Shown here: piece by piece, positions 1-64,000 of the stretch
Position numbering within the stretch: the first letter of the stretch is position 1
Layout of the letters: each line of letters begins with the position of its first letter
Origin: Candidatus Borrarchaeum weybense
GTDB taxonomy: Archaea; Asgardarchaeota; Sifarchaeia; Borrarchaeales; Borrarchaeaceae
Direction: 5' to 3'
Length of the DNA stretch: 64,000 nucleotides
NCBI GenBank assembly: GCA_019057385.1
Contig: JAHQJS010000005.1
Span: 379,130 to 443,129, forward strand
The notes under the pieces: generated by a model
The model's database searches: none
What the model saw: only the letters and a program-made list of their open reading frames with translations
Told to the model about the DNA's origin: nothing
Position numbers and translations under genes: made by a program

Positions 1-192
1 TCCTTAGAGTTTTCATATTTTATAAAAAGCCATTTTCACTTACGTGAAATTTTTATTTCAGGCAATTCACTGAGACAGAACAAGAAAAATGAATAATATG
101 GTGCTAAAAATAGCTGATATACTCTGGAAAAAGGATAATTAGAAAGAATGACTTTCTAATCATCTTGTAACTATTCTTATGAGACTAATTCA

Positions 193-327
193 TTAAGGGA
201 GTAGATTTCCTAACGCAGGTCCTAAGACTGGAACGGAAAATACTTGAAAGTATTCTAAGGCAAATACCACAGCTACTACTATTACAATTAACGCTATGAT
301 ACCTCCAACGACTTTTCCTTTACCCAT
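193..327 (-). CDS. small single-pass membrane protein (44 aa)
   Basis: ATG at 327 preceded by GGTGA SD; basic N-terminus then hydrophobic helix (VVGGIIALIVIVVAVVFAL). Confidence 0.6.
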   Translation of the reverse strand: MGKGKVVGGIIALIVIVVAVVFALEYFQVFSVPVLGPALGNLLP

Positions 328-611
328 TTTTTCTTCACCAACCTTGATACTTAATCGAATTTTGCATGTTTTGATTTTAGACAAAAGCAAACAGCACTAC
401 TTCCAATATTAGTATTCAATACTCCGATAAAAATTCTCTGCAAAAAAAATAAATATATATTTGCGAATATTTTAAGGGTAGTTGCAAAATATAGTACTTT
501 ACATTTTCACAGGATTAAATTTCTCAAAAAACAGTCATTCACTCTTCTTCTTTCTTAATAGACTTTAGATTTTGTAATCTCTGGATTCTACACATTTACA
601 AAAAAATTGGA

Positions 612-693
612 GGGGGATATACGTCCAATATTCCTAAAAGGATATCGAGAGGTATAATGCCCGAAAAAGAATGGCTTCGGATGTGTCTCCCCC
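612..693 (+). ncRNA. candidate structured RNA (long closing stem enclosing two short hairpins)
   Basis: GGGGGATATACGTCC (612-626) pairs 14/15 with GGATGTGTCTCCCCC (679-693), using G-U pairs on the + strand; GC-rich island in an AT-rich intergenic region. Confidence 0.3.
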
Positions 694-831
694 ATTGGTA
701 TATTTTCTTCCTTTTAGAATTTGCATCTTAGAAGTTTTTGTCCACAAAATCGTCAATCGAGTTCGTTAAGGAAGTTTATAAAAAAAAAATGGGTGGTGTA
801 AGATTCTAAAAGCAACAAGGCTAACCGTTTA

Positions 832-1341
832 CTATTTCTTGAACTTGTAGAGAAATTCGCAGTACTCATCTCCCCACTCTGGGCATTTTGTTAACTTAAA
901 GTCTATTTTAGGATTAACTGCCTTGAATCCTTCTTTCACAAATGTGGCACAAGGTTCGCCGCAAACTTTAAAGGCATCAAGAACATTATATTCTTTAGCC
1001 CTCTCCCAGAGCGCACATTTATATGTTCTCCTCACAGCTCTTTCTGGTGTTGACTCAACAATTTCAGATGTGTATTCAGGACCGAGGGCAACTTTGCCAA
1101 CGACAAGGGATAATCTAGCAGCCCCTGCTGCATCTTCTACTGGTATGTTGTATTTTTGCTGAATCATTGGATGAAGCGCCGCACCGCCTCCACCCCACAT
1201 TCCATTTAAAATCTCTATGACTTTTTCTTTACCCAAGGCACCCACAAGTTGCGCCATTAAACCCATTGCTGATCCACTGAAAACATTAGTGGCGAATGCC
1301 CATTTATCTTCAACTGGGACTTTATCAGCTATCTCAGCCAT
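832..1341 (-). CDS. V4R/ATC-hydrolase-like Cys-containing protein (divergent paralog 1)
   Basis: KCALW...C...VNPK...WGDEYCEF motifs shared with other copies; start MAEIAD after purine-rich SD. Confidence 0.75.
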   Translation of the reverse strand: MAEIADKVPVEDKWAFATNVFSGSAMGLMAQLVGALGKEKVIEILNGMWGGGGAALHPMIQQKYNIPVEDAAGAARLSLVVGKVALGPEYTSEIVESTPERAVRRTYKCALWERAKEYNVLDAFKVCGEPCATFVKEGFKAVNPKIDFKLTKCPEWGDEYCEFLYKFKK

Positions 1342-1395
1342 TTTCCATCCTCTCCTCAATTTGGGTACTTATAGTGCGCCCCTCCTCGGCGCTTA
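1342..1395 (-). promoter_or_regulatory. conserved leader element, copy A
   Basis: TAAGCGCCGAGGAGGGGCGCACTATAAGTACCCAAATTGAGGAGAGGATGGAAA-ATG. Confidence 0.7.
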
Positions 1396-1480
1396 GGGTG
1401 TAAAGAGTCACTTTAATGAGAGTCCTTCAAGTTCACTCTTTCAATAGTGACTCCTGTTCATTTGACTGAACTTACCCTAG

Positions 1481-1531
1481 GACTTGTCATATGACAATTA
1501 AAAAATTAAAATTGCCATTAAATGACAAGTC
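1481..1531. promoter_or_regulatory. nested inverted repeat, putative operator
   Basis: GACTTGTCAT...ATGACAAGTC perfect 10-bp IR; contains TTGTCATATGACAA palindrome and TTGCCAT-TAA-ATGACAA. Confidence 0.5.
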
Positions 1532-1692
1532 AAAAATATATTTATAGCAAGTTCTATATATAGTTTTTGCAAATTAATACTTTACAAATATCTAGTTTAT
1601 GCTACATATAAGTAACGGCGTGAAAGACTTTCATAACTACAAGGAAAATCGAAATTGTCTCCCTCCATCACCCCCTAAAATAGGATTTATTT

Positions 1693-2673
1693 TCATTCTT
1701 CTAATTTTACGACGCATTCACAATAGGGATCTCCAGCACACATACAAGTAATCATTTCCCATGTAGCGTTTGGATTTATGGTACTACCAATGACATGATC
1801 GAAGCGATTGCACCAATCACTGATATCCTTATATTCTGTTTGAAACGGACACTTAATAATTCTCCATCTGTTGATTGTTTTCGATCGCTCAAGTATATTG
1901 GTATCCTGACCTGCGAGTTCATGCCAGATGTCCCAGCACTTCCCAATTGTTTCGCAATCATTGCCTTCTAGTTTGAAGATGGTTCGAATTGTATTGGCAA
2001 TATTCTTGATTCTATCACCCATTTCGTTGAACGTTTCATACATTCTAATTGCTTCTAACGCACCATATTTCTCGCGTAGCGCATATAACCAACTTTTATG
2101 GTTAGATGTCCAACCTTTCATAGCAAAATTGTATTTTAGTTCCCATGGTATCTTCATTTTCTTAACCGTAGTCTTCACAGTTACCTCATTCGATGTTTTC
2201 TCTTGTAACCTCCAAACGTATTCGCAATAGGGATCTCCGGCACACATTCCTTTAGGGCGTTCGAGGATAACCTTTGAATTAACAATCTTTCCCATAATAT
2301 CGAAGAAGGATAAGGACCAGTCGCTGATATCTTCGTATCCTGTTTCAAGTGGACACTTGGTGACCTTTCTTCTATTGATTATTTTGGATCGCTTAAGCAA
2401 ACCAGCTTCAGTCCCAGTTAGCTCATCCCAGATGTCAAGTATTTCTCCAATCGTTTCGCAATCGTTGCCTTTAAGGTTGAAGATGGTTAGAATAGCATTT
2501 GCAAAATTCTTTACTCTTTCATCAATTTTTTGAGCCCTCTCAAAAAGATCAAGAGCTGCTGCTGGACCATATTTCTTCCGGTTAGCATATAAGTATCCTC
2601 GATGGCTGGATGCCCAACCTCTCATTGCCCAGTCATGTTTTAGTTCCCAGGGTATCGCTAGTTTCTTAGCCAA
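1693..2673 (-). CDS. tandem two-domain V4R/ATC-hydrolase-like protein (paralog 2)
   Basis: two copies of IPWELK...KCP...DISDW...MCAGDPYCE. Confidence 0.8.
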   Translation of the reverse strand: MAKKLAIPWELKHDWAMRGWASSHRGYLYANRKKYGPAAALDLFERAQKIDERVKNFANAILTIFNLKGNDCETIGEILDIWDELTGTEAGLLKRSKIINRRKVTKCPLETGYEDISDWSLSFFDIMGKIVNSKVILERPKGMCAGDPYCEYVWRLQEKTSNEVTVKTTVKKMKIPWELKYNFAMKGWTSNHKSWLYALREKYGALEAIRMYETFNEMGDRIKNIANTIRTIFKLEGNDCETIGKCWDIWHELAGQDTNILERSKTINRWRIIKCPFQTEYKDISDWCNRFDHVIGSTINPNATWEMITCMCAGDPYCECVVKLEE

Positions 2674-2965
2674 ACTCTCACACGCTCCCCAAAGCAGATT
2701 TCATTTTAAGAACTTCACTCAAGGCTTAAATAATGATGAACTCAAAAAATACGTTTATTATACAGAGTTCTCCCCAATTCCTCGTTACAATAACGCACTT
2801 CAGGTCACAGGATTTCATATGAATTATTCTTTTGATAAAAATATGTATGTGTCATTCGTACATTTATATTTTAAGATTTGTATTATTTTATGATTTAAAA
2901 AAAGTCAACGATAAGTCTACTTCAATGAGTAAATAAAGGGAATACGAAACGGAATTTCAAAAAAT

Positions 2966-3514
2966 TTAGACTTCCTTAAACTCAATGATTGCTTCGCAGT
3001 ATGGGTCTCCCCATGTCAATGTCTTCACGAGCTTATAAGTTAACTTAGGATTAACTGCCCTTAGTCCCTCTTCGCACCATGCTTGATGCCCTGCAGGACA
3101 AACCCAAAGTTCTGGATCTATATGACGCTCATTATATCTTTCCGACCATGGACACTTTGTCCTTCTTAGTACAGCTCTTTTTGGGTTTGCCTCGACTAGT
3201 TCAAACTTGTACTCGGGTCCACCCATTAAGGTTACAGCAACGATGAGCAATTTAACCGCACCTATAGCATCATCAGCAGGTATGTTGAATCTTTCCTTAA
3301 CCATTGGAAAAACTCTCTGTGCTCCTCTACCCATTATCTTTGCTTGAATCTCATTATATTTTTCATAACCCATAACAGGCGAGATGATACCTTCCCCTTC
3401 TCCCAAAAGAGGTGCTGTAGTTTTCGATCCTCTCAACATTGTGAATCCAGTAAGAGTTTTTGCCGTTATTTCCCAACATTTCTGAGTCGGGATCTTCTTC
3501 AGTAGTTCTGCCAT
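2966..3514 (-). CDS. V4R/ATC-hydrolase-like protein (divergent paralog 3)
   Basis: TKCPW...VC...VNPK...WGDPYCE; closest to paralog 1. Confidence 0.75.
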   Translation of the reverse strand: MAELLKKIPTQKCWEITAKTLTGFTMLRGSKTTAPLLGEGEGIISPVMGYEKYNEIQAKIMGRGAQRVFPMVKERFNIPADDAIGAVKLLIVAVTLMGGPEYKFELVEANPKRAVLRRTKCPWSERYNERHIDPELWVCPAGHQAWCEEGLRAVNPKLTYKLVKTLTWGDPYCEAIIEFKEV

Positions 3515-3794
3515 CCCCTATCACTTTTTTAGAAACTATGATTTGTTATATATTCTGATATCAAATATATAATGTCTCTTCTATTCACTCTATTGGCACG
3601 GCCTAAAGAAAAATGCCATGTCGAATAGGTTGTTATATAAATGTGGAGGTTCTAGGCTCACTGAGGCAATAGAAATCGAAACCAAATACGGCTAGAACAA
3701 CTTAACCAAAAATTTAAAAATTCTAACAAAATGGATACTCTTAAATCTTGCTTGTACCTCAATGCAAAGATGTGTACAAAAAATACTAAAAAAT

Positions 3795-3969
3795 GGGCCC
3801 GTGGCTCAATCTTCGTAACATTCTATGTGTACGAAGAGGCGAAGCTTGGTTAGAGCGCACGGCTGATAACCGTGAGATCATGTCCCCATAATGCGGGATG
3901 TTAGCGGATGTCGTGGGTTCGAATGATAGAAGTCCGGTGCTTCATCCGAAATTCCCACCGGGCCCACCA
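3795..3969 (+). tRNA. trnI: tRNA-Ile(GAT) with three non-canonical introns (~3809-3843, ~3877-3909, 3924-3952), encoded CCA
   Basis: removing three hairpin inserts gives GGGCCCGTGGCTCAGCTTGGTTAGAGCGCACGGCT-GAT-AACCGTGAGGTCGTGGGTTCGAATCCCACCGGGCCCACCA, a complete cloverleaf; anticodon 3865-3867. Confidence 0.9.
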
Positions 3970-3998
3970 CTTATTTTCAAGAGATTTATGATTATTAT

Positions 3999-4523
3999 CT
4001 ATTTTCCTTTCATCTTAAAAAAAAGCCAATTCACATCTCTTTTTTCGCCTTTTCTTGGCTTCAGTTTGATAAGAACATATCCACCTCTAAGCTTGTCTCC
4101 ACTAATATTAACTTCTATCTTTGTATCAGTTTTTTTAATTAACTTAAAACTCCCCCTATCCCATATCTCAACGCTACCCGCTCCATATTCGCCTTCGGGG
4201 ATGATTCCACTAAAAGTCGCATACTCTATTGGATGATCCTCAGTTTGAACAGCGAGTCGTTTAACCCCTGTGTTCAGAGGTGGTTCTTTTGGGATTGCCC
4301 AGCTTTTTAATACACCGTCAAATTCCAAACGGAAATCGTAATGTAAATGGCTTGCATCATGCTTTTGAATTACATAAATTGGCTCATCGTTTTCCCTTTT
4401 TTCAACAGGTTTAGGCGGTGGCTCTGAAGTCTTCTTAAAATCTCTTTTCTCTAGATATTTATCCAATGGTTTGGTGGTCTTTTTTTTGAACCCTTCTTCT
4501 TCTAGATATTTATCCAGTGTCAT
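3999..4523 (-). CDS. stand-alone LigD-type 3'-phosphoesterase (PE domain)
   Basis: [46 protein letters not shown] motifs. Confidence 0.92.
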
Positions 4524-4560
4524 TCCTATCCCCTAATCCCTGCAAGTACGTCCCTATAAA

Positions 4561-5208
4561 CTAAATATTTGCGGAGGGACATAGTTCTCGCACAACACAC
4601 TTATTATGTTCTGGCTTTTTTGCATGACAAATCTTTCTCCCGTGATCTATAATCATATATGTAAATTGAAACCACTCTTTTTTTGGAATAATTGCCATTA
4701 AATCTTGCTCTATCTTGTCGGGGTTTTTGTTTTTCGTCAGCCCCAACCTTTGCGAAAGTCTCTTTACATGTGTATCGACTGCAATCCCTTCAATTTTTCC
4801 AAAAGCATTTGAAATCACTATATTAGCAGTTTTCCGAGCCACACCTGGTAAAGATATTAGCCCCTCCATAGTATCAGGAACGTTTCCATCAAACTTTTCT
4901 ATTATGAGTTTACATGCCTCTTGAAGATATTTTGCCTTATTGCGATAGAATCCGGTCGGACGTATATCGTTTTCAAGCTCGGTTCGATCCGCCTCAGCAT
5001 AATCACGTGCTGTTTTATATTTTTTAAATAAATCTTTTGTAACTTCATTCACTTTAACATCTGTAGCTTGGGTGGAGAGAATCGTTGCGATTAACATTTC
5101 TAGAGGATTTGAGAAGTTTAGAGCGACAGTTGGCTTGGGATATTCTTTCTTCAATAATTTTAGGATTTCCTTAATCCTTTCGTTCTCATCCATGTCCTTC
5201 ATCTTCAT
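4561..5208 (-). CDS. nth: endonuclease III
   Basis: HhH LPGVARKTAN, IAVDTHV, C-terminal Fe-S motif (one Cys replaced by His). Confidence 0.95.
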   Translation of the reverse strand: MKMKDMDENERIKEILKLLKKEYPKPTVALNFSNPLEMLIATILSTQATDVKVNEVTKDLFKKYKTARDYAEADRTELENDIRPTGFYRNKAKYLQEACKLIIEKFDGNVPDTMEGLISLPGVARKTANIVISNAFGKIEGIAVDTHVKRLSQRLGLTKNKNPDKIEQDLMAIIPKKEWFQFTYMIIDHGRKICHAKKPEHNKCVVRELCPSANI

Positions 5209-5354
5209 CTCCTCTTTAAATATGAAGTAAAAACAACTATTTAGGTCGGATTATATCAGCTAAATAGGATAAAATCATTGTGTAATGTATATAGAGAGTA
5301 CTATTGTATAAGCCAAAAATAATGATGTGAATAAAATATTTTTGAAAAAAATTG

Positions 5355-5507
5355 CTATTTTTTGTGTTTTTCCTCGAAAGTATCTGCACAACTTGCACAG
5401 CAAAATACGTATTCTTCTCCATCGATTACTCTCTTTTCATTAGCAAACACGCACTTTTCATCATCCATCTCGACTCCACAATCTCCGCATCGAATAAATT
5501 TCACCAT
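5355..5507 (-). CDS. 50-aa TRASH/YHS-like metal-binding protein (not in ORF track)
   Basis: MVKFIRCGDCGVEMDDEKCVFANEKRVIDGEEYVFCCASCADTFEEKHKK*; GGAGG SD upstream. Confidence 0.75.
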   Translation of the reverse strand: MVKFIRCGDCGVEMDDEKCVFANEKRVIDGEEYVFCCASCADTFEEKHKK

Positions 5508-5862
5508 TAAAAAGCCTCCAATCTTCTTGATTCCTAGGTTTATTTATCGCTCTATACTGTTTTCGCATTTTTATTTGTAAAGTTATAGGCATAAAAAATT
5601 AAAACTCATCATTCAATAGCAGATTTGTTGCTTAATTAGCTCATCTTTTCAGCGATTGTTAGTCAAAGAATATTTCAGTTTGCAATATTGAAAACAAATA
5701 TTTGCAGTGTGCTGTATAGATTATTACAAAATTTAAAAGCATTGAAATTCTCTAGACTTGTGGACTGACTTGCAGTAGGGTTTTCCCTATGTAGTTCCTT
5801 CGTGAGCTTGCAAGTAAGCTTAAGATTACATATCTTGAGAAAAAATTTTCAAAGTGCAAGGT

Positions 5863-6366
5863 TTACTCTTCAATTTTGAATATATATTCACAATGGGGAC
5901 CCCCAGCACACATTCCTTTTGGTCGTTCAACAATTGCCTTTGGATTGATAGTTTTGGCAACAATTTTACACCAGATTAAGCCCCAATCGCTGATATCTTT
6001 GAAAGCTGTTTGCCATGGACACTTCGTAATTCTTGTTCTATCAATTGTTTTAGATCGCTCAAGTATAGTACCTTCCTTTCCCGTGAGCTCCCACCATAAG
6101 TTCCAAACCTTCCCTATCGTTTCAGCATCGTTTCCCTTGAGCTTGAAAATTTTTAGAAGTGTTTTTGTTAAATTCTTTATTCTGTCATCCATGGTGCAAA
6201 GTTTTTCGTAAAGTCTGAGCGCTGTATCCGCACCAAATTCCTCACGAATCACATAAAAGAATCCTTTAAGGCAGTTTGCATATCCTCTCATTGCAAAGTC
6301 ATATTTGAATTCCCAAGGTAGCCCTCTCTTTGCCGTCGGATAAGAGGGGTCCTGTTTCTTAGCCAA
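5863..6366 (-). CDS. V4R/ATC-hydrolase-like protein (paralog 4)
   Basis: KRGLPWEFKY...TKCPW...INPK...MCAGGPHCEY. Confidence 0.8.
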   Translation of the reverse strand: MAKKQDPSYPTAKRGLPWEFKYDFAMRGYANCLKGFFYVIREEFGADTALRLYEKLCTMDDRIKNLTKTLLKIFKLKGNDAETIGKVWNLWWELTGKEGTILERSKTIDRTRITKCPWQTAFKDISDWGLIWCKIVAKTINPKAIVERPKGMCAGGPHCEYIFKIEE

Positions 6367-6422
6367 ACTCCCATCCTCTCCTTAAGCTGGGTATTTAGTA
6401 TGGCGCCCCTCCTTGGCGCTTA
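6367..6422 (-). promoter_or_regulatory. conserved leader element, copy B
   Basis: TAAGCGCCAAGGAGGGGCGCCATACTAAATACCCAGCTTAAGGAGAGGATGGGAGT-TTG. Confidence 0.7.
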
Positions 6423-6494
6423 GAAGGAAGAACTCTAGAAGTTACGATTCATCTTGATAGGATCTCTTGAGAGTGTGCGTTTGAGATGCAAGCA

Positions 6495-7001
6495 TCACTC
6501 TTCTATTTTCCAAACAAATTCACAATGCGGATCCCCAGCACACATTAATTTAATTGGTTCAAAAGCAACCTTAGGAGTTACGGTCTTACCAACAATAATA
6601 TTGAAGCTGTTGCACCAACCGCTGAGATCCTTGGGCTCTGTTTTCCACGGGCATTTAGTATATTTAATTCTATTGACGGTTTCAGATCGCTCAAGTATAA
6701 CACCCTCCTGTCCACAGACCTCACCCCAAACGTCAAACACCGCCCCTATTGTTTCGGCATCGTCTCCATCTATCTTAAATATTTCTAGAATGGGTTTTAC
6801 AAAACCTTCCTTTACTCTATCACTCATATTGTCAATCCTTTCTTTTATTCTGACAGCTGCGTCTGCACCGTATTCCTCACGGATAGCGTATAAGAATGCT
6901 CTGAGTATGTTTGCATATCCTCTTATTGCCCAGTCGTATTTGAATTCACACGGTAACCCTCTCTTGGGCATCGGACAGGGGGTATCCCATTTCTTAACCA
7001 T
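6495..7001 (-). CDS. V4R/ATC-hydrolase-like protein (paralog 5)
   Basis: KRGLPCEFKY...TKCPW...GWC...MCAGDPHCEF. Confidence 0.8.
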   Translation of the reverse strand: MVKKWDTPCPMPKRGLPCEFKYDWAIRGYANILRAFLYAIREEYGADAAVRIKERIDNMSDRVKEGFVKPILEIFKIDGDDAETIGAVFDVWGEVCGQEGVILERSETVNRIKYTKCPWKTEPKDLSGWCNSFNIIVGKTVTPKVAFEPIKLMCAGDPHCEFVWKIEE

Positions 7002-7057
7002 ACTTCCTCCTCTCCCTTAATTTGAGTGTTGGCTATAGCGTTTCTCCTCGGCACATA
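7002..7057 (-). promoter_or_regulatory. conserved leader element, degenerate copy C
   Basis: TATGTGCCGAGGAGAAACGCTATAGCCAACACTCAAATTAAGGGAGAGGAGGAAGT-ATG. Confidence 0.55.
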
Positions 7058-7293
7058 AAAGGAAAAATTCTAGACGCATCTAACTGAACTAGAACTCTCC
7101 TTAATCTCTCTCATGATTGCGATACTCTAGTTCTTAGGTATTATAGATACCTATTCTAAGACGAATCTATATATCTTCAATTCTTTCTTTTATACGTTTC
7201 ATCTTGTCGTTGCTATTTTCTGAAATTTAACTAAAATTATCTCCCCCACAATCCACACTGATATTTGCAAATCATTCACAATCAGATATTAGA

Positions 7294-7331
7294 GTGAACT
7301 ACTCCGCCCTTTCGGAAGGAGTCTTCTCGCC
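7294..7331. mobile_element. IS200/IS605 end-like mini hairpin
   Basis: GTGAACTACTCCGCCCTTTCGGAAGGAGTCTTC resembles ends at 13327 and 58658; flanked by GATATTAGA direct repeats. Confidence 0.45.
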
Positions 7332-7350
7332 GATATTAGAATAAATCCAA

Positions 7351-8085
7351 TTAAGCATGAGCACAAAAAATCTCTACAAAATTATTGAAAACGGTTCTTT
7401 GTATTTCCACTTTATCTTGACTTTTCAACTGTGCGATCTTATCTACAAGGTCTACTACGTCTGCGGGTTCTCCTCTTTTTTTTCTATAGGCTACCGGCCC
7501 ATCGCTTTCGGTTAATATACGTGAGGTATCTATACGTTTCACAAAATTCTGTAATTTTGGTGAATAATGAAGTGCTGGGGTAAAGCTCATAAAGTATCCA
7601 TTATCTATTATTCGGGGTAGCAGGTTTTCTGGTCCTTGATACCAATGCAAAATCACATATTTTATATTAAACGACTCCAAAATGTTCAAAGTTTCATTTT
7701 CTGCACCTTTTGAATGTATAATTACGCTTGCTTCTTTTTCTTCAGCGATTCCTAATAACGCTTTAAAGACTTTAAGCTGAGGATCCCACTCATCCTCATT
7801 TTTAATAAAGTGGTGGTCTAAGCCTATCTCACCCATGATCCCCCTATAAGGGATAATCTCTCTGACTTTTTCAGTATCTTGAATACACTTCGAAGCGTTC
7901 CAAGGGTGAATACCGATTGCGGGAATTACAGTATCATATTGTTTAGCAATTTCTGTTGTCTTCTGGAAGGAAGGAATATCCATTGATACACCAATTATAT
8001 ATTCCACATTGGCGGCTTTTGCTCTTAGTAAGACTTCCAAGATATCTTCATATTCATGGAGATGACAATGATTATCTGCATACAT
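7351..8085 (-). CDS. tatD: TatD family hydrolase/DNase
   Basis: DNHCH, GIHPW, GEIGLD, IIHS, ILHW, ESDGP motifs. Confidence 0.92.
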   Translation of the reverse strand: MYADNHCHLHEYEDILEVLLRAKAANVEYIIGVSMDIPSFQKTTEIAKQYDTVIPAIGIHPWNASKCIQDTEKVREIIPYRGIMGEIGLDHHFIKNEDEWDPQLKVFKALLGIAEEKEASVIIHSKGAENETLNILESFNIKYVILHWYQGPENLLPRIIDNGYFMSFTPALHYSPKLQNFVKRIDTSRILTESDGPVAYRKKRGEPADVVDLVDKIAQLKSQDKVEIQRTVFNNFVEIFCAHA

Positions 8086-8243
8086 AGTAACCACTTCAGG
8101 TAAGGTTAAAGCGGACTTCTTATTCATCAATGTGTAGGGCTTGATTAAAAGTATATTAACAAGATTAACTATTTATTTAGGAATTAATTACGCTTTCTCT
8201 TGTCAGGCAGGTGAGCGGATTTAAAGGGAAAAAACAGTTTTAG

Positions 8244-9113
8244 TTGCTGAACCAAATGGTGTTCAAAAAAATTGAACGTTTGACTGCATTTATAATTCCT
8301 AACCAAGTCCGACAAGAAATTGAAGAGAAGGGTATTATTAGTTATGTTTTTTATCAAGCAAGAAGATTCTCGGAAATAATTTTCTCCAAATTGGTGGAAC
8401 AAAACATACCTTTGTTTTCCTGGGCAGATAATTGGATGTTCTCATTTTCTAAGGAGCGGTTGCAAGCATATATGGATATGGAAAAATGCTTGGAAGATAT
8501 ATTATCTACTTGTGAGTTTTATGAGGGATATTGGCACTACAAAAATATCCGTGCTTATCAAATACCAAGTGAAGTAAAAGCACTTCTAAAAGAGGTCAAA
8601 AAAAATGGTACTTCTATTATACTGGATATCGGGACGTTTGATGGCGGAACATTATACCTTTGGACAAGGTTTCTTGAAGGGCAGAAAATTATAACTATAG
8701 ATTTACCATTCCCATATGGCTATCCTTCAGCGAAGACGAAATTATTCAGATTTTTTGATCCCAATAAAGAATTGCATTTTTTACGTGGCTCGTCTTTTAG
8801 CAACGATATGGTTAATAAAATCGCTAATATCTTAAAAGATAATAAGATTGACTTTCTCTTTATTGATGGTGATCACAGTTACGAAGGTGTAAAAAAAGAT
8901 TTTGAGCGATATAAACCTCTTATTCGTGATGGGGGTATTATAGCCTTTCATGATATTGTGAGTAATAGGTACGGTGTTTCAAAATTCTGGAACGAAATTA
9001 AGCATAAGTATGTTTCAAAAGAAATAATTGCCCCAGTACATGAAATGCAGGCTTATGCACGGTCTAATATTGACAAACAGGGCTGGGGAGGGATAGGTGT
9101 TTTATATATCTGA
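8244..9113 (+). CDS. class I SAM-dependent methyltransferase (Methyltransf_24-like)
   Basis: LDIGT.DGG, DFLFIDGDHSYEGV, GGIIAFHD. Confidence 0.85.
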   Translation: MLNQMVFKKIERLTAFIIPNQVRQEIEEKGIISYVFYQARRFSEIIFSKLVEQNIPLFSWADNWMFSFSKERLQAYMDMEKCLEDILSTCEFYEGYWHYKNIRAYQIPSEVKALLKEVKKNGTSIILDIGTFDGGTLYLWTRFLEGQKIITIDLPFPYGYPSAKTKLFRFFDPNKELHFLRGSSFSNDMVNKIANILKDNKIDFLFIDGDHSYEGVKKDFERYKPLIRDGGIIAFHDIVSNRYGVSKFWNEIKHKYVSKEIIAPVHEMQAYARSNIDKQGWGGIGVLYI

Positions 9114-9201
9114 TTTCTCTCAATTAAAAAAGTAGATAGCAGTAAAAAAAGTTAAAAGAAACTCGCACTTTAGGAGAAGAGACTTCCCCTCTCCTTTACG
9201 A

Positions 9202-10104
9202 CTATTTTTCTTTTTTCTTTGCGAGTAATTCCTTTGAAATATCATATGCTTCCTCAAAACTAAAAACGCCCGTAGTACCTTTGATATTCTTTAATGCCTT
9301 CTTTTCTGTCTTTAGTTTTAAATCTCCGATCGCTAAAGCTCCTATGCCTATTTTTCCTGGCATAAATTCTTCTTTGTCATCTAATGAACCAAGTCCTTCT
9401 ACGCCAAGTGGTGGGACCGCATTAATATCAGCAGCAACTTTAAAACGATCTAAACGCTCCATTGTCCCTTTTGATATGAGTTGATAACCCGCTTTTCCAG
9501 CTGCGATAATTGCATCTGCATCTTTTGATGCCTCATAGATTTCTTCTGCATTTGCGCCTTGAGCGTATCTCACATGTATCTGGTACTCCTGACTTAATCT
9601 TTCGGCGATGCCTTTAGCTCTATCGAATTTTCGGGAACTGATCAGAGGGTTTCCGCCGCTTTTTGCTGACAATATTGCGGCAACTTGCCCTACAGGTCCT
9701 GTTCCCGCTAAAATAGTGATATTCTTACCCTCAAAGCCACCCATTTCCACTAAAGCTTCTTCTGTTTTTGCAACGGCCGCGGCAGCAGTCGTATATGCAC
9801 CCCTTGGGTCTATCATAATAGGAACCTCGAAGGGAGGAACCATTGCCTTCTTTGCTTCTTCTAACACCTGCAAAACTTTTGGAAGGTCACTACCTCCAAT
9901 GAATAGGGCAGTGTATTGGCATCCTTTTACTCCTCGGCTGAATATCGCATCTTGAACAAGGTTTTTTACATCCTCTGGTTCAACATTTGAAAAACAGTGC
10001 ACATGGTCATAGCCAGAATCCACAGACATGTTTATATCAAAGGGCGATGCATATTTGTCCGTATCAATTAAATAGATAATATACTCTTTTCCCACATGTT
10101 TCAC
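9202..10104 (-). CDS. mtdB: NAD(P)-dependent methylene-H4MPT/H4F dehydrogenase (MtdA/B/C family)
   Basis: SPFDINM..D.G.D, DAIFSRG, DP.GAYTTAAA, GTGPVG, D.NAVPP.G, GALAIG.LK. Confidence 0.85.
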   Translation of the reverse strand: MKHVGKEYIIYLIDTDKYASPFDINMSVDSGYDHVHCFSNVEPEDVKNLVQDAIFSRGVKGCQYTALFIGGSDLPKVLQVLEEAKKAMVPPFEVPIMIDPRGAYTTAAAAVAKTEEALVEMGGFEGKNITILAGTGPVGQVAAILSAKSGGNPLISSRKFDRAKGIAERLSQEYQIHVRYAQGANAEEIYEASKDADAIIAAGKAGYQLISKGTMERLDRFKVAADINAVPPLGVEGLGSLDDKEEFMPGKIGIGALAIGDLKLKTEKKALKNIKGTTGVFSFEEAYDISKELLAKKKEK

Positions 10105-10354
10105 CTCGTATGTTATATTCTTTATCTGGACTCAAAAAGCTTTATCCTTTCTATTTTCAACGATTTTTTAAACTTTTAAGAATATTTTCAATTCTGAATT
10201 GAGTAAAATTCACCTTTATTAAAAGTAACTGATACAAAAGAAGACCGTTCTTTCCTTAGAATTTCATTTTTGCACATAAACATCATTTTAAATTGCGAAT
10301 TCAGAAAACATAAAAACTGAAACCATATTTCCTTCTCTCAAAGGTGGGCTCTAA

Positions 10355-11314
10355 TTGACGTTAGCTGTTGAAATAAAAAATCTTACGAAAATCTATCCTG
10401 GAAGGGGCATCCTAAATAAAGCACCAGCTGTAACGGCGTTAGATGATGTAAATCTAGAAATCAAGAAGGGAACAATATATGGTCTTCTAGGTCCTAATGG
10501 AGCTGGAAAAACTACCTTGATTCATATTTTAGCTGGCGTTCTCTTGCCAACCACCGGCACTGCAGAGGTCTTTGGACATGATGTCGTACGGAAGGCACGG
10601 GAGGTAAGATCTTTAAGTAATTATGGTGCTGGACAAGGCTCACTTTTTTGGAATCTTTCCCCAAAAGAGAACTTGCTTTATTATGCGAAACTTTATGGCC
10701 TTCCCAATTCTGAGGCTGTTGAAAAAATAAATAACCTATTGGAATTCTTTGGCCTGAAGGAACGAGCCAATCTTAAAAGTGCTTATTTGTCCTCGGGGTT
10801 AAAACAGCGTGTCAAACTTATCAAAACGCTTCTCAACGACCCTAAATTATTACTGCTGGATGAACCCACCTTAGGTCTCGATGTTGACATCGCCAGAAAA
10901 ATACGTGCTTACATTCAAGAACTGTCCCATGAAAAAGAAATGACAATATTGCTCACTTCACATAATATGTACGAAGTAGATGAATTATGTGATGAAATAG
11001 CTCTTATTGATAAAGGGCGAATCGTTTCTATAGGAACTCCGGATGAACTTAAAAAGCAGGTTTCTGAGTTTGAATCCCTGGAGTTGTCCTTCTCAAACTA
11101 TGATGGTGATCCTTCCTCATTCTTAGATGATCTAGTTTTGAGATCAACATTTAGAGATGGAGCACTGGTGCTTCACGTCTCTGATATTGATTCTTCAATA
11201 GATGCCATTCTTCGACGCCTGTTATCCCATAAATTTGTGATTTCCTCAATAAACACGAGACGGACAACTTTAGAGGATGTGTTTCTAAACTTAACAGGAC
11301 GGGGGTTGAAGTAA
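10355..11314 (+). CDS. ABC-2 type exporter ATP-binding subunit
   Basis: GPNGAGKTT, LSSG, LLLLDEPT, LTSH. Confidence 0.92.
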   Translation: MTLAVEIKNLTKIYPGRGILNKAPAVTALDDVNLEIKKGTIYGLLGPNGAGKTTLIHILAGVLLPTTGTAEVFGHDVVRKAREVRSLSNYGAGQGSLFWNLSPKENLLYYAKLYGLPNSEAVEKINNLLEFFGLKERANLKSAYLSSGLKQRVKLIKTLLNDPKLLLLDEPTLGLDVDIARKIRAYIQELSHEKEMTILLTSHNMYEVDELCDEIALIDKGRIVSIGTPDELKKQVSEFESLELSFSNYDGDPSSFLDDLVLRSTFRDGALVLHVSDIDSSIDAILRRLLSHKFVISSINTRRTTLEDVFLNLTGRGLK

Positions 11315-11315
11315 A

Positions 11316-12128
11316 ATGCTCAGAGTTTATCTTCGTCAAGTATATGGCTTCACTTACAGACAGACTCACAATATCGCTAAAAGTCCGATTGGAATCTTTG
11401 AAATTGTAGTGTGGCCATTAGCGAGTTTATTCTCCATAGGATTTCTGGGATCTTTTGTAGACGTTTCAGCTAGCACAAACATATCTTTTGTTACATTCAT
11501 TTTGATTGGACAATGCGGCTGGTCTTTTAGTTATGTTGTTCAGCAAGCCTTGAGTTATGGCCTCATGCATTCGATGTGGAGTGGTACTCTTATCGACATG
11601 ATGGCTAGCCCTGCAGATGAAAATCAGTTTATCATTGGGAATGCACTCGCAGGAGTTATTAAGGGAGTAGTAGTTCTTGCTGTCATGGGAGTCTGTAGCT
11701 TAGTTGCATTTAATGTTAACATCTTCGCCGGTGGAGTTTTTGCAGTCTTTCTAATCATATTCAGTGTCTTTCTTGCGGCAGTTTCGTTAGGCCTTATAGT
11801 TCTTATATTAATTTTCTATTTTGGCCAAGAGGCCCAGGTAACGGCGTGGACGATCACTGGCTTAACTGTCCTTTTCAGCGGCGTTTTCTACCCTGTAACA
11901 ATTTTACCCCCTCTAATTAGGCCGTTAAGTTACAGCATTCCTCTTACATATGCGTTCATTGCGTGGCGAGAAATAACCCTTCAAGGTGCAAGCATGGCTG
12001 ATGTATCGTTTGTACTGCTTCAAATGGGCGTTTCCAGTGTACTATGGCTCGTAATAACGTGGTCTGTTTGTCTATTCACGATAAAAAGAGCAAGGAAAAT
12101 TGGAATGATTTCGCAACTTTCTGATTGA
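11316..12128 (+). CDS. ABC-2 type permease
   Basis: six hydrophobic segments, FSGVFYPV..LP motif; directly follows the ATPase gene. Confidence 0.88.
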   Translation: MLRVYLRQVYGFTYRQTHNIAKSPIGIFEIVVWPLASLFSIGFLGSFVDVSASTNISFVTFILIGQCGWSFSYVVQQALSYGLMHSMWSGTLIDMMASPADENQFIIGNALAGVIKGVVVLAVMGVCSLVAFNVNIFAGGVFAVFLIIFSVFLAAVSLGLIVLILIFYFGQEAQVTAWTITGLTVLFSGVFYPVTILPPLIRPLSYSIPLTYAFIAWREITLQGASMADVSFVLLQMGVSSVLWLVITWSVCLFTIKRARKIGMISQLSD

Positions 12129-12531
12129 ATCTAGATTTATTATTATTGTTACTGAGTTATGAAAATTAATAATCGCAAGAGATGAAAGTAAATAACACCG
12201 GTAATTATATACATAAATTTCTTATGAGTGCTAACGATACTAGGAATATGAAATCGCAATAGAGCAGGAGAATAGGGTTTTTTCAAGCGTAGATTTGCTT
12301 AACAATAACAAAGATACGTCTAAAAGAGTAATATCTCGCTAAATACAATCCCTTCCACCCATGCTCCACGTTTGTCCCAGTTCCCCATGATTAGTCGCAA
12401 CTGTTGATCCAATCGAAAAATTTTATTTTAAGAACGTCTAAAAGTATATGACCGAGTAAAGTATAAAAGTAACAAGAACGCATACATAGACTTATAAAAA
12501 TTGCTCTAGATTCTCGAATCTTGATTCAATT

Positions 12532-12586
12532 TAAGTGCCAAGGAGGGGCGCAAAATAAGTGCCCAATCTAAGGGAGGGAGGACAAT
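12532..12586 (+). promoter_or_regulatory. conserved leader element, copy D (before a non-paralogous gene)
   Basis: TAAGTGCCAAGGAGGGGCGCAAAATAAGTGCCCAATCTAAGGGAGGGAGGACAAT-ATG. Confidence 0.7.
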
Positions 12587-13312
12587 ATGAAAGTATTAGC
12601 ATTCAACTGCAGTCCAAGTATGGACAAGGGAAACACAGCTCTGATCTTCAATCCCTTTGTTGAGGGGATGAAGGAAGCTGGGGCTGAAGTCGAACTTTTC
12701 TACACGAACAAGCTCAAGATCAACTTTTGCACCGGGCAGGTTAATTGCTGGTTCAAGCATCCCGGAAAGTGCTATCAAGACGATGACATGAACATGCTCT
12801 ACCCCAAACTACGCGAAGCGGACGTCTGGGTGTTCGCCACTCCGGTTTATTGGGACGGAGTCACCGGACCGATGAAGACACTTATTGACCGAACGGCGCT
12901 CCCGCTTTTCGGGCCATTTTACGAGCTACGCGATGGTCATACGCGGACTATTTGGCGCGAAGGAACCACGTCCACAAAAGTCGTGTTGGTATCCGTTGGT
13001 GGCCAGTGGGAGATGGACATCTTTGACCCGCTACTTGTCTACATGAAGGCCATGTGCAAGAACTCAAACTTTGAATTCACAGGGGCTTTGCTGAGACCTC
13101 ATACACATGCAGTGAAGCCTATGATAGAAAGTGGTGCTGTAAACGACATCTTCGAAGCGGCGAAAGAGGCTGGTCGCCAACTCGTGAAAAATGGTAAAAT
13201 GTCCGCCGAAATCCTAAAGACCGTTAGCCGTGAACTTGTACCCCAGAAGCCGTATATGGAAGGGTTCAATCAGTTTATCCAACAGATTCTAGACTCAATG
13301 AAGAAAGAATAG
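12587..13312 (+). CDS. flavodoxin-family / iron-sulfur flavoprotein (NADPH-dependent FMN reductase-like)
   Basis: MKVLAFNCSP...GNT, CTG..NCW....G.C...DDM, ATPVYW.G..G.MK..IDR. Confidence 0.88.
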   Translation: MKVLAFNCSPSMDKGNTALIFNPFVEGMKEAGAEVELFYTNKLKINFCTGQVNCWFKHPGKCYQDDDMNMLYPKLREADVWVFATPVYWDGVTGPMKTLIDRTALPLFGPFYELRDGHTRTIWREGTTSTKVVLVSVGGQWEMDIFDPLLVYMKAMCKNSNFEFTGALLRPHTHAVKPMIESGAVNDIFEAAKEAGRQLVKNGKMSAEILKTVSRELVPQKPYMEGFNQFIQQILDSMKKE

Positions 13313-13326
13313 TATCGACGGATAGG

Positions 13327-13545
13327 GTCAACTACCCCACCCTAAAGGGTAGGTGCTTGGGAAACCAAGTTCCTTAGTTGATTAGAGGGCTTCCCTTTGT
13401 GGGAGCAGCAGTTGTTTAGGTCATGACACCCTGGGGTGCTCCACTAGCCCCTTGCTCTGTCGTCGGTGGTTAAAAGTCCTGAGGGGTAGGGACGGTGCTG
13501 CCGATGCCAAAAGCCTTTACAACAGCCTCGAAGTGGACCTACTTC
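13327..13545 (+). ncRNA. IscB-type omegaRNA / HEARO-like RNA scaffold (3' end approximate)
   Basis: GTCAACTA/TAGTTGAT helix, CTTGG-GAAA-CCAAG hairpin, GTTGTTTAGG/CCTTTACAAC helix, ACACCCTGGGGTGCTCCACTAGCCCC with TCCACT(13440)/AGTGGA(13532) pseudoknot. Confidence 0.82.
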
Positions 13546-13705
13546 CTTGGTGTTGGGAGCGGCGGGACTTGAGAGTACCCGTCATTAAAACACCACCCGA
13601 GGTTGGGTACACCAACCCCTGTCTCCGCAGAAAGGGTTGTGTGAACAACATCCGACCTCAATTCCTCTCCGCCCTAAAGGGCTGGAGTCTCCTTGAGGTA
13701 ATCTT
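13327..13705 (+). mobile_element. non-autonomous IS200/IS605-family (IscB-type) element with both ends and no protein gene
   Basis: left end GTCAACTACCCCACCCTAAAGGG; right end CAATTCCTCTCCGCCCTAAAGGGCTGGAGTCTCCTTGAGG; followed by ATGA. Confidence 0.8.
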
Positions 13706-13871
13706 ATGATGAGGGACTTAAGGCAAGTAATTCTAATATATCTTACACACATACGAAACTTATACCAAGATTAGAACCCTACACGAATTTTTTATCGAGC
13801 TTAAGAATGAGTAATCATTTGGGACTAATACTCAAACGCTTGAACATCTAGATTAAGGGAAGGAGGAGACA

Positions 13872-14348
13872 ATGGCTATGAAAATAACGATACCGTGGGA
13901 ACTAAAATACAAATATGCTAGGGGAATGTTGACAACTCTGTTCAAAGGATTCATGTATGTGATCCGTGAGAGACATGGCGCGGCAGAAGCACTCGAAATA
14001 CATCAACTGGTCAATAAAATGGATAATAGAATACAGAATATGATCCGCACACTTAAAGATGTTTTCAAAATAGAGGAAAACGATATCGAAGCGCTTAGAA
14101 GTGTGTGGGAGATCTATCTGGACCTTACTGGGATTATAAGCACCACACTTGAGCAGTCTGAAAAACTTTGGAGACATAAAATTACTACCTGTGCCTGGGT
14201 AACAGAGCCCAAAGATCTCAGCGATTGGTGCTATAACTACTGTAGCCTTATGAACAAGTTCATAAATCCAAAGACGACCCTTGAGCGACCTAAAGCCATG
14301 TGTACAGGAGATTCAGAATGTGAATTTGTGGTTAAGATTGAAGAGTGA
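13872..14348 (+). CDS. V4R/ATC-hydrolase-like protein (paralog 6)
   Basis: IPWELKY...TTCAW...DWC...INPK...MCTGDSECEF; 3' half of the leader (GATTAAGGGAAGGAGGAGACA) upstream. Confidence 0.8.
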   Translation: MAMKITIPWELKYKYARGMLTTLFKGFMYVIRERHGAAEALEIHQLVNKMDNRIQNMIRTLKDVFKIEENDIEALRSVWEIYLDLTGIISTTLEQSEKLWRHKITTCAWVTEPKDLSDWCYNYCSLMNKFINPKTTLERPKAMCTGDSECEFVVKIEE

Positions 14349-14418
14349 CCCTTGCTCCTTATTATGAAATATATCCAAAAATAGTACAAAAACAAACAAT
14401 TTAGGGGATATGAGGGAC

Positions 14419-14925
14419 TTGGCTAAGAAATTGCAGCCGCCTTGTGCGTCGCCCAAAAGAGGGCTACCTTGGGAACTAAAATATAACTATGTTAGAGGAC
14501 AAATGACAACTCTGTTCAAAGGATTCCTATATGCAATTCGTGAAGAATATGGTGCTGCTGCCGCACTCAAAATTACTGAAAAGATGTGGAGATTTAAGGA
14601 TAGAGTAAAAAACATGATAAATACATTCTTAAGCGTTTTCGAAATACAGGGAAACGATCTTGAAAAATTAGCGGAGTTTTGGGACGTCTATTGGGAGATT
14701 CAAGGATCTGAGGCCATTATACTTGAGCGATCTAAAACAATTAATAGAACTAAAATCACGAAATGTCCATGGAGTACACCAGATCCCAAAGATATCAGCG
14801 GCTGGTGCGAAATCTGGGCAAATATTGTTAGCGAGAGTATAAATCCCAAAATTTCCACTAAACGACTTAAAGGAATGTGTGCAGGGGATCCGTATTGTGA
14901 ATACGTTTGGAGAATAGAAGACTGA
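14419..14925 (+). CDS. V4R/ATC-hydrolase-like protein (paralog 7); TTG start inferred from paralog alignment
   Basis: AKKLQPPCASPKRGLPWELKY...TKCPW...GWC...MCAGDPYCEY. Confidence 0.8.
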   Translation: MAKKLQPPCASPKRGLPWELKYNYVRGQMTTLFKGFLYAIREEYGAAAALKITEKMWRFKDRVKNMINTFLSVFEIQGNDLEKLAEFWDVYWEIQGSEAIILERSKTINRTKITKCPWSTPDPKDISGWCEIWANIVSESINPKISTKRLKGMCAGDPYCEYVWRIED

Positions 14926-14997
14926 ATCAAACATTTCAAAATCGTTCTCTAAAGTTGTCGGATATAGTAAACTCAGATTGAGGGAGAGGAGGAGACT

Positions 14998-15474
14998 ATG
15001 ACTGAGAAAATATCGATACCTTTGTTATTAAAACATGATTTTACCTTGAGAGCTTATTCATCTATCGTCAAAGGATTTTTATACGCGATCCGCGAGAAAC
15101 ATGGTGGAAACGAAGCGCTGGAAACTTACGTAAGGGTCTGCACAATGGATGATAGAATAAAGAATCTTACAAATGCACTTCTAGATATCTTCCAACTAAA
15201 GGGGAGTGATGCTGAAACAATAGGAAAGTGGTTTGAAGTCTGGTTTGAACTCACTGCATTTGAATATGCTACACTTGAGCGGTCTAAGACAAGTAGTAGA
15301 GTTAAAGTCACCAAATGTCCGTTCAAAACTGAGCCCAAAGATCTCAGTGACTGGGCTTTAATCTTCACAAATCTTGTTTCAAAGACCATAAATCCAAAAG
15401 CTACAGTTGAACGCCCTAAAGCAATGTGTGCTGGGGATTCCTATTGCGAATACATTTGGAAAATAGAAGAATGA
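14998..15474 (+). CDS. V4R/ATC-hydrolase-like protein (paralog 8)
   Basis: TKCPF...DLSDW...INPK...MCAGDSYCEY; 3' half of the leader (ACTCAGATTGAGGGAGAGGAGGAGACT) upstream. Confidence 0.8.
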   Translation: MTEKISIPLLLKHDFTLRAYSSIVKGFLYAIREKHGGNEALETYVRVCTMDDRIKNLTNALLDIFQLKGSDAETIGKWFEVWFELTAFEYATLERSKTSSRVKVTKCPFKTEPKDLSDWALIFTNLVSKTINPKATVERPKAMCAGDSYCEYIWKIEE

Positions 15475-15496
15475 AACTGCAGTAAGAGTGTCAGCA

Positions 15497-17212
15497 TTAT
15501 AGCGTAAAGTAGAAGGTTGCGCCTTTTTCTACTTCCCCTTCAGCCCAGACACTGCCGCCATGACGATGAATGATGCGCTTCACTGTAGCTAGGCCAATGC
15601 CGATTCCTTTGAAATCATCCGTTGAATGAAGGCGTTGGAAAGCACCAAATAATTTATCGGCATAGGCTTTATCGAATCCCGCTCCGTTATCGCGGACAAA
15701 ATACGCAGTTTCACCATCATTTGCTATAGCACCGAATTCTATCCGTGCAATTGGTTTTTTCCCAGTAAATTTCCATGAATTACCAAGAAGATTTTCCAGC
15801 ACTGCACGAAGAAGCCGAGGATCACAATCTGAGGTAAGTCCTGGTGTGATAATAAATTTCACCTGACGCTCAGGTTCAGTTTCTTGGAGCTCCATCGCGA
15901 TTTCTTGTGCAATTTCACTTAAGTCGACAGTTTCATAGCGTAACTCGCTTCGTGTAATCCGGGAAAGTCCTAACAAAGCATCTATGAGTTCGCTCATGCG
16001 TATGCTTGCCGTACGTACACGTTGTAGATAATCTTGTCCTTCTCGATCTAGTAAATCTAAATAATCCTCAAGTAGCGCTTGGCTGAAGCCGCTAATGCTT
16101 CTAAGCGGAGCACGGAGATCATGCGAGACGGAATAACTAAAAGTTTCTAGTTCTTTGTTGAGGGCCTCAAGTTCAATAGCTCTTTGCTTCAAATCTTCAT
16201 TCAATTTAAAGATTTCCTGCTCCGCCCGCTTGCGCTCGGTTATGTCACGAGTGATGCCCCAAACTCCTATGGATTTGCCTTCTTCATCTTTGATGAGCCA
16301 TGTTCTTAACGAGATAGGGATGTGTGTTCCATCTTTCTTGATAGATTCTATTTCGTACACATCCGAATAGCCCCGAGGAATTGTTTGTTCTTCAAGCATT
16401 TTTTCTATCGTGTCATGCCATTTTCTAGGAATGAATTCTCGAAAGCCCTTGTGATATAGTTCTTCTTTTAGATACCCATGCATATCCGCAAGGGCCTGGT
16501 TGCATTCGAAAATGAATCCTTCCATATCTATAGAGACGATGCCGTCTATAGAGGATTCATACAAGCCTCGATAGCGCTTCTCTGACTCTTTAAGCTCTAA
16601 GGTCCTCTCTTCTACGAGTCTTTCCAGGTTCTCAGTATAATCGGTCAGTTTCGTCATCCATTCGCTTGAACTCATCCACTCGCCAATGCTCAATTCTTCA
16701 TCGGTTCGTTTTCGCTCAGTAACATCATGAATATAATCGGTCAATTTCCCCATCCATTCTCCTGAACTCATCCACTCGCCAATGCTCAATTCTTCATCCG
16801 CACGTTTGCTCTTAGGCCTCTCACGAACAACACCTTGATATCCTAAGATGCTGCCGTCAGCAGCCCGCCGTACAGTTGAAGTGAGAAGACAGCTAAACTC
16901 TGTCCCGTCTTTTTTGCGGAATTTTACCTCATAGTCTTTAACTGACCCTTTTTGCTCTATTTCCTGCTGAAACTTGCGTCGGTCACTGGGGTTAATATAA
17001 AACTCCAAAATATTCAGATTGAGCATCTCTTCTTTGGTATATCCCATCAAATCCAGACTGGCTTGGTTTACATCTATGATTTTGCCGTCTCTGTCTACAA
17101 TGTAGATCGCGTCTTTGGACTCCTCAAAAAAAGTGCGGTATCTCTCCTCACTATCACGAAGTGACTCATCTGGCTGCTTCTGCTCGTTGGCATCAGGATT
17201 TTGATTTACCAT
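15497..17212 (-). CDS. cytoplasmic PAS-PAS sensor histidine kinase
   Basis: two PAS/PAC domains, [15 protein letters not shown]-box, [22 protein letters not shown] boxes. Confidence 0.92.
16636..16798 (-). repeat. intragenic 96-nt-period duplication ([20 protein letters not shown] x2)
   Basis: near-identical blocks at 16636-16702 and 16732-16798. Confidence 0.9.
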
Positions 17213-17366
17213 GTACCTACCCCTCCTAGAGTAGAAATACCAACAAAGATTCTCCTAATGTGAAAATACCAAAGAGGACTAAAGGACCTTCTTCCTATGC
17301 TCCAAATATTATCTAAAACGTTGACATATTAATCTGTTTGATTTAATCGTGAGTTTACTTTTCAGT

Positions 17367-18296
17367 CTATTTGACAGTTTCTTTCAAGTTCCATATCGAC
17401 ATTCCTGAGACCGTAGCATCGGTTTCCACAGGTCTGTACCACTGTTTTTTAGTTCCAACTTTTGCTCTTGCCTTCCAACGCATGCCCTTCGGCACAGCTT
17501 CTATAATTTCAAGAAGTTTATCAATCTTGGCGCTGATATTGGTTATATCTGACTCTGACAGAGCATCAATACCTGGTGCAAATTCTTTAATTCCCTTGAG
17601 ATTTTCTGTCACAGAATAATAGAAACCCCAGTCTTTTGCCATGAGCTCGGATATGTATGTCGCATTGATAGCATTCTCTTCTATTCCTTCCTGGACATCA
17701 TGAGCCCTAAGCAGAAGGATCGAATCCTTCAGATCTTTGCCACTGAAAACCTCAGTAATTTGCAGTTTTCCAAGTAGCAAATCACTAACACTGATGGTCA
17801 ACGGATCGATTTCGAGCCGATCTTTGAAGTGAATATCGTGATTAAATTTTAGAATTTCATAAAACATATCAATAAAATACCATCCCTTTGGATGATAGAA
17901 AATATGTCGCTTCGTAGTTGCGCTGGAGATAGTGGTTCGTCGCTTTATGAAAGGTTTGCCATAAACTTGGTTTCCATAGTCCTCGAAAAAACGAGGTATT
18001 GTTTTTTTCTGATATTTACTATAGGTCATGAAATCCAAATCAGTGAATTCCTGTTCACCTTCTAGCCTCGTTAACTTCTTAGCTAATTCATCAAATTCAC
18101 CTGAATGCATCCTAATTCCCATGCCGCCAATGACTCTGATAATTATATTACGCTTTTGCGCTTCTTCTACAATTTGTTTAGCATTTTGAAAAAACACTTC
18201 TGTGGGAACAATTCCTCCCCATTCCTCTGGCATTTCAACCTCGATTTCGTCCATTCCCATTAACCAAACCATAACCTTCCCTCTTGAATTCGTCAT
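17367..18296 (-). CDS. uncharacterised nucleotidyltransferase-fold protein (start uncertain)
   Basis: IGG.GI..H and TDLDF motifs resemble the Pol-beta NTase signature. Confidence 0.55.
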   Translation of the reverse strand: MTNSRGKVMVWLMGMDEIEVEMPEEWGGIVPTEVFFQNAKQIVEEAQKRNIIIRVIGGMGIRMHSGEFDELAKKLTRLEGEQEFTDLDFMTYSKYQKKTIPRFFEDYGNQVYGKPFIKRRTTISSATTKRHIFYHPKGWYFIDMFYEILKFNHDIHFKDRLEIDPLTISVSDLLLGKLQITEVFSGKDLKDSILLLRAHDVQEGIEENAINATYISELMAKDWGFYYSVTENLKGIKEFAPGIDALSESDITNISAKIDKLLEIIEAVPKGMRWKARAKVGTKKQWYRPVETDATVSGMSIWNLKETVK

Positions 18297-18331
18297 TCGT
18301 CATATATGCCAGATTAATGTAATATATTACT

Positions 18332-19861
18332 TCACATTAAAACCTTGTGATTATTTATAAAACTCCACGTTTTATGATAATCATCAATCTTTCCGTAAGA
18401 GGAAAGACCATCCTTAAGGTTATCGGGCTGTGTGCTCGTCACCGAGTTCAACACATGCGTCATCACTACTATTTTTTTCAGTAGTTCGGTAGTCTTGCAG
18501 GAGGTTATCCCGCTGTGCTTGAAGAGGTCATGGATCATCGACCATTTACGGTAAGGACTGCCCTGTTTCACACGGGGCTCGATGAACTCCCCGACGTGTG
18601 AGAGCACCCAATCGTAAATGGCTGGAAATGCTTCCTTGAAACCCAAGCCTCTTCGAGCTATTACATAACTTGCTAAATGATGTGTTGACAAATTATGTAA
18701 TCGTGAATACTTGTATTTCCCGATGAGGGAGGTATATCCGGCAAAGACTTTTCGGAAGGACACACCGCGCTTTTTGCACTTTCTCTCTAATAATTGTAAG
18801 GCGGTGGTCTTCAAATTGCTTACTTTTCGGTTGCGTGTTGTATTATAGGAAAATTCTTGGTCGAATTGTAAGTCCTCGACCACGATGCCTTTGCCTTTAT
18901 TGATGCAATAATTGACGATCTTATCCATCTTGTAGGAGATATAATCTTTACGTTTGTCTGTCCGATAGCTGTGAAGGTTTCCAAACGAGATGCTATGATA
19001 GGAGAGTAAATTGCCGTTGTTATCCACATTGGTTAACGCCACAAAATTGTAGTTGAAATCTAATCCGATGGCACCATGTTCGTAGCCGTAAATTGGTGTG
19101 GGTTCTGGGAGGTCATAGGACACATGAGCAAAGTAACGTACTTCCCCTTTAAAGAGCTGTCTTTTTACGGTTACTGTATATTTGTCAGCTTTAAGAATTT
19201 CATGAAAGCATTTCTCCTGCACATGATTGACAGATATAGGGATGGTCAGCCATTTGCGTCCCTTTTGCTTGGAAACAGTTCGTATCTTGACGGTTTTATC
19301 GGGTAAAACCTTGATGTTCACGTTTTTCAATCTGTATTGTTTCTTTCCGATACACCTGAAGGAAGAATCCCGTCGTATCTTGAACTCTTCTCTACTTATG
19401 TTGCCAAGAATTCGGTCTCTAAATAATTTCTTAGTGCCAAACACTACGGGTGTAAGCTGTAAATTGTGCAATTTAGCCATTATGGAAGATCTGCGAGCGT
19501 ATAAGCCATTTAGCCGTCTGTCGTGTGTATTGTACTCCTTTATTTTGTTGATTTTCTTGTTAATGGTTTTTAGCTGTTTGGTCATGTAGTTCCGTCGTTT
19601 TTCCAGCCATGTGTGTTGTGCATCCAGTTTCGCCTTGTTATCAATCAAGATGGTGTTAACATAGGCGTTATTATGACATAGACTCATCAAACACCGCTGG
19701 ATAGTTTTTACTTCACCAAATCGTTCCGTTATGTGGTCCTCGCCATGAAACAGCAGGTTATACCCAATCCTTTTCACTCGGTTATAGATAGTGAAGATTT
19801 CATTTAGGGCGTATTCCTGTTTTTTGTCGGGATAGATACGAAATTTAACAGTTTGGATCAT
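18332..19861 (-). CDS. tnpB: atypical TnpB-related protein (no Zn finger, His at RuvC-III)
   Basis: N-terminal TVKFRIYPD..Q, GLDFN, IVVEDL, YTSLIG..KY, HHLASYVIARRGLG. Confidence 0.8.
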   Translation of the reverse strand: MIQTVKFRIYPDKKQEYALNEIFTIYNRVKRIGYNLLFHGEDHITERFGEVKTIQRCLMSLCHNNAYVNTILIDNKAKLDAQHTWLEKRRNYMTKQLKTINKKINKIKEYNTHDRRLNGLYARRSSIMAKLHNLQLTPVVFGTKKLFRDRILGNISREEFKIRRDSSFRCIGKKQYRLKNVNIKVLPDKTVKIRTVSKQKGRKWLTIPISVNHVQEKCFHEILKADKYTVTVKRQLFKGEVRYFAHVSYDLPEPTPIYGYEHGAIGLDFNYNFVALTNVDNNGNLLSYHSISFGNLHSYRTDKRKDYISYKMDKIVNYCINKGKGIVVEDLQFDQEFSYNTTRNRKVSNLKTTALQLLERKCKKRGVSFRKVFAGYTSLIGKYKYSRLHNLSTHHLASYVIARRGLGFKEAFPAIYDWVLSHVGEFIEPRVKQGSPYRKWSMIHDLFKHSGITSCKTTELLKKIVVMTHVLNSVTSTQPDNLKDGLSSYGKIDDYHKTWSFINNHKVLM

Positions 19862-20068
19862 TGTGTTTCTTCCTTAACTTCCCCTACAGTCTTTTTTTGG
19901 CGTTATCAGAAAATTATTATACAATATTATATATGTAATTTCTGGTTTATATAGTTTTTGATGTTTATAAAAGCGATAAAATTTCAAACGTTCCTTTATA
20001 TTATATACATGGTATTTGGGTAATGTTTTTAAACAGTATAGTCTATATAGTTATTCAGGGAATGGAAT

Positions 20069-20287
20069 ATGAAACGGTCATTGCTTGAGATCGTAAAAAC
20101 ACTTTTTGACACGCTTGATGAAAATGGATCAAATCCGTTTATTCGCACTAAAGAGATCGTTGAGAAAACAGGAATAAGTCATCGCTCTCTAAAGCCACTG
20201 GTCGAATTGATTCAGTTTATTCAAGAACAAAGACCTCTCAAATTTATCCAACAATCGCCAAGGGTAACACTGTATTTCCTTGAGTAA
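20069..20287 (+). CDS. small winged-helix-like protein divergent from the tnpB-like gene
   Basis: TKEIVEKTGISHRSL helix-turn-helix pattern. Confidence 0.55.
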   Translation: MKRSLLEIVKTLFDTLDENGSNPFIRTKEIVEKTGISHRSLKPLVELIQFIQEQRPLKFIQQSPRVTLYFLE

Positions 20288-20522
20288 GGAATATTTGTTT
20301 AAAAGGAAAATATGCAATCAAAGCTGGTTTTAAAGGCAATCACAACTCGTTATTACCTTAATTCTTTTAAATTACTCTTTATACAGTTACGGCGCTATAT
20401 AACATCCCTTTCAACGCTGTGCCATAATATTCTGCTCTCATCGGGAATTATAACTGTTACCGTCCAATCCCTTCACATTAAAATAAATTTGCAAAAATAG
20501 AAGTAAAAAATCAAGGAAGTTA

Positions 20523-20795
20523 TTAGTCTTTACCGGTGCACTCGTTAACAAACTTCAAAACAGCATCCCCGAGAAGCTCACCTGTATCAGAAATCATATC
20601 CTTTGCGCGCAGAATATCATCTCCGATGCGTAACGCCGGGAGTGCAAAGATGTCTTTCATCAAAGCTTCAACTTTATGGTCTGGGTTCTCTTGAATGTTT
20701 AATGGGTTATAGGATAGGCCTTTTTCTTCTAAAAATGCTTTTAGTTTTTTACAGTTTGGACACACATTTTCTTCAAAGATTTCTATTTTGGTCAT
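20523..20795 (-). CDS. glutaredoxin/NrdH-like protein
   Basis: N-terminal CPNC, LPAL cis-Pro region. Confidence 0.85.
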   Translation of the reverse strand: MTKIEIFEENVCPNCKKLKAFLEEKGLSYNPLNIQENPDHKVEALMKDIFALPALRIGDDILRAKDMISDTGELLGDAVLKFVNECTGKD

Positions 20796-20953
20796 ATTAT
20801 CTCAGCTCGTTAGACTTGTTAAAATTTGGATATTGTGATAAACCATATTTAAACTTGGATATTATGATAAGTAATTTTCCATTTAGACCTGAAAATTTAT
20901 GTAAAATGTGAACATAAAGCGTAAGACTGCTAATATATAGAGAGTGTATCGCA

Positions 20954-22285
20954 ATGACTGAGTTTTCTGATGAATATATTAAAAAAACATCAAGATCAAG
21001 AGAGTTATTCGAAAGAGCAAAGAAGGTAATGCCAGGAGGCGTATGCCACAATATAAGATATTTTCCACCATATCCCCTCTATATCGATGGACAGAAAGGT
21101 GCAAAGGGATCCAAGATTTTTGATGTTGATGGCAATGAACTCGTTGATTTTTGGATGGGTCACTATGCTATGATCTTAGGGCACGCTCCTCAACCTATTA
21201 TCAATGCTCTAAAAGAGCAACTTGAATATGGGACACATTGGGGGATTGTTAATGATCTACAGGTGGAGTTAGCAGAACTGGTTCATAATATTGTTCCATG
21301 CGCCGAACTGGTTCGATTTGGTGTATCGGGAACTGAAGCGACAATGTATGCGGTGAGGTTGGCACGAGCGTTTACTAACAGAAAAACAATTATGAAAGTA
21401 GATGGAGGCTGGCATGGTGGAAATACGGACCTTTCAGTAGCCATCCATTCCCCATATAATCTGCCAGAATCGGCAGGCCTACTTCCAGAAGCAACAAAGT
21501 ACACAAAATCTTTACCTTTCAATGATATTGAGTTCGCCTCACAAATTCTTAGAGAAAACAAAGAAGATCTTGCAGCAGTAATTATTGAGCCAGTTGTTGG
21601 AGCTGGAGGTGCTATTCCTGCTGAAAAAGAATATCTGAAAGTTTTAAGGGAGTTAACAGAAGAATTTGGTGGAATTTTGATTTTCGATGAGGTGATTACT
21701 GGTTTTCGGCTGGCTTTAGCCGGTGCACAAGAATTTTACGGTATTATACCTGATTTGGCAACGCTAGGAAAAATACTCGGTGGCGGCATGCCCATTGGGG
21801 CCGTTGTTGGTAGAGAAGATATTCTAGATCTGGCAAATCCACTAAAAGAACGAGAAAAGTGGGAGTCTGTACTGATGGGAGGCGGAACCTTCTCGATAAA
21901 TCCATTGACTATGCGGACAGGCATTGCCACGTTATCCCTATTACAAAGAGATGAAACCAAGATTTATCCAAAAATCAATGCGATGGGTTTAAAGGCTAGA
22001 CAAGGCCTTGAAAAGGCGTTACTTGAGCAGAATGTAAAATGCACAGGAGTGGGGTCATTTTTTCAGGTTCACTTCCCATTTCAAGAGGCAGTAACTCTAA
22101 AAAGTCCAAAAGATATAGAGACGCTTACTGATACCAAGAAAAGGGATCATGAATTTAAGCTAAGATTACTAAATAAAGGATTCTTTGTGATGCATGGCGG
22201 CGGTGCTGTTTCCACGGCACATAAAGAATCAGAAATTAACCAGTTGATTGAGGCTGCGAGTGTCATTGGATCTGAAATGGAATAG
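20954..22285 (+). CDS. hemL: class III PLP aminotransferase, glutamate-1-semialdehyde aminomutase-like
   Basis: MPGGV, SGTEATM.A.R.AR, FDEVITGFR, GK.LGGGMP.GA, GTFS.NP. Confidence 0.8.
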   Translation: MTEFSDEYIKKTSRSRELFERAKKVMPGGVCHNIRYFPPYPLYIDGQKGAKGSKIFDVDGNELVDFWMGHYAMILGHAPQPIINALKEQLEYGTHWGIVNDLQVELAELVHNIVPCAELVRFGVSGTEATMYAVRLARAFTNRKTIMKVDGGWHGGNTDLSVAIHSPYNLPESAGLLPEATKYTKSLPFNDIEFASQILRENKEDLAAVIIEPVVGAGGAIPAEKEYLKVLRELTEEFGGILIFDEVITGFRLALAGAQEFYGIIPDLATLGKILGGGMPIGAVVGREDILDLANPLKEREKWESVLMGGGTFSINPLTMRTGIATLSLLQRDETKIYPKINAMGLKARQGLEKALLEQNVKCTGVGSFFQVHFPFQEAVTLKSPKDIETLTDTKKRDHEFKLRLLNKGFFVMHGGGAVSTAHKESEINQLIEAASVIGSEME

Positions 22286-22425
22286 ATGCGTGGTTACGCA
22301 AGGAGAAAAATATTTGGCGAAATCAGGCGTTTCGTACACGCTGTTATAACGACCAAAGTTTTCGCCAGCATGACATGAATATCAATCAATCGGAAAATCT
22401 ACAGTTTCTTCTACTACGTAATTTT

Positions 22426-23709
22426 TTAACGATAATGAAGGTTTCTGGCGGCAATAACTTCGGTTCCACTTTTAATGAGTGCTTTAGCAGTATTATTTAC
22501 AGCGGTATGTCGGTCAAGATAGTTTTGCATAAGATAATCCCAAATACCTTCTTCGGTTATCTGTTCTTTGGTTTTAAAGTAATCAAGGATATCAGAAGGA
22601 TAGTCTCTTGTTTTCTCTATTTCAATAGGCCCTCCTTCATGTTTAGCACTGATATTTTTTACTTTTTTAGCTAATTCTACTAATTCTGTGGTTCTATCAT
22701 AAGGCTGTCTAACTATAGATTTCCAAGTTTCAATGATATGATGTTCTAATCTGACGACATCTTCAAAACCAAATTCTTTTCTTATATATGCACTTAACTC
22801 TATAGTCGTATTATCAACCGCGTTAGATAAGTTAAAACCAATCAATGGCGAAGTGCCATCCTCTCGAGCAAATAGTTTAGCAGTCATTAGAGTCCATATC
22901 ACAGAGTAAGGATTGTCGTTTCCCATATAAACAGAGATTTTGAATTCATTATTAATACCAAGTTTGTGAAGGAGGTAGCCTAATAGTACAGTCCCTGGAT
23001 TAATGTTTAATACTTGTTTTATACCATAATTCGTATAGTAGTAGAGGAATTCATCAACCCACTTTAACGCAAAATCGTTTGGTTGTCCGACTCCTCCAAA
23101 ATAACCCGTTATTGTTTCAGGTCCACCTAAATGAACATTCACTGGAAGACCATCAGGTCCTGGAGCTGTACCTTTTGTGTCTAAGGTTTCTACGATAGAG
23201 CATCCCATAATATCTACAGCGGCTGTCATAGCTAAAAGATCTCCATCTTCCTCTTGCTCCTTCATTTTTCTTACTCTGATAAAACGTCCTGGCATTAGTT
23301 CTTGTTTTTCTATCATCTCTTTTGAGCCCTGAATTAGAAAGGGGAAATATTGACATGCTGAGAGTTCTAAAGTTACTGCAAAAGTTTTATCAGCAGTGAT
23401 CATGTCATAATCATCTCCTAACACTTTACGTTTGTAATCTTCATAACTTATGAACGCGTTAGTATCCCGTCGTTCCATTAACCAGTTTAAATCATTGACA
23501 TATTCTGGTTTTTTCGTTTCCAGTTTTTGTAAGATATTGTCTAGTTTTCGAGCTTCGGCTGCTTTTTTGTTTATTTCTTCCACTCCACCATACTTCTCTA
23601 TAACTTGGAAAAGGTCATTTATCAAAGGATTATTCTCATCTAGAAGGAATTTTTGAACTGCTTCAAAATTCTGCTGGGAGATTTTTAATTTCTCTCTTAA
23701 ATTACCCAT
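22426..23709 (-). CDS. conserved hypothetical protein (427 aa)
   Basis: long ORF, GGAGG SD before MGNLREK; enzyme-like conserved-looking segments (NVHLGGPETITGYFGG, RLEHH, SAKHEGG). Confidence 0.75.
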   Translation of the reverse strand: MGNLREKLKISQQNFEAVQKFLLDENNPLINDLFQVIEKYGGVEEINKKAAEARKLDNILQKLETKKPEYVNDLNWLMERRDTNAFISYEDYKRKVLGDDYDMITADKTFAVTLELSACQYFPFLIQGSKEMIEKQELMPGRFIRVRKMKEQEEDGDLLAMTAAVDIMGCSIVETLDTKGTAPGPDGLPVNVHLGGPETITGYFGGVGQPNDFALKWVDEFLYYYTNYGIKQVLNINPGTVLLGYLLHKLGINNEFKISVYMGNDNPYSVIWTLMTAKLFAREDGTSPLIGFNLSNAVDNTTIELSAYIRKEFGFEDVVRLEHHIIETWKSIVRQPYDRTTELVELAKKVKNISAKHEGGPIEIEKTRDYPSDILDYFKTKEQITEEGIWDYLMQNYLDRHTAVNNTAKALIKSGTEVIAARNLHYR

Positions 23710-23739
23710 ATAAAATCCTCCAAATATCTGTAATTTCAT

Positions 23740-23785
23740 AATTTACCTCGCACGGAGACCCTCCAACTTCATGGGGGTAGTTGAT
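23740..23785 (-). mobile_element. fused left/right-end mini-element related to the 13327 element
   Basis: ATCAACTACCCCCATGAAGTTGGAGGGTCTCCGTGCGAGGTAAATT followed by ATGA, as at 13705. Confidence 0.6.
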
Positions 23786-24073
23786 TTTTAACATCCTTAT
23801 GTCAACATATAACATAGTGTTTCTAAGATAAAAGTCTGACGGGACTTTGTCGTTCAAAATAACTGCCATTTATTTTTTGTGAAGATTATTATTTTTTTTA
23901 ACGAATGGAACGACAAGGGCAATTGTTAATGAGATATATGCGATGAAATTCAATATTAATTGCATGCATAATTGCATTAAAAGTGAAGTGAAATCATTCG
24001 AAGCCATCTTTGTTCGAATTCCAGCTATGCGACTTAATTTCATTAAAAAAAAGAAGTTATTTGAATCGATAGA

Positions 24074-24760
24074 TTATCCACTAATTTTTCCATCTCTCAT
24101 TTTAACAATTCGGCTTGCATACTTTTTCCAAGTTTCATTGTGGGATACAACGACGATTGTACTGTTTTGTTCTTTGTTAAGTTTTACTAGCAGTTCAAAG
24201 AACTCTTCACCAGCTTGGGTATCGAGATTGCCTGTCGGCTCATCTGCGAAGATCACCCTCGGTGAATTAATTAATGCACGTGCAATAGCTGCTCTTTGCT
24301 GTTCTCCACCACTGAGCTGATTTGGTTTATGATCCTTTCTGTCAATCAGGTCTACTGCACGTAAAACCTCATAAGCTTTTTCCTCGATTTTCTTGTTTTT
24401 AAACTTTGAAGGCCATAATGGGCATGTTATATTTTCAAAAACAGTCATATCTTTGACTAAATTGAACTCTTGGAAGACAAACCCAATTTTTTCCCGTCTC
24501 AGCTTCGGAAATTCCTTCTCATCAATTTTGTCTGTGTCCATCCCATCGAATATGACTCGACCTGTACTTGGTTGATCAAGTCCTGCCATAACATTCATCA
24601 GTGTAGTTTTTCCACAACCAGATGGACCAACGATTAAAAGGAAATCTCTTTCTCGGACTTCCATATTGATATCTTTGAGTGCAACGACTATTTCTTTACC
24701 TCTTTTGTATTCCTTACTTACTTTCTCTACCAAAACCACTGGAACTGACACTATAATCAA
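24074..24760 (-). CDS. LolD/MacB-type ABC ATPase
   Basis: GPSGCGKTT, IGFVFQ, LSGGEQQR, ADEPTGNLD. Confidence 0.92.
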   Translation of the reverse strand: MIIVSVPVVLVEKVSKEYKRGKEIVVALKDINMEVRERDFLLIVGPSGCGKTTLMNVMAGLDQPSTGRVIFDGMDTDKIDEKEFPKLRREKIGFVFQEFNLVKDMTVFENITCPLWPSKFKNKKIEEKAYEVLRAVDLIDRKDHKPNQLSGGEQQRAAIARALINSPRVIFADEPTGNLDTQAGEEFFELLVKLNKEQNSTIVVVSHNETWKKYASRIVKMRDGKISG

Positions 24761-24769
24761 CTCCTTAAT

Positions 24770-25312
24770 CTATAAGGCTCTAAAAGCTTCCATTGGCCTA
24801 ATATTCAGTACACGCCAATAAGCTATTAGTACACCAGGTATTTGAAAGATTACAATGATCACGAATGTGAGAATAAGTGTACTTCTGGTTAATATTAAAG
24901 TGCTAACGTTCACTAAGAATGAAATGTATTCGTTAATGCCTAAAAGATGAATATCCATTTCTACTAGTAAGATATAACCCACTAAAGCCACCAATAGAAT
25001 TTCGCTTATTATAAGCATTCTTACATTGTTATTTCCCCATCCAATAGCTTTCAAAACCGCAATATCTCTTTTTCTAAAAGTTGAAATGAGGAATCCATAT
25101 AGAGTAGAGACGATAGCACTACCTATCAATGTGCTTGTCAGCCTAATTTGTGCTTCAGTTAATTGCCCGCCTAGGCTAAATCCTGTGCCACTTACAGCAT
25201 TTAGGTTTATGGCTATTAACCATGCTAAGGCAGAATAAACAACAACAAATGATATGAAGCGGATTTTGGATCTAGTCGCTAGTTTCATGCCTTGCCAGAA
25301 TATATTGACCAA
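24770..25312 (-). CDS. FtsX-like permease
   Basis: RKRDIAVLKAIGW motif, TM helices, C-terminal P.EAFR. Confidence 0.8.
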   Translation of the reverse strand: MVNIFWQGMKLATRSKIRFISFVVVYSALAWLIAINLNAVSGTGFSLGGQLTEAQIRLTSTLIGSAIVSTLYGFLISTFRKRDIAVLKAIGWGNNNVRMLIISEILLVALVGYILLVEMDIHLLGINEYISFLVNVSTLILTRSTLILTFVIIVIFQIPGVLIAYWRVLNIRPMEAFRAL

Positions 25313-25514
25313 TTGTTGTTCCTCCTCAAAGATCTTGTTGTAAACTGTTTCAAATGCAATTAGAGAATTGTATATCTTCTTATGATTAGTTTTGCACCGT
25401 GCCTAATATAAGCTGCGGTGAGCATCCTTTCAACAGAAGAGCATTAGTAATTCAAGAGGCTGACAGATCTGATTTTCATAAAAAGATGAATCTTAAATCG
25501 CATGCAAACTATTT

Positions 25515-26990
25515 TTAAGAAAAAGTCGCTAATTTTTCTTTTACCTGTTCTAAGAAAGCTATCAAAGATGAAATTTTATTCATTAATTTTTCCAATTCCT
25601 TTTCCTTGTTCATAATAGCAGAGCGTACAGTATCAGGAGAGGGACCGCTTATTATCTTTCTGGATTTGACACTCTCCATTGGATCTATAGCTTGAATGAG
25701 TTTATTAAAATCAATATCAAGTTTGTTGTTGATAGTTTCAAGACATATTTTGTCAAATAGGTTTTTGTCTAAATCGGTTAGTTTTTTTCGCCCCATTTCA
25801 AGAAGCGCAAGTACGATATTGCTTACTAATCTATGTGTGGTTCTAAAAGGAAGTTGAGTGTGAGAAACTAAGAAATCGGCGAGATCAGTTGCAGTTATAA
25901 AACTGTTTACACACATTTCCTTCATTCTATTTTTATTAACGCTCATGCCTTCGATGCATTCAGTCAGCATATTAACAGAAGAATAAGTAATTTCGAATCC
26001 ATGCCATAGATATTTTGTTAACTCTTGCAGATCTAAATTATAACTTAAGGGAAGCGCTTTTATCATTGAAAGACTTGTCATTAGATCTCCGAAGACGGTT
26101 GCTGCTTTTGCTCTTATTAATTCTGGAACGGAAGCATTTTTTTTCTGGGGCATAATGCTGCTTGTTGATGTAAACATGTCAGGCAATTCTAAATAACTAA
26201 ATTCAGAAGTACTCCAAAGAATCAGTTCTTCTGAGATTTGGCTGAGATATAGCATTACCATTGAATAAATTGAGAGTACCTCAAGTAAAAAATCTCGTGA
26301 TGCTACTGCGTCAATTGAGTTGTCCATTAACTTGTTAAAGCCAAGTAACTCAGAAATTCTTTCGCGTGAGATGGGGAAAGTAGTTGTGGCTAAGGCCGCA
26401 GCGCCCATTGGGCACACATTCACCCTAGGAAAGGCATCTATAAGCCGATCTACGTTCCTAAACAATGCGTTAACATGGGAGAGAAAATGATGCGCTAGCG
26501 TTATTGGCTGCGCGTGTTGAAGATGTGTATAGCCTGGCATTAGGGTATCAACGTGCACTTTTGCAAAATTGAGAAGAGTCTTAATAAGGGCAACAAGATT
26601 TTTTGCTACAAGAAGTATATCCTCTCGAGTAACTATTCGGAGAGCAGTATTTTGCTGATCATTACGAGATTTCGCTGTATGAATTCTTCCTCCGATATCT
26701 TCTCCTATTTTCTCTATAACTCTAGCTTCAACGTTCATATGGGCATCTTCCAGCATTGGATCTAGTTCCATCTCTGGATCTAGCGCATTTAAAGCCTTCA
26801 AGATTTGTTTTGATGTCTTATCGTCAATAATGTTACATTCAACTAGCATTATGCAGTGTGCTTTGTTGATGTCAATCACAGCATTGACCAGTCTTCTGTC
26901 GCTGTCGATAGATGAAGAAAAATCAGCGATATCCTTTGGTTGTTTCCCTAGCCGCTTATGTCGTAGAAGATCTACTGAAGAATCGTCCAT
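25515..26990 (-). CDS. argH: argininosuccinate lyase
   Basis: SRNDQ, PGYTHLQ.AQP, SSIMPQKKN. Confidence 0.96.
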   Translation of the reverse strand: MDDSSVDLLRHKRLGKQPKDIADFSSSIDSDRRLVNAVIDINKAHCIMLVECNIIDDKTSKQILKALNALDPEMELDPMLEDAHMNVEARVIEKIGEDIGGRIHTAKSRNDQQNTALRIVTREDILLVAKNLVALIKTLLNFAKVHVDTLMPGYTHLQHAQPITLAHHFLSHVNALFRNVDRLIDAFPRVNVCPMGAAALATTTFPISRERISELLGFNKLMDNSIDAVASRDFLLEVLSIYSMVMLYLSQISEELILWSTSEFSYLELPDMFTSTSSIMPQKKNASVPELIRAKAATVFGDLMTSLSMIKALPLSYNLDLQELTKYLWHGFEITYSSVNMLTECIEGMSVNKNRMKEMCVNSFITATDLADFLVSHTQLPFRTTHRLVSNIVLALLEMGRKKLTDLDKNLFDKICLETINNKLDIDFNKLIQAIDPMESVKSRKIISGPSPDTVRSAIMNKEKELEKLMNKISSLIAFLEQVKEKLATFS

Positions 26991-27014
26991 GTGAACACCT
27001 AATAGTTTGAATGC

Positions 27015-28214
27015 CTAATGTTCTTTCGCATTATTATTTCTTGCGACTACGGTTGGAAGTCCCCATAGTTGGATGAAATTAACGGCCTTCTTTTGGTCAA
27101 AAGTAGACAGTTCTTCATATGTAGCAAGGTCATAGTCATAGAGCGAATTCGGTGACGTCCTTCCAACGACTATTTGATTTCCTTTATAGAGTTTTACTTT
27201 TACTGCACCATTTACAAGGGTCTGTGTATTGTTTATAAAAGCCTCTAGGTCATCTTTTAGTGGATCCATCCACAGACCAGTGTATGCAAGTTCAGTCCAT
27301 TTTTGATCTATTATAGGTTTAAAGTAATTCTCGTGACGAGTGAGTACCATTTTTTCTAAATCAGCATGTGCTTCTAATAGGATCATTGCAGCAGGACATT
27401 CATAGATTTCTCTTGATTTGATACCCACAAGCCTGTCTTCAATGTGATCAATACGTCCAACACCATGTTGGCCGCCTATTTCATTTAATTTTGCAATTAA
27501 TTCAACGCCATTCATTTTCTGATCGTTAAGGGAAACGGGTGCACCTTTTTCAAAACCTATGGTTACATATTCTGGTTCATCTGGGGCTTTGGTTGGATCA
27601 GTAGTCAGTTTAAAGATATCCTCTGGAGGCTCCTCCTCTGGATATTCAAGAATTCCACACTCTATAGAGCGTCCAAACATGTTTTCATCAATAGAGTAAA
27701 CACTGTGGGCGTCCGTTGGAATCCCGTGTTTCTTAGCGTATTCGATTTCGGCTGGGCGATCAAGATCCCATTCGCGTACGGGCGCTATTATTTTGAGTTT
27801 AGGATTCAACGCTGTTGTACAGATGTCTATACGAACTTGATCATTACCTTTTCCGGTACATCCATGCGCGACCGCGTCAGCATCTTCTTTTTTTGCAATT
27901 TCCACGAGTTTTGTTGATATAAGCGGACGAGAAAGCGCTGCATCTAACGGATATTTCCCTTGGTAGAGTGCATTTGCTCTAATGGCAGGTGTGATATAAT
28001 TATCAAAGAATTCCTGTTTTCCATTAATTTGATAGTGTTTCTCTACTCCTAAATCATACGCGCGAGACTCAGCCGCTTTGAAATCCTTTGGCTGCCCTAC
28101 ATCAATAATGACCGTTACTACATTTGCCGTATATTTTTCTTGTAGCCATTTCACACAAACAGAGGTATCAAGCCCTCCGCTATAAGCTAAAACTACTTTT
28201 TCAACATCTTTCAA
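27015..28214 (-). CDS. argG: argininosuccinate synthase
   Basis: LAYSGGLDTS, HGCTGKGNDQVR, GIKSRE.YE. Confidence 0.97.
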   Translation of the reverse strand: MKDVEKVVLAYSGGLDTSVCVKWLQEKYTANVVTVIIDVGQPKDFKAAESRAYDLGVEKHYQINGKQEFFDNYITPAIRANALYQGKYPLDAALSRPLISTKLVEIAKKEDADAVAHGCTGKGNDQVRIDICTTALNPKLKIIAPVREWDLDRPAEIEYAKKHGIPTDAHSVYSIDENMFGRSIECGILEYPEEEPPEDIFKLTTDPTKAPDEPEYVTIGFEKGAPVSLNDQKMNGVELIAKLNEIGGQHGVGRIDHIEDRLVGIKSREIYECPAAMILLEAHADLEKMVLTRHENYFKPIIDQKWTELAYTGLWMDPLKDDLEAFINNTQTLVNGAVKVKLYKGNQIVVGRTSPNSLYDYDLATYEELSTFDQKKAVNFIQLWGLPTVVARNNNAKEH

Positions 28215-28657
28215 GATTCAAACCTCCTTTAGTTGTAATATCATTTCTGTAAAACTTTAAATCTTCCATGAACATGAATAAAACAAGTTCAATACGCGAT
28301 AGAATTTTTATCTCAGAGAAAAAATATATTACGTCCTCTGAAATGGAAGAAAATATGTAAAAAAAAGTGCCGAAGTTATCTAGTTCGAGTGCGATCTCCT
28401 GGGTACCTCATACCCGTCATCTCTGCAGTATTTATAATCTATCTATCGCTTTTTAGCAATGATGATGCTATGCCATTTATAAATATTCACCTATCAAAAA
28501 CGCGCGCAACAAAGCATAAAAGTAAGTTTCAAAAAAGGTTATCAAAACATAAAGTCTTCAGTTCGAATGTTTATCTAATACTAAACTATAGCATTTCTGC
28601 TGACCGTTAATTGATTTCTGGAGCGGGGCGATCAACTTAATTAGGCGGTAAAAGGCT

Positions 28658-29002
28658 ATGTCGCGTGATGAAAAAAATGTAAAGATTATATTTGAATATT
28701 CTGGTCATACAACCGAAAAAATCTTGGCTAAATCTGAAGCGAAAGAATTAGAAATTATGGCGGTTTCAGGAGTATTCAAAAGACTTATAAGAGAAGTGTT
28801 GCGTGTTACACTCGCAATTTTAGAAAGTAAAGAGGATAAGATCAAGAAAAAAGATTTAGTCAGGGGACGCGGAGGAGACAAATACAGAGCGATAAAATAC
28901 CTGAAAGCAGAAGCTATAATCGAGGACAATAAAGGAGTAATTACAATACAAGACCTCGTAAAATTAAAAGAATTAAAGGATGAACTTTCCGATCTAGTAT
29001 AG
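28658..29002 (+). CDS. hypothetical protein, possible winged-helix C-terminus
   Basis: ORF with basic helix then beta-hairpin pattern (AIKYLKAEAIIEDNKGVITI). Confidence 0.5.
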   Translation: MSRDEKNVKIIFEYSGHTTEKILAKSEAKELEIMAVSGVFKRLIREVLRVTLAILESKEDKIKKKDLVRGRGGDKYRAIKYLKAEAIIEDNKGVITIQDLVKLKELKDELSDLV

Positions 29003-29022
29003 CGTGTTAAATTTCTTTTAAA

Positions 29023-30015
29023 TCAGGTAAGATGTGGCAAGAATGGTACATCCTTCATAGTAAGAAAACCTGGAGGGGCATCCATCACAGCCTCGATCAA
29101 ATTCACAACTATTGCAACTGTCGCATCGTCTCCAAATAACCCATTCTGAATCTTAATGTCAATGTCTGGTTCCCCAAAAATCTGTGTTCTATCATATTGT
29201 TCTTTTGCATCAATTTCCATTCTGAGCACTAATTTTATTAAGTTTTCTCCATTTTTAGATCCTATTGCGGTCTGAAAAATTCCGGCGACTTCGCCTGGCT
29301 CGACTTCGAAATATTCTGTTTTTAATAGTTCTTTGGCGATTACGGGTTCAATTTTCTCATCTATAACTAGGTCCCAGCCAAGTGTATTTGCTATCATTAC
29401 CAAAGATTCAAGAAGCCCTACATGTCCTAATTTCTTTTCCTCGACTTTCTGCTGAAATTCACCTACCGTAAGCCCAGTACCTATCTTTCTTTGAAGTGGT
29501 TCGCGGCGAAGAGATGCGTTCACTATTCTTGTTACTTCAACTCGATTGACATTCTTACATACTGTAGTAAGGAAAACAGGTAACACGTCCATCACGAAGC
29601 CCGGGTTTACACCCGTTCCAAGTACAGTGACTCCAAATCGTTTAGCTTCGGCATCAATTTCGTCAGTGATTCGCGCATTAAAACCAATCGGATACGCTAA
29701 CTCTTCACAAGTTGATATTACATTCATTTTTTCCCGAACACATCGAAGTATTTGTGGTTTAATATCTACTAAACGAGATGTTGTAGAATGTAAAACAATA
29801 TCCGCATTGCCTTCACATATCGCTCCAATAGGATCTTTAGACACGATTACGCCTAATTTATTGATTCCTAATACCTCACCAACGTCCTTGCCTGCAATAT
29901 CTTCATCAGTATCAACTGCGCCTGTAAGTCGCTTCTCTTTGCCTCTTTTCAAAAGAAGTTTAACTATTTCTGTCCCAATCGATCCCATTCCATATTGTAT
30001 AACTCTTATAACCAT
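29023..30015 (-). CDS. DapB-like / 2,4-diaminopentanoate dehydrogenase (Ord)-family oxidoreductase
   Basis: QYGMGSIG, NVISTCEEL, GTGVNPGFVMD, GHVG..ES. Confidence 0.8.
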   Translation of the reverse strand: MVIRVIQYGMGSIGTEIVKLLLKRGKEKRLTGAVDTDEDIAGKDVGEVLGINKLGVIVSKDPIGAICEGNADIVLHSTTSRLVDIKPQILRCVREKMNVISTCEELAYPIGFNARITDEIDAEAKRFGVTVLGTGVNPGFVMDVLPVFLTTVCKNVNRVEVTRIVNASLRREPLQRKIGTGLTVGEFQQKVEEKKLGHVGLLESLVMIANTLGWDLVIDEKIEPVIAKELLKTEYFEVEPGEVAGIFQTAIGSKNGENLIKLVLRMEIDAKEQYDRTQIFGEPDIDIKIQNGLFGDDATVAIVVNLIEAVMDAPPGFLTMKDVPFLPHLT

Positions 30016-30125
30016 GAAAAATCCACCCATTCATTATATAGTCATAAGACTTCTATTAATAAATTTGGTACAACATTTATTCCAGATTATGTGATTGCTT
30101 ATGATTAATTGTTGGAGGGCTTATA

Positions 30126-30401
30126 ATGTCGGTAAGAGCCCATGTTTGGGTGTCTGGAAGAGTTCATGGAGTGTTCTTTCGGGCAACTACTCGTCGAGTT
30201 GCAAAAAGATTTGGACTAACAGGCTGGGTAAAAAACCTTCGTGATGGACGAGTTGAAGCTATCTTTGAAGGCCCACGAGAAAAAGTGGACGAAATGATCA
30301 AATTTTGTCACGAAGGACCTCCAACTGCAATTATAAAGAACGTTGAGGTTAAATGGGAGGATCCTACCGGAACGTTTGATGATTTTGATATAGCGTTCTA
30401 A
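30126..30401 (+). CDS. acyP: acylphosphatase
   Basis: SGRVHGVFFR, GWVKNL.DGRVE. Confidence 0.95.
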   Translation: MSVRAHVWVSGRVHGVFFRATTRRVAKRFGLTGWVKNLRDGRVEAIFEGPREKVDEMIKFCHEGPPTAIIKNVEVKWEDPTGTFDDFDIAF

Positions 30402-30442
30402 ATCGTATTAAAATACGAGGTGGACGTCTCATATGACTGAAG

Positions 30443-31177
30443 ATGATCCTTATGTCATCGTTTAGTTCAAAAGTAATTGAAGATCCTTCTTTGCGAAATA
30501 AAACTCGCATATTCAAGGATCGAGAACATGCTGGTCAATTGCTTGCAGATAAACTTGAAAGTTTCACTACTAAAGATACTGTGTTGTTAGCAATACCTGC
30601 AGGTGGTGTCCCAGTTGGTTTTGTCATCGCGAAAGCATTTCAAATCCCTTTGAATCTGATTATCTTACGAAAAATCAAAATTCCTTGGAATCCTGAAGCT
30701 GGTTTTGGGAGTGTCGCACCCGATGGTACTGTTTTTCTAAATGAGCCCTTGGTTAAACGGCTAGGATTAACAAAGGATGAAATTGAACGTTCTGCTGCTG
30801 AGACTCTCAATGAGATCAAAAGAAGACAACAACAATTTGGAGTTGAATTTCCGAACGTTAAAGATAAAACTGTTGTCCTTGTAGATGATGGCTTAGCTTC
30901 TGGCTTTACTATGATCGCAGCAATTAATTTCGTAAAAAAGTATTCTTCAATGGTTATTGTCGCAGTCCCAACTGCACCCTTAGGAACGGTCCAGCGTGTT
31001 GCCCCACTTGTGGATAAACTTGTATGCTTGAATGTCCGTGAATCTTGGGTTTTTGCGGTCGCAGATGCATATCAAAAATGGTATGATCTTAATGATGACG
31101 AAGTTAAGGGATATCTCACCAAAGCTGCTAAAAATATCTCATCAAAAATAGAAAAAAAGAGGGAGTTTACGCCTTAG
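30443..31177 (+). CDS. phosphoribosyltransferase family protein
   Basis: F.DR..AG..LA, VVLVDDGLASG. Confidence 0.88.
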   Translation: MILMSSFSSKVIEDPSLRNKTRIFKDREHAGQLLADKLESFTTKDTVLLAIPAGGVPVGFVIAKAFQIPLNLIILRKIKIPWNPEAGFGSVAPDGTVFLNEPLVKRLGLTKDEIERSAAETLNEIKRRQQQFGVEFPNVKDKTVVLVDDGLASGFTMIAAINFVKKYSSMVIVAVPTAPLGTVQRVAPLVDKLVCLNVRESWVFAVADAYQKWYDLNDDEVKGYLTKAAKNISSKIEKKREFTP

Positions 31178-31524
31178 CGGAAATGATCTCTAACAGTCCA
31201 TAGATAAATCACAATAATTACTGGAATTATTATTCCAAAGATAGGACTGAAATCACCATAAGCAACCGCTGATCCGATTCCCGACACAATTGAAATGATA
31301 TTCAGTATTACGATGATCCACCACGCCCACATTTTGAGGTTCCACAGTGCAAAGGTCACAAGAAATGATACTATACCTATGACAAGAAACACCGCTCCGA
31401 CAACTGCTAAAAGTGGGATAAAGAGTCCGCCTAAAACCATTATGGCGCCGAGTGCAATTAACGCAATAGCTCCGATCCATGAAAGGATACAAATGATCGT
31501 TACTCCTAGAGGTCTATCTGCCAT
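31174..31524 (-). CDS. small four-TM membrane protein (RPLGVT family), paralog A
   Basis: MADRPLGVTI...W.LKMWAWW...YLWTV.DHFR. Confidence 0.75.
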   Translation of the reverse strand: MADRPLGVTIICILSWIGAIALIALGAIMVLGGLFIPLLAVVGAVFLVIGIVSFLVTFALWNLKMWAWWIIVILNIISIVSGIGSAVAYGDFSPIFGIIIPVIIVIYLWTVRDHFR

Positions 31525-31761
31525 TTTCCTCACACCTGTTTTTGAAAATTTTCTGATAATTATAACTTTTTACCTACCATTATAAAAAGTCTTCAGTATA
31601 GGATGAAATCTGTCTTCTAGCTTGTGATTAAACACATCTTAATCACTTAGGAAATAGTCATTATGTCCGTTAATGGCCAGTAAACCACGATACCTGATGA
31701 AAACTACTCTTTCAGATATTTTAAAATAAATTATAAAAAAAAGGAGAGCTAAAAGTTGATT

Positions 31762-32118
31762 TCATCTGAAGTGATCTTTGACAGTCCAGAGATATAGCAC
31801 GATGATTACCGGAATAATAATACCGATAATAGGACCTGCAGAACCTTGAGATACTGCTGAGCCAATGCCTAGCACAATCTGGATAACATTTAAAATTATG
31901 ACAAGCCACCATGCCCACATTTTAAGTTGCCAAAGCGCAAAGGTTACAAAGAATAATAATATGCCAATGATGAGTATTGTTAAACTCAGTACTAACCCAA
32001 GTCCTGAACTAATCGCAATACTTGCAATAGCACCAATGGCGCCTAATCCGATAAGTATTATAGCTCCAATCCATGAAAGGATACAAAGAATTGTTACGCC
32101 TAATGGTCTGTCCGCCAT
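31762..32118 (-). CDS. small four-TM membrane protein (RPLGVT family), paralog B
   Basis: tandem paralog of 31174-31524. Confidence 0.75.
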   Translation of the reverse strand: MADRPLGVTILCILSWIGAIILIGLGAIGAIASIAISSGLGLVLSLTILIIGILLFFVTFALWQLKMWAWWLVIILNVIQIVLGIGSAVSQGSAGPIIGIIIPVIIVLYLWTVKDHFR

Positions 32119-32371
32119 TTTCCTTCCTCGCACATTTTTAATTTTGATATTATAGTATTCATTCTACAAAAGGCTTTGTATAAAAATTTCAAAGGTATTA
32201 TGCTGTTCTACTTCTAACTCTCCTTTTTATCAACGGTTGGTGTAAATAGATCCTCACTTAGATTTTTCAAAACACTTAACTTACAAGGGTTTTTAGTAAA
32301 CCTGAAAAGTTATATAAAATCTGGAAGCCGTTTTACTCTAAGAAACCATTTATATCAAGAAAGGTGAGAAA

Positions 32372-32827
32372 TTGAGTTCAATTACTTGTCCTGAGTGCGG
32401 CTCCGCAAATACCCCTGATTCAGTATTTTGTGCGGCATGTGGCGCCTCATTAGCAACTGCAACCCCACCCCCGCCACCACCAGCAGAGACTACCTATCAG
32501 CCACCCCCGCCAACCGTTTCTCCTGTAGAACGACCAACTGGAGTTACAATTCTAGGAGTACTAGCTGTAATTGCAGCTATTCTTCAGATAATTTCAGGTT
32601 TAATATTGGCGGCTTTAACTGACAATGGAGGCTTCATTGTACTTTTCTTGATCATTGGCATCTTTTATTTCATCACAGGTTGGGGACTTTTGAATTTGAA
32701 AAAATGGAGCTGGTATATTGCTCTGATCTTGTCGCTAATCGGTCTTATAGGCTTCCCTATAGGCACCATCATAAGTATAATCGTGCTTTGGTACCTCTTC
32801 AAAACCAAAACCTATTTCGGCTTATAG
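32372..32827 (+). CDS. zinc-ribbon + polyproline + RPTGVT membrane domain protein
   Basis: CPECG..N...SVFC..CG..L; PPPPPP; RPTGVT...W.L..LKKW.W. Confidence 0.75.
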   Translation: MSSITCPECGSANTPDSVFCAACGASLATATPPPPPPAETTYQPPPPTVSPVERPTGVTILGVLAVIAAILQIISGLILAALTDNGGFIVLFLIIGIFYFITGWGLLNLKKWSWYIALILSLIGLIGFPIGTIISIIVLWYLFKTKTYFGL

Positions 32828-32952
32828 CAGCATAAGATCTCTATCAGCATCCCCCTACTCTTTTTTTATGGCTTAGCTTGAGAAACCATGTCCTTAATAT
32901 ACCCGCAAGCAGTAGTTATCTAATACTGGATTGATTTGGAGAGGGAAGGTCA

Positions 32953-33477
32953 ATGAGTACAATATATTGCCCACAATGTGGAGCTCCAAACACGATTGAT
33001 AGTGCATTCTGTGCATCTTGTGGTGCTTCTCTTGCAATTTCAACAGAAACTACGCCTTCACCTACAACAACAGCACCTCCACCTCCGCCACCGCCAACAA
33101 CTGTAACTCCTCCTATACAAACAACATACGAACAACCGGAACTTTTACCCGATGGAGAGCCCTACTTAGTCAATAAAACTCCTAGATATCACAAACGTTG
33201 GGAGGAAAAACGATTTAATGAACTACTAGCTCTGTGGGAGGAAAAAGTTGCCGAAGCAGAGAAAAATGCAGTTAAAGGTACTGGTTTACCTCTAGCTTTG
33301 ATCATCATCGGGATTATAGCGCTTGGAGGATTCGTTGGCATTATTATCCTAATAGCTGGTGTATGGATGTATTCTAAAAGAAACGATGCAAAGAAAAACC
33401 TAACAAAATATCGCGGAGTTCTCTTTTATCTGAGAGATTATGTCAGCAAGTATGGGAGCGCCAGCACAAATCTCTAG
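32953..33477 (+). CDS. zinc-ribbon + polyproline + membrane protein
   Basis: CPQCG..N...SAFC..CG..L; PPPPPPP; C-terminal TM hairpin. Confidence 0.72.
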   Translation: MSTIYCPQCGAPNTIDSAFCASCGASLAISTETTPSPTTTAPPPPPPPTTVTPPIQTTYEQPELLPDGEPYLVNKTPRYHKRWEEKRFNELLALWEEKVAEAEKNAVKGTGLPLALIIIGIIALGGFVGIIILIAGVWMYSKRNDAKKNLTKYRGVLFYLRDYVSKYGSASTNL

Positions 33478-33803
33478 TATAATCAGCCTATGATGCCAAG
33501 AACCGGAATTCCATTCTTCCGGAGCTTATTTTTTTTTCTAGTTGTTTCTAACATGAAAAATCATACTTCATTAGTTTATCAACCCAATAAAGTGTTTTAC
33601 CAGGAATTTATGCTCTAGAAAAGAATTTTACTTTCGTTTAGGGGATCTGCGGAGGATTTTACTAGATGCTTTATAAGGTAGGCAAAGTTTTATGTACCCC
33701 GATGTCAGTAACAATATTAGTACCAATACGGTGGTACTAGACCAAATTCCTTCAAAAATTTATGAAGGAAGATTACAGAAATATTCCTAGAGGTATGTTC
33801 ACT

Positions 33804-34274
33804 ATGAGTGAAACAACTTATTGTTCTAAATGCGGAGCGATGAACACAACTGATAGCAATTTTTGCAGTTCCTGTGGCGCTACGCTTGCCCCGCCAAAAG
33901 AAGTTATACCCCCACCCCCCGCAACAACTGCTCCACCTCCGCCACCCCCACCTCAAACGACATCAGCCCCACCGGCCTATCAAACTCAGATGACTGACGC
34001 CCAACTTATGACAGTTCGTAAAAACGAAGCTATAAGCGTTATTTTAACCCTCCTACTTCCAGGCTTAGGGCATTTATACGTAAATAAAATAAAGCGTGGT
34101 CTTGTCTTCATCGTTATAAGCATTATAATGTGGGTCATTGGAGCGACATTAATTCTAATTCCCATAACACTCGTCTGGTACTTATATGGGATATACGATT
34201 GCTACCAATTGACCAAGAAACACAACGAAGCACTTTTCAGTCTACGACGACCCCCACAAGAAGATGAATTCTAA
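33804..34274 (+). CDS. zinc-ribbon + polyproline + TM2-like domain protein
   Basis: CSKCG..N...SNFC..CG..L; PPPPPPP; L.LLLPGLGHLY. Confidence 0.75.
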   Translation: MSETTYCSKCGAMNTTDSNFCSSCGATLAPPKEVIPPPPATTAPPPPPPPQTTSAPPAYQTQMTDAQLMTVRKNEAISVILTLLLPGLGHLYVNKIKRGLVFIVISIIMWVIGATLILIPITLVWYLYGIYDCYQLTKKHNEALFSLRRPPQEDEF

Positions 34275-34321
34275 GCCAGCTACGCTCCTATCGTTTTTTT
34301 TATCCAAAAAAATCCTTCTTT

Positions 34322-35206
34322 TCATGTCATGTCCCATTCTTTAATGAACTGGTTTAGGTGTTCTTCCCCATAGAATTTGTTAATGTAGTCCGTTGCCGTT
34401 TTCCTCGCCTTTTTAAGTTCTTGATCTGTTTGTATAGTCCATATTGGAGTTCTGTGAGTTCTCTGATCCCTTAGCCAGTCAATATCTATGGTTTTATATA
34501 CCACACCCTCATGGTTACCAATATGTGTTAAATCCATTATTATGTCGCCTATTTGAGGTCCGGCAATATAGGTCCCTGGTTTGGTTTTACCGGCTTCACC
34601 ACCAACGACGACATAATTACAGTTTTCCCTGGCCCTGATTCGTGCGAAAAGATCAGTTTCCAAGAAGTAGGGGATTGGCATACGGCTGGGCACATAAACA
34701 ATTTCTGCTCCCATCTCTCCTAAAATTTTCATAAAATCGGGTAACCATAACTCTATGCATTGACCAAGACCAATTTTACACATACCAGTATCATATACTT
34801 CAGGTTTATCTCCAAGTTTGAATTTATAGCCTTGAGATCTAACTACAGCAGGTTCCCATGAGCAATAAGGGTGCATTTTATTATAAATGGTTGCAATACC
34901 GCCGTCAGGCTTTATTAGAATAACAGAGTTATGTATTGTCTTTTCTTCTTTGTCTATATAGCGATTCAAGTTAATGCCGAGCCATACACCGTGCTCATTT
35001 GCAAAACTCGATACATTGTCGAGCACTTCGCAACTATCCAAATCACAGATGTAACTAAATCCTACAAAGTATTCTGGGAAAAAGATATAGTCACATTCAA
35101 CTTTTATAGCATCTTTACACATGTCTAGTTGTTTTTTTAGCCTATCCATCGGTTTCATTTCATGTGGTAATGAAGGCTGTAGAGCAGCAATTTTAATTTT
35201 ACCCAT
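34322..35206 (-). CDS. carbon-nitrogen hydrolase (nitrilase superfamily)
   Basis: Glu-Lys-Cys triad: FPE, YNKMH, GQCIE; RAREN. Confidence 0.88.
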   Translation of the reverse strand: MGKIKIAALQPSLPHEMKPMDRLKKQLDMCKDAIKVECDYIFFPEYFVGFSYICDLDSCEVLDNVSSFANEHGVWLGINLNRYIDKEEKTIHNSVILIKPDGGIATIYNKMHPYCSWEPAVVRSQGYKFKLGDKPEVYDTGMCKIGLGQCIELWLPDFMKILGEMGAEIVYVPSRMPIPYFLETDLFARIRARENCNYVVVGGEAGKTKPGTYIAGPQIGDIIMDLTHIGNHEGVVYKTIDIDWLRDQRTHRTPIWTIQTDQELKKARKTATDYINKFYGEEHLNQFIKEWDMT

Positions 35207-35284
35207 TAGAAATAACCTCGCTTTTTCTCAATTAAATTCTTTTATCCGTCAACCAATAACGTGTTTTATGATGCAATGTCATCT

Positions 35285-36169
35285 TTATGAACTAAAAAGG
35301 CGTTCAAGGAGTTTTTTAGTTTTAATTCGGTGCGTATCAAGCCCTAATTCTTTTGGTTCGAGTCCCATAGCAAGCCCAAGAAGTTCCATGTAGTAAATCA
35401 CTGGTATATTGTATTCTTCTTTCAGCTGTTTCTGAATCTGAAATTGTCCGACATCAAATTGGATGAAACAGAAAGGACATACTGTTACAATACAATCTGC
35501 GCCAACTCTTTTCATCTCTATAAGTTTTTGTCTTGTCATTTGCAATGCAGAATCCATGTCTATGCTACGAATTCCTGTGCCACAACACTCCATTTTCTTC
35601 AAGTATGGAATGCTTGTCGCGCCTAAAGCTTCAACTAACACATCAAGTGATTGAGGTCTTTCTGGGTCGTCAAACGCCAAGATGGCACTCGGTCTAATAA
35701 GATGACAACCATAATGAACTGCAACCTTCAGATTTTGAAGAGGCTGTTTTACCATATCCTTAATTTTCTCGGGCCCAATCTCTTCAAAGAGGATTTCTAC
35801 AATATGACGGACTTTTATGTCCCCTTTAAATTCTTTATTTATTTGAGAGAGGATAGCGTTTACTTCTTCTTTTAAGGTAGGATCATGCTTCAGTTCATGA
35901 TTAGTTGTTTTTAGCGTTTCGAAACAACCATTACAGAGAGTTAGCATGTCGTAGCCCATTTCTTCTGCAATGGCGATATTTCTTGCACCTAAAGAAAACC
36001 ATGTCGTTTGGTCAAGCGATTGAATCCCGATAGGATCAGGGCAGCATCCCGCCCCGTTCAAAGGCAGTAAGTCTATGTTAAAGGCTGGTAGAACTTTCCT
36101 AACTGAGGCCTCAAAGTTCTGTAGACGTAAGGGGATCATGCAACCAAGAAAAAAGCCATAACTTGTCAT
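35285..36169 (-). CDS. hdrB: heterodisulfide reductase subunit B
   Basis: two CCG domains (FLGC, GCCP, CNGC, HYGCH, CCG, CPFC..Q.D). Confidence 0.92.
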   Translation of the reverse strand: MTSYGFFLGCMIPLRLQNFEASVRKVLPAFNIDLLPLNGAGCCPDPIGIQSLDQTTWFSLGARNIAIAEEMGYDMLTLCNGCFETLKTTNHELKHDPTLKEEVNAILSQINKEFKGDIKVRHIVEILFEEIGPEKIKDMVKQPLQNLKVAVHYGCHLIRPSAILAFDDPERPQSLDVLVEALGATSIPYLKKMECCGTGIRSIDMDSALQMTRQKLIEMKRVGADCIVTVCPFCFIQFDVGQFQIQKQLKEEYNIPVIYYMELLGLAMGLEPKELGLDTHRIKTKKLLERLFSS

Positions 36170-36663
36170 TGCGTCTCCTCCTGCTCTGCCTTTTGCTCTT
36201 TAAGAGTTGATCCATTAAATTCAAGTTTCTTGTCAATACCGGTTAGTTCCATTATTTTTTGAATTTCGTCAACGTTAACCGCTGGGAATTCTGGTAGTCC
36301 CAGTTTCTTTCGTCGTCTTTCTATGGGGGACGAATATGCAACTGTTGTGCCTGTCGTATAAATTTGCATGGCTTCTTCTTTAAGCCCTATTGGAAATTTT
36401 CCGTTTGAAGTCGCGACATTCTTTAACTGAAACAACACCTCTGCAGGGTAGACTAATTCTGGACAACGTTCGACACAGGCATGGCAGGCGGTACACAGCC
36501 AGATTACATCATCTGCGACCATTTTATCTGTATTTCCAAGAAGCATGTAAGCGATTATTTTGCGAGGATTAAATCTACCGGTAATTTTGGCAGAGGGGCA
36601 TGCACCGGTACAGGTGCCGCATTGGTAGCAGCGCTTAATCAGTACTTCGAAATTTTCTGGCAT
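36166..36663 (-). CDS. hdrC: heterodisulfide reductase subunit C
   Basis: CYQCGTCTGACP and CTACHACVERCP; overlaps hdrB start. Confidence 0.92.
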   Translation of the reverse strand: MPENFEVLIKRCYQCGTCTGACPSAKITGRFNPRKIIAYMLLGNTDKMVADDVIWLCTACHACVERCPELVYPAEVLFQLKNVATSNGKFPIGLKEEAMQIYTTGTTVAYSSPIERRRKKLGLPEFPAVNVDEIQKIMELTGIDKKLEFNGSTLKEQKAEQEETQ

Positions 36664-36945
36664 TGCTTATCTCTCCCTTACTGCAATTAATTTTCAAATT
36701 ATTGACCGAAAGCTTACGTGATAATTCTTCAAATATCAGGAATCGAGAGTTTAAGTAAGCATAGTAAACGATAATGAAGTTACAAGTAACGAAGGTTAAT
36801 AAATATCTTATCCTTATAACAACGCTCAAAGAAAGGGAACTTCAGATTAAGACATCCTCAGAACGAAATGTACTTTAATATTTTTATATTCTACAAGATT
36901 TATTGAGATCATATTATACATTCTCTTAACGACAGAGGGATACAT

Positions 36946-38184
36946 ATGGAAGTAATCAAATCAATAGATGATATTGAAGTGAAAGGGAAAAGGGTTTTAG
37001 TTAGAGTTGACTTCAACTCCCCTATTGATCCAATGACAGGAAAAATTCAGGACGATACTCGAATCAGACGTCACGCAAAAACTATTCAGAATTTAGTCGA
37101 ACGTGGTGCAAAAGTTATTGTAATGGCGCATCAAGGTAGACCTGGAGACGCAGACTTTACAAGCCTTGAGCAACACGCTGAAGTACTTGGTAAAGTACTA
37201 GGGCGCCCTGTTCAATTTGTAAATAGTATTTTTGACGAAGCGGCAAGAGATAAAATTAGCGAATTAAATGACGGGGATATCCTCGTCCTTGAGAACACTC
37301 GTTTTTATTCAGAAGAGGTTATTGAACGACCTGTTGAGGAACAAGCAAAGACCGAAATGGTACAAAAGTTAGCACCCTTACTTGATGCCTACGTTAATGA
37401 TGCTTTCTCAGCTGCACACAGGTCACAACCTTCGCTTGTAGGTTTCATTCCAGTCTTGCCATCGGCGATTGGATATGTTATGAAAGACGAGTTAGACGCG
37501 CTGATGAAAGTCGCAGGTAGTTCTGCACAAAAACCTTGTGTTTACGTGCTAGGTGGAGCAAAACCAGAAGATACACTAAAAGTGATTGAGTATGTATTAG
37601 AGCAAAATATTGCAGATTCAGTTTTAGCATCTGGTATAATGGGAAATCTTTTCTTGTTAGCAAAAGGTTTTGATATTGGCGATTCATACAGGGATTTCCT
37701 CTCAGAGAAAGGATACCTAAAGGTCATGGAAAAAGCAAAAGACGTGCTAAACAGATTTGAGAGCAGAATCGTGCTGCCAGAGGATCTCGCTATAGGGGAA
37801 AATGGAACACGTGTGGAAGTTTCTCTGAATGAACTGCCATTATCCGCTTTACCCTGTGATATTGGTAAAAAGACTATTGAAAAATTCTCACAAGTCATAA
37901 ACAACGCGAAAACAATTGTTTGCAACGGCAGTCCCGGGCAATATGAAAAGGAAACTTTTGCTGTTGGGACAAAAGAAGTATTTTCTGCCATCGCTGAAAG
38001 CACCAACAAAGGGGCATTTTCGGTTGCAGGAGGTGGTCACACAATTGCTGGTTTGAACAAGTATAACTTACTAAACAAGATTTCCTTTGTCTCAACTTCA
38101 GGAAAAGCAATGTTGTTGCTTCTTATGGGTGAATATAAAAAATTAGTTGTCCTCGAGGCTTTCAAAGCTTATGGTCAGTCCTGA
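36946..38184 (+). CDS. pgk: phosphoglycerate kinase (archaeal type)
   Basis: RVDFNSP, AHQGRPG, LENTRF, NDAF.AAHR, GGGHT. Confidence 0.96.
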   Translation: MEVIKSIDDIEVKGKRVLVRVDFNSPIDPMTGKIQDDTRIRRHAKTIQNLVERGAKVIVMAHQGRPGDADFTSLEQHAEVLGKVLGRPVQFVNSIFDEAARDKISELNDGDILVLENTRFYSEEVIERPVEEQAKTEMVQKLAPLLDAYVNDAFSAAHRSQPSLVGFIPVLPSAIGYVMKDELDALMKVAGSSAQKPCVYVLGGAKPEDTLKVIEYVLEQNIADSVLASGIMGNLFLLAKGFDIGDSYRDFLSEKGYLKVMEKAKDVLNRFESRIVLPEDLAIGENGTRVEVSLNELPLSALPCDIGKKTIEKFSQVINNAKTIVCNGSPGQYEKETFAVGTKEVFSAIAESTNKGAFSVAGGGHTIAGLNKYNLLNKISFVSTSGKAMLLLLMGEYKKLVVLEAFKAYGQS

Positions 38185-38236
38185 CCGACTTTTTCTTTTT
38201 GTGACAAGAAAAAGAAAAAATAAATTATGATCTATC

Positions 38237-39580
38237 TCATAACTTTTTAGCAGCTAGTTCTGCGGCCAAGCATACAGTTTCCAAAGTATCCGCAATTGGG
38301 GGTGCATAGCACGTATCAACTTTTGCAAGCTCATTTACTGTCATATTACTCTGGATAGCAGTGGCAACCATATTAACTCTATGCCCAACGTCCTCGCGAG
38401 CTACAATTTGTGCACCTATGACTCTGCTATCATCTTTTCTAGCAAGTATCTTTACTTTTACTTTAGAGCCTCCAGGGAAATAATGTGGTTTTGTATGACC
38501 TGTCATCTTTCCAATGACTGTTTCAATGTTAGCTCTATCAGCAGCCCATTTTGTCAAGCCGGTGGCCCCGATTTCCAAACCATGAATCTTGGTCACAGAT
38601 GACATGAGTACGCCAGGAAAGATGTCTCGTTGTCCAGCTGCGTTTCGACCAGCCACAAGCCCTTGACGAGTGGCCGTCGTTCCTAATTGAGAAAGTATGT
38701 ATTCGCCCGTGATCAAGTGTTTACATTCCACACAATCGCCAATCGCGTATATATCGGGAATGCTCGTTTCCATGTGTTTATTTACTTGTATACCTTTTCC
38801 AACGCTTATACCAGCTGCTTTTGCTAACTTGACGTCTGCGCGTACGCCAGTTGCATTGATTGCAAAATCTGTATCTATTGTTTCTTCACCTATAACACAT
38901 GCGTTAATTTCTTCATCGCCCAGTATTTCATCAACCCCACAACCGGTTATAATTTCAATTCCTAGGTCAGTCAACTCTTTGTGTACATCTTTGGCCATAT
39001 CTTTGTCCAGTACAAGAGGTAAAATATAAGGTAGCATTTCAACTATCGTGACTTCAAGTCCTCGTTCTCGCAAAGCAACAGCTATTTCAAGACCGATAAG
39101 CCCCGCCCCAATTATAACAACACTTTTTGAGGTTTTAGCCCTTTCTTCGATTTCTATGCCATCTTCGATAGTTCTAAGAGGTAAAACCCCTTCTGTATCA
39201 ATCCCAGGGATTGGAGGACAAAATACATCTGCACCAGTGGCTAAAATTAGCGAGTCATACTCAATTGTTGATTCAGTTCCATTTTTGTCTATCGCCATAA
39301 TGTATTTGCCTTTAGGCTCTATCTGTGTAACAGTAGTTTCAAGAAATGTATCGATTTTTGACATTTTGAAATAACTTTCACTATAGACAGTTAAATCATT
39401 GTAGCTTGGGATTTCTTTGCCGATGACGAAAGGCAATCCGCAACGTGAGTACCCGATGTCTTTATGCATATCAATTAGCGTTATCTCCGCCTTTCGATCG
39501 GTTTTTCTTGCAAAGGATGCAGCGCTGCTTCCAGCTGCACCGCCACCCACTATAACTATCTTTCGTGTCATTTTATTCAC
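38237..39580 (-). CDS. NADH oxidase / CoA-disulfide reductase family flavoprotein
   Basis: GGGAAG, YSRCGLP redox Cys, GAGLIGLE, YAPP. Confidence 0.9.
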   Translation of the reverse strand: MNKMTRKIVIVGGGAAGSSAASFARKTDRKAEITLIDMHKDIGYSRCGLPFVIGKEIPSYNDLTVYSESYFKMSKIDTFLETTVTQIEPKGKYIMAIDKNGTESTIEYDSLILATGADVFCPPIPGIDTEGVLPLRTIEDGIEIEERAKTSKSVVIIGAGLIGLEIAVALRERGLEVTIVEMLPYILPLVLDKDMAKDVHKELTDLGIEIITGCGVDEILGDEEINACVIGEETIDTDFAINATGVRADVKLAKAAGISVGKGIQVNKHMETSIPDIYAIGDCVECKHLITGEYILSQLGTTATRQGLVAGRNAAGQRDIFPGVLMSSVTKIHGLEIGATGLTKWAADRANIETVIGKMTGHTKPHYFPGGSKVKVKILARKDDSRVIGAQIVAREDVGHRVNMVATAIQSNMTVNELAKVDTCYAPPIADTLETVCLAAELAAKKL

Positions 39581-39677
39581 CTGATTAAAGCTATAAACTT
39601 ATCTTAAATCTATTTGGAAGTTATGGTATCTAAATGAAAAATAGAAGAAAAATAGAAGAATGAAAAAGTCAAAGAAA

Positions 39678-40094
39678 TTATTCTTCTTTTGCTACCTCTT
39701 CATAGAACTCTACAGCGTCATCAAAACTCATGAGACCCGCAAGTTCAGCATCAAGATCTGAAGGCTCAACAACGATCATCCATCCCTCATCATAAGGGGA
39801 CTCATTTACTAACTCTGGTGAGTCTTCCAACTCGCTATTGACTTCGGTGATGGTTCCACTGATTGGAGAAATCAAGTCAGAAACAGTTTTAACTGATTCA
39901 ACTTCGCCGAAACTGTCACCTTGGCTTACATCGTCGCCTGAATCAAGAAGATCTACAACAACGATTTCTTTAAGTTGTTTTTGCGCATGATCTGAGATAC
40001 CTATCTTAACTTTCCCGTCCTCTATTTTAAGCCATGAATGTTCCTTGTTATAATAGAGACCTTCACGCACTTCAACTTCATTAATTATTACCAT
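39678..40094 (-). CDS. gcvH: glycine cleavage system H protein
   Basis: H.W, ESVK lipoyl site, N.SPY..GW. Confidence 0.93.
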   Translation of the reverse strand: MVIINEVEVREGLYYNKEHSWLKIEDGKVKIGISDHAQKQLKEIVVVDLLDSGDDVSQGDSFGEVESVKTVSDLISPISGTITEVNSELEDSPELVNESPYDEGWMIVVEPSDLDAELAGLMSFDDAVEFYEEVAKEE

Positions 40095-40199
40095 AATTAC
40101 ACCTCTATAATTTGACACTTCTGTTATTGTTGTATTGAAAAAACGTTTTATTTTTACTCCTTTAAAATCTTAACTCTCAATCTGAAAAAATGCAGAATT

Positions 40200-41273
40200 T
40201 TATTCTTCTTTCAAAATTTGTAAAATCGTTTGCCAGTCCACGTGTTTTTCAATTAATTCCTTCATAATTGTGATCGTGCTGAGTTTTGGCCTTATCTTCC
40301 CTACAATCCCTTCAATTTTTCTTACAGTACTGAATGTATCATATGGTACCAGAATGACCGGCACACCTCTTTCATCAGCCTTAACTAATACATGGGTGCT
40401 AGGATGCAAATTCCCTGTTAGTATGAGCACGGAAGTATCGGTTGTGAGTGCTGCGAGAGCAGTATCTGGTCGATCTCCTCCTAGAATAACAGCTTTGCGG
40501 ATTGATCTTCTAAACCAACGTAAAGATGCCTCAGGACTCATTGCACCTACAAGGAAGTCTTCAACTATCAATTCATCCATTTTATCTTCCCCAACGAGTA
40601 CTTCACCTTCACCTAGCACATTATAGATGTCTGAGACGGTTGGTGCAACGATACGGGTTTCAGCAGGAATTAATCCAAAGATTGGGATATTAAATTGTTC
40701 CAAGATTGGATATGTTATCCCTTTAATGCGCTCTAGGACGTATGGTTCAATATAGTTGAAAATAATTCCAGAAAGAATTGTGTCAGTACCTGCCCTTTGT
40801 TCAATGAAGTATTTATCTCTAAGGATAGTATCAACCGCGCGATCATCCTTTCCTGTAACGATAAGGATCATTTTTGAATCAAATTCTTTTGCAAGCTGAG
40901 CCCCATCAAGATCCAGACTAGCGTAATCATTTAAGCAACATGAACTCTCAATAATCAATATGTCATGTGCAGCAGACAACGTTTCGAAAGCGGTTTGAAT
41001 TTTCTGATGTAACTCCTCTCTTTTACTTCTCTCTTCTAAATATCGAGTTGGTCGAAGCAAAACTGGACTAATTACATCAAGAGGATAGTCCATTCCTAAA
41101 ATCACTTTCGCTAAGTGTGCGTCTTCATCATGGATATCATCGTGTATGCCTGGTTTTCCTATGGGTTTAAAATAACCAACGTTAAATCCTTGTTCCTTTA
41201 GTAAGATTGCTAAAGCCATACTGACCGCCGTCTTACCAGAATACCCTGCTGGAGAGGTAATAAACAATTTCAT
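40200..41273 (-). CDS. BioD-like/DRTGG (Pta N-terminal-like) protein
   Basis: SGKT, YFKPIG, GGDR.D, LILTG. Confidence 0.88.
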   Translation of the reverse strand: MKLFITSPAGYSGKTAVSMALAILLKEQGFNVGYFKPIGKPGIHDDIHDEDAHLAKVILGMDYPLDVISPVLLRPTRYLEERSKREELHQKIQTAFETLSAAHDILIIESSCCLNDYASLDLDGAQLAKEFDSKMILIVTGKDDRAVDTILRDKYFIEQRAGTDTILSGIIFNYIEPYVLERIKGITYPILEQFNIPIFGLIPAETRIVAPTVSDIYNVLGEGEVLVGEDKMDELIVEDFLVGAMSPEASLRWFRRSIRKAVILGGDRPDTALAALTTDTSVLILTGNLHPSTHVLVKADERGVPVILVPYDTFSTVRKIEGIVGKIRPKLSTITIMKELIEKHVDWQTILQILKEE

Positions 41274-41398
41274 TCATTATGTCCTCCTAGTGCAAAGACA
41301 TTTTCTGCTAGATATTTGTGTAGTTTATTTGAATTTTTATCTGTTTTTCATCATTAATCATCGTCATTTTTGCAAAGATTTGAATGGTAAATTCTCAA

Positions 41399-43513
41399 TT
41401 AATCTCGCCAACGACAACTTATTTTGACATCAAGTGCACTTGCACCTTCACCTTCATTATAAGCAAATAAAGGATTAATATCCATTTCCAAAATTTCTGG
41501 AAACTCAGTTACTAGTTGAGAAACTCTAAGAATCATATCTATTATGGAATTAATGTCTGCAGGAGGTTCACCTCTTACCCCTCTCAATAACGTCCCTGCA
41601 GCTTTGGTTTCATAAATCATCTCTTTGACATCTTTGAGTGACATTGGGGCTAATCGAAATGTAACATCTTTTAAGACTTCGACAAAGATACCACCAAGCC
41701 CAAACATCACCATTGGTCCAAAAGTGAGGTCACGTGACATACCAATAATTAACTCTCGTCCTTTTGGGTTCATCTTTTGGACTTCAACACCATAAATCTT
41801 AGCATGGGGCATATATCTAACACTATTTTCAATTATTTGATTGTAGGCGTCAGTTATTTCTTTTTGTGAACGTAGCCCTAAGCGTACTGCGCCAATGTCT
41901 GTTTTGTGGATAATTTGTGGACTTGCAATTTTTAGAACTACGCTTCCACCACCACTAATTCGGTTTGCAATTTCGACTGCATCAAAAGCTGATCGTGCTA
42001 ACTCGGTCGGAGGTGTCAATATTCCATATGCGTTAGCTACAGCTATTGCTTCATAGCCTAATAATGTTTTCCTTCCATCTTCTCTGACATTACGGAAAAT
42101 TTCTCCAACTTTAGATCGATTTATGTCTGAGAATGGTTCTGGTAGCTCTCGCGCTTCTTCTTTCAGGTATGCAGAGTATTTAGCCAATTGAGCCATTACA
42201 GCGACAGCACGTTCAGGAAAAGGATAATTCGCAATACCGGACTCTCTAAGTTTATTATCACCTTTTTGGGCGTCAATACCACCTATAAAACTCGTTACAA
42301 TTGGTTTATTTGACTGTTGCTTAATATTTGCAATAACTTCAGCAGTAGTTTCAATGTCTGTCATTGCTTGAACCGTTAAAAGAACAATTACGACATCCAC
42401 GTTCTCATCTTTTGCTGTAAGTTCCAAAGCGAATTTGAATCGATCGGATTTTGCATCTCCAAGAATATCTATTGGGTTATGTTTACCAGCTTCTTCGGGT
42501 AATCCCGTTCGTAGTTCTTTAAATGTTTCTTGTGAAAAGGCTGCGAGTTTAAGGCCATATTTATCAGCGGCATCAGTAGCTATGATACCTGGCCCACCTG
42601 CATTCGTAATAATTGCTACTCTGTTACCTTTTGGTAGTGGGGTCTTTGAAAACGCCTCAGCAAGATCAAAGAGCTCTTGCATTTCCGTTGCACGAATAAC
42701 TCCAAGTTGCTTAAACGCGGTTTCATATGCCTGATCTAATCCAGATAAGGTTCCAGTATGTGATGATACTGCTCTGGCACCAGCTTCTGAGACTCCTGAC
42801 TTAATTATTACGACTGGCTTTTTTCTAGTTGCTTTGTTAACATTCTTCAGGAAATTTTCACCATTTTTTATACCTTCAACGTAACAAAGGATTACCTTTG
42901 TTTCAATATCGTCGGCTAGTGCCGTAATAAAATCAGTCTCATCTAAACCTGCTTTATTTCCTAAACTAATAAATCTGCTAAATCCAATATTTTCTTCTAA
43001 GCTCCAATCGAGAATGCCTGTGCATAATGCACCACTTTGAGAAATGAAGCCAACCGATCCACGGAGAGGCATTTTAGATGCAAATGAGGCGTTAATTGGC
43101 GTGAAAGTGCTGATCATTCCGAGACAATTCGGACCAAGCAAATCAATATTATACTGTTTACATAGTCTAATCAATTCACGCTCTAAGTGTGCTCCTTCGA
43201 TTCCAATTTCTTTGAAACCGGCAGATACTATAATAATACTTTTCAGGTTTTTTTCTGCACAATCTTTAATAATTTGAATAACAAATTTTGCGGGGATGGC
43301 TATAACCGCTAAATCCAAATCATCATCAATTTCCAGTACACTTGAATAGCACTTATATCCCAATACTTCTTCAGCTTTTGGATTAACAGGATATATCTTG
43401 CCACGATATCCACTGTCAATTATGTTCGAAAGTATGGAGTATCCTACCTTCGCAGGGTTTCTTGATGCTCCAATGACAGCAACTGACTGTGGATTAAAGA
43501 AGTATTCAAGCAT
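41399..43513 (-). CDS. acd: ADP-forming acetate/acyl-CoA ligase, fused alpha-beta
   Basis: P.SVAVIGAS, GPNCLG, SHTG phospho-His, TNAGGPG, HKTDIG, DINP. Confidence 0.93.
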   Translation of the reverse strand: MLEYFFNPQSVAVIGASRNPAKVGYSILSNIIDSGYRGKIYPVNPKAEEVLGYKCYSSVLEIDDDLDLAVIAIPAKFVIQIIKDCAEKNLKSIIIVSAGFKEIGIEGAHLERELIRLCKQYNIDLLGPNCLGMISTFTPINASFASKMPLRGSVGFISQSGALCTGILDWSLEENIGFSRFISLGNKAGLDETDFITALADDIETKVILCYVEGIKNGENFLKNVNKATRKKPVVIIKSGVSEAGARAVSSHTGTLSGLDQAYETAFKQLGVIRATEMQELFDLAEAFSKTPLPKGNRVAIITNAGGPGIIATDAADKYGLKLAAFSQETFKELRTGLPEEAGKHNPIDILGDAKSDRFKFALELTAKDENVDVVIVLLTVQAMTDIETTAEVIANIKQQSNKPIVTSFIGGIDAQKGDNKLRESGIANYPFPERAVAVMAQLAKYSAYLKEEARELPEPFSDINRSKVGEIFRNVREDGRKTLLGYEAIAVANAYGILTPPTELARSAFDAVEIANRISGGGSVVLKIASPQIIHKTDIGAVRLGLRSQKEITDAYNQIIENSVRYMPHAKIYGVEVQKMNPKGRELIIGMSRDLTFGPMVMFGLGGIFVEVLKDVTFRLAPMSLKDVKEMIYETKAAGTLLRGVRGEPPADINSIIDMILRVSQLVTEFPEILEMDINPLFAYNEGEGASALDVKISCRWRD

Positions 43514-43543
43514 TATGGAAGTTCACGACTCCTAGTATTGGAT

Positions 43544-43573
43544 GCTCCTACCCTTTAGGTTGGGGTAGTTGAC
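43544..43573 (-). mobile_element. isolated copy of the IscB-type element left end
   Basis: GTCAACTACCCCAACCTAAAGGGTAGGAGC matches 13327-13356 at 28/30 nt. Confidence 0.75.
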
Positions 43574-43731
43574 CTAAATTGATGTTTTGTGATATCATGA
43601 TGAGGTTTTCGCTTTTAAGTGATTTTAGTGCTGTAGATTTAAAAATTTTGGACTTAATTACCATTAAAGATAACTTTTTTAAAATGTTACACTTTGATCC
43701 TCTATGGTTTCATTGAATTAAGGTGTTATGT

Positions 43732-44232
43732 ATGTCAGGAAAAGAAGCTGTTATTCAGTCATTAGTCGATGGAGGAAAAGCAACGGCGGGCCCTCCTCTA
43801 GGCCCTGCACTGGGTCCTACGGGCGTGAATGTCTTTCAAATTATTCAAGCAATTAATGAGAAAACTAAGGCTTATATGGGTCTTAAAGTTCCAGTAACTA
43901 TCACGATTAACACAGATGACAAATCCTTCGAAATAGAAGTCGGAACTCCTCCTGTTTCTGCACTTATCTTGAAAGAATTAGGGATTGAAAAGGGGTCAGG
44001 AACTGCAGGAACTGAAGAATCTGAAGCCATAGGTAATCTTACTTTATCTCAGATAATAGAAATAGCCAAGTTAAAACGTGATAAACTTCTGGCAAATTCA
44101 CTTAAAGCCGCAGTCAAAGAAATTCTCGGTACGGCCATTACAACAGGCGCAACTGTGGAGGACAAGCATCCAAGAGAAATCCAAAAAGAAATAGATGAGG
44201 GTCAATGGAACGAACTTCTTGTAGAAGATTAA
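43732..44232 (+). CDS. rpl11: 50S ribosomal protein L11 (uL11)
   Basis: GGKATAGPPLGPALG, TPP.S.LI. Confidence 0.97.
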   Translation: MSGKEAVIQSLVDGGKATAGPPLGPALGPTGVNVFQIIQAINEKTKAYMGLKVPVTITINTDDKSFEIEVGTPPVSALILKELGIEKGSGTAGTEESEAIGNLTLSQIIEIAKLKRDKLLANSLKAAVKEILGTAITTGATVEDKHPREIQKEIDEGQWNELLVED

Positions 44233-44383
44233 GCAAATTAGAACACGTGTAGTTTAACTAAGATAAGATTTAAAAGATGTAGAAAATACCTTCAATTTTG
44301 TCAATTACCTATGTAGTATGTATTACACTGCATAAGTTTTCATGTAACTTTTCTTCATTATTATGTTAAATGGGGCAATAATC

Positions 44384-45022
44384 ATGTCCAATATCACTGA
44401 GGCTGTAGCAGAGGCAAAAAAACTAGCTAAAGATCGAAAATTTACCGAAACAGTAGAGTTAGCCATTAATCTTAAAAATATTGACTTAAAAAAGCCAGAA
44501 AACCGGATAAAACTCGAAATCCCTCTTCCGCATTCACCCTCAAAGAAGGTTAAAATAGCGGTAATAGCAGAAGGTGATTTAGCTTTACGTTCAAAAGAAA
44601 TTGCAGACTTAGTTATAAATAAAGACGATTTAGAGCGATATGCAACTGATAAAAAGGCTGCAAAAGATTTAGGCAAAACATATGATTTCTTTATAGCCCA
44701 AGCGGATCTTATGCCTACAGTTGGTAAAATTTTGGGACCTGTACTGGGTGTTAGTGGAAAGATGCCACAAGTTGTGCCACCAACTGGAGCAGATCTAGAA
44801 CCAATAATTGGACGTTTACAGAACGTTTGTAAAATGAGATTGCGTCAAAACCCAGTTTTCTTTGCAAAAATTGGCACAAAAGATATGACTAACGAAGATA
44901 TAAGCGAAAATATTGAAAGCGTATTAAAGGCAGTCGAAGAAAAACTTGAGAAAGGACGTGACAACATCAGATCTATTTACGTAAAAACAACAATGGGCCC
45001 CCCAGTAAAGATAGAGATTTAA
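44384..45022 (+). CDS. rpl1: 50S ribosomal protein L1 (uL1)
   Basis: RKF.ETVEL.INL, GKMP, YVKTTMGP. Confidence 0.97.
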   Translation: MSNITEAVAEAKKLAKDRKFTETVELAINLKNIDLKKPENRIKLEIPLPHSPSKKVKIAVIAEGDLALRSKEIADLVINKDDLERYATDKKAAKDLGKTYDFFIAQADLMPTVGKILGPVLGVSGKMPQVVPPTGADLEPIIGRLQNVCKMRLRQNPVFFAKIGTKDMTNEDISENIESVLKAVEEKLEKGRDNIRSIYVKTTMGPPVKIEI

Positions 45023-45034
45023 GGAGCGTAAGAA

Positions 45035-46042
45035 ATGGCGACTACTTCACCACCTAAAAAAATTCCAACTGTCAAATTAAACACGGTTGAACAACTTACA
45101 AATCTAATTAAATCTTCAGATGTGCTTGGAATCGCTAAGGCTGAGGGAATTGGGGCAAAACAAATCCAACGGTTACGTAAACTCTTAGAGGGTGATGCTA
45201 CACTAAAAGTCACAAAAAATACCCTTATGCGCATTGCATTAAGAAACTGTAAAGATGAAAAGGCCGACATTGCTAAACTTGAAGAATATTTGATTGGCTC
45301 AAATATTTTTATTTTCGCTAAGATGGATCCATTTAAACTTACACGAATTCTCGATCAAAACAAGATGAGAACCCTGGCTAAACCTGGACATACTGCGCCT
45401 GAGAATATCGTCGTTCCTGCTGGAAATACGGGGTTCCCCCCAGGTCCACTTATTACCGAATTCGGGAATATTGGCCTTCCAACAAAGATTGATGCGGGTA
45501 ATATTGCTATTACGAAGGACACTACAGTCGCTAAAAAGGGTGACATTATTAGTAGGCAATTAGCTTTAGTGTTATCACGTCTAGGCATTGAACCTATGCT
45601 AGTAGGTCTTGCTGTAGAGATTGCATATGAAGATGGTGCTCTAATACACAAAGAACAATTACAAATTGATGTAGAAGAAATCCGCCGTCAATTTATCGAA
45701 GCGGTCTCACAAGCACTTAATTTAGCCACAAATATTGCTTATCCTACACCTGAAACAGTTCAAATATTGATACAGAAGGCATTTATGAACAGTATGCGTT
45801 TAGCCGAAACGGCTTCATTTATAACGCCTGAAACTCTGCCTGCAGTATTGATGAAAGCAAATAGGCAAATGTTAGTCCTTGCTTCTGAGATCGGTAGTGT
45901 TGCCCCTTCTGTAGTACCCCAAGAACTTATACAAACTCCTCCCGAAACTCCTCCTCCAGAAGAAAAGAAACCTGAGGTTGAGAAAAAGAAACCATCTGAA
46001 CCAGAGGAGGAAGAAGGAGGCTTAGGAGATTTATTTGGATAG
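45035..46042 (+). CDS. rpl10: 50S ribosomal protein L10/P0
   Basis: KNTL, T.F.PGP, C-terminal GLGDLFG. Confidence 0.96.
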   Translation: MATTSPPKKIPTVKLNTVEQLTNLIKSSDVLGIAKAEGIGAKQIQRLRKLLEGDATLKVTKNTLMRIALRNCKDEKADIAKLEEYLIGSNIFIFAKMDPFKLTRILDQNKMRTLAKPGHTAPENIVVPAGNTGFPPGPLITEFGNIGLPTKIDAGNIAITKDTTVAKKGDIISRQLALVLSRLGIEPMLVGLAVEIAYEDGALIHKEQLQIDVEEIRRQFIEAVSQALNLATNIAYPTPETVQILIQKAFMNSMRLAETASFITPETLPAVLMKANRQMLVLASEIGSVAPSVVPQELIQTPPETPPPEEKKPEVEKKKPSEPEEEEGGLGDLFG

Positions 46043-46079
46043 TATTTCTATTAAAATAAAGAGATAAGGAGGTTTGAGT

Positions 46080-46373
46080 ATGGAATACGTGTACGGTGCG
46101 ATGTTGCTTCATTCTGCAAAGCAAAAAATTACTGAAGCTGCTCTGACTAAACTACTTACAGCTGCTGGACTTAAGCCCGAAGCTGCTCGTGCAAAAGCAT
46201 TAGTAGCTGCATTAGACGAAGTGAACATTGATGAAGCTCTGAAAACTGCTGCTGCTGTACCAGTTGCAACTGCTGCTCCTGCTGCAGCGCCTGTTGAGAA
46301 GAAAGAAGCAAAAGAAGAGAAAAAAGAAGAAGAGAAAGAAGAGGACACAGGACTCGGTGCGCTATTTGGATAA
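46080..46373 (+). CDS. rpl12: ribosomal stalk protein L12/P1
   Basis: MEYVYGA.LLH, Ala/Glu-rich hinge, GLGALFG. Confidence 0.97.
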   Translation: MEYVYGAMLLHSAKQKITEAALTKLLTAAGLKPEAARAKALVAALDEVNIDEALKTAAAVPVATAAPAAAPVEKKEAKEEKKEEEKEEDTGLGALFG

Positions 46374-46524
46374 ACTCTTGCGCACTTATCTATTCTCTTC
46401 ACGTTAAAGCTGATATAACTATAAGTTTTTCATAAAATCTTTTTAAATTACTTCTTTTAATTATGCTTTAACTACATATCAGCAGCCCATGCCAAATTTA
46501 AGGCTTGTCGGATGTGACACAAGA

Positions 46525-49482
46525 ATGGTAAATTTTAAGGAACTTGAACAGAAATGGCAGAAAAAATGGCAGGATGACAAGATTTTTGAAGCCAATCCAG
46601 ATCAGAATCGCGAAAAATTCTTTTTAACAGTGGCATATCCCTATCCGAATTCTCCACAGCACGTTGGACATGCAAGAACGTATACTCTTACCGACAGTTA
46701 TGCTCGATTTAAACGTATGCAAGGACTCAATGTCCTCTATCCTCAAGGGTTTCACTATACAGGCACTCCAATTTTAGCAATGGCAAATCGAATTGCAGAA
46801 AATGATCGTGAACTTATTGAGACTTTTGAAGAAATTTACAAGGTGCCCAGCGAGGTTATATCCACATTTAAGAATGACCCTTTAGCGGTTGCTAATTACT
46901 TTCACAATGAGATTCGTGAAGGCATGAAAAAAATCGGATTTAGTATCGATTGGAGGCGTGAGTTCACAACTATCGATCCGCCATATATGAAGTTCATCGA
47001 ATGGCAGTTTCACACACTTCACAAAGGAGGTTACGTAACTAAAGGAAGTCACCCTGTAGGTTGGTGTCCTTTAGACCAAAATGCCGTTGGGCAGCATGAT
47101 ACTTTGGGTGATAAGGAACCCGAAATGGAAGAAATTACAGCATTAAAATTCATTTTTAATGGCTGGTATATGCCTACGGCAACATATAGGCCGGAAACGG
47201 TCTTTGGTGTCACAAACGTGTTTGTTAATCCAGATGCTGATTATGTGATTGCTCAGGTTGATGGTGCTCAACTTAATGGCGAAAAGTGGTTTATTTCTAA
47301 GGAATTTGCTGAAAAGTTAGTGCATCAAGTTGAGAAAGTTGAAATTTTGCAGACAAAAAAGGGATATGACATTATTGGAAAAACTGTGCAGAATCCTATG
47401 ACCGGAAAAGAAGGGCTGCTCATATTACCAGGCGCTTTTGTGGATCCAGATGTTGGAACAGGATGCGTCATGAGTGTGCCGGCACATGCCCCCTATGACT
47501 ATATTGCTATTGAAGATCTAAAAAAGAGTCTCCCAGAATTAGAAAAATATGGAATCAATCCAGAAAAAATCGAGGAGTTAGCCCCTATCTCATTAATCTC
47601 TATTGAGGGTTATTCAGATTATCCAGCTAAAGATGCGGTTGAAAAACTTGGCGTTACAGATCAAAACGATCCAAAATGCAAAGATGCTACGGATGAAATT
47701 TATGGTGCGGAGTTTCGAAGCGGTGTTCTCAAAAAGATAACCGGAAAATATCAAGGATTGCCGGTCTCTGAAGCAAAGGATAGAGTAAGGGAGGATATGA
47801 TTGAGCAAGGTACTGCGTATCCAGTCTATGAAATTGTTAATGCCCCAATTCATTGCCGTTGCGGAACTGAAGTTGTAGTGAAGGTTGTTCGTGATCAATG
47901 GTTTATCAATTACGGAGACCCGACTTGGAAAAAACTAGCTTATGAATGTTTAGATAATATGAGTATTATTCCCAAAGAATTAATGGGCGAGTACCGAGAT
48001 GTCGTCAACTGGTTGACTGCAAAGGCCTGCGCCCGTAAATCTGGCTTAGGTACTCCCCTTCCCTGGGATCCCGATTGGATTATTGAAAGTCTCTCTGATT
48101 CAACTATCTATATGGCCTATTATATACTTGCTAAGTATATCACCCAGTATAGTCTCACTGGTGATAATTTTAACGACACTGTGTTTGATTATGTTTTTCT
48201 AGGTCAAAGTAATGCAAAAGATGTATCAAAGTCATGTGGACTTGACCCAGCACTTCTTGAATCAATGAGGAATGAATTTAATTATTGGTACCCACTCGAT
48301 TCAAGGCACTCAGGTCGCGACCTCATCTGGAATCATCTCACTTTCATGATTTTTAATCATACAGCAATTTTTCCACGTGAAAATTGGCCACAGCAGATTG
48401 TAGTCAATGGTTCAGTGTTAATGGAGGAAGAAGTTGATGGAAAGGTCCTAATTCGCAAAATGTCAAAGTCATTGCGTAACATCATTCCTATCCATGACGC
48501 TATAAAAACTTACGGCGCAGATGCAATTAGGCTTTCTGTTTTAAGTTCAGCGGAGATATTATCTGATGCCGTTTTTAGCGAGAGAATGGCAAAATCGATA
48601 GGAAATCGACTTGAACGCCTTTATAGTTTTGCTCAAGAAGTCGCAAGCAAACATGTTAGGGACACACCTCAACTTCAAGATATTGACAGATGGATGATAA
48701 GTCAACTTCAACATAGAATTACAAGAGCTACTGCAGCAATGAATTTATGTCGTGTGCGGGATGCTATTCAAAACGCGTATTTCTTGCTTGATCAAGATGT
48801 TTCATGGTACCTAAAACGAGTGGATCCTGAAAAAGATAATCCAGAACGAAATGAAACAATCACTGCCGTACTTCACGAAGTCCTTGATGTATGGATACGA
48901 CTTTTAAGCCCCTTTGCGCCATTTATTTGTGAAGAAATATGGCAAGTATTAGGAAGAGAAGGATATTGTTCTTTATCATCATGGCCGAAAAAAGAAGATG
49001 CAAAGGTAATGTTTGATGCAGTAGCTATGGAAGATCTCCTTAGAAAAACAATAGATGACACACAAGAGATCTTGAAAGTCACGAATATTTTGCCAAAACG
49101 TATAGTTTACTATGTTGCACCCAAATGGGCTTCTATACTCTATATAGAACTCCTTACTATGCTTAAAGACGGCAAGTCAAGTCAAAGTGGGATCATGAAG
49201 GCAATATTTCAGAATTCTGAAATCAAGAAACACGGAAAGCTGGCTTCAAAGCTTGTACAGAAACTCCTCCCCACCGCAAAGACTCTGTCTCCAGAAGTGA
49301 TTGCACAAAAACTTGCGGCATCCTTTGATGAACTCACAACTCTAAAAGCGGCAACTCCTTTTATAGAAAATACTTTCAATACTACAGTAGAACTCTATGA
49401 GGCCGATGACCCAGAACGCTATGACCCAATGAAAAAAGCCAATAGTGCGATACCAGGAAGAGCAGCGATTTTCATTGAATGA
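46525..49482 (+). CDS. leuS: leucine--tRNA ligase (archaeal type)
   Basis: HVGH, KMSKS, IESLSDSTIY, A.P.R.AI.IE end. Confidence 0.96.
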   Translation: MVNFKELEQKWQKKWQDDKIFEANPDQNREKFFLTVAYPYPNSPQHVGHARTYTLTDSYARFKRMQGLNVLYPQGFHYTGTPILAMANRIAENDRELIETFEEIYKVPSEVISTFKNDPLAVANYFHNEIREGMKKIGFSIDWRREFTTIDPPYMKFIEWQFHTLHKGGYVTKGSHPVGWCPLDQNAVGQHDTLGDKEPEMEEITALKFIFNGWYMPTATYRPETVFGVTNVFVNPDADYVIAQVDGAQLNGEKWFISKEFAEKLVHQVEKVEILQTKKGYDIIGKTVQNPMTGKEGLLILPGAFVDPDVGTGCVMSVPAHAPYDYIAIEDLKKSLPELEKYGINPEKIEELAPISLISIEGYSDYPAKDAVEKLGVTDQNDPKCKDATDEIYGAEFRSGVLKKITGKYQGLPVSEAKDRVREDMIEQGTAYPVYEIVNAPIHCRCGTEVVVKVVRDQWFINYGDPTWKKLAYECLDNMSIIPKELMGEYRDVVNWLTAKACARKSGLGTPLPWDPDWIIESLSDSTIYMAYYILAKYITQYSLTGDNFNDTVFDYVFLGQSNAKDVSKSCGLDPALLESMRNEFNYWYPLDSRHSGRDLIWNHLTFMIFNHTAIFPRENWPQQIVVNGSVLMEEEVDGKVLIRKMSKSLRNIIPIHDAIKTYGADAIRLSVLSSAEILSDAVFSERMAKSIGNRLERLYSFAQEVASKHVRDTPQLQDIDRWMISQLQHRITRATAAMNLCRVRDAIQNAYFLLDQDVSWYLKRVDPEKDNPERNETITAVLHEVLDVWIRLLSPFAPFICEEIWQVLGREGYCSLSSWPKKEDAKVMFDAVAMEDLLRKTIDDTQEILKVTNILPKRIVYYVAPKWASILYIELLTMLKDGKSSQSGIMKAIFQNSEIKKHGKLASKLVQKLLPTAKTLSPEVIAQKLAASFDELTTLKAATPFIENTFNTTVELYEADDPERYDPMKKANSAIPGRAAIFIE

Positions 49483-49557
49483 AATTCTTTGTTGTATCAA
49501 TTTTTCTTTTCAATTTATAACTTAACAATTCTCTTTTTTTATTAGTCAGACTTCACA

Positions 49558-50253
49558 ATGAGCTTAAGCACGAGTTTTGAGAAGGTTATTGAATTGTTAG
49601 ATGAACGCATGAAAGATGCTTCGATAGACCTTCGCTTTTTGTTAAATCGCCGTTATGATAAAGCAAGAGCCATAAAATTCGTAGGAAACAAATATCAACT
49701 CGACAAATCTGAACGACATATACTTTATCGAGCCCTATATTCGAATGATGAGATCACTGCAATCAAAAAGAAACTTGTGCCCTTTGAGCAAATTTCAGGA
49801 AAACTTCTTGCGGTTGATGGGTATAATGTGCTCATTACTGTTGAAAGTATTTTGTATAAAAAAACGATCATAGAATGTGATGATGGCATCCTACGTGATG
49901 TCTCAGGCGTTTTTGGAAGCCATGTGATAACGTCTGTGACAAAAAAGTCCATAGACCTTATTCTTTCACAAATCGCAAAATATCCTCCTGAATCACTACA
50001 ATTCTTTTTTGATTCTCAAGTTAGTAAAAGTGGCGAACTGTCAAATAGTATACGAGAAAAAATGAATGAATTACAGTTAAATGGAGATGCCGAGACAGTC
50101 AAGCAAGTAGACACGACCCTAAAAAAACTAAATTGTGATATTGTTGCTACAAGTGACACTATTATAATCGCTCAAGCATCAGCAGTGGTGGATATCCCCC
50201 AACGAATTCTTAAAAATTTAAACTTTCCTATCTCATTCCTAATGTTATCTTAG
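49558..50253 (+). CDS. DUF434-like (PIN-related) protein
   Basis: DL.FLLNR.Y, VDGYNVLIT.E, DDG..RD, SKSGEL. Confidence 0.8.
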   Translation: MSLSTSFEKVIELLDERMKDASIDLRFLLNRRYDKARAIKFVGNKYQLDKSERHILYRALYSNDEITAIKKKLVPFEQISGKLLAVDGYNVLITVESILYKKTIIECDDGILRDVSGVFGSHVITSVTKKSIDLILSQIAKYPPESLQFFFDSQVSKSGELSNSIREKMNELQLNGDAETVKQVDTTLKKLNCDIVATSDTIIIAQASAVVDIPQRILKNLNFPISFLMLS

Positions 50254-50402
50254 GCACATAAAATCCATGACTTCACAGTTTTCTTTTCGTTCATCTTGAA
50301 GAATCAAGTAGTTTAAGATTTACGGTCATAATTTGATGCAGGATTCGAAAGATCTTTATAACATGAAAAAGGAATACTTAAGAATTTAAAGGAGGGAAGA
50401 AT

Positions 50403-50903
50403 GTGGAAGCTATTCTTTCGCGAAGAAGTATACGAAAATTTACCAAAGAACCTGTATCTGATGAAATTGTTAAAGAATTGTTGAAAGCGGCTATGAGCGC
50501 GCCATCAGCGGTCAATCAGCAACCGTGGCATTTCATTGTGATTAGAGAACGTCAGATTTTAGATGAAATCCCCAAAATTCAGCCTTACTCACAAATGCTA
50601 AGAGATGCTCCTGTTGCGGTGGTGGTTTGTGGCGATTTAAACTTGGAAAAAGCAAAAGGGTTCTGGGTTCAAGACTGTTCAGCGGCCACGCAGAACATTT
50701 TGATCGCAGTTCAAGCTAAAGGATTGGGAGCCGTATGGTTGGGCTTTTATCCAAGAGAAGATCGAATAAAGGCTCTTCAAAAATTATTAGACATTCCAGA
50801 ACATGTCATACCTTTTTCAGTAATTCCTATCGGTTATTCTGCAGAGCAAAAACCTCCAGCAAGTCGATATAATGAGTCAAGAATTCACTACGACCGCTGG
50901 TAA
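50403..50903 (+). CDS. nitroreductase family protein
   Basis: RRSIRKF, APSA.NQQPW.F, QDCSAA.QN. Confidence 0.93.
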   Translation: MEAILSRRSIRKFTKEPVSDEIVKELLKAAMSAPSAVNQQPWHFIVIRERQILDEIPKIQPYSQMLRDAPVAVVVCGDLNLEKAKGFWVQDCSAATQNILIAVQAKGLGAVWLGFYPREDRIKALQKLLDIPEHVIPFSVIPIGYSAEQKPPASRYNESRIHYDRW

Positions 50904-50933
50904 TTGCGTTATCAATGCAAGGAAGTAAAAAAT

Positions 50934-51156
50934 TTGGAAAAAATTGAACTTGAACCTAAGGCTTTTCTGTTTCCCAAGCCTATCGTCTTAGTAGGGGGCC
51001 GATGTAGAGGATAAACCAAACTACATGCCCGTTGGATACTTTGACATCGTTAACATGAAACCATTTATCATTTCAGTAGCTATGGACAAGTCACACTACA
51101 CAAACATTGGAATTAGGGAAAATGGTATGCTTACGAAAAACGGTATGACCCTCTAG
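50934..51156 (+). pseudogene. flavin reductase (flavoredoxin)-family fragment, frameshifted and truncated
   Basis: LFPKPIVLVG / frameshift in G run / ADVEDKPNYM...ISVAMDKSHYTNIGIRENG, then stop. Confidence 0.7.
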
Positions 51157-51311
51157 CACGAAGACCATAACTCAATTGTGAAACACGAAAAGAAATCTTA
51201 GTTACCTATGAATTGATTAACAGTTTTTGCGGTCCTCTTATGGTATCTGATCTTGCCCTATTCGTAAAATTATAAAGCAAGTTCGTTCGATTTCCCAAAA
51301 AGGTGAACTAT

Positions 51312-51494
51312 ATGCCGTTTTGGAAATGTGAAAATTGTGGATATACTTTTCAGGCGGGTATGCCCCCAGAAGATTCAATATGTCCCAGTTGTAAAGAAAA
51401 ATGTACATTCAAGAACGTCACGTGTTATTTAGAGGAGTGTGGAATGCTTCCCGAGCATCCAGAGAGCGAGCACATAGATCCTCGATTAGTATAG
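51312..51494 (+). CDS. rubredoxin-like small protein
   Basis: WKCENCGY...[16 protein letters not shown]. Confidence 0.8.
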
Positions 51495-51656
51495 CAACTT
51501 TTCTTTCATTTTTTCTAGGAATTTTGATCCTCCAATATTCAAATTTATCGATACAAGAGGCAACATTTTTCAAGACAACTTCAATAACCATAAAGAGTTA
51601 TTAACAGAGGCTAAAGATTTAAAATGTAAAAATTCTATTACCACTACATCTTACAA

Positions 51657-51765
51657 GGGCCCGTGGCCTAGCCAGGATAGGGCGCAGGCCTTCTAAGCCT
51701 GATTGCGGCCCTCAAATTGATTGCTGCAGAGGAGACCGCGAGTTCAAATCTCGCCGGGCCCGCCA
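51657..51765 (+). tRNA. trnR: tRNA-Arg(TCT) with ~31-nt intron in the variable region (~51702-51733)
   Basis: acceptor GGGCCCG/CGGGCCC, anticodon arm CAGGC-CT-TCT-AA-GCCTG, T arm GCGAG-TTCAAAT-CTCGC, CCA. Confidence 0.9.
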
Positions 51766-51770
51766 CTTTT

Positions 51771-52122
51771 TTATTGTTTGGATTTTTCTTGACAGTATCT
51801 TACAAGTTTCTGTGCGCCTTGAGATAACAATTTATTCTCCTCTTCTGCTAGAGGATTCTCTCTAAGAAGTATCATTTGCAATTTTTTTAAGTTCTCTAAA
51901 CCCTTGATTTCTTGTATCTATGATTGTCGGAAAGAAATAATATTTGCAGATTGACTAGATGCTCTAGACTTTTGATTTCTTTAATCTGGTTATCACCAAG
52001 CCTTAATGTTTTGATATTTGTAAGATCCTCTAAGCATTTGCTCTCGGCAATATCAGTGATTCTTTTATTAAAAAGAAAAGTTTATCGTCTCTTATATAAG
52101 ATTTCTTCCTTTTAACTGTCAT
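51771..52122 (-). pseudogene. SDS22-like leucine-rich-repeat gene remnant (two frameshifts)
   Basis: ITDIAESKCLEDLTNIKTLRLGDNQIKEIKSLEHLVNLQILFLSDN/IQEIKGLENLKKLQMILLRENPL...GAQKLVRYCQEK*. Confidence 0.78.
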
Positions 52123-52144
52123 AAAATCGTTTGGCATCCAGCGA

Positions 52145-52615
52145 TCAACCTTTAATTTGTGTAGCAATCTGCTTTCCAAGTTCTTTCGTTTTAGGAAACT
52201 CCTCCTCTAGGATTGGTCCCTTCATCTCCTCAACTTTTATTGATAAGCCAGGTGTCATCAGTTTTGACCCAGGAATTTTTTCGTTTATTTTTTCCTCCAT
52301 TTTTTTCACTGCTTTCTCGAAGTCTTCTTTTATATAAGTATCAAAAACCGCAATTACTTTGCCTTTCAGGTCGAGTTTTCCAAGTTTGTCAATAAACTTC
52401 TTAGCAGTCCTGGTCGGTCCACCAAAATGATTAGGACAACCCATTAGAATCGCGTCATATTGCTCTATTGTCTTTAAGTCGACTTTTTTCATATTACTAA
52501 CTGTAACCTCTATTCCCTCAACTTCTTTCATACCTTCTGCAATTTTTTCCGCGACAATTTTGGTATTACCATACTTTGTATCAAAGGCAACTAGTACCTT
52601 CGTCAAACTATTCAC
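52145..52615 (-). CDS. flavodoxin domain protein
   Basis: DTKYGNTK.VAE.IA, GCPNH.G, AVFDT. Confidence 0.88.
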   Translation of the reverse strand: MNSLTKVLVAFDTKYGNTKIVAEKIAEGMKEVEGIEVTVSNMKKVDLKTIEQYDAILMGCPNHFGGPTRTAKKFIDKLGKLDLKGKVIAVFDTYIKEDFEKAVKKMEEKINEKIPGSKLMTPGLSIKVEEMKGPILEEEFPKTKELGKQIATQIKG

Positions 52616-52680
52616 CTCTTAAGTTTGGATACGGAGTGAGTAGGTATCCGCCTGTCTTTAATTAGTTGGTATTTTAATGT

Positions 52681-53658
52681 TTAATGTTTTGTGAAATGTT
52701 CATAACCTCTTGGGTAAATCTCCCTCGTTTTTTCACCTTCAGTATAAAATAAGCCTTCTGCCTTTACTACCCTACCAATAGGTATAAGCTGTCCCTTCAC
52801 GGCATTTAAAGCTGCAGAAGCATGAACTATTTTTTCCGGTGGTATTGTAACAATTAGTTCAAATTCTTCGCCGCCGTAAAAACATAGGTCGAATGGATCA
52901 AGATGATTGAGTCTTGCAAACTCCTCCACTGATAAGTCAATAGGTAATTCATTGATTTCTATCCCAATATTGCTTGCCTTTGCTATTTCGTGAAGAGACC
53001 AGGCTAATCCATCACTGGAATCTATGCTTGCTGTGGGTACTCGTGATTTTGCTAAAGCGCACCCTTCATCTAGGCGTGCTCGTGGATAGAAGACGGCTTC
53101 AATAAATTCATTTCTTAAATATTCAGGGCATTCAAGATTATCAAGCAGGATTTTAAAGCCGGCAGCTGTCTTTCCAAACATGCCTGTCACACAGACTAGA
53201 TCTCCTTCTTGAGCTCCCGCCCGTGAAATTAATTCGTCTTTATTAGTAATTCCTAGTGCTATTCCTGCAATAACCAGATCATCGGCTTCATTTGTATCGC
53301 CTCCGAGATAAGGTATTCTATACAAAGAACATGCTTCTTTGAAACCGTGAAGCAATTCCTCAATATCATTTTTGCTATAATCAGAAGGAAAACCTAAAGC
53401 GGATAAAAATCCGACTGGTGTTGCACCTTTTGCAGCTAGATCGCTAACATTCATAACAATGACTTTTTGCCCAATTTGTCTTACTGCCATTCCTTGAGGG
53501 GCGTCTGTTTTTCGTACGAACATGTCTGTGTTTATGACTAACACTATTTCTCCGATTTCAATGGCGACAGCGTCATCATTAAATGGAAGCAAAGAACTCA
53601 AAGAATCGCCTATAATCTCGTAAATTAAAGAAATGATCTTTCGCTCACTTAAAGTCAC
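52681..53658 (-). CDS. thiL: thiamine-monophosphate kinase
   Basis: DDA, N.SDLAAKGA, GGDT, DSSDGL, GGEEFEL. Confidence 0.93.
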   Translation of the reverse strand: MTLSERKIISLIYEIIGDSLSSLLPFNDDAVAIEIGEIVLVINTDMFVRKTDAPQGMAVRQIGQKVIVMNVSDLAAKGATPVGFLSALGFPSDYSKNDIEELLHGFKEACSLYRIPYLGGDTNEADDLVIAGIALGITNKDELISRAGAQEGDLVCVTGMFGKTAAGFKILLDNLECPEYLRNEFIEAVFYPRARLDEGCALAKSRVPTASIDSSDGLAWSLHEIAKASNIGIEINELPIDLSVEEFARLNHLDPFDLCFYGGEEFELIVTIPPEKIVHASAALNAVKGQLIPIGRVVKAEGLFYTEGEKTREIYPRGYEHFTKH

Positions 53659-53780
53659 CTAAAGTCACCTAATGTCTCTTGATCAACCTATTAATAATTT
53701 GATTTGATATTACACTTCTAATACAATCATGAACAAAAACTCTATAATACATTACGAAAACTGGCATTTAATGAAGAAAT

Positions 53781-54707
53781 GTGGAACGAAAAATGGTTGA
53801 AAATGAACAAACTGATGATTCAGTTGAAAGACGAATCGTCCTTAAAGCTATTGGTAAAATTATACTTCCTACAATACTCTCCATTTCACTTGCGGTATTT
53901 CTCGCGTATATTTCTATTTTAGGACAAACTAAAGTTGAAATAACTCCATTCTCAGAACAAGAGGGAGGTCTAGGGGCTGCAGGTCTCAACGCACTGGTAT
54001 ATGTAATTGCAGCCCTACTTGGGGCGAGTTTGCTTGTGATTCTGTTAAAACGTGGATACGGTAAGATTTTAAATGCGTTTATGTTCTTTGGAATGACTTT
54101 AGGAGGAATTTTGTTAACAGGATACTTTGGATTAGCTGTTTTAGTCATTCTTAACAGCCTGAATTTATTCTTTATTCTCACGATTATTAGTGTACTAATT
54201 GGTATAGGCGCTGCATATGCTTTACTTAAGAAAAATATTTCAAATCTTTATTTACAAAACGCCATCATCTTGGGATATGGTGGCGGACTTGGCGCTTTTT
54301 TAGGAATCGCAATGCCTACATGGTCAACGATTCTTCTTCTGATCGGTCTTTCAATATATGATATTTTTGCTGTAACACGTGGTCCTATCAAACAAATAAT
54401 TGAGTATAGTGAAGAAAAAGAGGTTCAAATGCCTGCAATGACCTATTCTAGTAGTGAGGAGATAGAAATTGGTCTTGGAGATCTAGTATTCTATTCGATG
54501 TTGACAGCGCACACCTTTTTGAACTTTGGATCATTTCCTCTGGTGATGGTTTCTGGAGGGATTCTTGGGGGTTTAATGATTACCCTGAAACTGTTAGAAA
54601 AGAGAAAAATGCTTCCTGGATTGCCTATCTCAATTACATTTGGACTTGTAGCTCTCTTTCTTTCATTATTACTTTCTGGTCAATTTGGATTACTACAGAT
54701 CATTTAA
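53781..54707 (+). CDS. presenilin-family GxGD intramembrane aspartyl protease
   Basis: SIYDIFAV..GP, IGLGDLVFYS, LPGLP; about nine TM segments. Confidence 0.88.
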   Translation: MERKMVENEQTDDSVERRIVLKAIGKIILPTILSISLAVFLAYISILGQTKVEITPFSEQEGGLGAAGLNALVYVIAALLGASLLVILLKRGYGKILNAFMFFGMTLGGILLTGYFGLAVLVILNSLNLFFILTIISVLIGIGAAYALLKKNISNLYLQNAIILGYGGGLGAFLGIAMPTWSTILLLIGLSIYDIFAVTRGPIKQIIEYSEEKEVQMPAMTYSSSEEIEIGLGDLVFYSMLTAHTFLNFGSFPLVMVSGGILGGLMITLKLLEKRKMLPGLPISITFGLVALFLSLLLSGQFGLLQII

Positions 54708-55977
54708 CCAGACTTGAATATAATTGCTTATAGCGTTCGAGCATAAGAGAAAGAGTATATTCTTTTTCAACAATTATTCTGCCTTCTGAACCCATTTGTT
54801 GAGCTTGGTGTTCATCACTTAAGATATCTTGTGCCGCGTTCGCAAGTTCTTCAACATTATAAGGTCTTACAAGAAGACCATTTTTTTTATGTCTAACAAC
54901 TTCGGGAAGTCCACCGACATTCGAAGCAATCACAGGCGTTTTCATAGCTAATGCTTCCAGAGGCACATAAGGGAATGGATCTGGCCAGATTGAAGGAACA
55001 ACCACCACATCTGCTGCTGAATATGCTTGAGGAACAAGCACCGATGGGATTCGCCCTGCAAATATCACATGCCTTTCAATCTTCAATTTTTTCACAAGCT
55101 GTGTTAAAAACGGCTTTTCTTCGCCACCCCCCACAATAACAAGCTTACAGTCAATTTCTTTTAGAATTATAGGCATTGATTTTATCAGAAGTCTAATTCC
55201 CTTTTCTTTTATGAGACGACCGATACTAAGGATAATTTTTTGCTTTTCCAGTTTGAAATGTTTGATGAAATCCATAGCATTAAGATCAGGAATAAATTTG
55301 TTTAGGTCAATACCATTTGGAATGACTAAGACTTTACTTAACGGAATGTCAATTCTTGCTAATGATTTTTTGAGTGCATGACTTGGTGTAGTAATCGCGC
55401 GTATTCGATCGAAAACCTCACGTTTAATCATTAAACTCCTTTTCCAAAGTTTCCAAAGAATTGGAGTAAGAAATGGTTTGCCAATGAGAGGTAAATAGGA
55501 CGAAAAGCAATTTTTACACGCAGTTTCATCAACAGCGTTGCAAATATGATTATCAAAATAACTCCTCTGAAAGAAGCAAACTGGCCAATAATTGTGAAGA
55601 GTAAGCACAGCTGGAATTTTTTTTTGTATAGCAACATAAAGTGGAGCTAAAGACATAAAAGGGATACTTTGTGCATGGAAAATATTCGGAGTTATTTTAT
55701 TAATAAGTTTGGATGTTTTTTTAATGCTATATGGATCTATAAAAAATTTTGATAATTGTGGATGCAATTTGGGGCGATATCTGTAAATTTTGATGCCTTC
55801 ATAGTTTTCAAGGGATGGTAATTTTTCAATTTGACGTGTTAATATAGCAATTTGGAAATTATCATGTAAAAAATGTTTAGCTAGTTGATAGATATGTTCC
55901 TCTACACCTCCTATCATGTGGGGATAGAAATAATCCGAGGCGTATAGAATTTTCACAAAAATCACCGTAACAGACAA
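54700..55977 (-). CDS. GT4 glycosyltransferase
   Basis: GG.E.H, IPNGID, GRL..EKG, PS.W.DPF..V.LEA. Confidence 0.9.
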   Translation of the reverse strand: MSVTVIFVKILYASDYFYPHMIGGVEEHIYQLAKHFLHDNFQIAILTRQIEKLPSLENYEGIKIYRYRPKLHPQLSKFFIDPYSIKKTSKLINKITPNIFHAQSIPFMSLAPLYVAIQKKIPAVLTLHNYWPVCFFQRSYFDNHICNAVDETACKNCFSSYLPLIGKPFLTPILWKLWKRSLMIKREVFDRIRAITTPSHALKKSLARIDIPLSKVLVIPNGIDLNKFIPDLNAMDFIKHFKLEKQKIILSIGRLIKEKGIRLLIKSMPIILKEIDCKLVIVGGGEEKPFLTQLVKKLKIERHVIFAGRIPSVLVPQAYSAADVVVVPSIWPDPFPYVPLEALAMKTPVIASNVGGLPEVVRHKKNGLLVRPYNVEELANAAQDILSDEHQAQQMGSEGRIIVEKEYTLSLMLERYKQLYSSLVK

Positions 55978-56086
55978 CTAAATGCACGTTATTATTAAGA
56001 AGTTTTGGACAGGAAAAAATTAAAAAGAGATACGTGTTTCGACCATAAAAGTGCTAACGGAATGAACTACATCTGGAGCTGTAAGA

Positions 56087-57493
56087 TTGAGTTATAATTT
56101 ACTAGAAATGACTCCTGAGGAAATTAAAACGGGAATTGTTGATGGTAAGATTACTATAGCGATTCTCGGTCAGGGGTATATTGGGTTACCACTCTCATGC
56201 TACTTGGCAAGAAAAGGTGCAAGAGTAATCGGAGTTGACATTGACCCAACTGTTGTTGAAAAGATAAATGCGGGATCACCCCATATCTATGAACCTGACT
56301 TAAAGGAAACACTACAAGTTGTACTGCAAAAGGGAAATTATCACGCAACTGCTGATGTAAGCGAGGCTGTAAAGCAAAGCGAAGTCATTATGATCACTGT
56401 TGGAACGCCTGTTGAAAAAACTGGTATCAATTTTTCTTACGTTGAACGCGCATGTAAGGACGTAGCAGGCAGTATGAAACAAGGATGTATGATCCTCTTA
56501 AGATCTACAGTAGCTCCTTTGTCTACAGAGAAAATTGTTCGTGAAATGCTAGAACGCGAATCTGGAATGGTTGCTGGTAAAGATTTTGGTCTTGCTTTTT
56601 GTCCAGAGCGAACTGTGGAAGGAAACGCATTCAAGGAACTACCAAGACTTCCAAGAGTTATTGGGGGTATAGATAAGAAAAGTACTGATATAGCTGCTGC
56701 AATTTTTGAGGTATTGACAACTAAAATTGTAAAGGTGAGTAGTCCAAGAGTTGCTGAAATGGCAAAAATCTTCGACAATGTTTATCGAGATACCAATATC
56801 GCCCTCGCCAACGAGCTTGCAGTTATCTGTGAAAAATTAGGTATTGACGTAATTGAGACAATAAAAGCATGCAATACGGGCTATGATAGAACGAATATGC
56901 TCATTCCTGGTGCAGGTGTAGGAGGTTCTTGTTTAAACAAAGATCCGTATATTCTTTCCTATTCTGTACTCGAAAAAGGATTCGAACCATCTCTAATACT
57001 TTCTGCTCGTGAGAGAAATATTTCAATGCCCAGACATATAGTGGATCTTGTCAAAACAGCCTTTGATGAGATGAAGAAAGAGCTTAATGGTTCAAAAATA
57101 ACTGTCTTAGGTTTTGCATTTAAATCGAATACAGATGACACGCGTGAGACGGTTGCAGTCCCAATTATCTCTGCTCTAAAAGAACAAGGTGCAAATGTAG
57201 TCGTATTTGATCCTTATGTTTCTCAAGAAAAAATAGAATCTCAGGTAGGTAAAATCAATAAGGCTAACGCAATCATTGAAGCAATAACGAATAGCAATTG
57301 TATAGTTGTTCTAGCTGATCATCATGAGTTTAGACAGTTAAATTTGCCAGAAATCAAAAAACATCTTGCAACACCAGCAGCGATAATAGATGGGCGCCAT
57401 ATATTCGATCCAAAAGAAGTTATAAAAGAAGGATTAATTTTTAAGGGAGTAGGACGTCCCGCGTCATTTTTCAAAGAGTTATTTGAACTATGA
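56087..57493 (+). CDS. nucleotide-sugar dehydrogenase (WecC/UDP-GlcNAc-type)
   Basis: GQGYIGLP, CPER..EG, PG.GVGG.C..KDP, G.AFK..TDD.RE. Confidence 0.9.
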   Translation: MSYNLLEMTPEEIKTGIVDGKITIAILGQGYIGLPLSCYLARKGARVIGVDIDPTVVEKINAGSPHIYEPDLKETLQVVLQKGNYHATADVSEAVKQSEVIMITVGTPVEKTGINFSYVERACKDVAGSMKQGCMILLRSTVAPLSTEKIVREMLERESGMVAGKDFGLAFCPERTVEGNAFKELPRLPRVIGGIDKKSTDIAAAIFEVLTTKIVKVSSPRVAEMAKIFDNVYRDTNIALANELAVICEKLGIDVIETIKACNTGYDRTNMLIPGAGVGGSCLNKDPYILSYSVLEKGFEPSLILSARERNISMPRHIVDLVKTAFDEMKKELNGSKITVLGFAFKSNTDDTRETVAVPIISALKEQGANVVVFDPYVSQEKIESQVGKINKANAIIEAITNSNCIVVLADHHEFRQLNLPEIKKHLATPAAIIDGRHIFDPKEVIKEGLIFKGVGRPASFFKELFEL

Positions 57494-57510
57494 GTTATTT
57501 TTAATACATA

Positions 57511-58632
57511 TTAGAACGACTTAATTACTTCTCTATCGAGAACCTCCATGATAGAGTTCCAATCATATTTCTTTACAACCAATTCTCTGGCCTTCTTGCC
57601 AATTCTATTTCTTAAGTTGGCATCTAAAATCAATTTGATGACTTGACTTGAAATTTTGTTCATACCATCGGCTAAAACTATATTTTTTCCATTTTCTACA
57701 ACAATTCCCTCCGCACCTAGTCTTGTAGAAATGACCGGTTTTCCGATAGCCATATATTCTAAGATTTTCAGACGTGTCCCAGAACCTGAAAGGATTGGTG
57801 CGATTGCAACATCTGCTGCCGCAATATATTCTGCCACATCTTTGACATAGCCTGTATAAAGAACAGATTTGTGTTTGAGATGAACAGGAGGATTCATCCC
57901 AACAATGAGAAATTTGCAATTTGGTATTTGTTGTAAAACATTTGGTATAATCTTGTGGAATAATAATTCAAGCGCTTCTAAATTTGGTTTGTAATCTAAT
58001 TTGCCCATAAAAAGTACCACAGGGTCAGATTCCACATTATATTTTCTTCTTATTGAGGACGCGTCAATATTTGGGTGCAATTTCTTAGTATCTGCCCCAT
58101 TAGGGATGATATGTACTTTGTCAACTGGTATGCCTAAATTGCCTAACGCTCTTTTGTCAAGTAAAGAGACTGTTAGAATGCTATCTGAAAAATTAGCTAA
58201 TCCTTTTTCTAATATGAATGAGAATATCACACGTTTGAAGTTTTTCATGCGGATGGCTCTTACAAACTCCACATTATGCTCATCAAGAACCAATTTTCTA
58301 CTATAAACCTTTTTTAGGATTAAAGCAGGTAATAAAGACCATAAATGTGCTGAAATGATAACATCTATCTTGTGCTTCTTAGTAATTTGATGACCGATTT
58401 TAAGAAGATAGTACATGTTAAAAAGTGTCTTAAGATAACGTTTTGGTTTAAAGTTTATTATGTGTAAGTTATTAAAGCGAACTTGATCTTTATCGTTTCT
58501 TGGAGCAATTAGGAAAACTTTATTGCCCAATAAAGCAAGATTTTTAGCCATTTCAAAGATTCTAACACTAACTCCTGATTTAGGAACTGCTTCAAAATAA
58601 CTTATAATCAATATTGAATTCATTAGTTTCAT
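57511..58632 (-). CDS. GT4 glycosyltransferase
   Basis: DEHNVE, IPNG, F.GKLDY.PN, GSGTRLKILEY.A. Confidence 0.9.
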   Translation of the reverse strand: MKLMNSILIISYFEAVPKSGVSVRIFEMAKNLALLGNKVFLIAPRNDKDQVRFNNLHIINFKPKRYLKTLFNMYYLLKIGHQITKKHKIDVIISAHLWSLLPALILKKVYSRKLVLDEHNVEFVRAIRMKNFKRVIFSFILEKGLANFSDSILTVSLLDKRALGNLGIPVDKVHIIPNGADTKKLHPNIDASSIRRKYNVESDPVVLFMGKLDYKPNLEALELLFHKIIPNVLQQIPNCKFLIVGMNPPVHLKHKSVLYTGYVKDVAEYIAAADVAIAPILSGSGTRLKILEYMAIGKPVISTRLGAEGIVVENGKNIVLADGMNKISSQVIKLILDANLRNRIGKKARELVVKKYDWNSIMEVLDREVIKSF

Positions 58633-58653
58633 CAGTGAGTTTTCGCTATTGCT

Positions 58654-60123
58654 TTAAGTGAATTGCTCCGACCTAAGTTCGGAACTTCTGTCCTCACCGA
58701 CTGTTCTGTCAACACGGGTGCATACACTTAGTCGGCTCATCGACAGTTCGGGGTGATTCACTGCACCCCCCGTTCCCTTCAGGAACACTTGAGGTAAGTG
58801 TTTATGCTTTTTTTGACGTTTTGATTGAGTAAGATATTGTAAGCCATCCTGGAGAATGTTAAAAGCGGCATTAACATCCCTATCGGCAGCAAAACCGCAT
58901 TTCAAGCAAACGAAGTCCCGATCATTGATATGGACTTGACGCGAGCCGCATTGAGAACAGCGATGGGTGGTCCACCATTCATTCATCAACACTGGTATGC
59001 CATCCTGCTGGAAGATCGCCTGGGCGAGTGTTGCCGCCAATTCTTTGAACGGCCATTGGTTGGTGCGCTTACGATTTTTACGATGTCCTGAACCTTTATA
59101 GTGGGAATACCGAATTTTTTCGGGATGTCCAATAATCACCAACGCTCTCGCAAAATATTGACTGATTTCATGAGCCAATTTGTGCCTAAAGTCCTTCGCG
59201 AAATTATTTCGTTTGTAGTACAATTTCTTAAGAACGACAAATTTTCCAACACGTTTAAGTTTACCGATACGGTTGTTGAGACGCCGCATCGAAATGAAGA
59301 AATCTTTAAAATCTTCTTTAGGGAAAATATGAACTTTCGTTGTACCAGATAAATTGGAAGTGACTGCTACTGCTAACCGCTTCAAACCGAGATCTATCCC
59401 CGCTATAGACTTCACACTAGGCCTAAGGTTTTTTTCAATGACCACATGCAGTTCATAGCGCTTCAGACGATAATTTTTGATTATTTGAAAGGACTTCATC
59501 CGCCATTCTTGGTCCAGTAAATGTTGCTGTGCATAGGGATAGATATGGAGTGGAATGCTGATACGATTCCGTTTTTTCAAAGTTGAAATTCGCGCCCACA
59601 TCGTAAATAACGTGGCCGTATGCGACCAAGCCAGTTCGCCTACACGGTAGTCGAACATGACTGGAACCTTTTTACGAATATGCGGTAATGACGGTTCGCG
59701 TTTCAGCCAACGGTAAAGTTTATGCCGTAAAGTTTGTAAGCGTTTTTTATCGTGGGGGGTCTGTTTTCTGGTCAAACTTTTTTTACAGGTCTCGATACTC
59801 TTGTTAAGTCTCTTTAAATCTTTTTGCCAATCGTGATGCAGTTCTTGATACGAATGATACATCCACAGCGCTTTGTCACGGCACATTTGTACAAATGCTG
59901 ATGAGAGTCCAGTTTTCTTCTCAATTTCGTGCCGAAAATGCTCCACTTCTCTAACTTGAGTTAGGTTTTTCTTTGTAATTTTCTCTAAAAATAACTGCAC
60001 GCCGTAGGTTAAACGCCCAGTCAGTTTGTCTAGAAACCTTATCTTTTTCTGCGTCGTTTGATCAGCAACAGGCAACACTAAGGTCTTACAAAAGGTTACC
60101 GGTGCGTTCAGTTGAACAACCAT
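58654..60123 (-). CDS. tnpB: TnpB RNA-guided nuclease with rearranged RuvC-II
   Basis: GIDLG (RuvC-I), IIG at usual Glu position, NEWWTT, CSQCG...CLKCG Zn finger, DRDVNAA.NI (RuvC-III). Confidence 0.88.
   Translation of the reverse strand: MVVQLNAPVTFCKTLVLPVADQTTQKKIRFLDKLTGRLTYGVQLFLEKITKKNLTQVREVEHFRHEIEKKTGLSSAFVQMCRDKALWMYHSYQELHHDWQKDLKRLNKSIETCKKSLTRKQTPHDKKRLQTLRHKLYRWLKREPSLPHIRKKVPVMFDYRVGELAWSHTATLFTMWARISTLKKRNRISIPLHIYPYAQQHLLDQEWRMKSFQIIKNYRLKRYELHVVIEKNLRPSVKSIAGIDLGLKRLAVAVTSNLSGTTKVHIFPKEDFKDFFISMRRLNNRIGKLKRVGKFVVLKKLYYKRNNFAKDFRHKLAHEISQYFARALVIIGHPEKIRYSHYKGSGHRKNRKRTNQWPFKELAATLAQAIFQQDGIPVLMNEWWTTHRCSQCGSRQVHINDRDFVCLKCGFAADRDVNAAFNILQDGLQYLTQSKRQKKHKHLPQVFLKGTGGAVNHPELSMSRLSVCTRVDRTVGEDRSSELRSEQFT
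58658..58780 (-). ncRNA. putative TnpB omegaRNA / IS right end overlapping the tnpB 3' end (5' boundary approximate)
   Basis: terminal hairpin TCCGAACTTAGGTCGGAG then CAATTCAC end motif, typical of IS605-group right ends. Confidence 0.6.
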
Positions 60124-60427
60124 ACCCCTTATCTCACCTCTCAAAAAACTATCCCTGTCGTCTAATTGACAGCGAACTTTATTTCATTGGATTTTCGTCG
60201 AGAATCTATCTTAAACCAGCTATTTAAATTTTGGGGACTATCGTGAAAGTGAAACAAAACACTATTCCTCTCAATCTAAAGGACGAATTCTTCTTTCGTA
60301 GGAAAGATAAAGTTATTATTGTCAAATCCATTTCAGTTTAGTAAATTTTAAAACGGCAAGTAAAATAGAAAAGAATTGTTTCAGAATCTATCCTCACGTG
60401 CGCAAATCAATGGAGTGAATCAATAAT

Positions 60428-61345
60428 ATGCGAGAGGACTGGCCATCAGTCTCGGTTGTAGTACCTGTTCATAACTCAGAGGACACAATAGGAGCTTGTC
60501 TAGAATCTATATTTAACCTCGACTATCCAAAAGATAAATTGGAAGTAATTGTAGTTGATGATTCGACAGATAGAACTCCAGAAATAGTGAAACGTTTCAA
60601 TGTACATCATATTCGGTTTGGCAAACGCGTTGGAATAGGATATGCACGAAGAATCGGAGTTGAAAAGGCTATAGGAGAACTTGCCGCATCAACCGATTCG
60701 GATTGTTGTGCAGATCCAAATTGGTTAAAAGAATTAACAAAACATTTTGAACGTCCAGAAGTCGGAGGTGTTGGAGGAGGCGTTATACTTCACCTAGAAG
60801 ATAAAATGAGTAAGTATATCGGTTATTTAGGCTTTCCAGCTGGAGGTCTAATTGGATATGAAAGTTTGTTTTCTATGACCAAGAATAGGGAATTAGAAAG
60901 ATTATCTACAGCAAATGCAATATTTCGAAGAAAAGTCATATTAGATGTTGGAAATTTTAACTCTTCTTTTTTCTATGGAGGAGAGGACGTTAATTTATCA
61001 TTGAGAATTGCTGAACAATATAAACTAATATTTGAACCTAAGGCAATAGTGCATCATTACGAATCACGTAATACTTTAACTGGATTTATCAAATGGCATA
61101 TCAGAAGAGGGGCTGCATATCATTCGATCCATAGAAGAAAATATAAAGTAGGGCGTACTCTAGGTCAAAAATTCCGCCATTACTTAAATTTATTGTTAAC
61201 TGGCAATTCACCCCTCAGAGAAGTAAGTAAAAAGGATAATGAAATATATTATCCTGTTCTACTATTATTGGCTTCTATAATGATATTTTATACAGGCCTT
61301 GGTTATATCATTGCGTTTCTTCTTGGCGAAGCAAAAGTTCATTAA
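60428..61345 (+). CDS. GT2 glycosyltransferase
   Basis: VSVVVP..N, VVDD, TDSD, GED. Confidence 0.9.
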   Translation: MREDWPSVSVVVPVHNSEDTIGACLESIFNLDYPKDKLEVIVVDDSTDRTPEIVKRFNVHHIRFGKRVGIGYARRIGVEKAIGELAASTDSDCCADPNWLKELTKHFERPEVGGVGGGVILHLEDKMSKYIGYLGFPAGGLIGYESLFSMTKNRELERLSTANAIFRRKVILDVGNFNSSFFYGGEDVNLSLRIAEQYKLIFEPKAIVHHYESRNTLTGFIKWHIRRGAAYHSIHRRKYKVGRTLGQKFRHYLNLLLTGNSPLREVSKKDNEIYYPVLLLLASIMIFYTGLGYIIAFLLGEAKVH

Positions 61346-61439
61346 TTAGATCTTTAAATTGAATTCATTGTTGATATGAAAATACAGCTCTATAAGTCAC
61401 CAATAAAAATGCAGATTCAAAAGATCAAGGCGTGAGAAA

Positions 61440-62663
61440 ATGGCAAGACGACTTTGGGAACTTGGTATTATCCTTGTGCTTCTTGCAGCAATGATTATCA
61501 TAGTAGGAGTAGTGATAATCACAATTGCCCTGATTTTTCAGCAAATCAATAGTCTCAGCCTCACTGAACTTTTAACAACTATCATTTGGCCAGTGCAATT
61601 AAGTGGCTGGTTAGGCTGGCTTATGTATATTGTTTGGTGGTTTTTTCTTGCGGGAATTTGTGTCATTATTTTATCAGGGATCGTAGGGTTGCTTAAACCG
61701 AAAAGGAGAATGCCTGTCAAAACTTCAGCTGAACTTATATCACCTCCGGAAGATCTTAAAGTCGTTGTGACTATACCTGCTTACAATGAGGAAGAAACTA
61801 TTGCGGATGTTATAGAAGGATGCAAAAATTATGCAAGTGAGATTCTAGTGATAGATGATGGATCTACAGACAAAACAAGAGAAATAGCAGAATTGGCAGG
61901 AGTAAAAATTATAATACACAAAATGAACAGGGGTTTAAGCGAGACTATTCAGGATGGCTTAAGAGCAGCATTAAATGCTGGCGCAGATATTATAATAAAT
62001 ATTGATGCAGACGGGCAATATTTACCCAAGGAAATCCCAAAACTAATAAGTCCCATTGTAAACGATGAAGCCGATTTCGTATTGGGCTCACGATTTGCTG
62101 GACACATCGAAGAAATGCCATGGATAAAAAGATTTGGAAATAGACTATTTACACGAGTTGTTCGAACACTTACTAACACTGAAATTAGTGATGGGCAGAC
62201 TGGCTTTAGAGCATTCAATCGAGTGGCTGCCCTGGCGTCAATAGATTTAGCGGGAAGATATACTTATACGCAGGAACAAATTATTCGTTTAATAGAAGAA
62301 GGCTTTCGTGTTGCAGAGGTGCCCATTTATTTTGCAAAGAGAAAAAGTGGATCATCTCGCCTTATTGCGAGTCCATTAGGCTATGGCGCAAAAGCGCTAG
62401 CGGTCACGCTGAGAACATACCGCGATTATCATCCGGTGTTATTTTTTGGAATCCTAGGGGGAATTTTTATCATAGCAGGCATATTACTTGGGGGTTTTGT
62501 GATTATTGAGTGGATAACGACCGGGTTGGTCTTCCATGAATCTACAGCAGTACTTGCAGCTGTGTTTGTAATGAGTGGATTCCAATTCTTATTCTTCGGT
62601 TTTCTTGCTGACATGTTTGCAAACTTAAAGCGACTGACAAAAAGAAATAATGAAAGAAGTTAG
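61440..62663 (+). CDS. GT2 (polyprenol-phosphate glycosyltransferase/DPM-like) with N- and C-terminal TM helices
   Basis: IPAYNEE, IDDGSTD, IDADGQY, GSRF, D.QTGFRA. Confidence 0.9.
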   Translation: MARRLWELGIILVLLAAMIIIVGVVIITIALIFQQINSLSLTELLTTIIWPVQLSGWLGWLMYIVWWFFLAGICVIILSGIVGLLKPKRRMPVKTSAELISPPEDLKVVVTIPAYNEEETIADVIEGCKNYASEILVIDDGSTDKTREIAELAGVKIIIHKMNRGLSETIQDGLRAALNAGADIIINIDADGQYLPKEIPKLISPIVNDEADFVLGSRFAGHIEEMPWIKRFGNRLFTRVVRTLTNTEISDGQTGFRAFNRVAALASIDLAGRYTYTQEQIIRLIEEGFRVAEVPIYFAKRKSGSSRLIASPLGYGAKALAVTLRTYRDYHPVLFFGILGGIFIIAGILLGGFVIIEWITTGLVFHESTAVLAAVFVMSGFQFLFFGFLADMFANLKRLTKRNNERS

Positions 62664-62702
62664 TGAAATTTTTATTAGTCCAACTGAGTATAAGGAAAAT
62701 CG

Positions 62703-63854
62703 ATGATCGACTATAGGGTTTTTCTAACTTACGAGCTTCTAGTGATTGCTTTACCACTTCTGATAATTCTACTGTATTATATTCTTTTTACTATCGTTGT
62801 TTTAGTTCGCTCATCTCCGCCTGTTAAACGTGAAAATGACCTGGATGTCAGCTTTATTGTACCTACCTACAACGAGGAGAGTTATATTAGACAAAAAATT
62901 GGAGCTCTGCGAGAACTAAAGCCTAATGACCAGATAATAGTTGTGGACAGTGGATCAACTGATGCGACTCCATCAATTTTGGATGAATATGCAAGAAAAG
63001 GATACATTGATTTCATCAAAGAAGATACGCGAAAAGGAAAAGCAACTGCTTTAAATAAAGCATTTCTCGAGACAAAAGGGAGAGTCGTAATAATAACAGA
63101 TGCCGATGCGTTTCTGCCTCCTGATAGCGTCAGTAAATTACTAGAGAATTTTGCAGATGAACAGGTAGGAGGTGTCGGAGGTGCTTTAATAGAAGTTAAG
63201 AACAAAGATTTAGACAAAATTGATGTCACTTCTACGTCCTTTTTGAAAGCGCGAGAGACTTTCAGAATTTTAGAAGGCAACCTTGATTCAGTGCCTTTTA
63301 CAGAAGGAAGTTTAGTCGCATTTAGACAAGAACTATTATCTCCACTTCCAATTGATACAATATCTGATGATATGGAATTAGTTCTTTTAGTTAGGGAGAA
63401 AGGCTATAGAGTAGTTTTTGAACCTAAAGCACTTGTTTTAGGAGTTGTTCCAACAAGATATTTAGCAAGATTGAAAAGGAAAATCCGTCATCAAATTGGT
63501 TCAATACAGGCAATAGTCCGTCATAAAAAAATGATGTTTAACACAAAATATGGTTATTTTGGAACGTTTATCATGCCATTCCATGCTTTTCGTCTTCTAA
63601 TTCAGCCCTACCTGGTTTTTTCTTCATTAATTCTTGGTCTAATCTTCTTCCCAGAACTGATTAACGTTCTCTATTCAATCCCTCTCTATTTATATGGCGT
63701 GCTGTTTGTTGCTTATATTCTAATGGAAAGCTTGACCATTCTTGTAAAGCGATATAGCTTACTTTTAGCAGTTTTTCACTTAATTATACTGCAAGGAGTC
63801 ACTGTCATTGCACATATATTATATCACAAAAAGCAGAAATACATTGCCTGGTAA
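62703..63854 (+). CDS. GT2 membrane glycosyltransferase
   Basis: P.YNEE, DSGSTD, GKA.ALN, TDAD, SDD. Confidence 0.88.
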   Translation: MIDYRVFLTYELLVIALPLLIILLYYILFTIVVLVRSSPPVKRENDLDVSFIVPTYNEESYIRQKIGALRELKPNDQIIVVDSGSTDATPSILDEYARKGYIDFIKEDTRKGKATALNKAFLETKGRVVIITDADAFLPPDSVSKLLENFADEQVGGVGGALIEVKNKDLDKIDVTSTSFLKARETFRILEGNLDSVPFTEGSLVAFRQELLSPLPIDTISDDMELVLLVREKGYRVVFEPKALVLGVVPTRYLARLKRKIRHQIGSIQAIVRHKKMMFNTKYGYFGTFIMPFHAFRLLIQPYLVFSSLILGLIFFPELINVLYSIPLYLYGVLFVAYILMESLTILVKRYSLLLAVFHLIILQGVTVIAHILYHKKQKYIAW

Positions 63855-63915
63855 ATGATACAATAAGAAATGATAATTAAAGGATAATCATCACCTCTTA
63901 TTATGTCTCTAGGAA

Positions 63916-64000
63916 GTGAGCTACCTCGTCATACAGCATTGAGGTTTCCTGCTTCAACGACAGACTCGATCCCCTGGCGGGTTACGGAGGTCTTATCTCC
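63916..64000 (-). mobile_element. IS200/IS605 right end / TnpB-type omegaRNA tail, cut by the window edge
   Basis: GTGAGCTACCTCG...GAGGTTTCCTGCTTCAACGAC on the + strand, same end family as 58658 and 7294. Confidence 0.55.

Follow-up and report, generated by a model that had tools for sequence, protein, structure and literature searches.

The question raised by this locus was whether a group of short genes, described in the initial annotation as eight unfused genes (nine domains) with shared K-C-P/A, INPK and GD..CE motifs and an equivalent end, encodes related ligand-binding proteins, and what such proteins could do in an Asgard archaeon. The window, i.e., the whole stretch of DNA analyzed, spans 64,000 nucleotides of Ca. 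Borrarchaeum weybense (genome G000). An ORF check of the window found all eight ORFs, with nine domains in three clusters, at the following positions:

832..1359, minus strand: L-type V4R/ATC_hydrolase-like gene, ORF of 175 aa; PF14196 at 25 bits, under the cut-off of 28.1; L clade in the tree
1693..2673, minus strand: tandem S-S gene with two domains, 326 aa; two profile matches within a single ORF
2966..3514, minus strand: L-type gene, ORF of 182 aa; PF14196 at 20.4 bits; L-type Cys/His columns
5863..6366, minus strand: S-type gene, 167 aa, TTG start; its protein was used for the AF2 model
6495..7001, minus strand: S-type gene, 168 aa; MetOD1 (PF18546) at 28.8 bits, over the cut-off of 23.8
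13872..14348, plus strand: S-type gene, 158 aa, triplet gene 1; inside a 2.8-kb segment that genome G004 lacks
14410..14925, plus strand: S-type gene, 171 aa, triplet gene 2; inside the same 2.8-kb segment, found in G000 only
14998..15474, plus strand: S-type gene, 158 aa, triplet gene 3, adjoining a kinase gene; position kept in G002, G003 and G004

The nine domains aligned over their full length, with P, D, C (of K-C-P/A), G, C and E (of GD..CE) invariant, and all of them ended 6-7 residues past the CE motif, in agreement with the motifs and common end described before. The alignment also bore out that six genes (seven domains) are close paralogs, with identities of 45-63%, and the window proteins were indeed unfused to other domain types. 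The remaining two genes, 832-1359 and 2966-3514, formed a divergent second subfamily (L-type) with about 20% identity to the other window domains; a profile-profile comparison showed that the S and L subfamilies are homologous (98% probability, E 3.6e-14). Translation of 832-1359 probably begins at the ATG at 1341, which is preceded by a Shine-Dalgarno (SD) sequence and gives a protein of 169 aa. The 832-1359 protein was 99% identical to its G004 ortholog (dS 0.019), and the 2966-3514 protein was 90% identical to its own.

These genes had been regarded as a local expansion. The eight window genes are clustered, but the expansion is genome-wide, and a copy count in the source genome gave 35 genes and 37 domains (18 S and 19 L) spread over five contigs; eight further family genes lie 10-19 kb upstream of the window. 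One complete genome of the same genus contained 38 family matches, and outside the genus 0-5 matches were found per sampled Asgard genome (301 genomes, G000 included). At E ≤ 1e-30, only 13 cluster representatives among 1.84 billion were retrieved. The named relatives, Ca. Borrarchaeum yapensis and Ca. Sifarchaeum marinoarchaea, put the organism within Sifarchaeia. The family is greatly expanded and nearly confined to one Asgard genus of the Sifarchaeia; its copy number varies among species, and relatives carrying two domains (326-406 aa) are frequent in it.

The AF2 model of 5863-6366 had a pLDDT of 91.5, and Foldseek matched the S-type model to TRAPPC3, PoxR, MopR, DmpR, Thor-TRAPPC3 and H-NOX. 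When aligned with VIA-align, the best structural matches were the eukaryotic trafficking protein Bet3/TRAPPC3 (Z 12-12.7; at Z 12.7, rmsd 3.0 Å over 144 residues), followed by the V4R domains of the bacterial phenol sensors MopR/PoxR (Z 10.7), Thor-TRAPPC3 7YH2/7YH3 (Z 9.7) and H-NOX (Z ~7). The model, the Foldseek matches and the Z-scores agree on the V4R/HNOX-TRAPP fold first proposed, and the modelled fold is that of Bet3/TRAPPC3-V4R-H-NOX. At the sequence level, the window proteins matched PF14196 (ATC_hydrolase) or PF18546 (MetOD1) of Pfam. All eight were under the PF14196 cut-off, PF14196 was matched by 18 of the 19 L-type genes, and the one clear PF14196 member of the source genome (79.5 bits) is a separate gene. 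The nearest ESM Atlas clusters were ATC_hydrolase, MetOD1 and DUF6125, and the Thor TRAPP cluster was more distant than ATC_hydrolase. No PF04051 signal was detected in the family genes (the sole PF04051 match of the source genome is elsewhere), and the family gave neither a PF02830 match nor a sequence-level match to the Thor-TRAPPC3/Bet3 PDB chains. Judged by sequence, the family belongs to the ATC_hydrolase/MetOD1/DUF6125 branch, at the edge of ATC_hydrolase/MetOD1, an affinity noted in the initial annotation and backed by both the Pfam matches and the nearest ESM Atlas clusters.

The conserved Cys columns map to the end of β2, to helix D or the residues preceding it, and to the β3-β4 hairpin, alongside an invariant Glu; in 2966-3514, the candidate ligands are Cys, Cys-x3-His and Cys. 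A 3-Cys cluster is common to MetOD1, V4R and ATC hydrolase (Galperin et al. 2018, PMC5847659), and in both Thor-TRAPPC3 and PoxR, Cys residues at the equivalent place hold Zn, the ligand positions varying from one relative to another (Tran et al. 2024, PMC10933270). The Cys pattern, already assigned to the V4R/ATC-hydrolase/MetOD1 group, agrees with this metal clamp, and three or four Cys ligands (with His or Glu) probably hold a structural metal, most likely Zn. In the manner of PoxR and Thor-TRAPPC3, this metal would link the β-sheet with helix D and seal off an internal cavity. A polar set, comprising the GND.E loop, INPK and GDPYCE, was kept across all S and L paralogs, and one paralog lacked the last Cys (GDPYGE). 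A common chemistry, such as that of an enzyme active site, would account for these shared polar residues no less well than a set of diverse sensors.

The homodimer prediction for 5863-6366 scored 0.83, against 0.00 for the best of three controls, a pass that may reflect likeness to solved structures because dimers of this fold have already been solved. Among proteins of solved structure, 20 of the 30 that are pairs of one chain reach this mark, as does 1 of the 23 that are single chains. Three runs shared at least 85% of the contacts, with a partner pLDDT of at least 85, and the predicted interface was formed by helices α1/α2, with symmetric contacts 25:25, 32:32 and 36:36. The models suggest that a symmetric homodimer via the N-terminal helices is the likely working unit. 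The AF2 model of the tandem gene 1693-2673 (pLDDT 92.9, pTM 0.88) contained the fold twice over as one rigid unit; if the working unit is a dimer, tandem-fused genes such as this one would therefore be covalent (pseudo-)dimers.

The diversified pockets proposed initially were supported in part. Of the 25 most variable sites, 7 lie in helix D, which lines the cavity in relatives, but the variability is placed at least as much on the predicted interface, whose positions were more variable than the others (1.61 vs. 1.25 bits, permutation P 0.011). The S genes had dN values of 0.15-0.37, compared with 0.04-0.20 in neighbouring genes; the gene-wide dN/dS was 0.07-0.5 across pairs (0.20 for 14998-15474 and its G004 ortholog, 73% identical), and therefore gave no gene-level sign of positive selection. 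Each paralog would have its own version of helix D, the cavity wall, and its own dimer interface, which would set pairing specificity.

The genes had also been said to share a leader, and the following elements were found:

1376..1392, minus strand: leader hairpin GCGCC-GAGGAGG-GGCGC, exact pattern match, lying about 35 nt upstream of that ATG (1341)
1393..1480, minus strand: structured segment of the leader, lying upstream of the hairpin, with an outer stem TAGGGT/ACCCTA around two hairpins; RNA fold z-score -3.28
6403..6419, minus strand: leader hairpin GCGCC-AAGGAGG-GGCGC before 5863-6366
~7038-7054: degenerate leader hairpin upstream of 6495-7001, read from the upstream sequence
12535..12551, plus strand: copy of the leader hairpin that differs by one G-U change and heads the FMN_red flavoprotein gene 12587-13312

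The hairpin is 17 nt long, and was exact before two of the eight window family genes and degenerate before one more. The pattern had three matches in the window, compared with 0.01 expected by chance, and nine copies genome-wide, seven of them directly before family genes; in the two variant copies, G-U pairs preserve the stem on the sense strand only. When 1393-1480 was aligned with a paralogous leader, its outer stem still paired through two-sided changes at three pairs, weak support because only three sequences were aligned. The leader also precedes DUF3303 genes, one each in G000 and G004, and an Old Yellow Enzyme gene in G004, and only around one family gene in three carries it. Thus, the leader is real and nearly family-specific, but it is shared by just two or three of the eight window genes and also stands before flavoprotein and DUF3303 genes. 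With its hairpin, conserved box and SD, this dedicated 5' leader would single out part of the family, along with flavin oxidoreductase genes, as one co-regulated set.

The last triplet gene is followed by this feature:

15497..17212, minus strand: PAS-PAS-HisKA-HATPase_c histidine kinase (Pfam), convergent with the triplet across a 22-nt gap

In G002, G003 and G004, kinase orthologs of 78-80% identity and an S-type gene have the same tail-to-tail arrangement, with gaps of 28-52 nt. Elsewhere in the source genome (contig C4, 553-558 kb), a kinase, a REC, a REC-PAS-PAS and an L-type gene form a co-directional string that has counterparts in the same three genomes. Four of eight kinase loci were within 6 kb of a family gene vs. 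0.44 expected (P ~7e-4, in a test picked after the data were seen), and tight links numbered two only, one of them convergent. The family neighbourhoods were mixed (DNA repair genes, TatD, a 2-oxoacid:ferredoxin oxidoreductase operon, LplA and glutamine synthetase, among others), and no recurrent partner gene was observed across those scanned. Ten longer relatives contained no REC fusion, and the sole foreign fusion partner found in that scan was an ADP-forming acyl-CoA synthetase alpha-type module; REC-PAS-MetOD1 fusions are known from methanogens (PMC5847659).

Collectively, we favour the reading that the eight genes belong to a Sifarchaeia-specific, expanded set of small cytoplasmic proteins that would be dimeric, metal-clamped and ligand-binding, with a leader-marked subset; as a joint reading, it stands an even chance of being right. 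The proteins probably act as paired small-molecule binders. Their ligands would be small, probably hydrophobic or of the organic-acid type, and each protein would relay its ligand state in trans, sometimes to two-component proteins.

The paralogs could instead be ATC-hydrolase-type enzymes, i.e., small metal-dependent hydrolases or ring-openers that act on different S or N heterocyclic or acyl compounds. ATC_hydrolase is the strongest Pfam affinity, many polar residues are invariant in both S and L, and Galperin et al. suggested enzymatic activity for MetOD1 (PMC5847659). The genomic context points the same way: other Asgard relatives are fused to the acyl-CoA synthetase module or paired with AMP-forming acyl-CoA ligases, aldehyde:ferredoxin oxidoreductase and LplA, and copies in G000 follow the 2-oxoacid:ferredoxin oxidoreductase operon or lie between a radical-SAM gene and LplA. 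However, the eight proteins score under the PF14196 cut-off whereas the clear member is a separate gene, every matched solved structure of the fold is a binding or scaffolding protein, and about 37 paralogs with variable dimer interfaces would be unusual for a metabolic enzyme, which leaves this explanation doubtful. A role in redox or electrophile stress, where the Cys cluster would bind Fe or be a thiol switch and the proteins would detoxify alongside flavin oxidoreductases, we consider unlikely. The leader before FMN_red, Old Yellow Enzyme and DUF3303 genes is consistent with it, as are the pink crystals reported for Thor-TRAPPC3 (PMC10933270) and, as a lead only, an ESM Atlas neighbour cluster labelled rubredoxin C-terminal domain (score 0.88); but Zn is the metal identified in Thor-TRAPPC3 (PMC10933270), most family genes are without the leader, and the loss of the last Cys in one paralog is easier to reconcile with a structural site than with an essential redox centre.

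The initial annotation had linked the triplet 13872-15474 to the adjoining orphan PAS kinase, for which it would be the sensory input. The 22-nt gap was correct and the adjacency is kept in three congeneric species; the separate kinase-REC-REC/PAS-L-type string and the general enrichment of kinase loci near family genes lend indirect support. Nevertheless, the link is weak: the genes are convergent and therefore not co-transcribed, synteny is expected by descent because all four genomes are of one genus, two of the three triplet genes are in the segment absent from G004, and the kinase has two PAS domains of its own, so we rate this role as improbable. Least credible, and very unlikely, is an expanded Bet3 family of TRAPP-like scaffolds, i.e., homo- or heterodimeric cores for GTPase regulation as in eukaryotic TRAPP. 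The top structural matches, a predicted dimer via the same N-terminal helices, an interface whose variability could encode pairing rules, and a roadblock gene 3 kb from one tandem copy argue for it; against it are the lack of a PF04051 signal in the family genes, the ESM Atlas distance of the Thor TRAPP cluster, the absence of recurrent longin or small GTPase genes in the neighbourhoods scanned, and the loss in eukaryotic Bet3 of the metal site that the family keeps (PMC10933270).

The proteins had been proposed as a possible signalling system not yet described; this was not supported, as stand-alone MetOD1 and REC-MetOD1 proteins (PMC5847659) and a Zn-binding, dimeric Asgard V4R/TRAPPC3 (PMC10933270) have already been published. 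Among known systems, H-NOX (HNOB) haem sensors share the superfamily fold and are often stand-alone, acting in trans on kinases; their structural match is much weaker, and the family has a putative Cys metal cluster and no sign of haem binding. Thor-TRAPPC3 (7YH2, 7YH3) and Bet3/TRAPPC3 (e.g., 1WC9, 6AQ3) are alike in fold (Z 9.7 and 12.7, respectively) and as stand-alone proteins of about 160 aa that form N-terminal-helix homodimers (predicted here), and Thor-TRAPPC3 alone also shares the Zn-Cys site (putative in the family) and an Asgard host; in contrast, the family has no PF04051 or PDB-chain sequence match, belongs to another superfamily branch, and showed no longin/GTPase linkage. The V4R domains of PoxR, MopR and DmpR (5FRU, 5KBE, 6IY8) have the same fold (Z 10-10.7, 147 residues aligned) and resemble the family in features predicted for it, namely dimerization by N-terminal helices, a sheet-helix Cys Zn site and an internal ligand cavity (PMC10933270), but the family lacks the PF02830 match and the AAA+/HTH output, and its candidate metal ligands are partly elsewhere. 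The archaeal and bacterial MetOD1 (PF18546), ATC_hydrolase (PF14196) and DUF6125 (PF19620) proteins (PMC5847659) have the length (~140-180 aa) and the Cys cluster of the family and likewise occur both alone and in tandem. The family matches their HMMs weakly to moderately, has its nearest ESM Atlas clusters among them and, at one locus here, also lies beside two-component genes. Unlike them, the S proteins form a separate clade, essentially restricted to Sifarchaeia and mostly under Pfam cut-offs, and the family showed no REC fusion in the relatives scanned, reaches about 37 copies in a genome where a few would be usual, and carries a dedicated leader. Stand-alone forms of the MetOD1 group were known already; what is new is a Sifarchaeia-specific expansion of a known ligand-binding domain family.

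The eight ORFs that the initial annotation had reported between 832 and 15474, in the first 17 kb of the window, were all recovered at exactly the same positions, and they encode proteins of 158-326 aa. Their shared motifs and common C-terminal end were also borne out, with nine domains alignable over the full length and a Pro, an Asp, the Cys of K-C-P/A, a Gly, and the Cys and Glu of GD..CE invariant in all of them. Two subfamilies were distinguished. The S-type comprises seven domains with a mutual identity of 45-63% and the motifs PWELKY, LERS, and MCAGDPYCE, whereas the L-type, encoded by 832-1359 and 2966-3514, comprises proteins of about 182 aa with ~20% identity to the S-type. Profile-profile comparison of S with L gave a probability of 98% and an E value of 3.6e-14. 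The start codon of 832-1359 is likely the ATG at 1341.

A nine-domain profile retrieved 35 ORFs with 37 domains from the source genome (4.18 Mb, 8 contigs), and these were assigned by profile score as 18 S-type and 19 L-type and are distributed over five contigs. Eight L-type genes were found 10-19 kb upstream of the window (C5:379130-443129), giving 17 domains in 35 kb at that end of contig C5. The complete genome of a relative from the same genus (G004) contained 38 matches, and three incomplete genomes of the genus had 1, 6, and 11; outside the genus, 0-5 matches per genome were found among 301 Asgard genomes, including the source genome, with at most 12 candidates per genome scored. These counts indicate that the expansion is genus-level and genome-wide; thus, the proposal of a local expansion was correct about the expansion but not about its being merely local. 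When 1.84 billion cluster representatives were searched exhaustively with HMMER, 419 matched at E<=1e-3, of which just 13 reached E<=1e-30. The relatives retrieved by the family profile include Ca. Borrarchaeum yapensis and Ca. Sifarchaeum marinoarchaea, placing the source organism among the Asgard archaea of class Sifarchaeia. The genus spends roughly 1% of its genes on one branch of this fold, assuming ~4,000 genes per 4.18 Mb, and the copies occur as arrays and covalent tandems, some with their own leader element. One S-type paralog of the source genome (C6:375523-376032, - strand) has its last conserved Cys changed to Gly (GDPYGE), and one S-type copy of G004 (C3:25033-25506) contains an in-frame TGA; the two genes may be degenerating.

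The AF2 model of 5863-6366 (pLDDT 91.5) showed three long helices, a hairpin, helix D, and a second hairpin. Foldseek matched this model to TRAPPC3/Bet3, PoxR/MopR/DmpR, Thor-TRAPPC3, and H-NOX, and the realignments gave the following values:
Bet3: Z 12.7, rmsd 3.0 A over 144 residues
MopR/PoxR: Z 10.7, rmsd 4.2-4.4 A over 147-148 residues
Thor-TRAPPC3: Z 9.7, rmsd 4.0 A over 141-142 residues
H-NOX, MJ1460: Z about 7, rmsd 3.9-5.0 A over 130 residues
Neither the S profile nor the L profile retrieved a relative from the PDB sequences, and the tie to solved structures is therefore by fold only. Against PF14196 (ATC_hydrolase), the eight window proteins scored 11.5-25 bits, below the gathering cut-off of 28.1; elsewhere in the source genome, five or six L-type paralogs scored above it, 18 of the 19 L-types matched at E<0.01, and a separate gene gave one strong match. 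On these scores, the family was filed as ATC_hydrolase-like at the superfamily level, not as a strict member. With PF18546 (MetOD1, cut-off 23.8 bits), one of the eight proteins scored above the cut-off (6495-7001, 28.8 bits) and three more reached 13-19 bits. PF02830 (V4R) matched none of the eight; its eight matches in the source genome, five of them above the cut-off, are all in other genes. NCBIfam assigned no family, and the nearest ESM Atlas clusters were labelled ATC_hydrolase, MetOD1, and DUF6125, with a Thorarchaeota TRAPP cluster more distant. Judged by Foldseek, realignment, Pfam, and the ESM Atlas, the earlier call of a V4R/H-NOX fold and an ATC_hydrolase/MetOD1 family was right at the superfamily level, and our confidence in the family, its fold, and its expansion is high.

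The candidate metal ligands are strongly conserved. In the S-type they are the Cys at the end of beta2 (30/31 copies), the Cys of the MCAGD loop (31/31), and that of YCE (30/31), which is directly followed by an invariant Glu; a Cys in helix D is present in about half of the copies (15/31). In the L-type, they are the Cys at the end of beta2 (40/40), a Cys before helix D (38/40), and the YCE Cys (40/40), and the consensus has a His at x3 after the pre-helix-D Cys, with Cys there in some copies. In both types, these columns make up the MetOD1-type three-Cys cluster, which is common to MetOD1, V4R, and ATC hydrolase (PMC5847659). The published Zn site joins the sheet to helix D, with ligand positions that vary between relatives (PMC10933270). 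From the alignments, the conserved Cys pattern appears to fit this site, and we have moderate confidence in a putative metal clamp.

The two-copy prediction of the homodimer scored 0.83, against 0.00 for the best of three controls; in the calibration of this score, 20 of 30 one-chain-pair structures and 1 of 23 single-chain structures attained the mark. Three dimer runs agreed in at least 85% of contacts, with a partner pLDDT of at least 85, and placed the predicted interface on helices a1/a2, with symmetric contacts 25:25, 32:32, and 36:36. This result may in part reflect resemblance to solved dimers of the same fold. Independent hints toward a dimer came from the model of the tandem gene 1693-2673, in which the domain is folded twice (pTM 0.88), and from the two-domain relatives that the exhaustive search found to be frequent across the family. 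Taken as a prediction, the dimer is held with moderate confidence.

A tree of all copies from the source genome and G004 resolved two deep clades, S and L, in which 1:1 orthologs are mixed with species-specific duplicates. Gene-wide dN/dS between both genomes was 0.07-0.5, with no pair above 0.5. The window S genes showed a dN of 0.15-0.37 and an omega of 0.2-0.3, and their housekeeping neighbours a dN of 0.04-0.20 and an omega of 0.06-0.20, indicating that the S genes are faster-evolving yet under overall purifying selection. Variable sites were then placed by secondary-structure elements and the predicted interface list: helix D holds 7 of the 25 most variable sites, and the predicted dimer interface was more variable (1.61 vs 1.25 bits, P 0.011). 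The suggestion that the paralogs have diversified pockets was thus partly supported, with variability concentrated in helix D and at least equally on the predicted interface; the pattern would fit diversified pairing together with a diversified cavity wall, and it is no proof of a pocket.

The loci themselves are plastic. A 2.8-kb segment, 12142-14975, containing a leader, an FMN_red flavoprotein gene, two S genes, and the RNA listed here, is without counterpart in the syntenic G004 contig and represents either an insertion in the source genome or a deletion in G004:
13327-13542, + strand: full-length HEARO (IscB-type omega) RNA, 129.7 bits against a cut-off of 83
This RNA lies between the flavoprotein gene and a triplet of S genes, and no IscB ORF was found alongside. 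The S pair 5863-7001 is located differently from its G004 counterparts. Positions 860-1680, which include an L gene and ~300 nt of leader, are ~100% identical to G004 DNA, with flanks at 60-90%, and the L gene 832-1359 had a dS of 0.019 vs 0.2-1.5 for its neighbours, suggesting recent interspecies exchange or unusually strong constraint. Arrays as defence or mobile cargo were considered, given mobile-element and toxin-antitoxin-like neighbours (the HEARO RNA, DUF5615, and UPF0175), and rejected, as nothing further supported them; PADLOC assigned no defence family to the eight proteins or two neighbours. Separately, the bin 3696-3909 was 40-150x deeper than its neighbours in four of four metagenomes, as expected for a universally conserved sequence.

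The leader runs from a 17-nt hairpin (stem GCGCC/GGCGC, loop RAGGAGG) through the box TCTATAAGTACCCA and an SD to the start codon. Nine copies were found in the source genome: seven directly before family genes of both types, one before a DUF3303 gene just upstream of an S gene, and one before the window FMN_red flavoprotein gene; further family genes are preceded by degenerate copies. The relatives contributed 14 more copies, at least nine of them before family genes as judged by coordinates, and the leader precedes a 105-aa DUF3303 gene in both G004 and the source genome and an Old Yellow Enzyme (Oxidored_FMN) gene in G004. The leader-headed DUF3303/Old Yellow Enzyme loci are:
14492-16075 of locus L014 (G004, contig C3)
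5733-6050 of locus L038 (source genome, contig C4)
In two variant copies, the stem is kept through G-U pairs valid on the sense strand only, a hint that the element works as RNA. A further stretch of ~90 nt ahead of 832-1359 is more stably folded than its shuffled versions (z -3.28), and it shows three compensatory pairs relative to a paralogous leader in a three-sequence alignment, a number of sequences too small to rely on. In three other sediment metagenomes, the depth of the leader bin exceeded that of neighbouring bins several-fold, and several metagenome contigs end at 1360 and 1394, both as expected for a multi-copy element. The idea of co-regulation through a shared leader therefore is partly right, holding for two or three of the eight genes, plus flavoproteins.

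The triplet (13872-14348, 14410-14925, and 14998-15474, + strand) is convergent with a histidine kinase gene (15497-17212, - strand) of Pfam domain order PAS-PAS-HisKA-HATPase_c. Kinase orthologs of 78-80% identity are tail to tail with an S gene in three relatives of the same genus (G002, G003, and G004). The adjacency taken as a sign of a signalling system is thus kept, but the genes are convergent and synteny is expected among such close kin, and we consider a pairing of the triplet with this kinase quite unlikely. Upstream of the kinase, a 309-aa ORF (17367-18296, - strand) had no Pfam or PADLOC match, and a 509-aa ORF (18332-19861, - strand) comes after it. More telling is a locus on contig C4 of the source genome (553-558 kb), where a paralogous kinase, REC, REC-PAS-PAS, and, directly after the latter, an L-type gene are on one strand, with counterparts in the same three relatives:
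3494-9165 of locus L031 (C4:550000-562000): co-directional string of PAS kinase, REC, REC-PAS-PAS, L-type gene, and leucine-rich-repeat protein
Of eight kinase loci, four are no more than 6 kb from a family gene, vs 0.44 expected (P about 7e-4, in a test chosen after seeing the data).

Other neighbourhoods of the family are heterogeneous, including genes for LigD phosphoesterase, endonuclease III, TatD, a 2-oxoacid:ferredoxin oxidoreductase operon, radical SAM, LplA, and glutamine synthetase, among others. Eukaryote-like ubiquitin-conjugating-enzyme (UQ_con; L032 6199-6663, - strand) and roadblock/LC7 (L037 7903-8331, - strand) genes were observed a few kb from family genes. When the L profile was used to look for longer, fused relatives, none came up at E<=1e-5, which is weak evidence; the exhaustive search did recover tandem proteins and a single fusion to a CoA ligase. 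The domain makes up the C-terminus of a 656-664 aa protein in another Asgard family, where it follows CoA_binding_2 and Succ_CoA_lig domains, and two loci associate the domain with acyl-CoA enzymes:
4706-6700, - strand, of locus L042 (G011, contig C3): ADP-forming acyl-CoA synthetase alpha-type fusion, protein P0162
788-10761 of locus L045 (G048, contig C24): three stand-alone ATC_hydrolase-like genes alternating with two AMP-forming acyl-CoA ligase genes
The P0162 gene adjoins genes for a CitMHS transporter and a 399-aa V4R protein, and the second locus also contains genes for an aldehyde:ferredoxin oxidoreductase, an amine-oxidase-like flavoprotein, and an LplA-like protein.

Collectively, the family is most likely a lineage-specific repertoire of dimeric, metal-clamped small-molecule binders of the V4R/Bet3 fold, from the ATC_hydrolase/MetOD1 branch, although for a binding or sensor function as such we see about an even chance. 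The synthetase fusion and ligase neighbours leave room for a ligand of the acyl or organic-acid kind, or for a role as enzymes, and that the proteins are enzymes is rather unlikely but the strongest competitor. A redox or stress role, to be set beside the leader-headed flavoprotein genes, is improbable. In fold and predicted N-terminal-helix dimer the protein is like TRAPP Bet3/TRAPPC3; the sole PF04051 (TRAPP) match of the source genome (C6:261101-261469) is not a family member, and no longin/GTPase genes recurred in the scanned neighbourhoods, leaving a TRAPP-like scaffold highly improbable.

Within the binder reading, some members would be wired to two-component proteins, and the leader would be common to a subset of the family and flavoprotein genes. 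A bolder version, which we judge unlikely as a whole, is that the ~37 paralogs are stand-alone dimeric receptors, the interface setting the pairing and helix D the ligand, with PAS kinases and REC-PAS proteins as their targets in trans and a subset switched by the family-specific structured RNA leader. If true, this repertoire would amount to a modular layer of signalling that has not been described for archaea, with the same fold as eukaryotic TRAPP; should the proteins be ordinary small binders or enzymes, what is left is a well-documented expansion within one lineage and not much else. The ~37 related proteins are a natural set for comparing binding specificity, dimer specificity, and regulation side by side.

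Among known systems, V4R sensors share with the family protein the alpha/beta two-layer fold with a 4-stranded sheet (Foldseek probability 1.00), and H-NOX (PF07700) is alike at the fold level only (Z about 7). Asgard proteins of the V4R/TRAPPC3 fold, none with a known ligand or partner, figure in discussions of what preceded a core trafficking subunit of eukaryotes. Zn-binding, dimeric Asgard V4R/TRAPPC3 proteins with a cavity have been described (Tran et al. 2024, PMC10933270). MetOD1 is known with receiver domains, as REC-MetOD1 and REC-PAS-MetOD1, and also as a stand-alone form, and its likeness to V4R, HNOB, and ATC hydrolase has been noted (Galperin et al. 2018, PMC5847659). No REC fusion was found in the family genes of the source genome or among ten longer relatives scanned. 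The C4 locus looks like the methanogen REC-PAS-MetOD1 architecture (PMC5847659) in split form, and a receptor repertoire acting on kinases would be that split form at large; if some copies talk to PAS kinases, the orphan MetOD1 output domain would gain a function.

Follow-up and report, generated by a model that had tools for sequence, protein, structure and literature searches.

The window analysed here is a 64-kb stretch of the genome of the Asgard archaeon Borrarchaeum, in which four copies of a leader, A to D, abut the start codons of genes. A sequence-only reading of the same DNA had reported these four copies, their near-fixed distance from the start codon and the degeneracy of copy C, and all three observations are borne out. 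The features of the locus, with P1 denoting the hairpin stem of the leader, are the following.

832..1341, minus strand: gene after copy A, 169 aa, ATC_hydrolase-like, subfamily 1
1339-1341, minus strand: ATG of copy A
1342..1395, minus strand: leader copy A, covariance model score 77 bits
about 1348-1357, minus strand: SD-like GAGGAGAGGA of copy A
1363-1365, minus strand: tail CCC of copy A, followed by A at 1362
1366-1375, minus strand: A-rich linker of copy A
1381-1387, minus strand: loop GAGGAGG of copy A
1388-1392 pairing with 1376-1380, minus strand: P1 of copy A
1396..1478, minus strand: additional upstream domain, found in the long Borrarchaeum-type leader, copy A
1484..1497, no strand assigned: palindrome TTGTCATATGACAA, within what is presumably the promoter region of copy A
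5863..6366, minus strand: gene after copy B, 167 aa, ATC_hydrolase/MetOD1-like, subfamily 2
6364-6366, minus strand: start codon TTG of copy B
6367..6422, minus strand: leader copy B, 75 bits
6389-6391, minus strand: tail CCC of copy B
6408-6414, minus strand: loop AAGGAGG of copy B
6415-6419 pairing with 6403-6407, minus strand: P1 of copy B
6495..7001, minus strand: gene after copy C, 168 aa, MetOD1-like, 55% identical to the copy B gene
6999-7001, minus strand: ATG of copy C, intact, as is its SD
7002..7057, minus strand: leader copy C, degenerate, 60 bits; P1 is GUGCC/AACGC with two pairs broken, tail CUC
12491-12500, plus strand: TATA-like CTTATAAAAA of copy D
12532..12586, plus strand: leader copy D, 73 bits
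12535-12539 (GUGCC) pairing with 12547-12551, plus strand: P1 of copy D
12540-12546, plus strand: loop AAGGAGG of copy D
12562-12564, plus strand: tail CCC of copy D
12587, plus strand: ATG of copy D
12587..13312, plus strand: gene after copy D, 241 aa, FMN_red/flavodoxin-like flavoprotein
13327-13542: HEARO RNA, a separate element 0.8 kb from copy D
13829..13871, plus strand: relic leader E, 22 bits, SD-proximal half retained and hairpin gone
13872-14348, plus strand: paralog after relic E, subfamily 2
14971..14997, plus strand: relic leader F, no hairpin, SD-proximal half 91% like that of copy C
14998-15474, plus strand: paralog after relic F

A genome-wide scan places seven further copies outside the window, giving 11 in the genome. 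A covariance model, which the sequence-only reading had proposed, scores all 11 at 60-83 bits, with the runner-up match at 30 bits. The distance from motif start to start codon is 54-56 nt in 11/11 genome copies; two of these had automatic GTG start picks, for which the ATG at +54 is the better reading. Within the window, the 17-nt hairpin core has three matches at up to 3 mismatches (shuffles expect 0.01, and 0/100 reach three), and the core of copy C carries 4 mismatches. The 3' halves noted earlier at 13851-13871 and 14971-14997 are real, and are decayed, hairpin-less leaders of paralogous genes. Leader conservation far exceeds that of the coding sequence: leaders A and B are ~85% identical, yet their proteins are barely alignable (E=0.039). 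The copy A gene belongs to a subfamily shared with a tandem array outside the window, and the copy D flavoprotein has no relation to the other downstream genes.

The leader folds as an H-type pseudoknot supported by covariation, composed of P1, a 5-bp GC hairpin, and P2, a loop-tail helix. P1 is GCGCC/GGCGC with a 7-nt loop GAGG-N-GG, 3' of which an A-rich linker ending in AARUA (10 or 13 nt, two length clusters among 230 instances) leads to a CCN tail; this tail base-pairs with loop positions 10-12. P2 of the main type has two G-C pairs and either A opposite C or a bulged A, and it directly adjoins P1, so that L2 is 0 nt. Among 126 distinct sequences, part of which were retrieved with patterns that fix P1, this stem is paired in 99.4% of cells, and P2 pairing reaches 99% at G11:C2 and G12:C1 in the same set. 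Double compensatory changes are found at 4/5 pairs of P1 (G-C to A-U, C-G to U-A, G-C to U-A; the counts ignore kinship), together with the G-U wobble variants GUGCC/GGCGC, GCGUC/GGCGC, GCGCU/GGCGC and GCGCC/GGUGC. All five covariation measures, taken with no phylogenetic correction, beat 500/500 shuffles and every slid control. Loop position 10 and tail position 3 combine as A/C in 73 cases, U:A in 35, G:C in 3, C:G in 2, A:U in 1 and U/C in 4. When metagenomes were scanned with a non-A base required at loop 10 and the rest held fixed, 66/72 motif-like matches had the Watson-Crick tail base (U:A 59, C:G 4, G:C 3); this set omits L203 and L230, which are GC-rich, chance-like and lack an SD.

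The GYGCC/GGCGC hairpin with an SD-like loop that had been proposed from the letters is real and covaries. The second structural element is the pseudoknot that the ACCCA tail forms with the loop, and neither of the two features put forward earlier: the alternative GGGCGC/GTGCCC helix is present in copy D but only there, and the TAAG-Y-R-CC direct repeat exists in this genus but is confined to it, since other lineages do not conserve the 5' UAA. Unpaired positions are near-invariant in the model-found copies (loop GAGG, AARUA before the tail and A after it), which is typical of aptamers. A search for a conserved covarying alternative helix sequestering the SD found none; tail-SD pairing is predicted at a mean probability of 0.59, without covariation backing, and single leaders have unremarkable thermodynamic z-scores. 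In an RNA library of a Syntrophoarchaeum culture, one contig spans the gene, the SD and the leader as far as the tail, which is slight evidence for an RNA leader.

Beyond this genome, the same core recurs in more than 117 stretches from genomes (115 carry an archaeal label) and in more than 120 metagenome contigs. The archaeal carriers are ANME-1, Bathyarchaeia, Thermoplasmata, Methanomassiliicoccales, Asgard, Hadarchaeota, Archaeoglobi and Methanomicrobia, and one identical core is shared by Asgard, Bathyarchaeia, ANME-1, Thermoplasmata, Hadarchaeota and Archaeoglobi. Genomes carry 1-18 copies, with one tandem pair of elements seen (L305), and the distribution within classes is patchy (22/101 Bathyarchaeia, 12/61 Asgard relatives); 2.9 million viral contigs gave a single match. 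The element is co-oriented with its gene in every instance, the tail lies 5-13 nt from the SD in most of the 230 instances, and the downstream SD is strong. Across lineages, the proteins downstream of identical cores are unrelated. Secreted or surface proteins predominate (~58-75% signal-peptide-like; secreted proteins are encoded by 59/79 downstream genes vs 49/141 neighbouring ORFs), and peptidases are also among the targets. The remaining targets are small cytoplasmic proteins, namely DUF3303, GYD, SnoaL and ATC-hydrolase-like proteins and flavoproteins or flavin oxidoreductases, with small DABB-fold proteins prominent in the non-secreted set. DUF3303 and GYD are the commonest kind (23/76 cytoplasmic targets), and in single-copy Bathyarchaeia genomes the sole target is usually a DUF3303-, GYD- or ABM-like gene of 85-104 aa. 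The earlier idea of a riboregulator or protein-binding leader thus belongs to the right family, but the local regulon of V4R genes plus a flavoprotein was too narrow, since the motif is common to many archaeal phyla and elsewhere mostly precedes secreted proteins.

At the gathering threshold, Rfam 15 matches only a HEARO and a tRNA in the window and nothing at the leaders, and at E up to 10 four multi-copy loci gave chance-level unrelated matches only; literature searches found no earlier description of the element. The four repeats are copies of an uncatalogued RNA pseudoknot of ~40 bases just 5' of the RBS, in support of the earlier claim of an uncatalogued, strand-specific leader before unrelated genes, and this leader is probably a new gene-control element. 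With a probability of about 0.8, in our estimate, the leader is a functional structured RNA that acts post-transcriptionally, and a new class of cis-acting, riboswitch-like translational riboregulator is the most likely reading. Covariation, orientation and the SD/start spacing mark it as a conserved structured cis RNA in the 5' UTR, as a riboswitch would be.

In architecture, the leader resembles the preQ1-I (RF00522), SAM-II, preQ1-II and guanidine-III riboswitches, which are likewise H-type pseudoknots of ~35-45 nt with a 5-bp P1, a very short P2 made from the 3' tail and the loop, an A-rich 3' linker (L3) that would sit in the P1 minor groove, highly conserved unpaired nucleotides and a position directly upstream of the SD. 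It differs from them in its purine-only, SD-like loop, in an SD that lies outside P2, 5-13 nt downstream, and in occurring in archaea rather than bacteria, before genes unlinked to queuosine, SAM or guanidine. It lacks the hallmarks of preQ1-I itself: there is no RF00522 match, the L2 segment that carries the ligand-pairing C in preQ1-I is missing, and no que genes occur among ~250 downstream ORFs.

Several other explanations bear on the same features. The P1 arms form an inverted repeat, and some copies lie downstream of TATA-like boxes, as might be expected of a DNA operator for a transcription factor, or of an initially transcribed promoter element, that defines a regulon. However, the G-U wobble variants keep the RNA pairing yet break the DNA palindrome, the loop-tail covariation is non-palindromic, and the element keeps a strict relation of strand and spacing to the SD and none to the TATA box; the operator suggested by the sequence-only reading is thus a poor fit and very unlikely. 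The recombination site or cassette boundary suggested alongside it, whether integron attC-like or a gene-recruiting mobile-element end, would agree with tandem arrays of one element per gene, with a patchy cross-phylum distribution suggestive of horizontal spread, and with the HEARO/omega RNA near copy D. The arrays, though, are made up of paralogous genes, the motif lacks GTTRRRY/RYYYAAC core sites (the R''/R' cores of attC), no transposase or integrase recurs as a neighbour, viral contigs yield almost nothing, and a fixed position 5' of the SD and start suits an mRNA function, making this origin highly improbable. Nor do the copies look like the IS or transposon ends against which the earlier reading had asked for a check, being single and host-gene-oriented, with no terminal partner repeat or transposase. 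Archaeal L7Ae K-turn leaders are also small hairpin elements in 5' UTRs, and a K-turn bound by L7Ae is brought to mind by the many lineages in which GA precedes the stem and AAU-GA follows it: flanks of the type ..GA-GCGCC...GGCGC-AAUGA.. in Bathyarchaeia, Asgard (Frey/Jord), Archaeoglobi and Methanomicrobia are compatible with the C-stem, 3-nt bulge and tandem G.A pairs of a K-turn. Yet the 3' GA is missing in the Borrarchaeum copies of the window (UAA...UCUAUAAG) and in the ANME-1 type (UUUAUAAA), no covarying NC stem is seen, and the -2/-1 GA is found in only 60-69%. The 3-nt bulge with tandem sheared G.A/A.G pairs is absent from 11/11 genome copies and from the ANME-1 type, and only the AAUGA-linker type shows a resemblance, at the level of sequence; we give a K-turn hardly any credence.

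Two further readings accept an RNA leader. It may be a constitutive ribosome-engaging leader that senses no signal, in which the SD-like loop offers a standby site or, in the manner of the Bacillus thuringiensis cry3A STAB-SD, stabilises the 5' end, and the compact 5'-proximal fold shields abundant mRNAs, such as those of the secretome, from 5'-end-dependent decay and boosts initiation. Both abundant loop variants, AGGAGG and GAGGUG, have 6-nt complementarity to the 16S 3' end GGAUCACCUCCU, as STAB-SD and standby sites upstream of a real SD do, and we also count on this side that the rare C and G loop variants lose it. Given the TATA-like boxes that several lineages have ~35-45 nt upstream, the hairpin there would sit 5-15 nt from the 5' end. 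The enrichment of secreted proteins recalls the highly expressed, often exported protein behind STAB-SD, the Syntrophoarchaeum downstream gene lies in a deep RNA-library contig (a depth that cannot rank genes), and dependence on the ribosome would account for sequence identity across phyla. Yet the AGG needed for the anti-SD is already used in P2, and the C:G and G:C variants retain the intramolecular pair, not the rRNA complementarity. Many copies have at least 90 nt of leader upstream, which in these cases keeps the hairpin away from the 5' terminus; an SD-like stabiliser would not need the linker end and tail to be so conserved; and patchiness is odd for a purely ribosome-dependent device. 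STAB-SD, moreover, is not a conserved structured family, unlike this leader, whose SD-like bases belong to a covarying pseudoknot and have conserved partners, for which a plain stabiliser would have no use. We regard this reading as rather unlikely. The pseudoknot might instead be recognised by a conserved RNA-binding protein of archaea that acts as a global post-transcriptional regulator, with CsrA/RsmE-like logic in which a dimer bridges the loop GGA and the SD GGA; a small dimeric alpha/beta-barrel protein (DUF3303, GYD) with the motif on its own mRNA could fill this role and would then be autoregulatory. A multi-copy, heterogeneous regulon, a loop GGA ~30 nt from the SD (a few tens of nt in CsrA targets, whose regulon is likewise broad), the prominence of DUF3303 and GYD among cytoplasmic and lone targets, and a patchy distribution that would fit dependence on an equally patchy factor all favour such a site. 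DUF3303 and GYD, however, have no known RNA-binding activity, CsrA is bacterial and we know of no archaeal homologue, the loop here pairs intramolecularly in a sequence far more fixed than CsrA sites, and Watson-Crick loop-tail covariation shows that the fold itself is selected, beyond a linear protein site. A protein site is rather unlikely, but, like the ribosome-engaging leader, it is a serious competitor of the preferred reading.

Under the preferred reading of a riboswitch-like translational riboregulator, P2 would be only marginally stable, and a ligand or factor would stabilise or melt it, altering 30S engagement with the neighbouring ribosome-binding site. This might happen through the bulk of the pseudoknot fold, through exposure or hiding of the SD-like loop as a decoy or standby site, or through release of the C-rich tail to contact the real SD; the outcome would be to set translation of the downstream mRNA and, secondarily, its stability. 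That the effector is a small ligand, making this a true riboswitch, has somewhat less than even odds in our judgement: the heterogeneous gene set suggests no ligand, an SD-like loop with a strong real SD suits a ribosome- or protein-binding leader equally, and neither SD sequestration by a covarying helix nor the folding energies of single leaders lend it support. More speculatively, and with a rather low chance of being right, the motif could be the aptamer of an Archaea-only riboswitch class that senses a global signal, perhaps a second messenger or a redox- or aromatic-type metabolite, and co-regulates the secretome and small DABB-fold proteins in anaerobic archaea (Asgard, Bathyarchaeia, ANME-1, Thermoplasmata and others), in which case the P2 end-pair variants A/C, U:A, C:G and G:C may be tuning or specificity variants. 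The c-di-GMP-I/II riboswitches offer an analogy at the level of the regulon only, being multi-copy and preceding heterogeneous genes rich in secreted or surface proteins; their fold and size are unrelated to those of the leader, and the analogy does not imply a nucleotide messenger.

The cis-regulatory RNA classes described so far from Archaea are, to our knowledge, very few, and we are aware of almost nothing on post-transcriptional control in uncultured Asgard, Bathyarchaeia and ANME-1. The leader would be an abundant, archaea-wide and structurally well-defined regulatory element, an orphan riboswitch or riboregulator candidate whose ~40 nt suit probing and crystallography, and a marker of a candidate co-regulated set comprising the secretome and DUF3303, GYD and SnoaL proteins. 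It could be of practical use in annotating start codons and small proteins, and possibly as a portable expression leader for archaeal genetics.

Upstream of copy A, but not of copies B, C and D, lies the two-hairpin domain at 1396..1478, enclosed by a closing stem of 1475-1478 with 1395-1398. The adjoining TTGTCATATGACAA palindrome is a candidate transcription-factor operator, specific to the lineage, and half-sites resembling it continue upstream to ~1540.

A conserved pseudoknot lies directly 5' of the ribosome-binding site in a set of mRNA leaders that the window shares with many archaeal lineages. Inspection of the window sequence confirmed the four leader copies that the sequence-only reading had described:

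1342-1395 (-): copy A
6367-6422 (-): copy B
7002-7057 (-): copy C
12532-12586 (+): copy D

On the transcribed strand all four follow one layout, UAAG-GCGCC-GAGGAGG-GGCGC, 4-5 nt, YAARUACCCA, 3 nt, a purine-rich Shine-Dalgarno sequence (SD) and the start codon. With at most 3 mismatches allowed, the window has three matches to the 17-nt hairpin core, where shuffles would lead one to expect 0.01, and copy C is the degenerate fourth. Scanning the whole assembly (4.18 Mb, 37% GC, 8 contigs, archaeal SSU rRNA), we found 11 copies, comprising the four in the window, a tandem array of five approximately 16-18 kb upstream of it and two on another contig. They score 60-83 bits with the covariance model, the next match scoring 30 bits, and in 11 out of 11 the automatically chosen start codon lies 54-56 nt past the motif start. 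The additional 3' halves reported at 13851-13871 and 14971-14997 are real, but they are decayed leaders of paralogs in which the hairpin has been lost, not full copies. An alternative helix proposed for copy D is confined to that copy, and the TAAG direct repeat is not conserved outside the Borrarchaeum genus.

Next, we investigated the fold. The 5-bp hairpin stem, P1, is paired in 99.4% of cells on 126 distinct sequences, with double changes at four of the five pairs (GC to AU, CG to UA, GC to UA) and many G-U wobbles; variants include GCUCC/GGAGC, GUGCC/GGCAC, ACUCC/GGAGU and GCGUU/GACGC. In a second helix, P2, the three bases that end the loop (N10, G11 and G12) pair with the CCN tail. A metagenome scan in which everything was fixed, except for a non-A at loop position 10 and free tail positions 2-3, yielded the combinations below.

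Loop position 10 and tail position 3 (counts among the non-redundant matches listed)
U:A, 59
C:G, 4
G:C, 3 (one further has the tail CUC)
U:C, 3
U:G, 1
C:A, 1

The common type carries A opposite C at these positions, with one A:U copy, and one relative has an A11:U2 pair. The association between loop position 10 and tail position 3 is very strong (Fisher, p-value 1e-21) in a pooled alignment that ignores kinship and was partly chosen by pattern, and each of the five covariation measures lies above 500 of 500 shuffles and above all slid controls. The element is an H-type pseudoknot, in which a GAGG loop (L1) follows the first P1 strand, the three positions of P2 abut P1, and an A-rich loop (L3) of 10 nt, the commonest length, or 13 nt ends in AARUA. 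The unpaired positions hardly vary in copies that were found with the model alone. Single-sequence folding energies of the leaders were not exceptional. In GC-rich copies from Thermoplasmata and Methanomassiliicoccales (e.g. L275, L277, L282), a short extra hairpin, CCCGC-N3-4-GCGGG, separates the ACCCA tail from the SD, and its 3' arm extends into the SD G-run.

The covariance model finds 6 and 14 copies in two genomes of the same genus, Borrarchaeum, and weaker copies in four other Asgard families. A match was present in 12 of 61 Asgard relatives, and 22 of 101 sampled Bathyarchaeia genomes carry one to three copies. Scanning one genome for each prokaryotic species with an exact pattern (hairpin, 4-14 nt gap, ARUACCCA) gave at least 117 stretches; 115 of the matches listed have archaeal record titles and two are in bacterial-labelled metagenome-assembled genomes (MAGs). 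Both large scans are biased by their patterns, and their counts are of matches listed.

Lineages in the exact-pattern scan (stretches among the matches listed)
ANME-1/Methanophagales, approximately 19
Bathyarchaeia, approximately 18
Thermoplasmata, approximately 17
Asgard, 15
Methanomassiliicoccales, 10
Remainder: Methanosarcinales, Methanomicrobia, Hadarchaeota, Archaeoglobi, Methanocellales, Syntrophoarchaeum, Methanosuratincola and one Aenigmatarchaeota

Copies per genome were 18 in Methanomassiliicoccales, 11 in ANME-1, 7 in Methanomicrobia, 2 in Archaeoglobaceae and 1 in Bathyarchaeia, while viral contigs gave one match in 2.9 million. With this spread over many archaeal lineages, the element is not a local one. 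MAGs make up most of the carriers, and the taxonomic picture is therefore blurred by mis-binning and horizontal transfer. Canonical copies on contigs binned as Aminicenantes (L042), Dehalococcoidales (L060) and the ammonia-oxidising archaeon Nitrosotalea (L118) likely reflect mis-binning or horizontal transfer; the target of L042 groups with proteins of ANME-1, and L118 has a flank of ANME-1 type. In every lineage the element is on the same strand as an ORF, with a strong SD, typically GGAGGUGA, 5-13 nt past the tail and the start codon after it.

When examining the downstream genes, we found that the targets in the window's genome are two ATC_hydrolase/MetOD1-like subfamilies, a DUF3303 protein, an FMN_red flavoprotein and a 124-aa protein without family. 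The two subfamilies can hardly be aligned with one another (E=0.039), and the leader is thus far better conserved than the genes behind it. A 326-aa ORF at 1693-2673 (-) contains two tandem subfamily-2 domains (repeat families D1, D2, D6; 504-nt period) and has no hairpin leader ahead. None of the 11 targets in this genome looks secreted. Outside the Borrarchaeum genus, a crude hydropathy rule calls a signal-peptide-like hydrophobic start in 59 of 79 targets, compared with 49 of 141 nearby ORFs that have an SD (odds ratio 5.5, p-value = 1e-8); peptidases and surface proteins of the beta-helix/NosD, DUF11, CARDB and PPC types are among these secreted-type targets. In a set of 76 non-redundant targets that lack such a start, the prevailing type is the small dimeric alpha/beta-barrel protein, and CMD, ACT and ATP-cone proteins also occur.

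Families among the 76 non-redundant targets that lack a signal-peptide-like start
DUF3303, 14
GYD, 9
ATC_hydrolase-like, 6
SCO4226-like, 5
SnoaL-like, 5
ABM, 2
Stand-alone RAM domain, 2
OYE, 2
MIase, 1

In single-copy Bathyarchaeia genomes the target is usually a DUF3303-, GYD- or ABM-like gene of 85-104 aa, and the motif is of the U:A type with P1 GCUCC/GGAGC.

The sequence upstream of the element is lineage-specific. A TATA box at a fixed distance was not seen upstream of 84 copies; some, including copy D, Hadesarchaea, Syntrophoarchaeum and the tandem array, have a TATA-like box 35-45 nt upstream, which would put 5-15 nt between the 5' end and the hairpin, and others have long leaders. A look for RNA contigs matching the window stretch itself listed none. 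A contig from an RNA library of a Syntrophoarchaeum culture runs through the gene behind the element, its SD and the leader, reaching the base that precedes the CCC tail. The 3' part of the element, at the least, is thus in RNA; the contig breaks within the motif, at a 30-mer that is repeated, and the 5' end is outside its reach. In Borrarchaeum, copy A and two copies outside the window, G and L, share an additional structured domain of approximately 85 nt immediately upstream of P1, made up of a closing stem and two hairpins with some compensatory changes. The leaders with this domain are:

1396-1545 (-), in the window
L001:5680-5846, outside the window
L002:7105-7270, outside the window

Their promoter regions share palindromic TTGTCATATGACAA-like sites, with two or three TTGTCA..TGACAA palindromes each, and together with the extra domain these may form a second, lineage-specific control layer. 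Copies B-D and the tandem copies have the universal pseudoknot without the extra 5' domain. As the mark of a regulon, the palindrome TTGTCATATGACAA was unconvincing, with few sites genome-wide.

The pseudoknot would act on translation initiation or mRNA stability. We tentatively favour a small-ligand riboswitch (probability roughly 0.4), given a size and topology like those of preQ1-I, SAM-II and related classes, the invariant unpaired bases, the marginal P2, multi-copy regulons and one tandem pair. That pair (L305, Bathyarchaeia genome G164, C2:4886-6351) consists of two motif copies in front of a single membrane-protein gene, with approximately 45 nt between them, and the tail of the first is degenerate. 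In nested folding the C-rich tail alternatively contacts the G-rich SD with a mean probability of 0.59; no covariation was found between tail type and UUGG/UGGG words near the SD, which leaves a classical SD-sequestering switch unproven. It is less probable that the leader is bound by a regulatory protein with CsrA-like logic, possibly through autoregulation by DUF3303 or GYD proteins.

The loop itself is SD-like. The 16S rRNA of the window's genome ends in GGAUCACCUCCU, and both abundant variants, AGGAGG (type A, with A at loop position 10) and GAGGUG (type U, with U there), are complementary to it over 6 nt; the rare C and G variants lose this match but not the intramolecular pair, and the tail has no complementarity to 16S rRNA that we could find. 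A constitutive standby site or STAB-SD-like stabiliser seems rather unlikely, somewhat more so than a protein site. The G-U wobbles favour RNA over DNA, as do the rules of strand and spacing and the fact that the loop-tail pair is not palindromic, and we would give very long odds against a DNA operator, a cassette boundary or a K-turn. The K-turn and attC readings were rejected, as was the suggestion of an IS end. A leader peptide was also discarded, the AUG of the AAUGA linker being absent in the Borrarchaeum genus and ANME-1 and the frame not conserved.

Rfam 15 families gave no match to the element at gathering or E-value thresholds. No description of the exact motif was found in the searched literature, and searches on archaeal structured RNAs and leaders, Asgard ncRNA, and DUF3303 or GYD with riboswitch returned nothing describing the element. 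It would work much as small H-type pseudoknot riboswitches do, but has no match to their models, no L2 and other genes downstream, which places it outside those families. We therefore file it as a new class among structured cis-regulatory mRNA leaders and orphan riboswitch candidates.

Other features were also observed. A full-length HEARO/omega RNA (RF02033, 130 bits) lies at 13327-13542 (+), 15 nt past the flavoprotein stop codon and approximately 330 nt ahead of the following ATC_hydrolase-like gene, whose leader no longer has the hairpin; no IscB/IsrB ORF is evident beside it, the sole ORF there being 85 aa long and overlapping the RNA. An 84-nt direct repeat (87% identical, 96-nt period) at 16636-16815 falls within a 571-aa ORF at 15497-17212 (-). 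A tRNA match at 51657-51762 (+) spans 106 nt against a 71-position model, suggesting an intron-containing gene. Outside the window, the SSU rRNA gene (L004, G000:C5:332567-335232) measures 2666 nt against a 1478-position model and so carries approximately 1.2 kb of insertions (introns).

Follow-up and report, generated by a model that had tools for sequence, protein, structure and literature searches.

A protein-less derivative of an IscB transposon with an intact omegaRNA scaffold in Candidatus Borrarchaeum weybense

Introduction

The window analysed here, a stretch of 64,000 nucleotides from Candidatus Borrarchaeum weybense (assembly GCA_019057385.1, contig JAHQJS010000005.1, positions 379,130 to 443,129 of the forward strand), raises the question of what an omegaRNA scaffold of the IscB type is doing at a place where no nuclease gene follows it, and which proteins might move it or use its RNA. 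An initial annotation, made from the sequence alone, had described the locus as a guide cassette with a readable guide and a candidate ATGA TAM.

Several published systems bear on the question. ISC transposons have a 5'-GTCA end, insert at N/ATGA targets (the slash marks the point of insertion; ATAA, ATCA and GTGA are variants) and have ends in common with tnpB elements of opposite orientation (PMC4810608, Kapitonov et al. 2016). The guides of IscB lie 5' of the scaffold and outside the element (PMC12558985, 10.1101/2023.03.14.532601). PATE-like elements carrying an omegaRNA depend on a nuclease provided in trans (Meers et al. 2023, 10.1101/2023.03.14.532601), and according to the account given in PMC9581776 of Altae-Tran et al. 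2021, standalone omegaRNAs are functional with IscB.

An omegaRNA scaffold between two transposon ends

The initial annotation had read at this locus an intact omegaRNA (HEARO) scaffold with its pseudoknot, both ends of an insertion sequence and no nuclease coding sequence, beginning 14 nt after a flavoprotein stop codon; all of these points are borne out. The Rfam HEARO model (RF02033), named there as a check, gives a strong match on the plus strand (cmscan; 129.7 bits against a gathering score of 83, E 1.4e-26). The match spans model positions 1-211 of 211 and is untruncated, all but one of the five pseudoknot pairs are standard, and it is one of two above-threshold Rfam matches in the window. 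The minimum free energy fold of 13311-13640 is unexceptional against shuffled sequences (z -1.35) and adds nothing to the covariance model. The features of the element are listed in Table 1.

Table 1. Features of the window element (window coordinates), its full-length sister copies (genomic coordinates) and the filled/empty pairs found at other loci.
Feature	Position	Strand	Evidence
Non-autonomous, IscB-deleted ISC (IS200/IS605-type) element, 379 nt	13327..13705	+	Genome BLAST bounds, sister copies, filled/empty comparisons
Predicted guide AGTATCGACGGATAGG, 16 nt of host sequence adjoining the scaffold on its 5' side	13311..13326	+	Position relative to HEARO start
omegaRNA core (HEARO, RF02033) including pseudoknot	13327..13542	+	129.7 bits, full model; helices with compensatory changes
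Subterminal hairpin, omegaRNA-proximal end (RE, TnpA convention), CCCCACCC TAAA GGGTAGGTG	13335..13355	+	Alignment of copies
Conserved middle module: old RBS GGGAG (13555-13559), TTG and five IscB codons (13569-13583), then ~70 nt	13543..13654	+	
TAM-proximal end (LE, TnpA convention)	13655..13705	+	nhmmer profile of ends, E 9.9e-19; homologous to full-length IscB element ends
Parts of the TAM-proximal end: outer stem ACCTCAA/TTGAGGT; inner hairpin CTCCGCCC TAAA GGGCTGGAG; tail AATCTT	13667-13687 (inner hairpin)	+	
ATGA target site / TAM, host DNA outside the element	13706..13709	+	Kept in six empty sites
Sister copy, closest, 94% identical	C7:566611-566991		
Sister copy	C4:921388-921768		
Sister copy	C8:18129-18516		
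Filled/empty pair L039	caatccaa-[element]-ATGA-agttac		
Filled/empty pair L046	aagaaaaca-[element]-ATGA-att		
Filled/empty pair L047	acaacgaac-[element]-ATGA-aatcgagg		
Filled/empty pair L054	[element]-ATGA-ag		
Filled/empty pair L042	gagatc-[element]-GTGA-gggttag		
Filled/empty pair L045	aagatta-[element]-ATAA		

No RRXRR/HNH reading frame lies 3' of the window scaffold, unlike the ~13 copies in the same genome that precede IscB, and the sole open reading frame of the element region (13452-13709) has no family match in a Pfam search. Of IscB there remain the ribosome-binding sequence, the TTG and five codons (MRVPV); identity with the IscB start region of full-length elements is exact over 15 nt and goes no further. 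Of the 22 copies that have the start motif, about half have a frameshift or an internal stop in the frame that runs on from this TTG, and no reading frame is conserved across copies in the middle module. With so short a remnant and a frame so often interrupted, the window copy is an internal-deletion derivative and not a gene. The ~70 nt that follow the IscB codons are common to all subfamilies of the short element and absent from full-length elements.

Two further readings of this region were rejected. An IscB coding remnant at 13587-13676, aligned to IscB residues 238-273, is marginal by blastx against the IscB proteins of the genome (E 0.04-1.2) and too weak to accept. An 'inner end' at ...GGGTTGT/GTGA (13642) was discarded, as both copies in its favour (C7:348633 and C5:11388) have diverged outer hairpins.

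There are subterminal hairpins at both ends of the element and no terminal inverted repeats. The stretch 13327-13705 is confirmed as a protein-less derivative of an IscB transposon that has kept the omegaRNA scaffold and both ends. The first bases of the predicted guide are the last two of the flavoprotein stop codon; its length of 16 nt is an assumption taken from known IscB systems, and the 16-, 14- and 12-mers of this flank are each unique in the genome.

Sister elements in the genome and in relatives

The genome of the window comprises 4.18 Mb in 8 contigs at 37% GC. A search of it for iscB, isrB, tnpA and further copies, which the initial annotation had proposed, found ~13 IscB genes, four further genes of the IsrB type, one tnpA and 36 HEARO loci, 28 of the latter over the Rfam cut-off. 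The scaffold of the window copy scores as high as those linked to IscB. When 13200-13900 was compared with the genome by BLAST, the alignments to the full-length sister copies stopped sharply at 13327 and 13709; the segment 13529-13709 is also present in more than 10 copies with a different scaffold subtype.

All 36 genomic copies open with GTCAA, and their left flanks are unrelated, each being unique. At the other end the short copies close with ...TCCTTGAGGTAATCTT followed by ATGA, and full-length elements end homologously, with ...CCAGAGGCGATTTCA followed by ATGA or GTGA. Pairing of scaffold starts with a profile of the right end yields two size classes, at least 15 short copies of 365-419 nt and ~10 full-length ones of 1.52-1.54 kb. 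The 3' ATGA flank that the annotation expected in other copies is conserved, being present after the element end in 17 of 24 paired copies (GTGA 3, ATAA 3, ATCA 1, AAAA 1). Short copies thus defined equal or outnumber nuclease-bearing copies in this genome, and four genomes of the same genus all carry copies of the 383-nt unit (element plus ATGA), at other sites.

Some smaller repeats were seen in passing. A 46-nt single-hairpin mini element on the minus strand of the window (23740-23785) starts with ATCAACTACCCC and has the tail ...GAGGTAAATT, followed by ATGA at 23736-23739 on the same strand; it looks like both ISC ends collapsed around one hairpin. Another of 47 nt, also on the minus strand (43527-43573), reads GTCAACTACCCCAACC TAAA GGGTAGG, ...CTAGGAGTC, followed by GTGA at 43523-43526, and its tail is similar to the right ends of full-length IscB elements. 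An unrelated repeat of ~93 nt occurs in ~45 genomic places at 80-95% identity, for example at C7:785725-785825 and in the left flank of locus L034 (1-138). The window also holds a tRNA gene on the plus strand (51657-51762, 56.5 bits) with an insertion of ~32 nt past the anticodon arm, that is, an intron-containing archaeal tRNA.

Target site and insertion

For 20 further copies from relatives we checked whether the two flanks are adjacent in the window genome, which gave nine candidate filled/empty pairs, six of them clean (Table 1). Insertion was at N/ATGA in four of these and at N/GTGA and N/ATAA in one each; the empty site retains the motif, and no sequence is duplicated. By these six pairs the window boundary is placed at 13705/13706, with ATGA at 13706-13709 as host target DNA. 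The short elements form a mobile family; they insert 5' of ATGA, duplicate nothing there, and are polymorphic among the species of the genus.

The same six pairs uphold the junction that the initial annotation had drawn for the empty site, GGATAGG/ATGATGAGG, with a guide ending at 13326, and the predicted empty site of the window locus would accordingly read ...TATCGACGGATAGG/ATGATGAGGGAC. In the four same-genus genomes, neither the flavoprotein gene nor the right flank is matched at the DNA level, and in the DNA runs searched no contig joins 13326 to 13706; with no empty allele recovered for the window locus itself, its empty site is reconstructed from the other loci.

One site is occupied differently in two genomes. 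At the locus L033 of a relative there is a short element, and at the corresponding place in the window genome (C6:209200-209560) a decayed short element of the other subfamily lies just upstream, with ATGA absent. Elements seem to have inserted repeatedly at this site.

Candidate partner proteins and a proposed mechanism

At ~13 of the HEARO loci, an open reading frame of ~400 aa begins ~270 nt after the scaffold start. These proteins have RRXRR and HNH domains and match solved IscB structures, including OgeuIscB, with E values from 1e-38 to 1e-46. IsrB-type proteins of 315-449 aa, with RRXRR and no HNH, are encoded at four HEARO-linked loci (C8:112942, C6:254588, C6:821142 and C4:509707). The four RRXRR-only loci (for example L026:448-1674, minus strand) have a distinct scaffold subtype and are candidates for IsrB-like nickases.

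By clustering of the 36 scaffolds, the window copy belongs to a set of six members, made up of five short elements and one full-length element. The latter, at G000:C3:53582-55101 on another contig, has a scaffold 88% identical to that of the window copy (12% of positions differ) and an IscB reading frame without stops, and by scaffold grouping its IscB is the best candidate partner for the window RNA. The closest relatives of this protein, at 71-84% identity, are from Candidatus Borrarchaeota, Borrarchaeum yapensis, Sifarchaeum marinoarchaea and Promethearchaeota; at ~60% identity there follow Heimdallarchaeota, Methanosarcinales, Woesearchaeota and others.

A single Y1_Tnp (tnpA) gene is present in the genome (131 bits, G000:C7:194221), beside tnpB. 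The right end of this tnpA-tnpB element, ...GGGTGGGGTAGTTCAC, is nearly identical to the reverse complement of GTCAACTACCCCACCC (13327-13342). This mirrored end fits one TnpA that may mobilise both the tnpB and the ISC element types; the left ends of the tnpA and ISC elements are only loosely alike.

The best explanation overall, to which we give a probability of about 0.8, is that the window copy is an ISC deletion derivative moved by TnpA in trans, the RNA of which is used by an IscB made elsewhere. On this account TnpA would excise and insert the element as single-stranded DNA by way of the two subterminal hairpins. Transcription entering from the co-oriented flavoprotein gene would yield an RNA with ~16 nt of flank at its 5' end followed by the scaffold, and an IscB made elsewhere, with the G000:C3:53582-55101 protein as the foremost candidate, would bind it. 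After excision, the restored joint, consisting of the guide match and ATGA, would be cut and then repaired from the sister chromosome still carrying the element. The copy would thereby be retained without the cost of a nuclease of its own, as a parasite of IscB elements.

Constraint on the RNA

We aligned 15 protein-less copies of the window scaffold group, drawn from five genomes and 82-94% identical to the window copy. Double compensatory changes are seen in nine of 66 predicted pairs, and broken pairs are few. The compensated pairs include the helix at alignment columns 63-66/215-218, which is the counterpart of the HEARO pseudoknot. Part of this signal could reflect recombination with IscB-bearing elements and not selection on the short copies themselves. 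The pairs of the TAM-proximal hairpin also co-vary. The middle module is highly conserved across subfamilies and its predicted helices show little covariation.

Among the short elements of the five genomes, the hairpins at the two ends are alike within an element and change jointly from one subfamily to another. In one subfamily CCACCC-TAAA-GGGTAGG occurs together with CCGCCC-TAAA-GGGCTGG, and in a second CCCTAAC-AAG-TTAGGG with CCCCAA-CAAG-TTGGGG. Such joint change of the two ends is as expected if one transposase recognises both.

Expression of the family

In two metatranscriptomes, contigs at least 90% alike to the element cover 13327 to ~13635, with summed depths of hundreds to thousands in one sediment set; these are assembled contigs from organisms that the data do not specify, from which ends, strand and level are unreadable and in which DNA may have been carried over. 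DNA runs cover the element to 13709, with loose ends exactly at 13326/13327 and 13707-13709. We did not accept the stop of RNA coverage near 13635 as a 3' end, as loose ends are present at this place, the terminal hairpin varies between subfamilies, and the stop may reflect no more than the 90% threshold. At the same likeness, neither metatranscriptome has contigs that bridge the flank of the window copy itself and the scaffold. The omegaRNA family thus appears to be an abundant RNA in nature, with the window copy not among what was seen.

Some RNA contigs (run X17; depths 16-267) join ...GCAGAAAGG (~13623-13635) through 10-22 foreign letters to the scaffold start GTCAAC. Such joints of middle module to scaffold are absent from two DNA runs, and a tandem DNA arrangement as their source was found neither in the window genome by regular expression nor in the five genomes of the genus (G000-G004) by pattern search. 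It is conceivable, and in our judgement rather doubtful, that the short elements make a ~320-nt RNA, with a 10-18-nt guide and a constant 3' terminus around 13633-13642, which is end-joined as a circular isoform or arranged as scaffold-spacer arrays in an unsampled relative. The same junction contigs could arise through template switching by reverse transcriptase or from an arrangement in DNA that was not sampled. Circular omegaRNA isoforms of the TnpB type have been described in haloarchaea (PMC12558985).

The alternative that survives best is that the window copy is a dead relic, perhaps moved by TnpA, whose RNA is used by no IscB and whose scaffold is intact only through the youth of the copies. 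The decaying IscB remnant frame and the lack of demonstrated expression from the window copy suit this idea, and a nearest sister copy 94% identical implies that some copies are recent. Against it, however, the helices are kept through compensatory changes, with few broken pairs, in copies that have diverged to 82-94% identity across five genomes; the scaffold scores level with IscB-linked ones, the middle module is conserved beyond what neutral decay would lead one to expect, and RNA of the family is abundant in the metatranscriptome. We regard a dead relic as unlikely.

Neighbourhood and transcription of the window copy

The element begins 14 nt past the TAG stop (13310-13312) of a 241-aa FMN_red/flavodoxin-like reading frame (12587-13312). 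It lies in the 559-nt spacer between this flavoprotein gene and three paralogous, putatively sensor-like genes (13872-15474), which the initial annotation had called V4R-like and the Pfam matches of which are weak only (ATC_hydrolase/MetOD1), and shares its strand with both neighbours. There is no T-run between the flavoprotein stop and the element, and no promoter was established for the window copy. We infer that read-through from the flavoprotein gene would make its RNA; the loading of that RNA by an IscB in trans is likewise presumed.

Among the 36 genomic HEARO loci, the element is co-oriented with the nearest upstream reading frame in 18, opposed in 6, and of undetermined relation in 12 (one-sided binomial probability for 18 against 6, ~0.011). 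At 11 of the 36, it lies no more than 26 nt from the stop of the upstream reading frame or itself provides that stop. Judged by position, this gene-end, co-oriented placement could fit host read-through that supplies the guide, and it could also stem from an abundance of ATGA targets where start and stop codons meet on the sense strand.

The same placement could be taken to mean that the host has put the structured RNA to a use other than as a guide: it might regulate or stabilise the adjoining mRNAs in cis, or act as a decoy and titrate IscB. The closeness of the window copy to a stop codon on the strand of both neighbours, and the frequency of elements right at gene ends, speak for such a takeover. 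Yet at all other sites the same element adjoins unrelated genes, the locus is not conserved in relatives, and the preference for gene ends is accounted for by the common occurrence of ATGA at start/stop junctions, so that we hold this explanation to be very improbable. That the TTG opens an autonomous micro-protein gene of 47 codons (13569-13709, ending in the TGA of ATGA) is hardly credible, since, for all that an RBS-like GGGAG stands 9 nt ahead and the frame is open to its end in the window copy and some others, the frame is interrupted in roughly half of the 22 start-motif copies, has no Pfam match and owes its conservation to the nucleotide level.

Discussion

We now return to the preferred reading, an ISC deletion derivative served in trans by TnpA and IscB, and compare it with what has been described. 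Like ISC transposons (PMC4810608), the window element starts with GTCA, has subterminal imperfect hairpins, lacks terminal inverted repeats and target duplication, and is inserted at N/ATGA; also as in those transposons, it appears to share ends, in opposite orientation and most clearly at the scaffold end, with a tnpB element of the same genome, and its mobilisation would depend on a Y1 transposase encoded elsewhere. It differs in having no iscB and in its host, an Asgard-type archaeon, whereas the hosts in that paper are bacteria and Methanosarcina.

With PATEs and standalone omegaRNAs it shares the character of a short IS200/IS605 derivative that has no protein gene and has kept its ends and omegaRNA, with nuclease and transposase to be drawn from elsewhere. 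Published examples of omegaRNA-encoding PATEs are mostly of the TnpB type and from bacteria (10.1101/2023.03.14.532601), whereas the window scaffold is of the IscB/HEARO type. Unlike PATEs, moreover, the short family has a conserved middle module of ~100 nt that is missing from full-length elements. As in the HEARO RNA (RF02033) found upstream of IscB, the full model with its pseudoknot is matched right at the terminus of the element, and the guide is external to the element; in contrast to that arrangement, no HNH/RuvC reading frame follows the window scaffold and five codons are left. The TAM of DtIsrB is NTGA (PMC9581776), and the flanking motif ATGA (sometimes GTGA), which is read here from insertion sites alone, fits this type.

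ISC elements, the N/ATGA target, PATEs and standalone omegaRNAs have all been published, and the window element is conceptually nothing new. Its interest is that it is a well-bounded natural IscB guide RNA that stands apart from its nuclease, with guide, TAM and candidate partner IscB all readable. To our knowledge, OMEGA systems have hardly been examined in Asgard-type archaea. The presence in this one genome of at least 15 natural guide/scaffold variants beside ~13 compact (~400 aa) IscBs provides material for testing how far scaffolds supplied in trans are tolerated.
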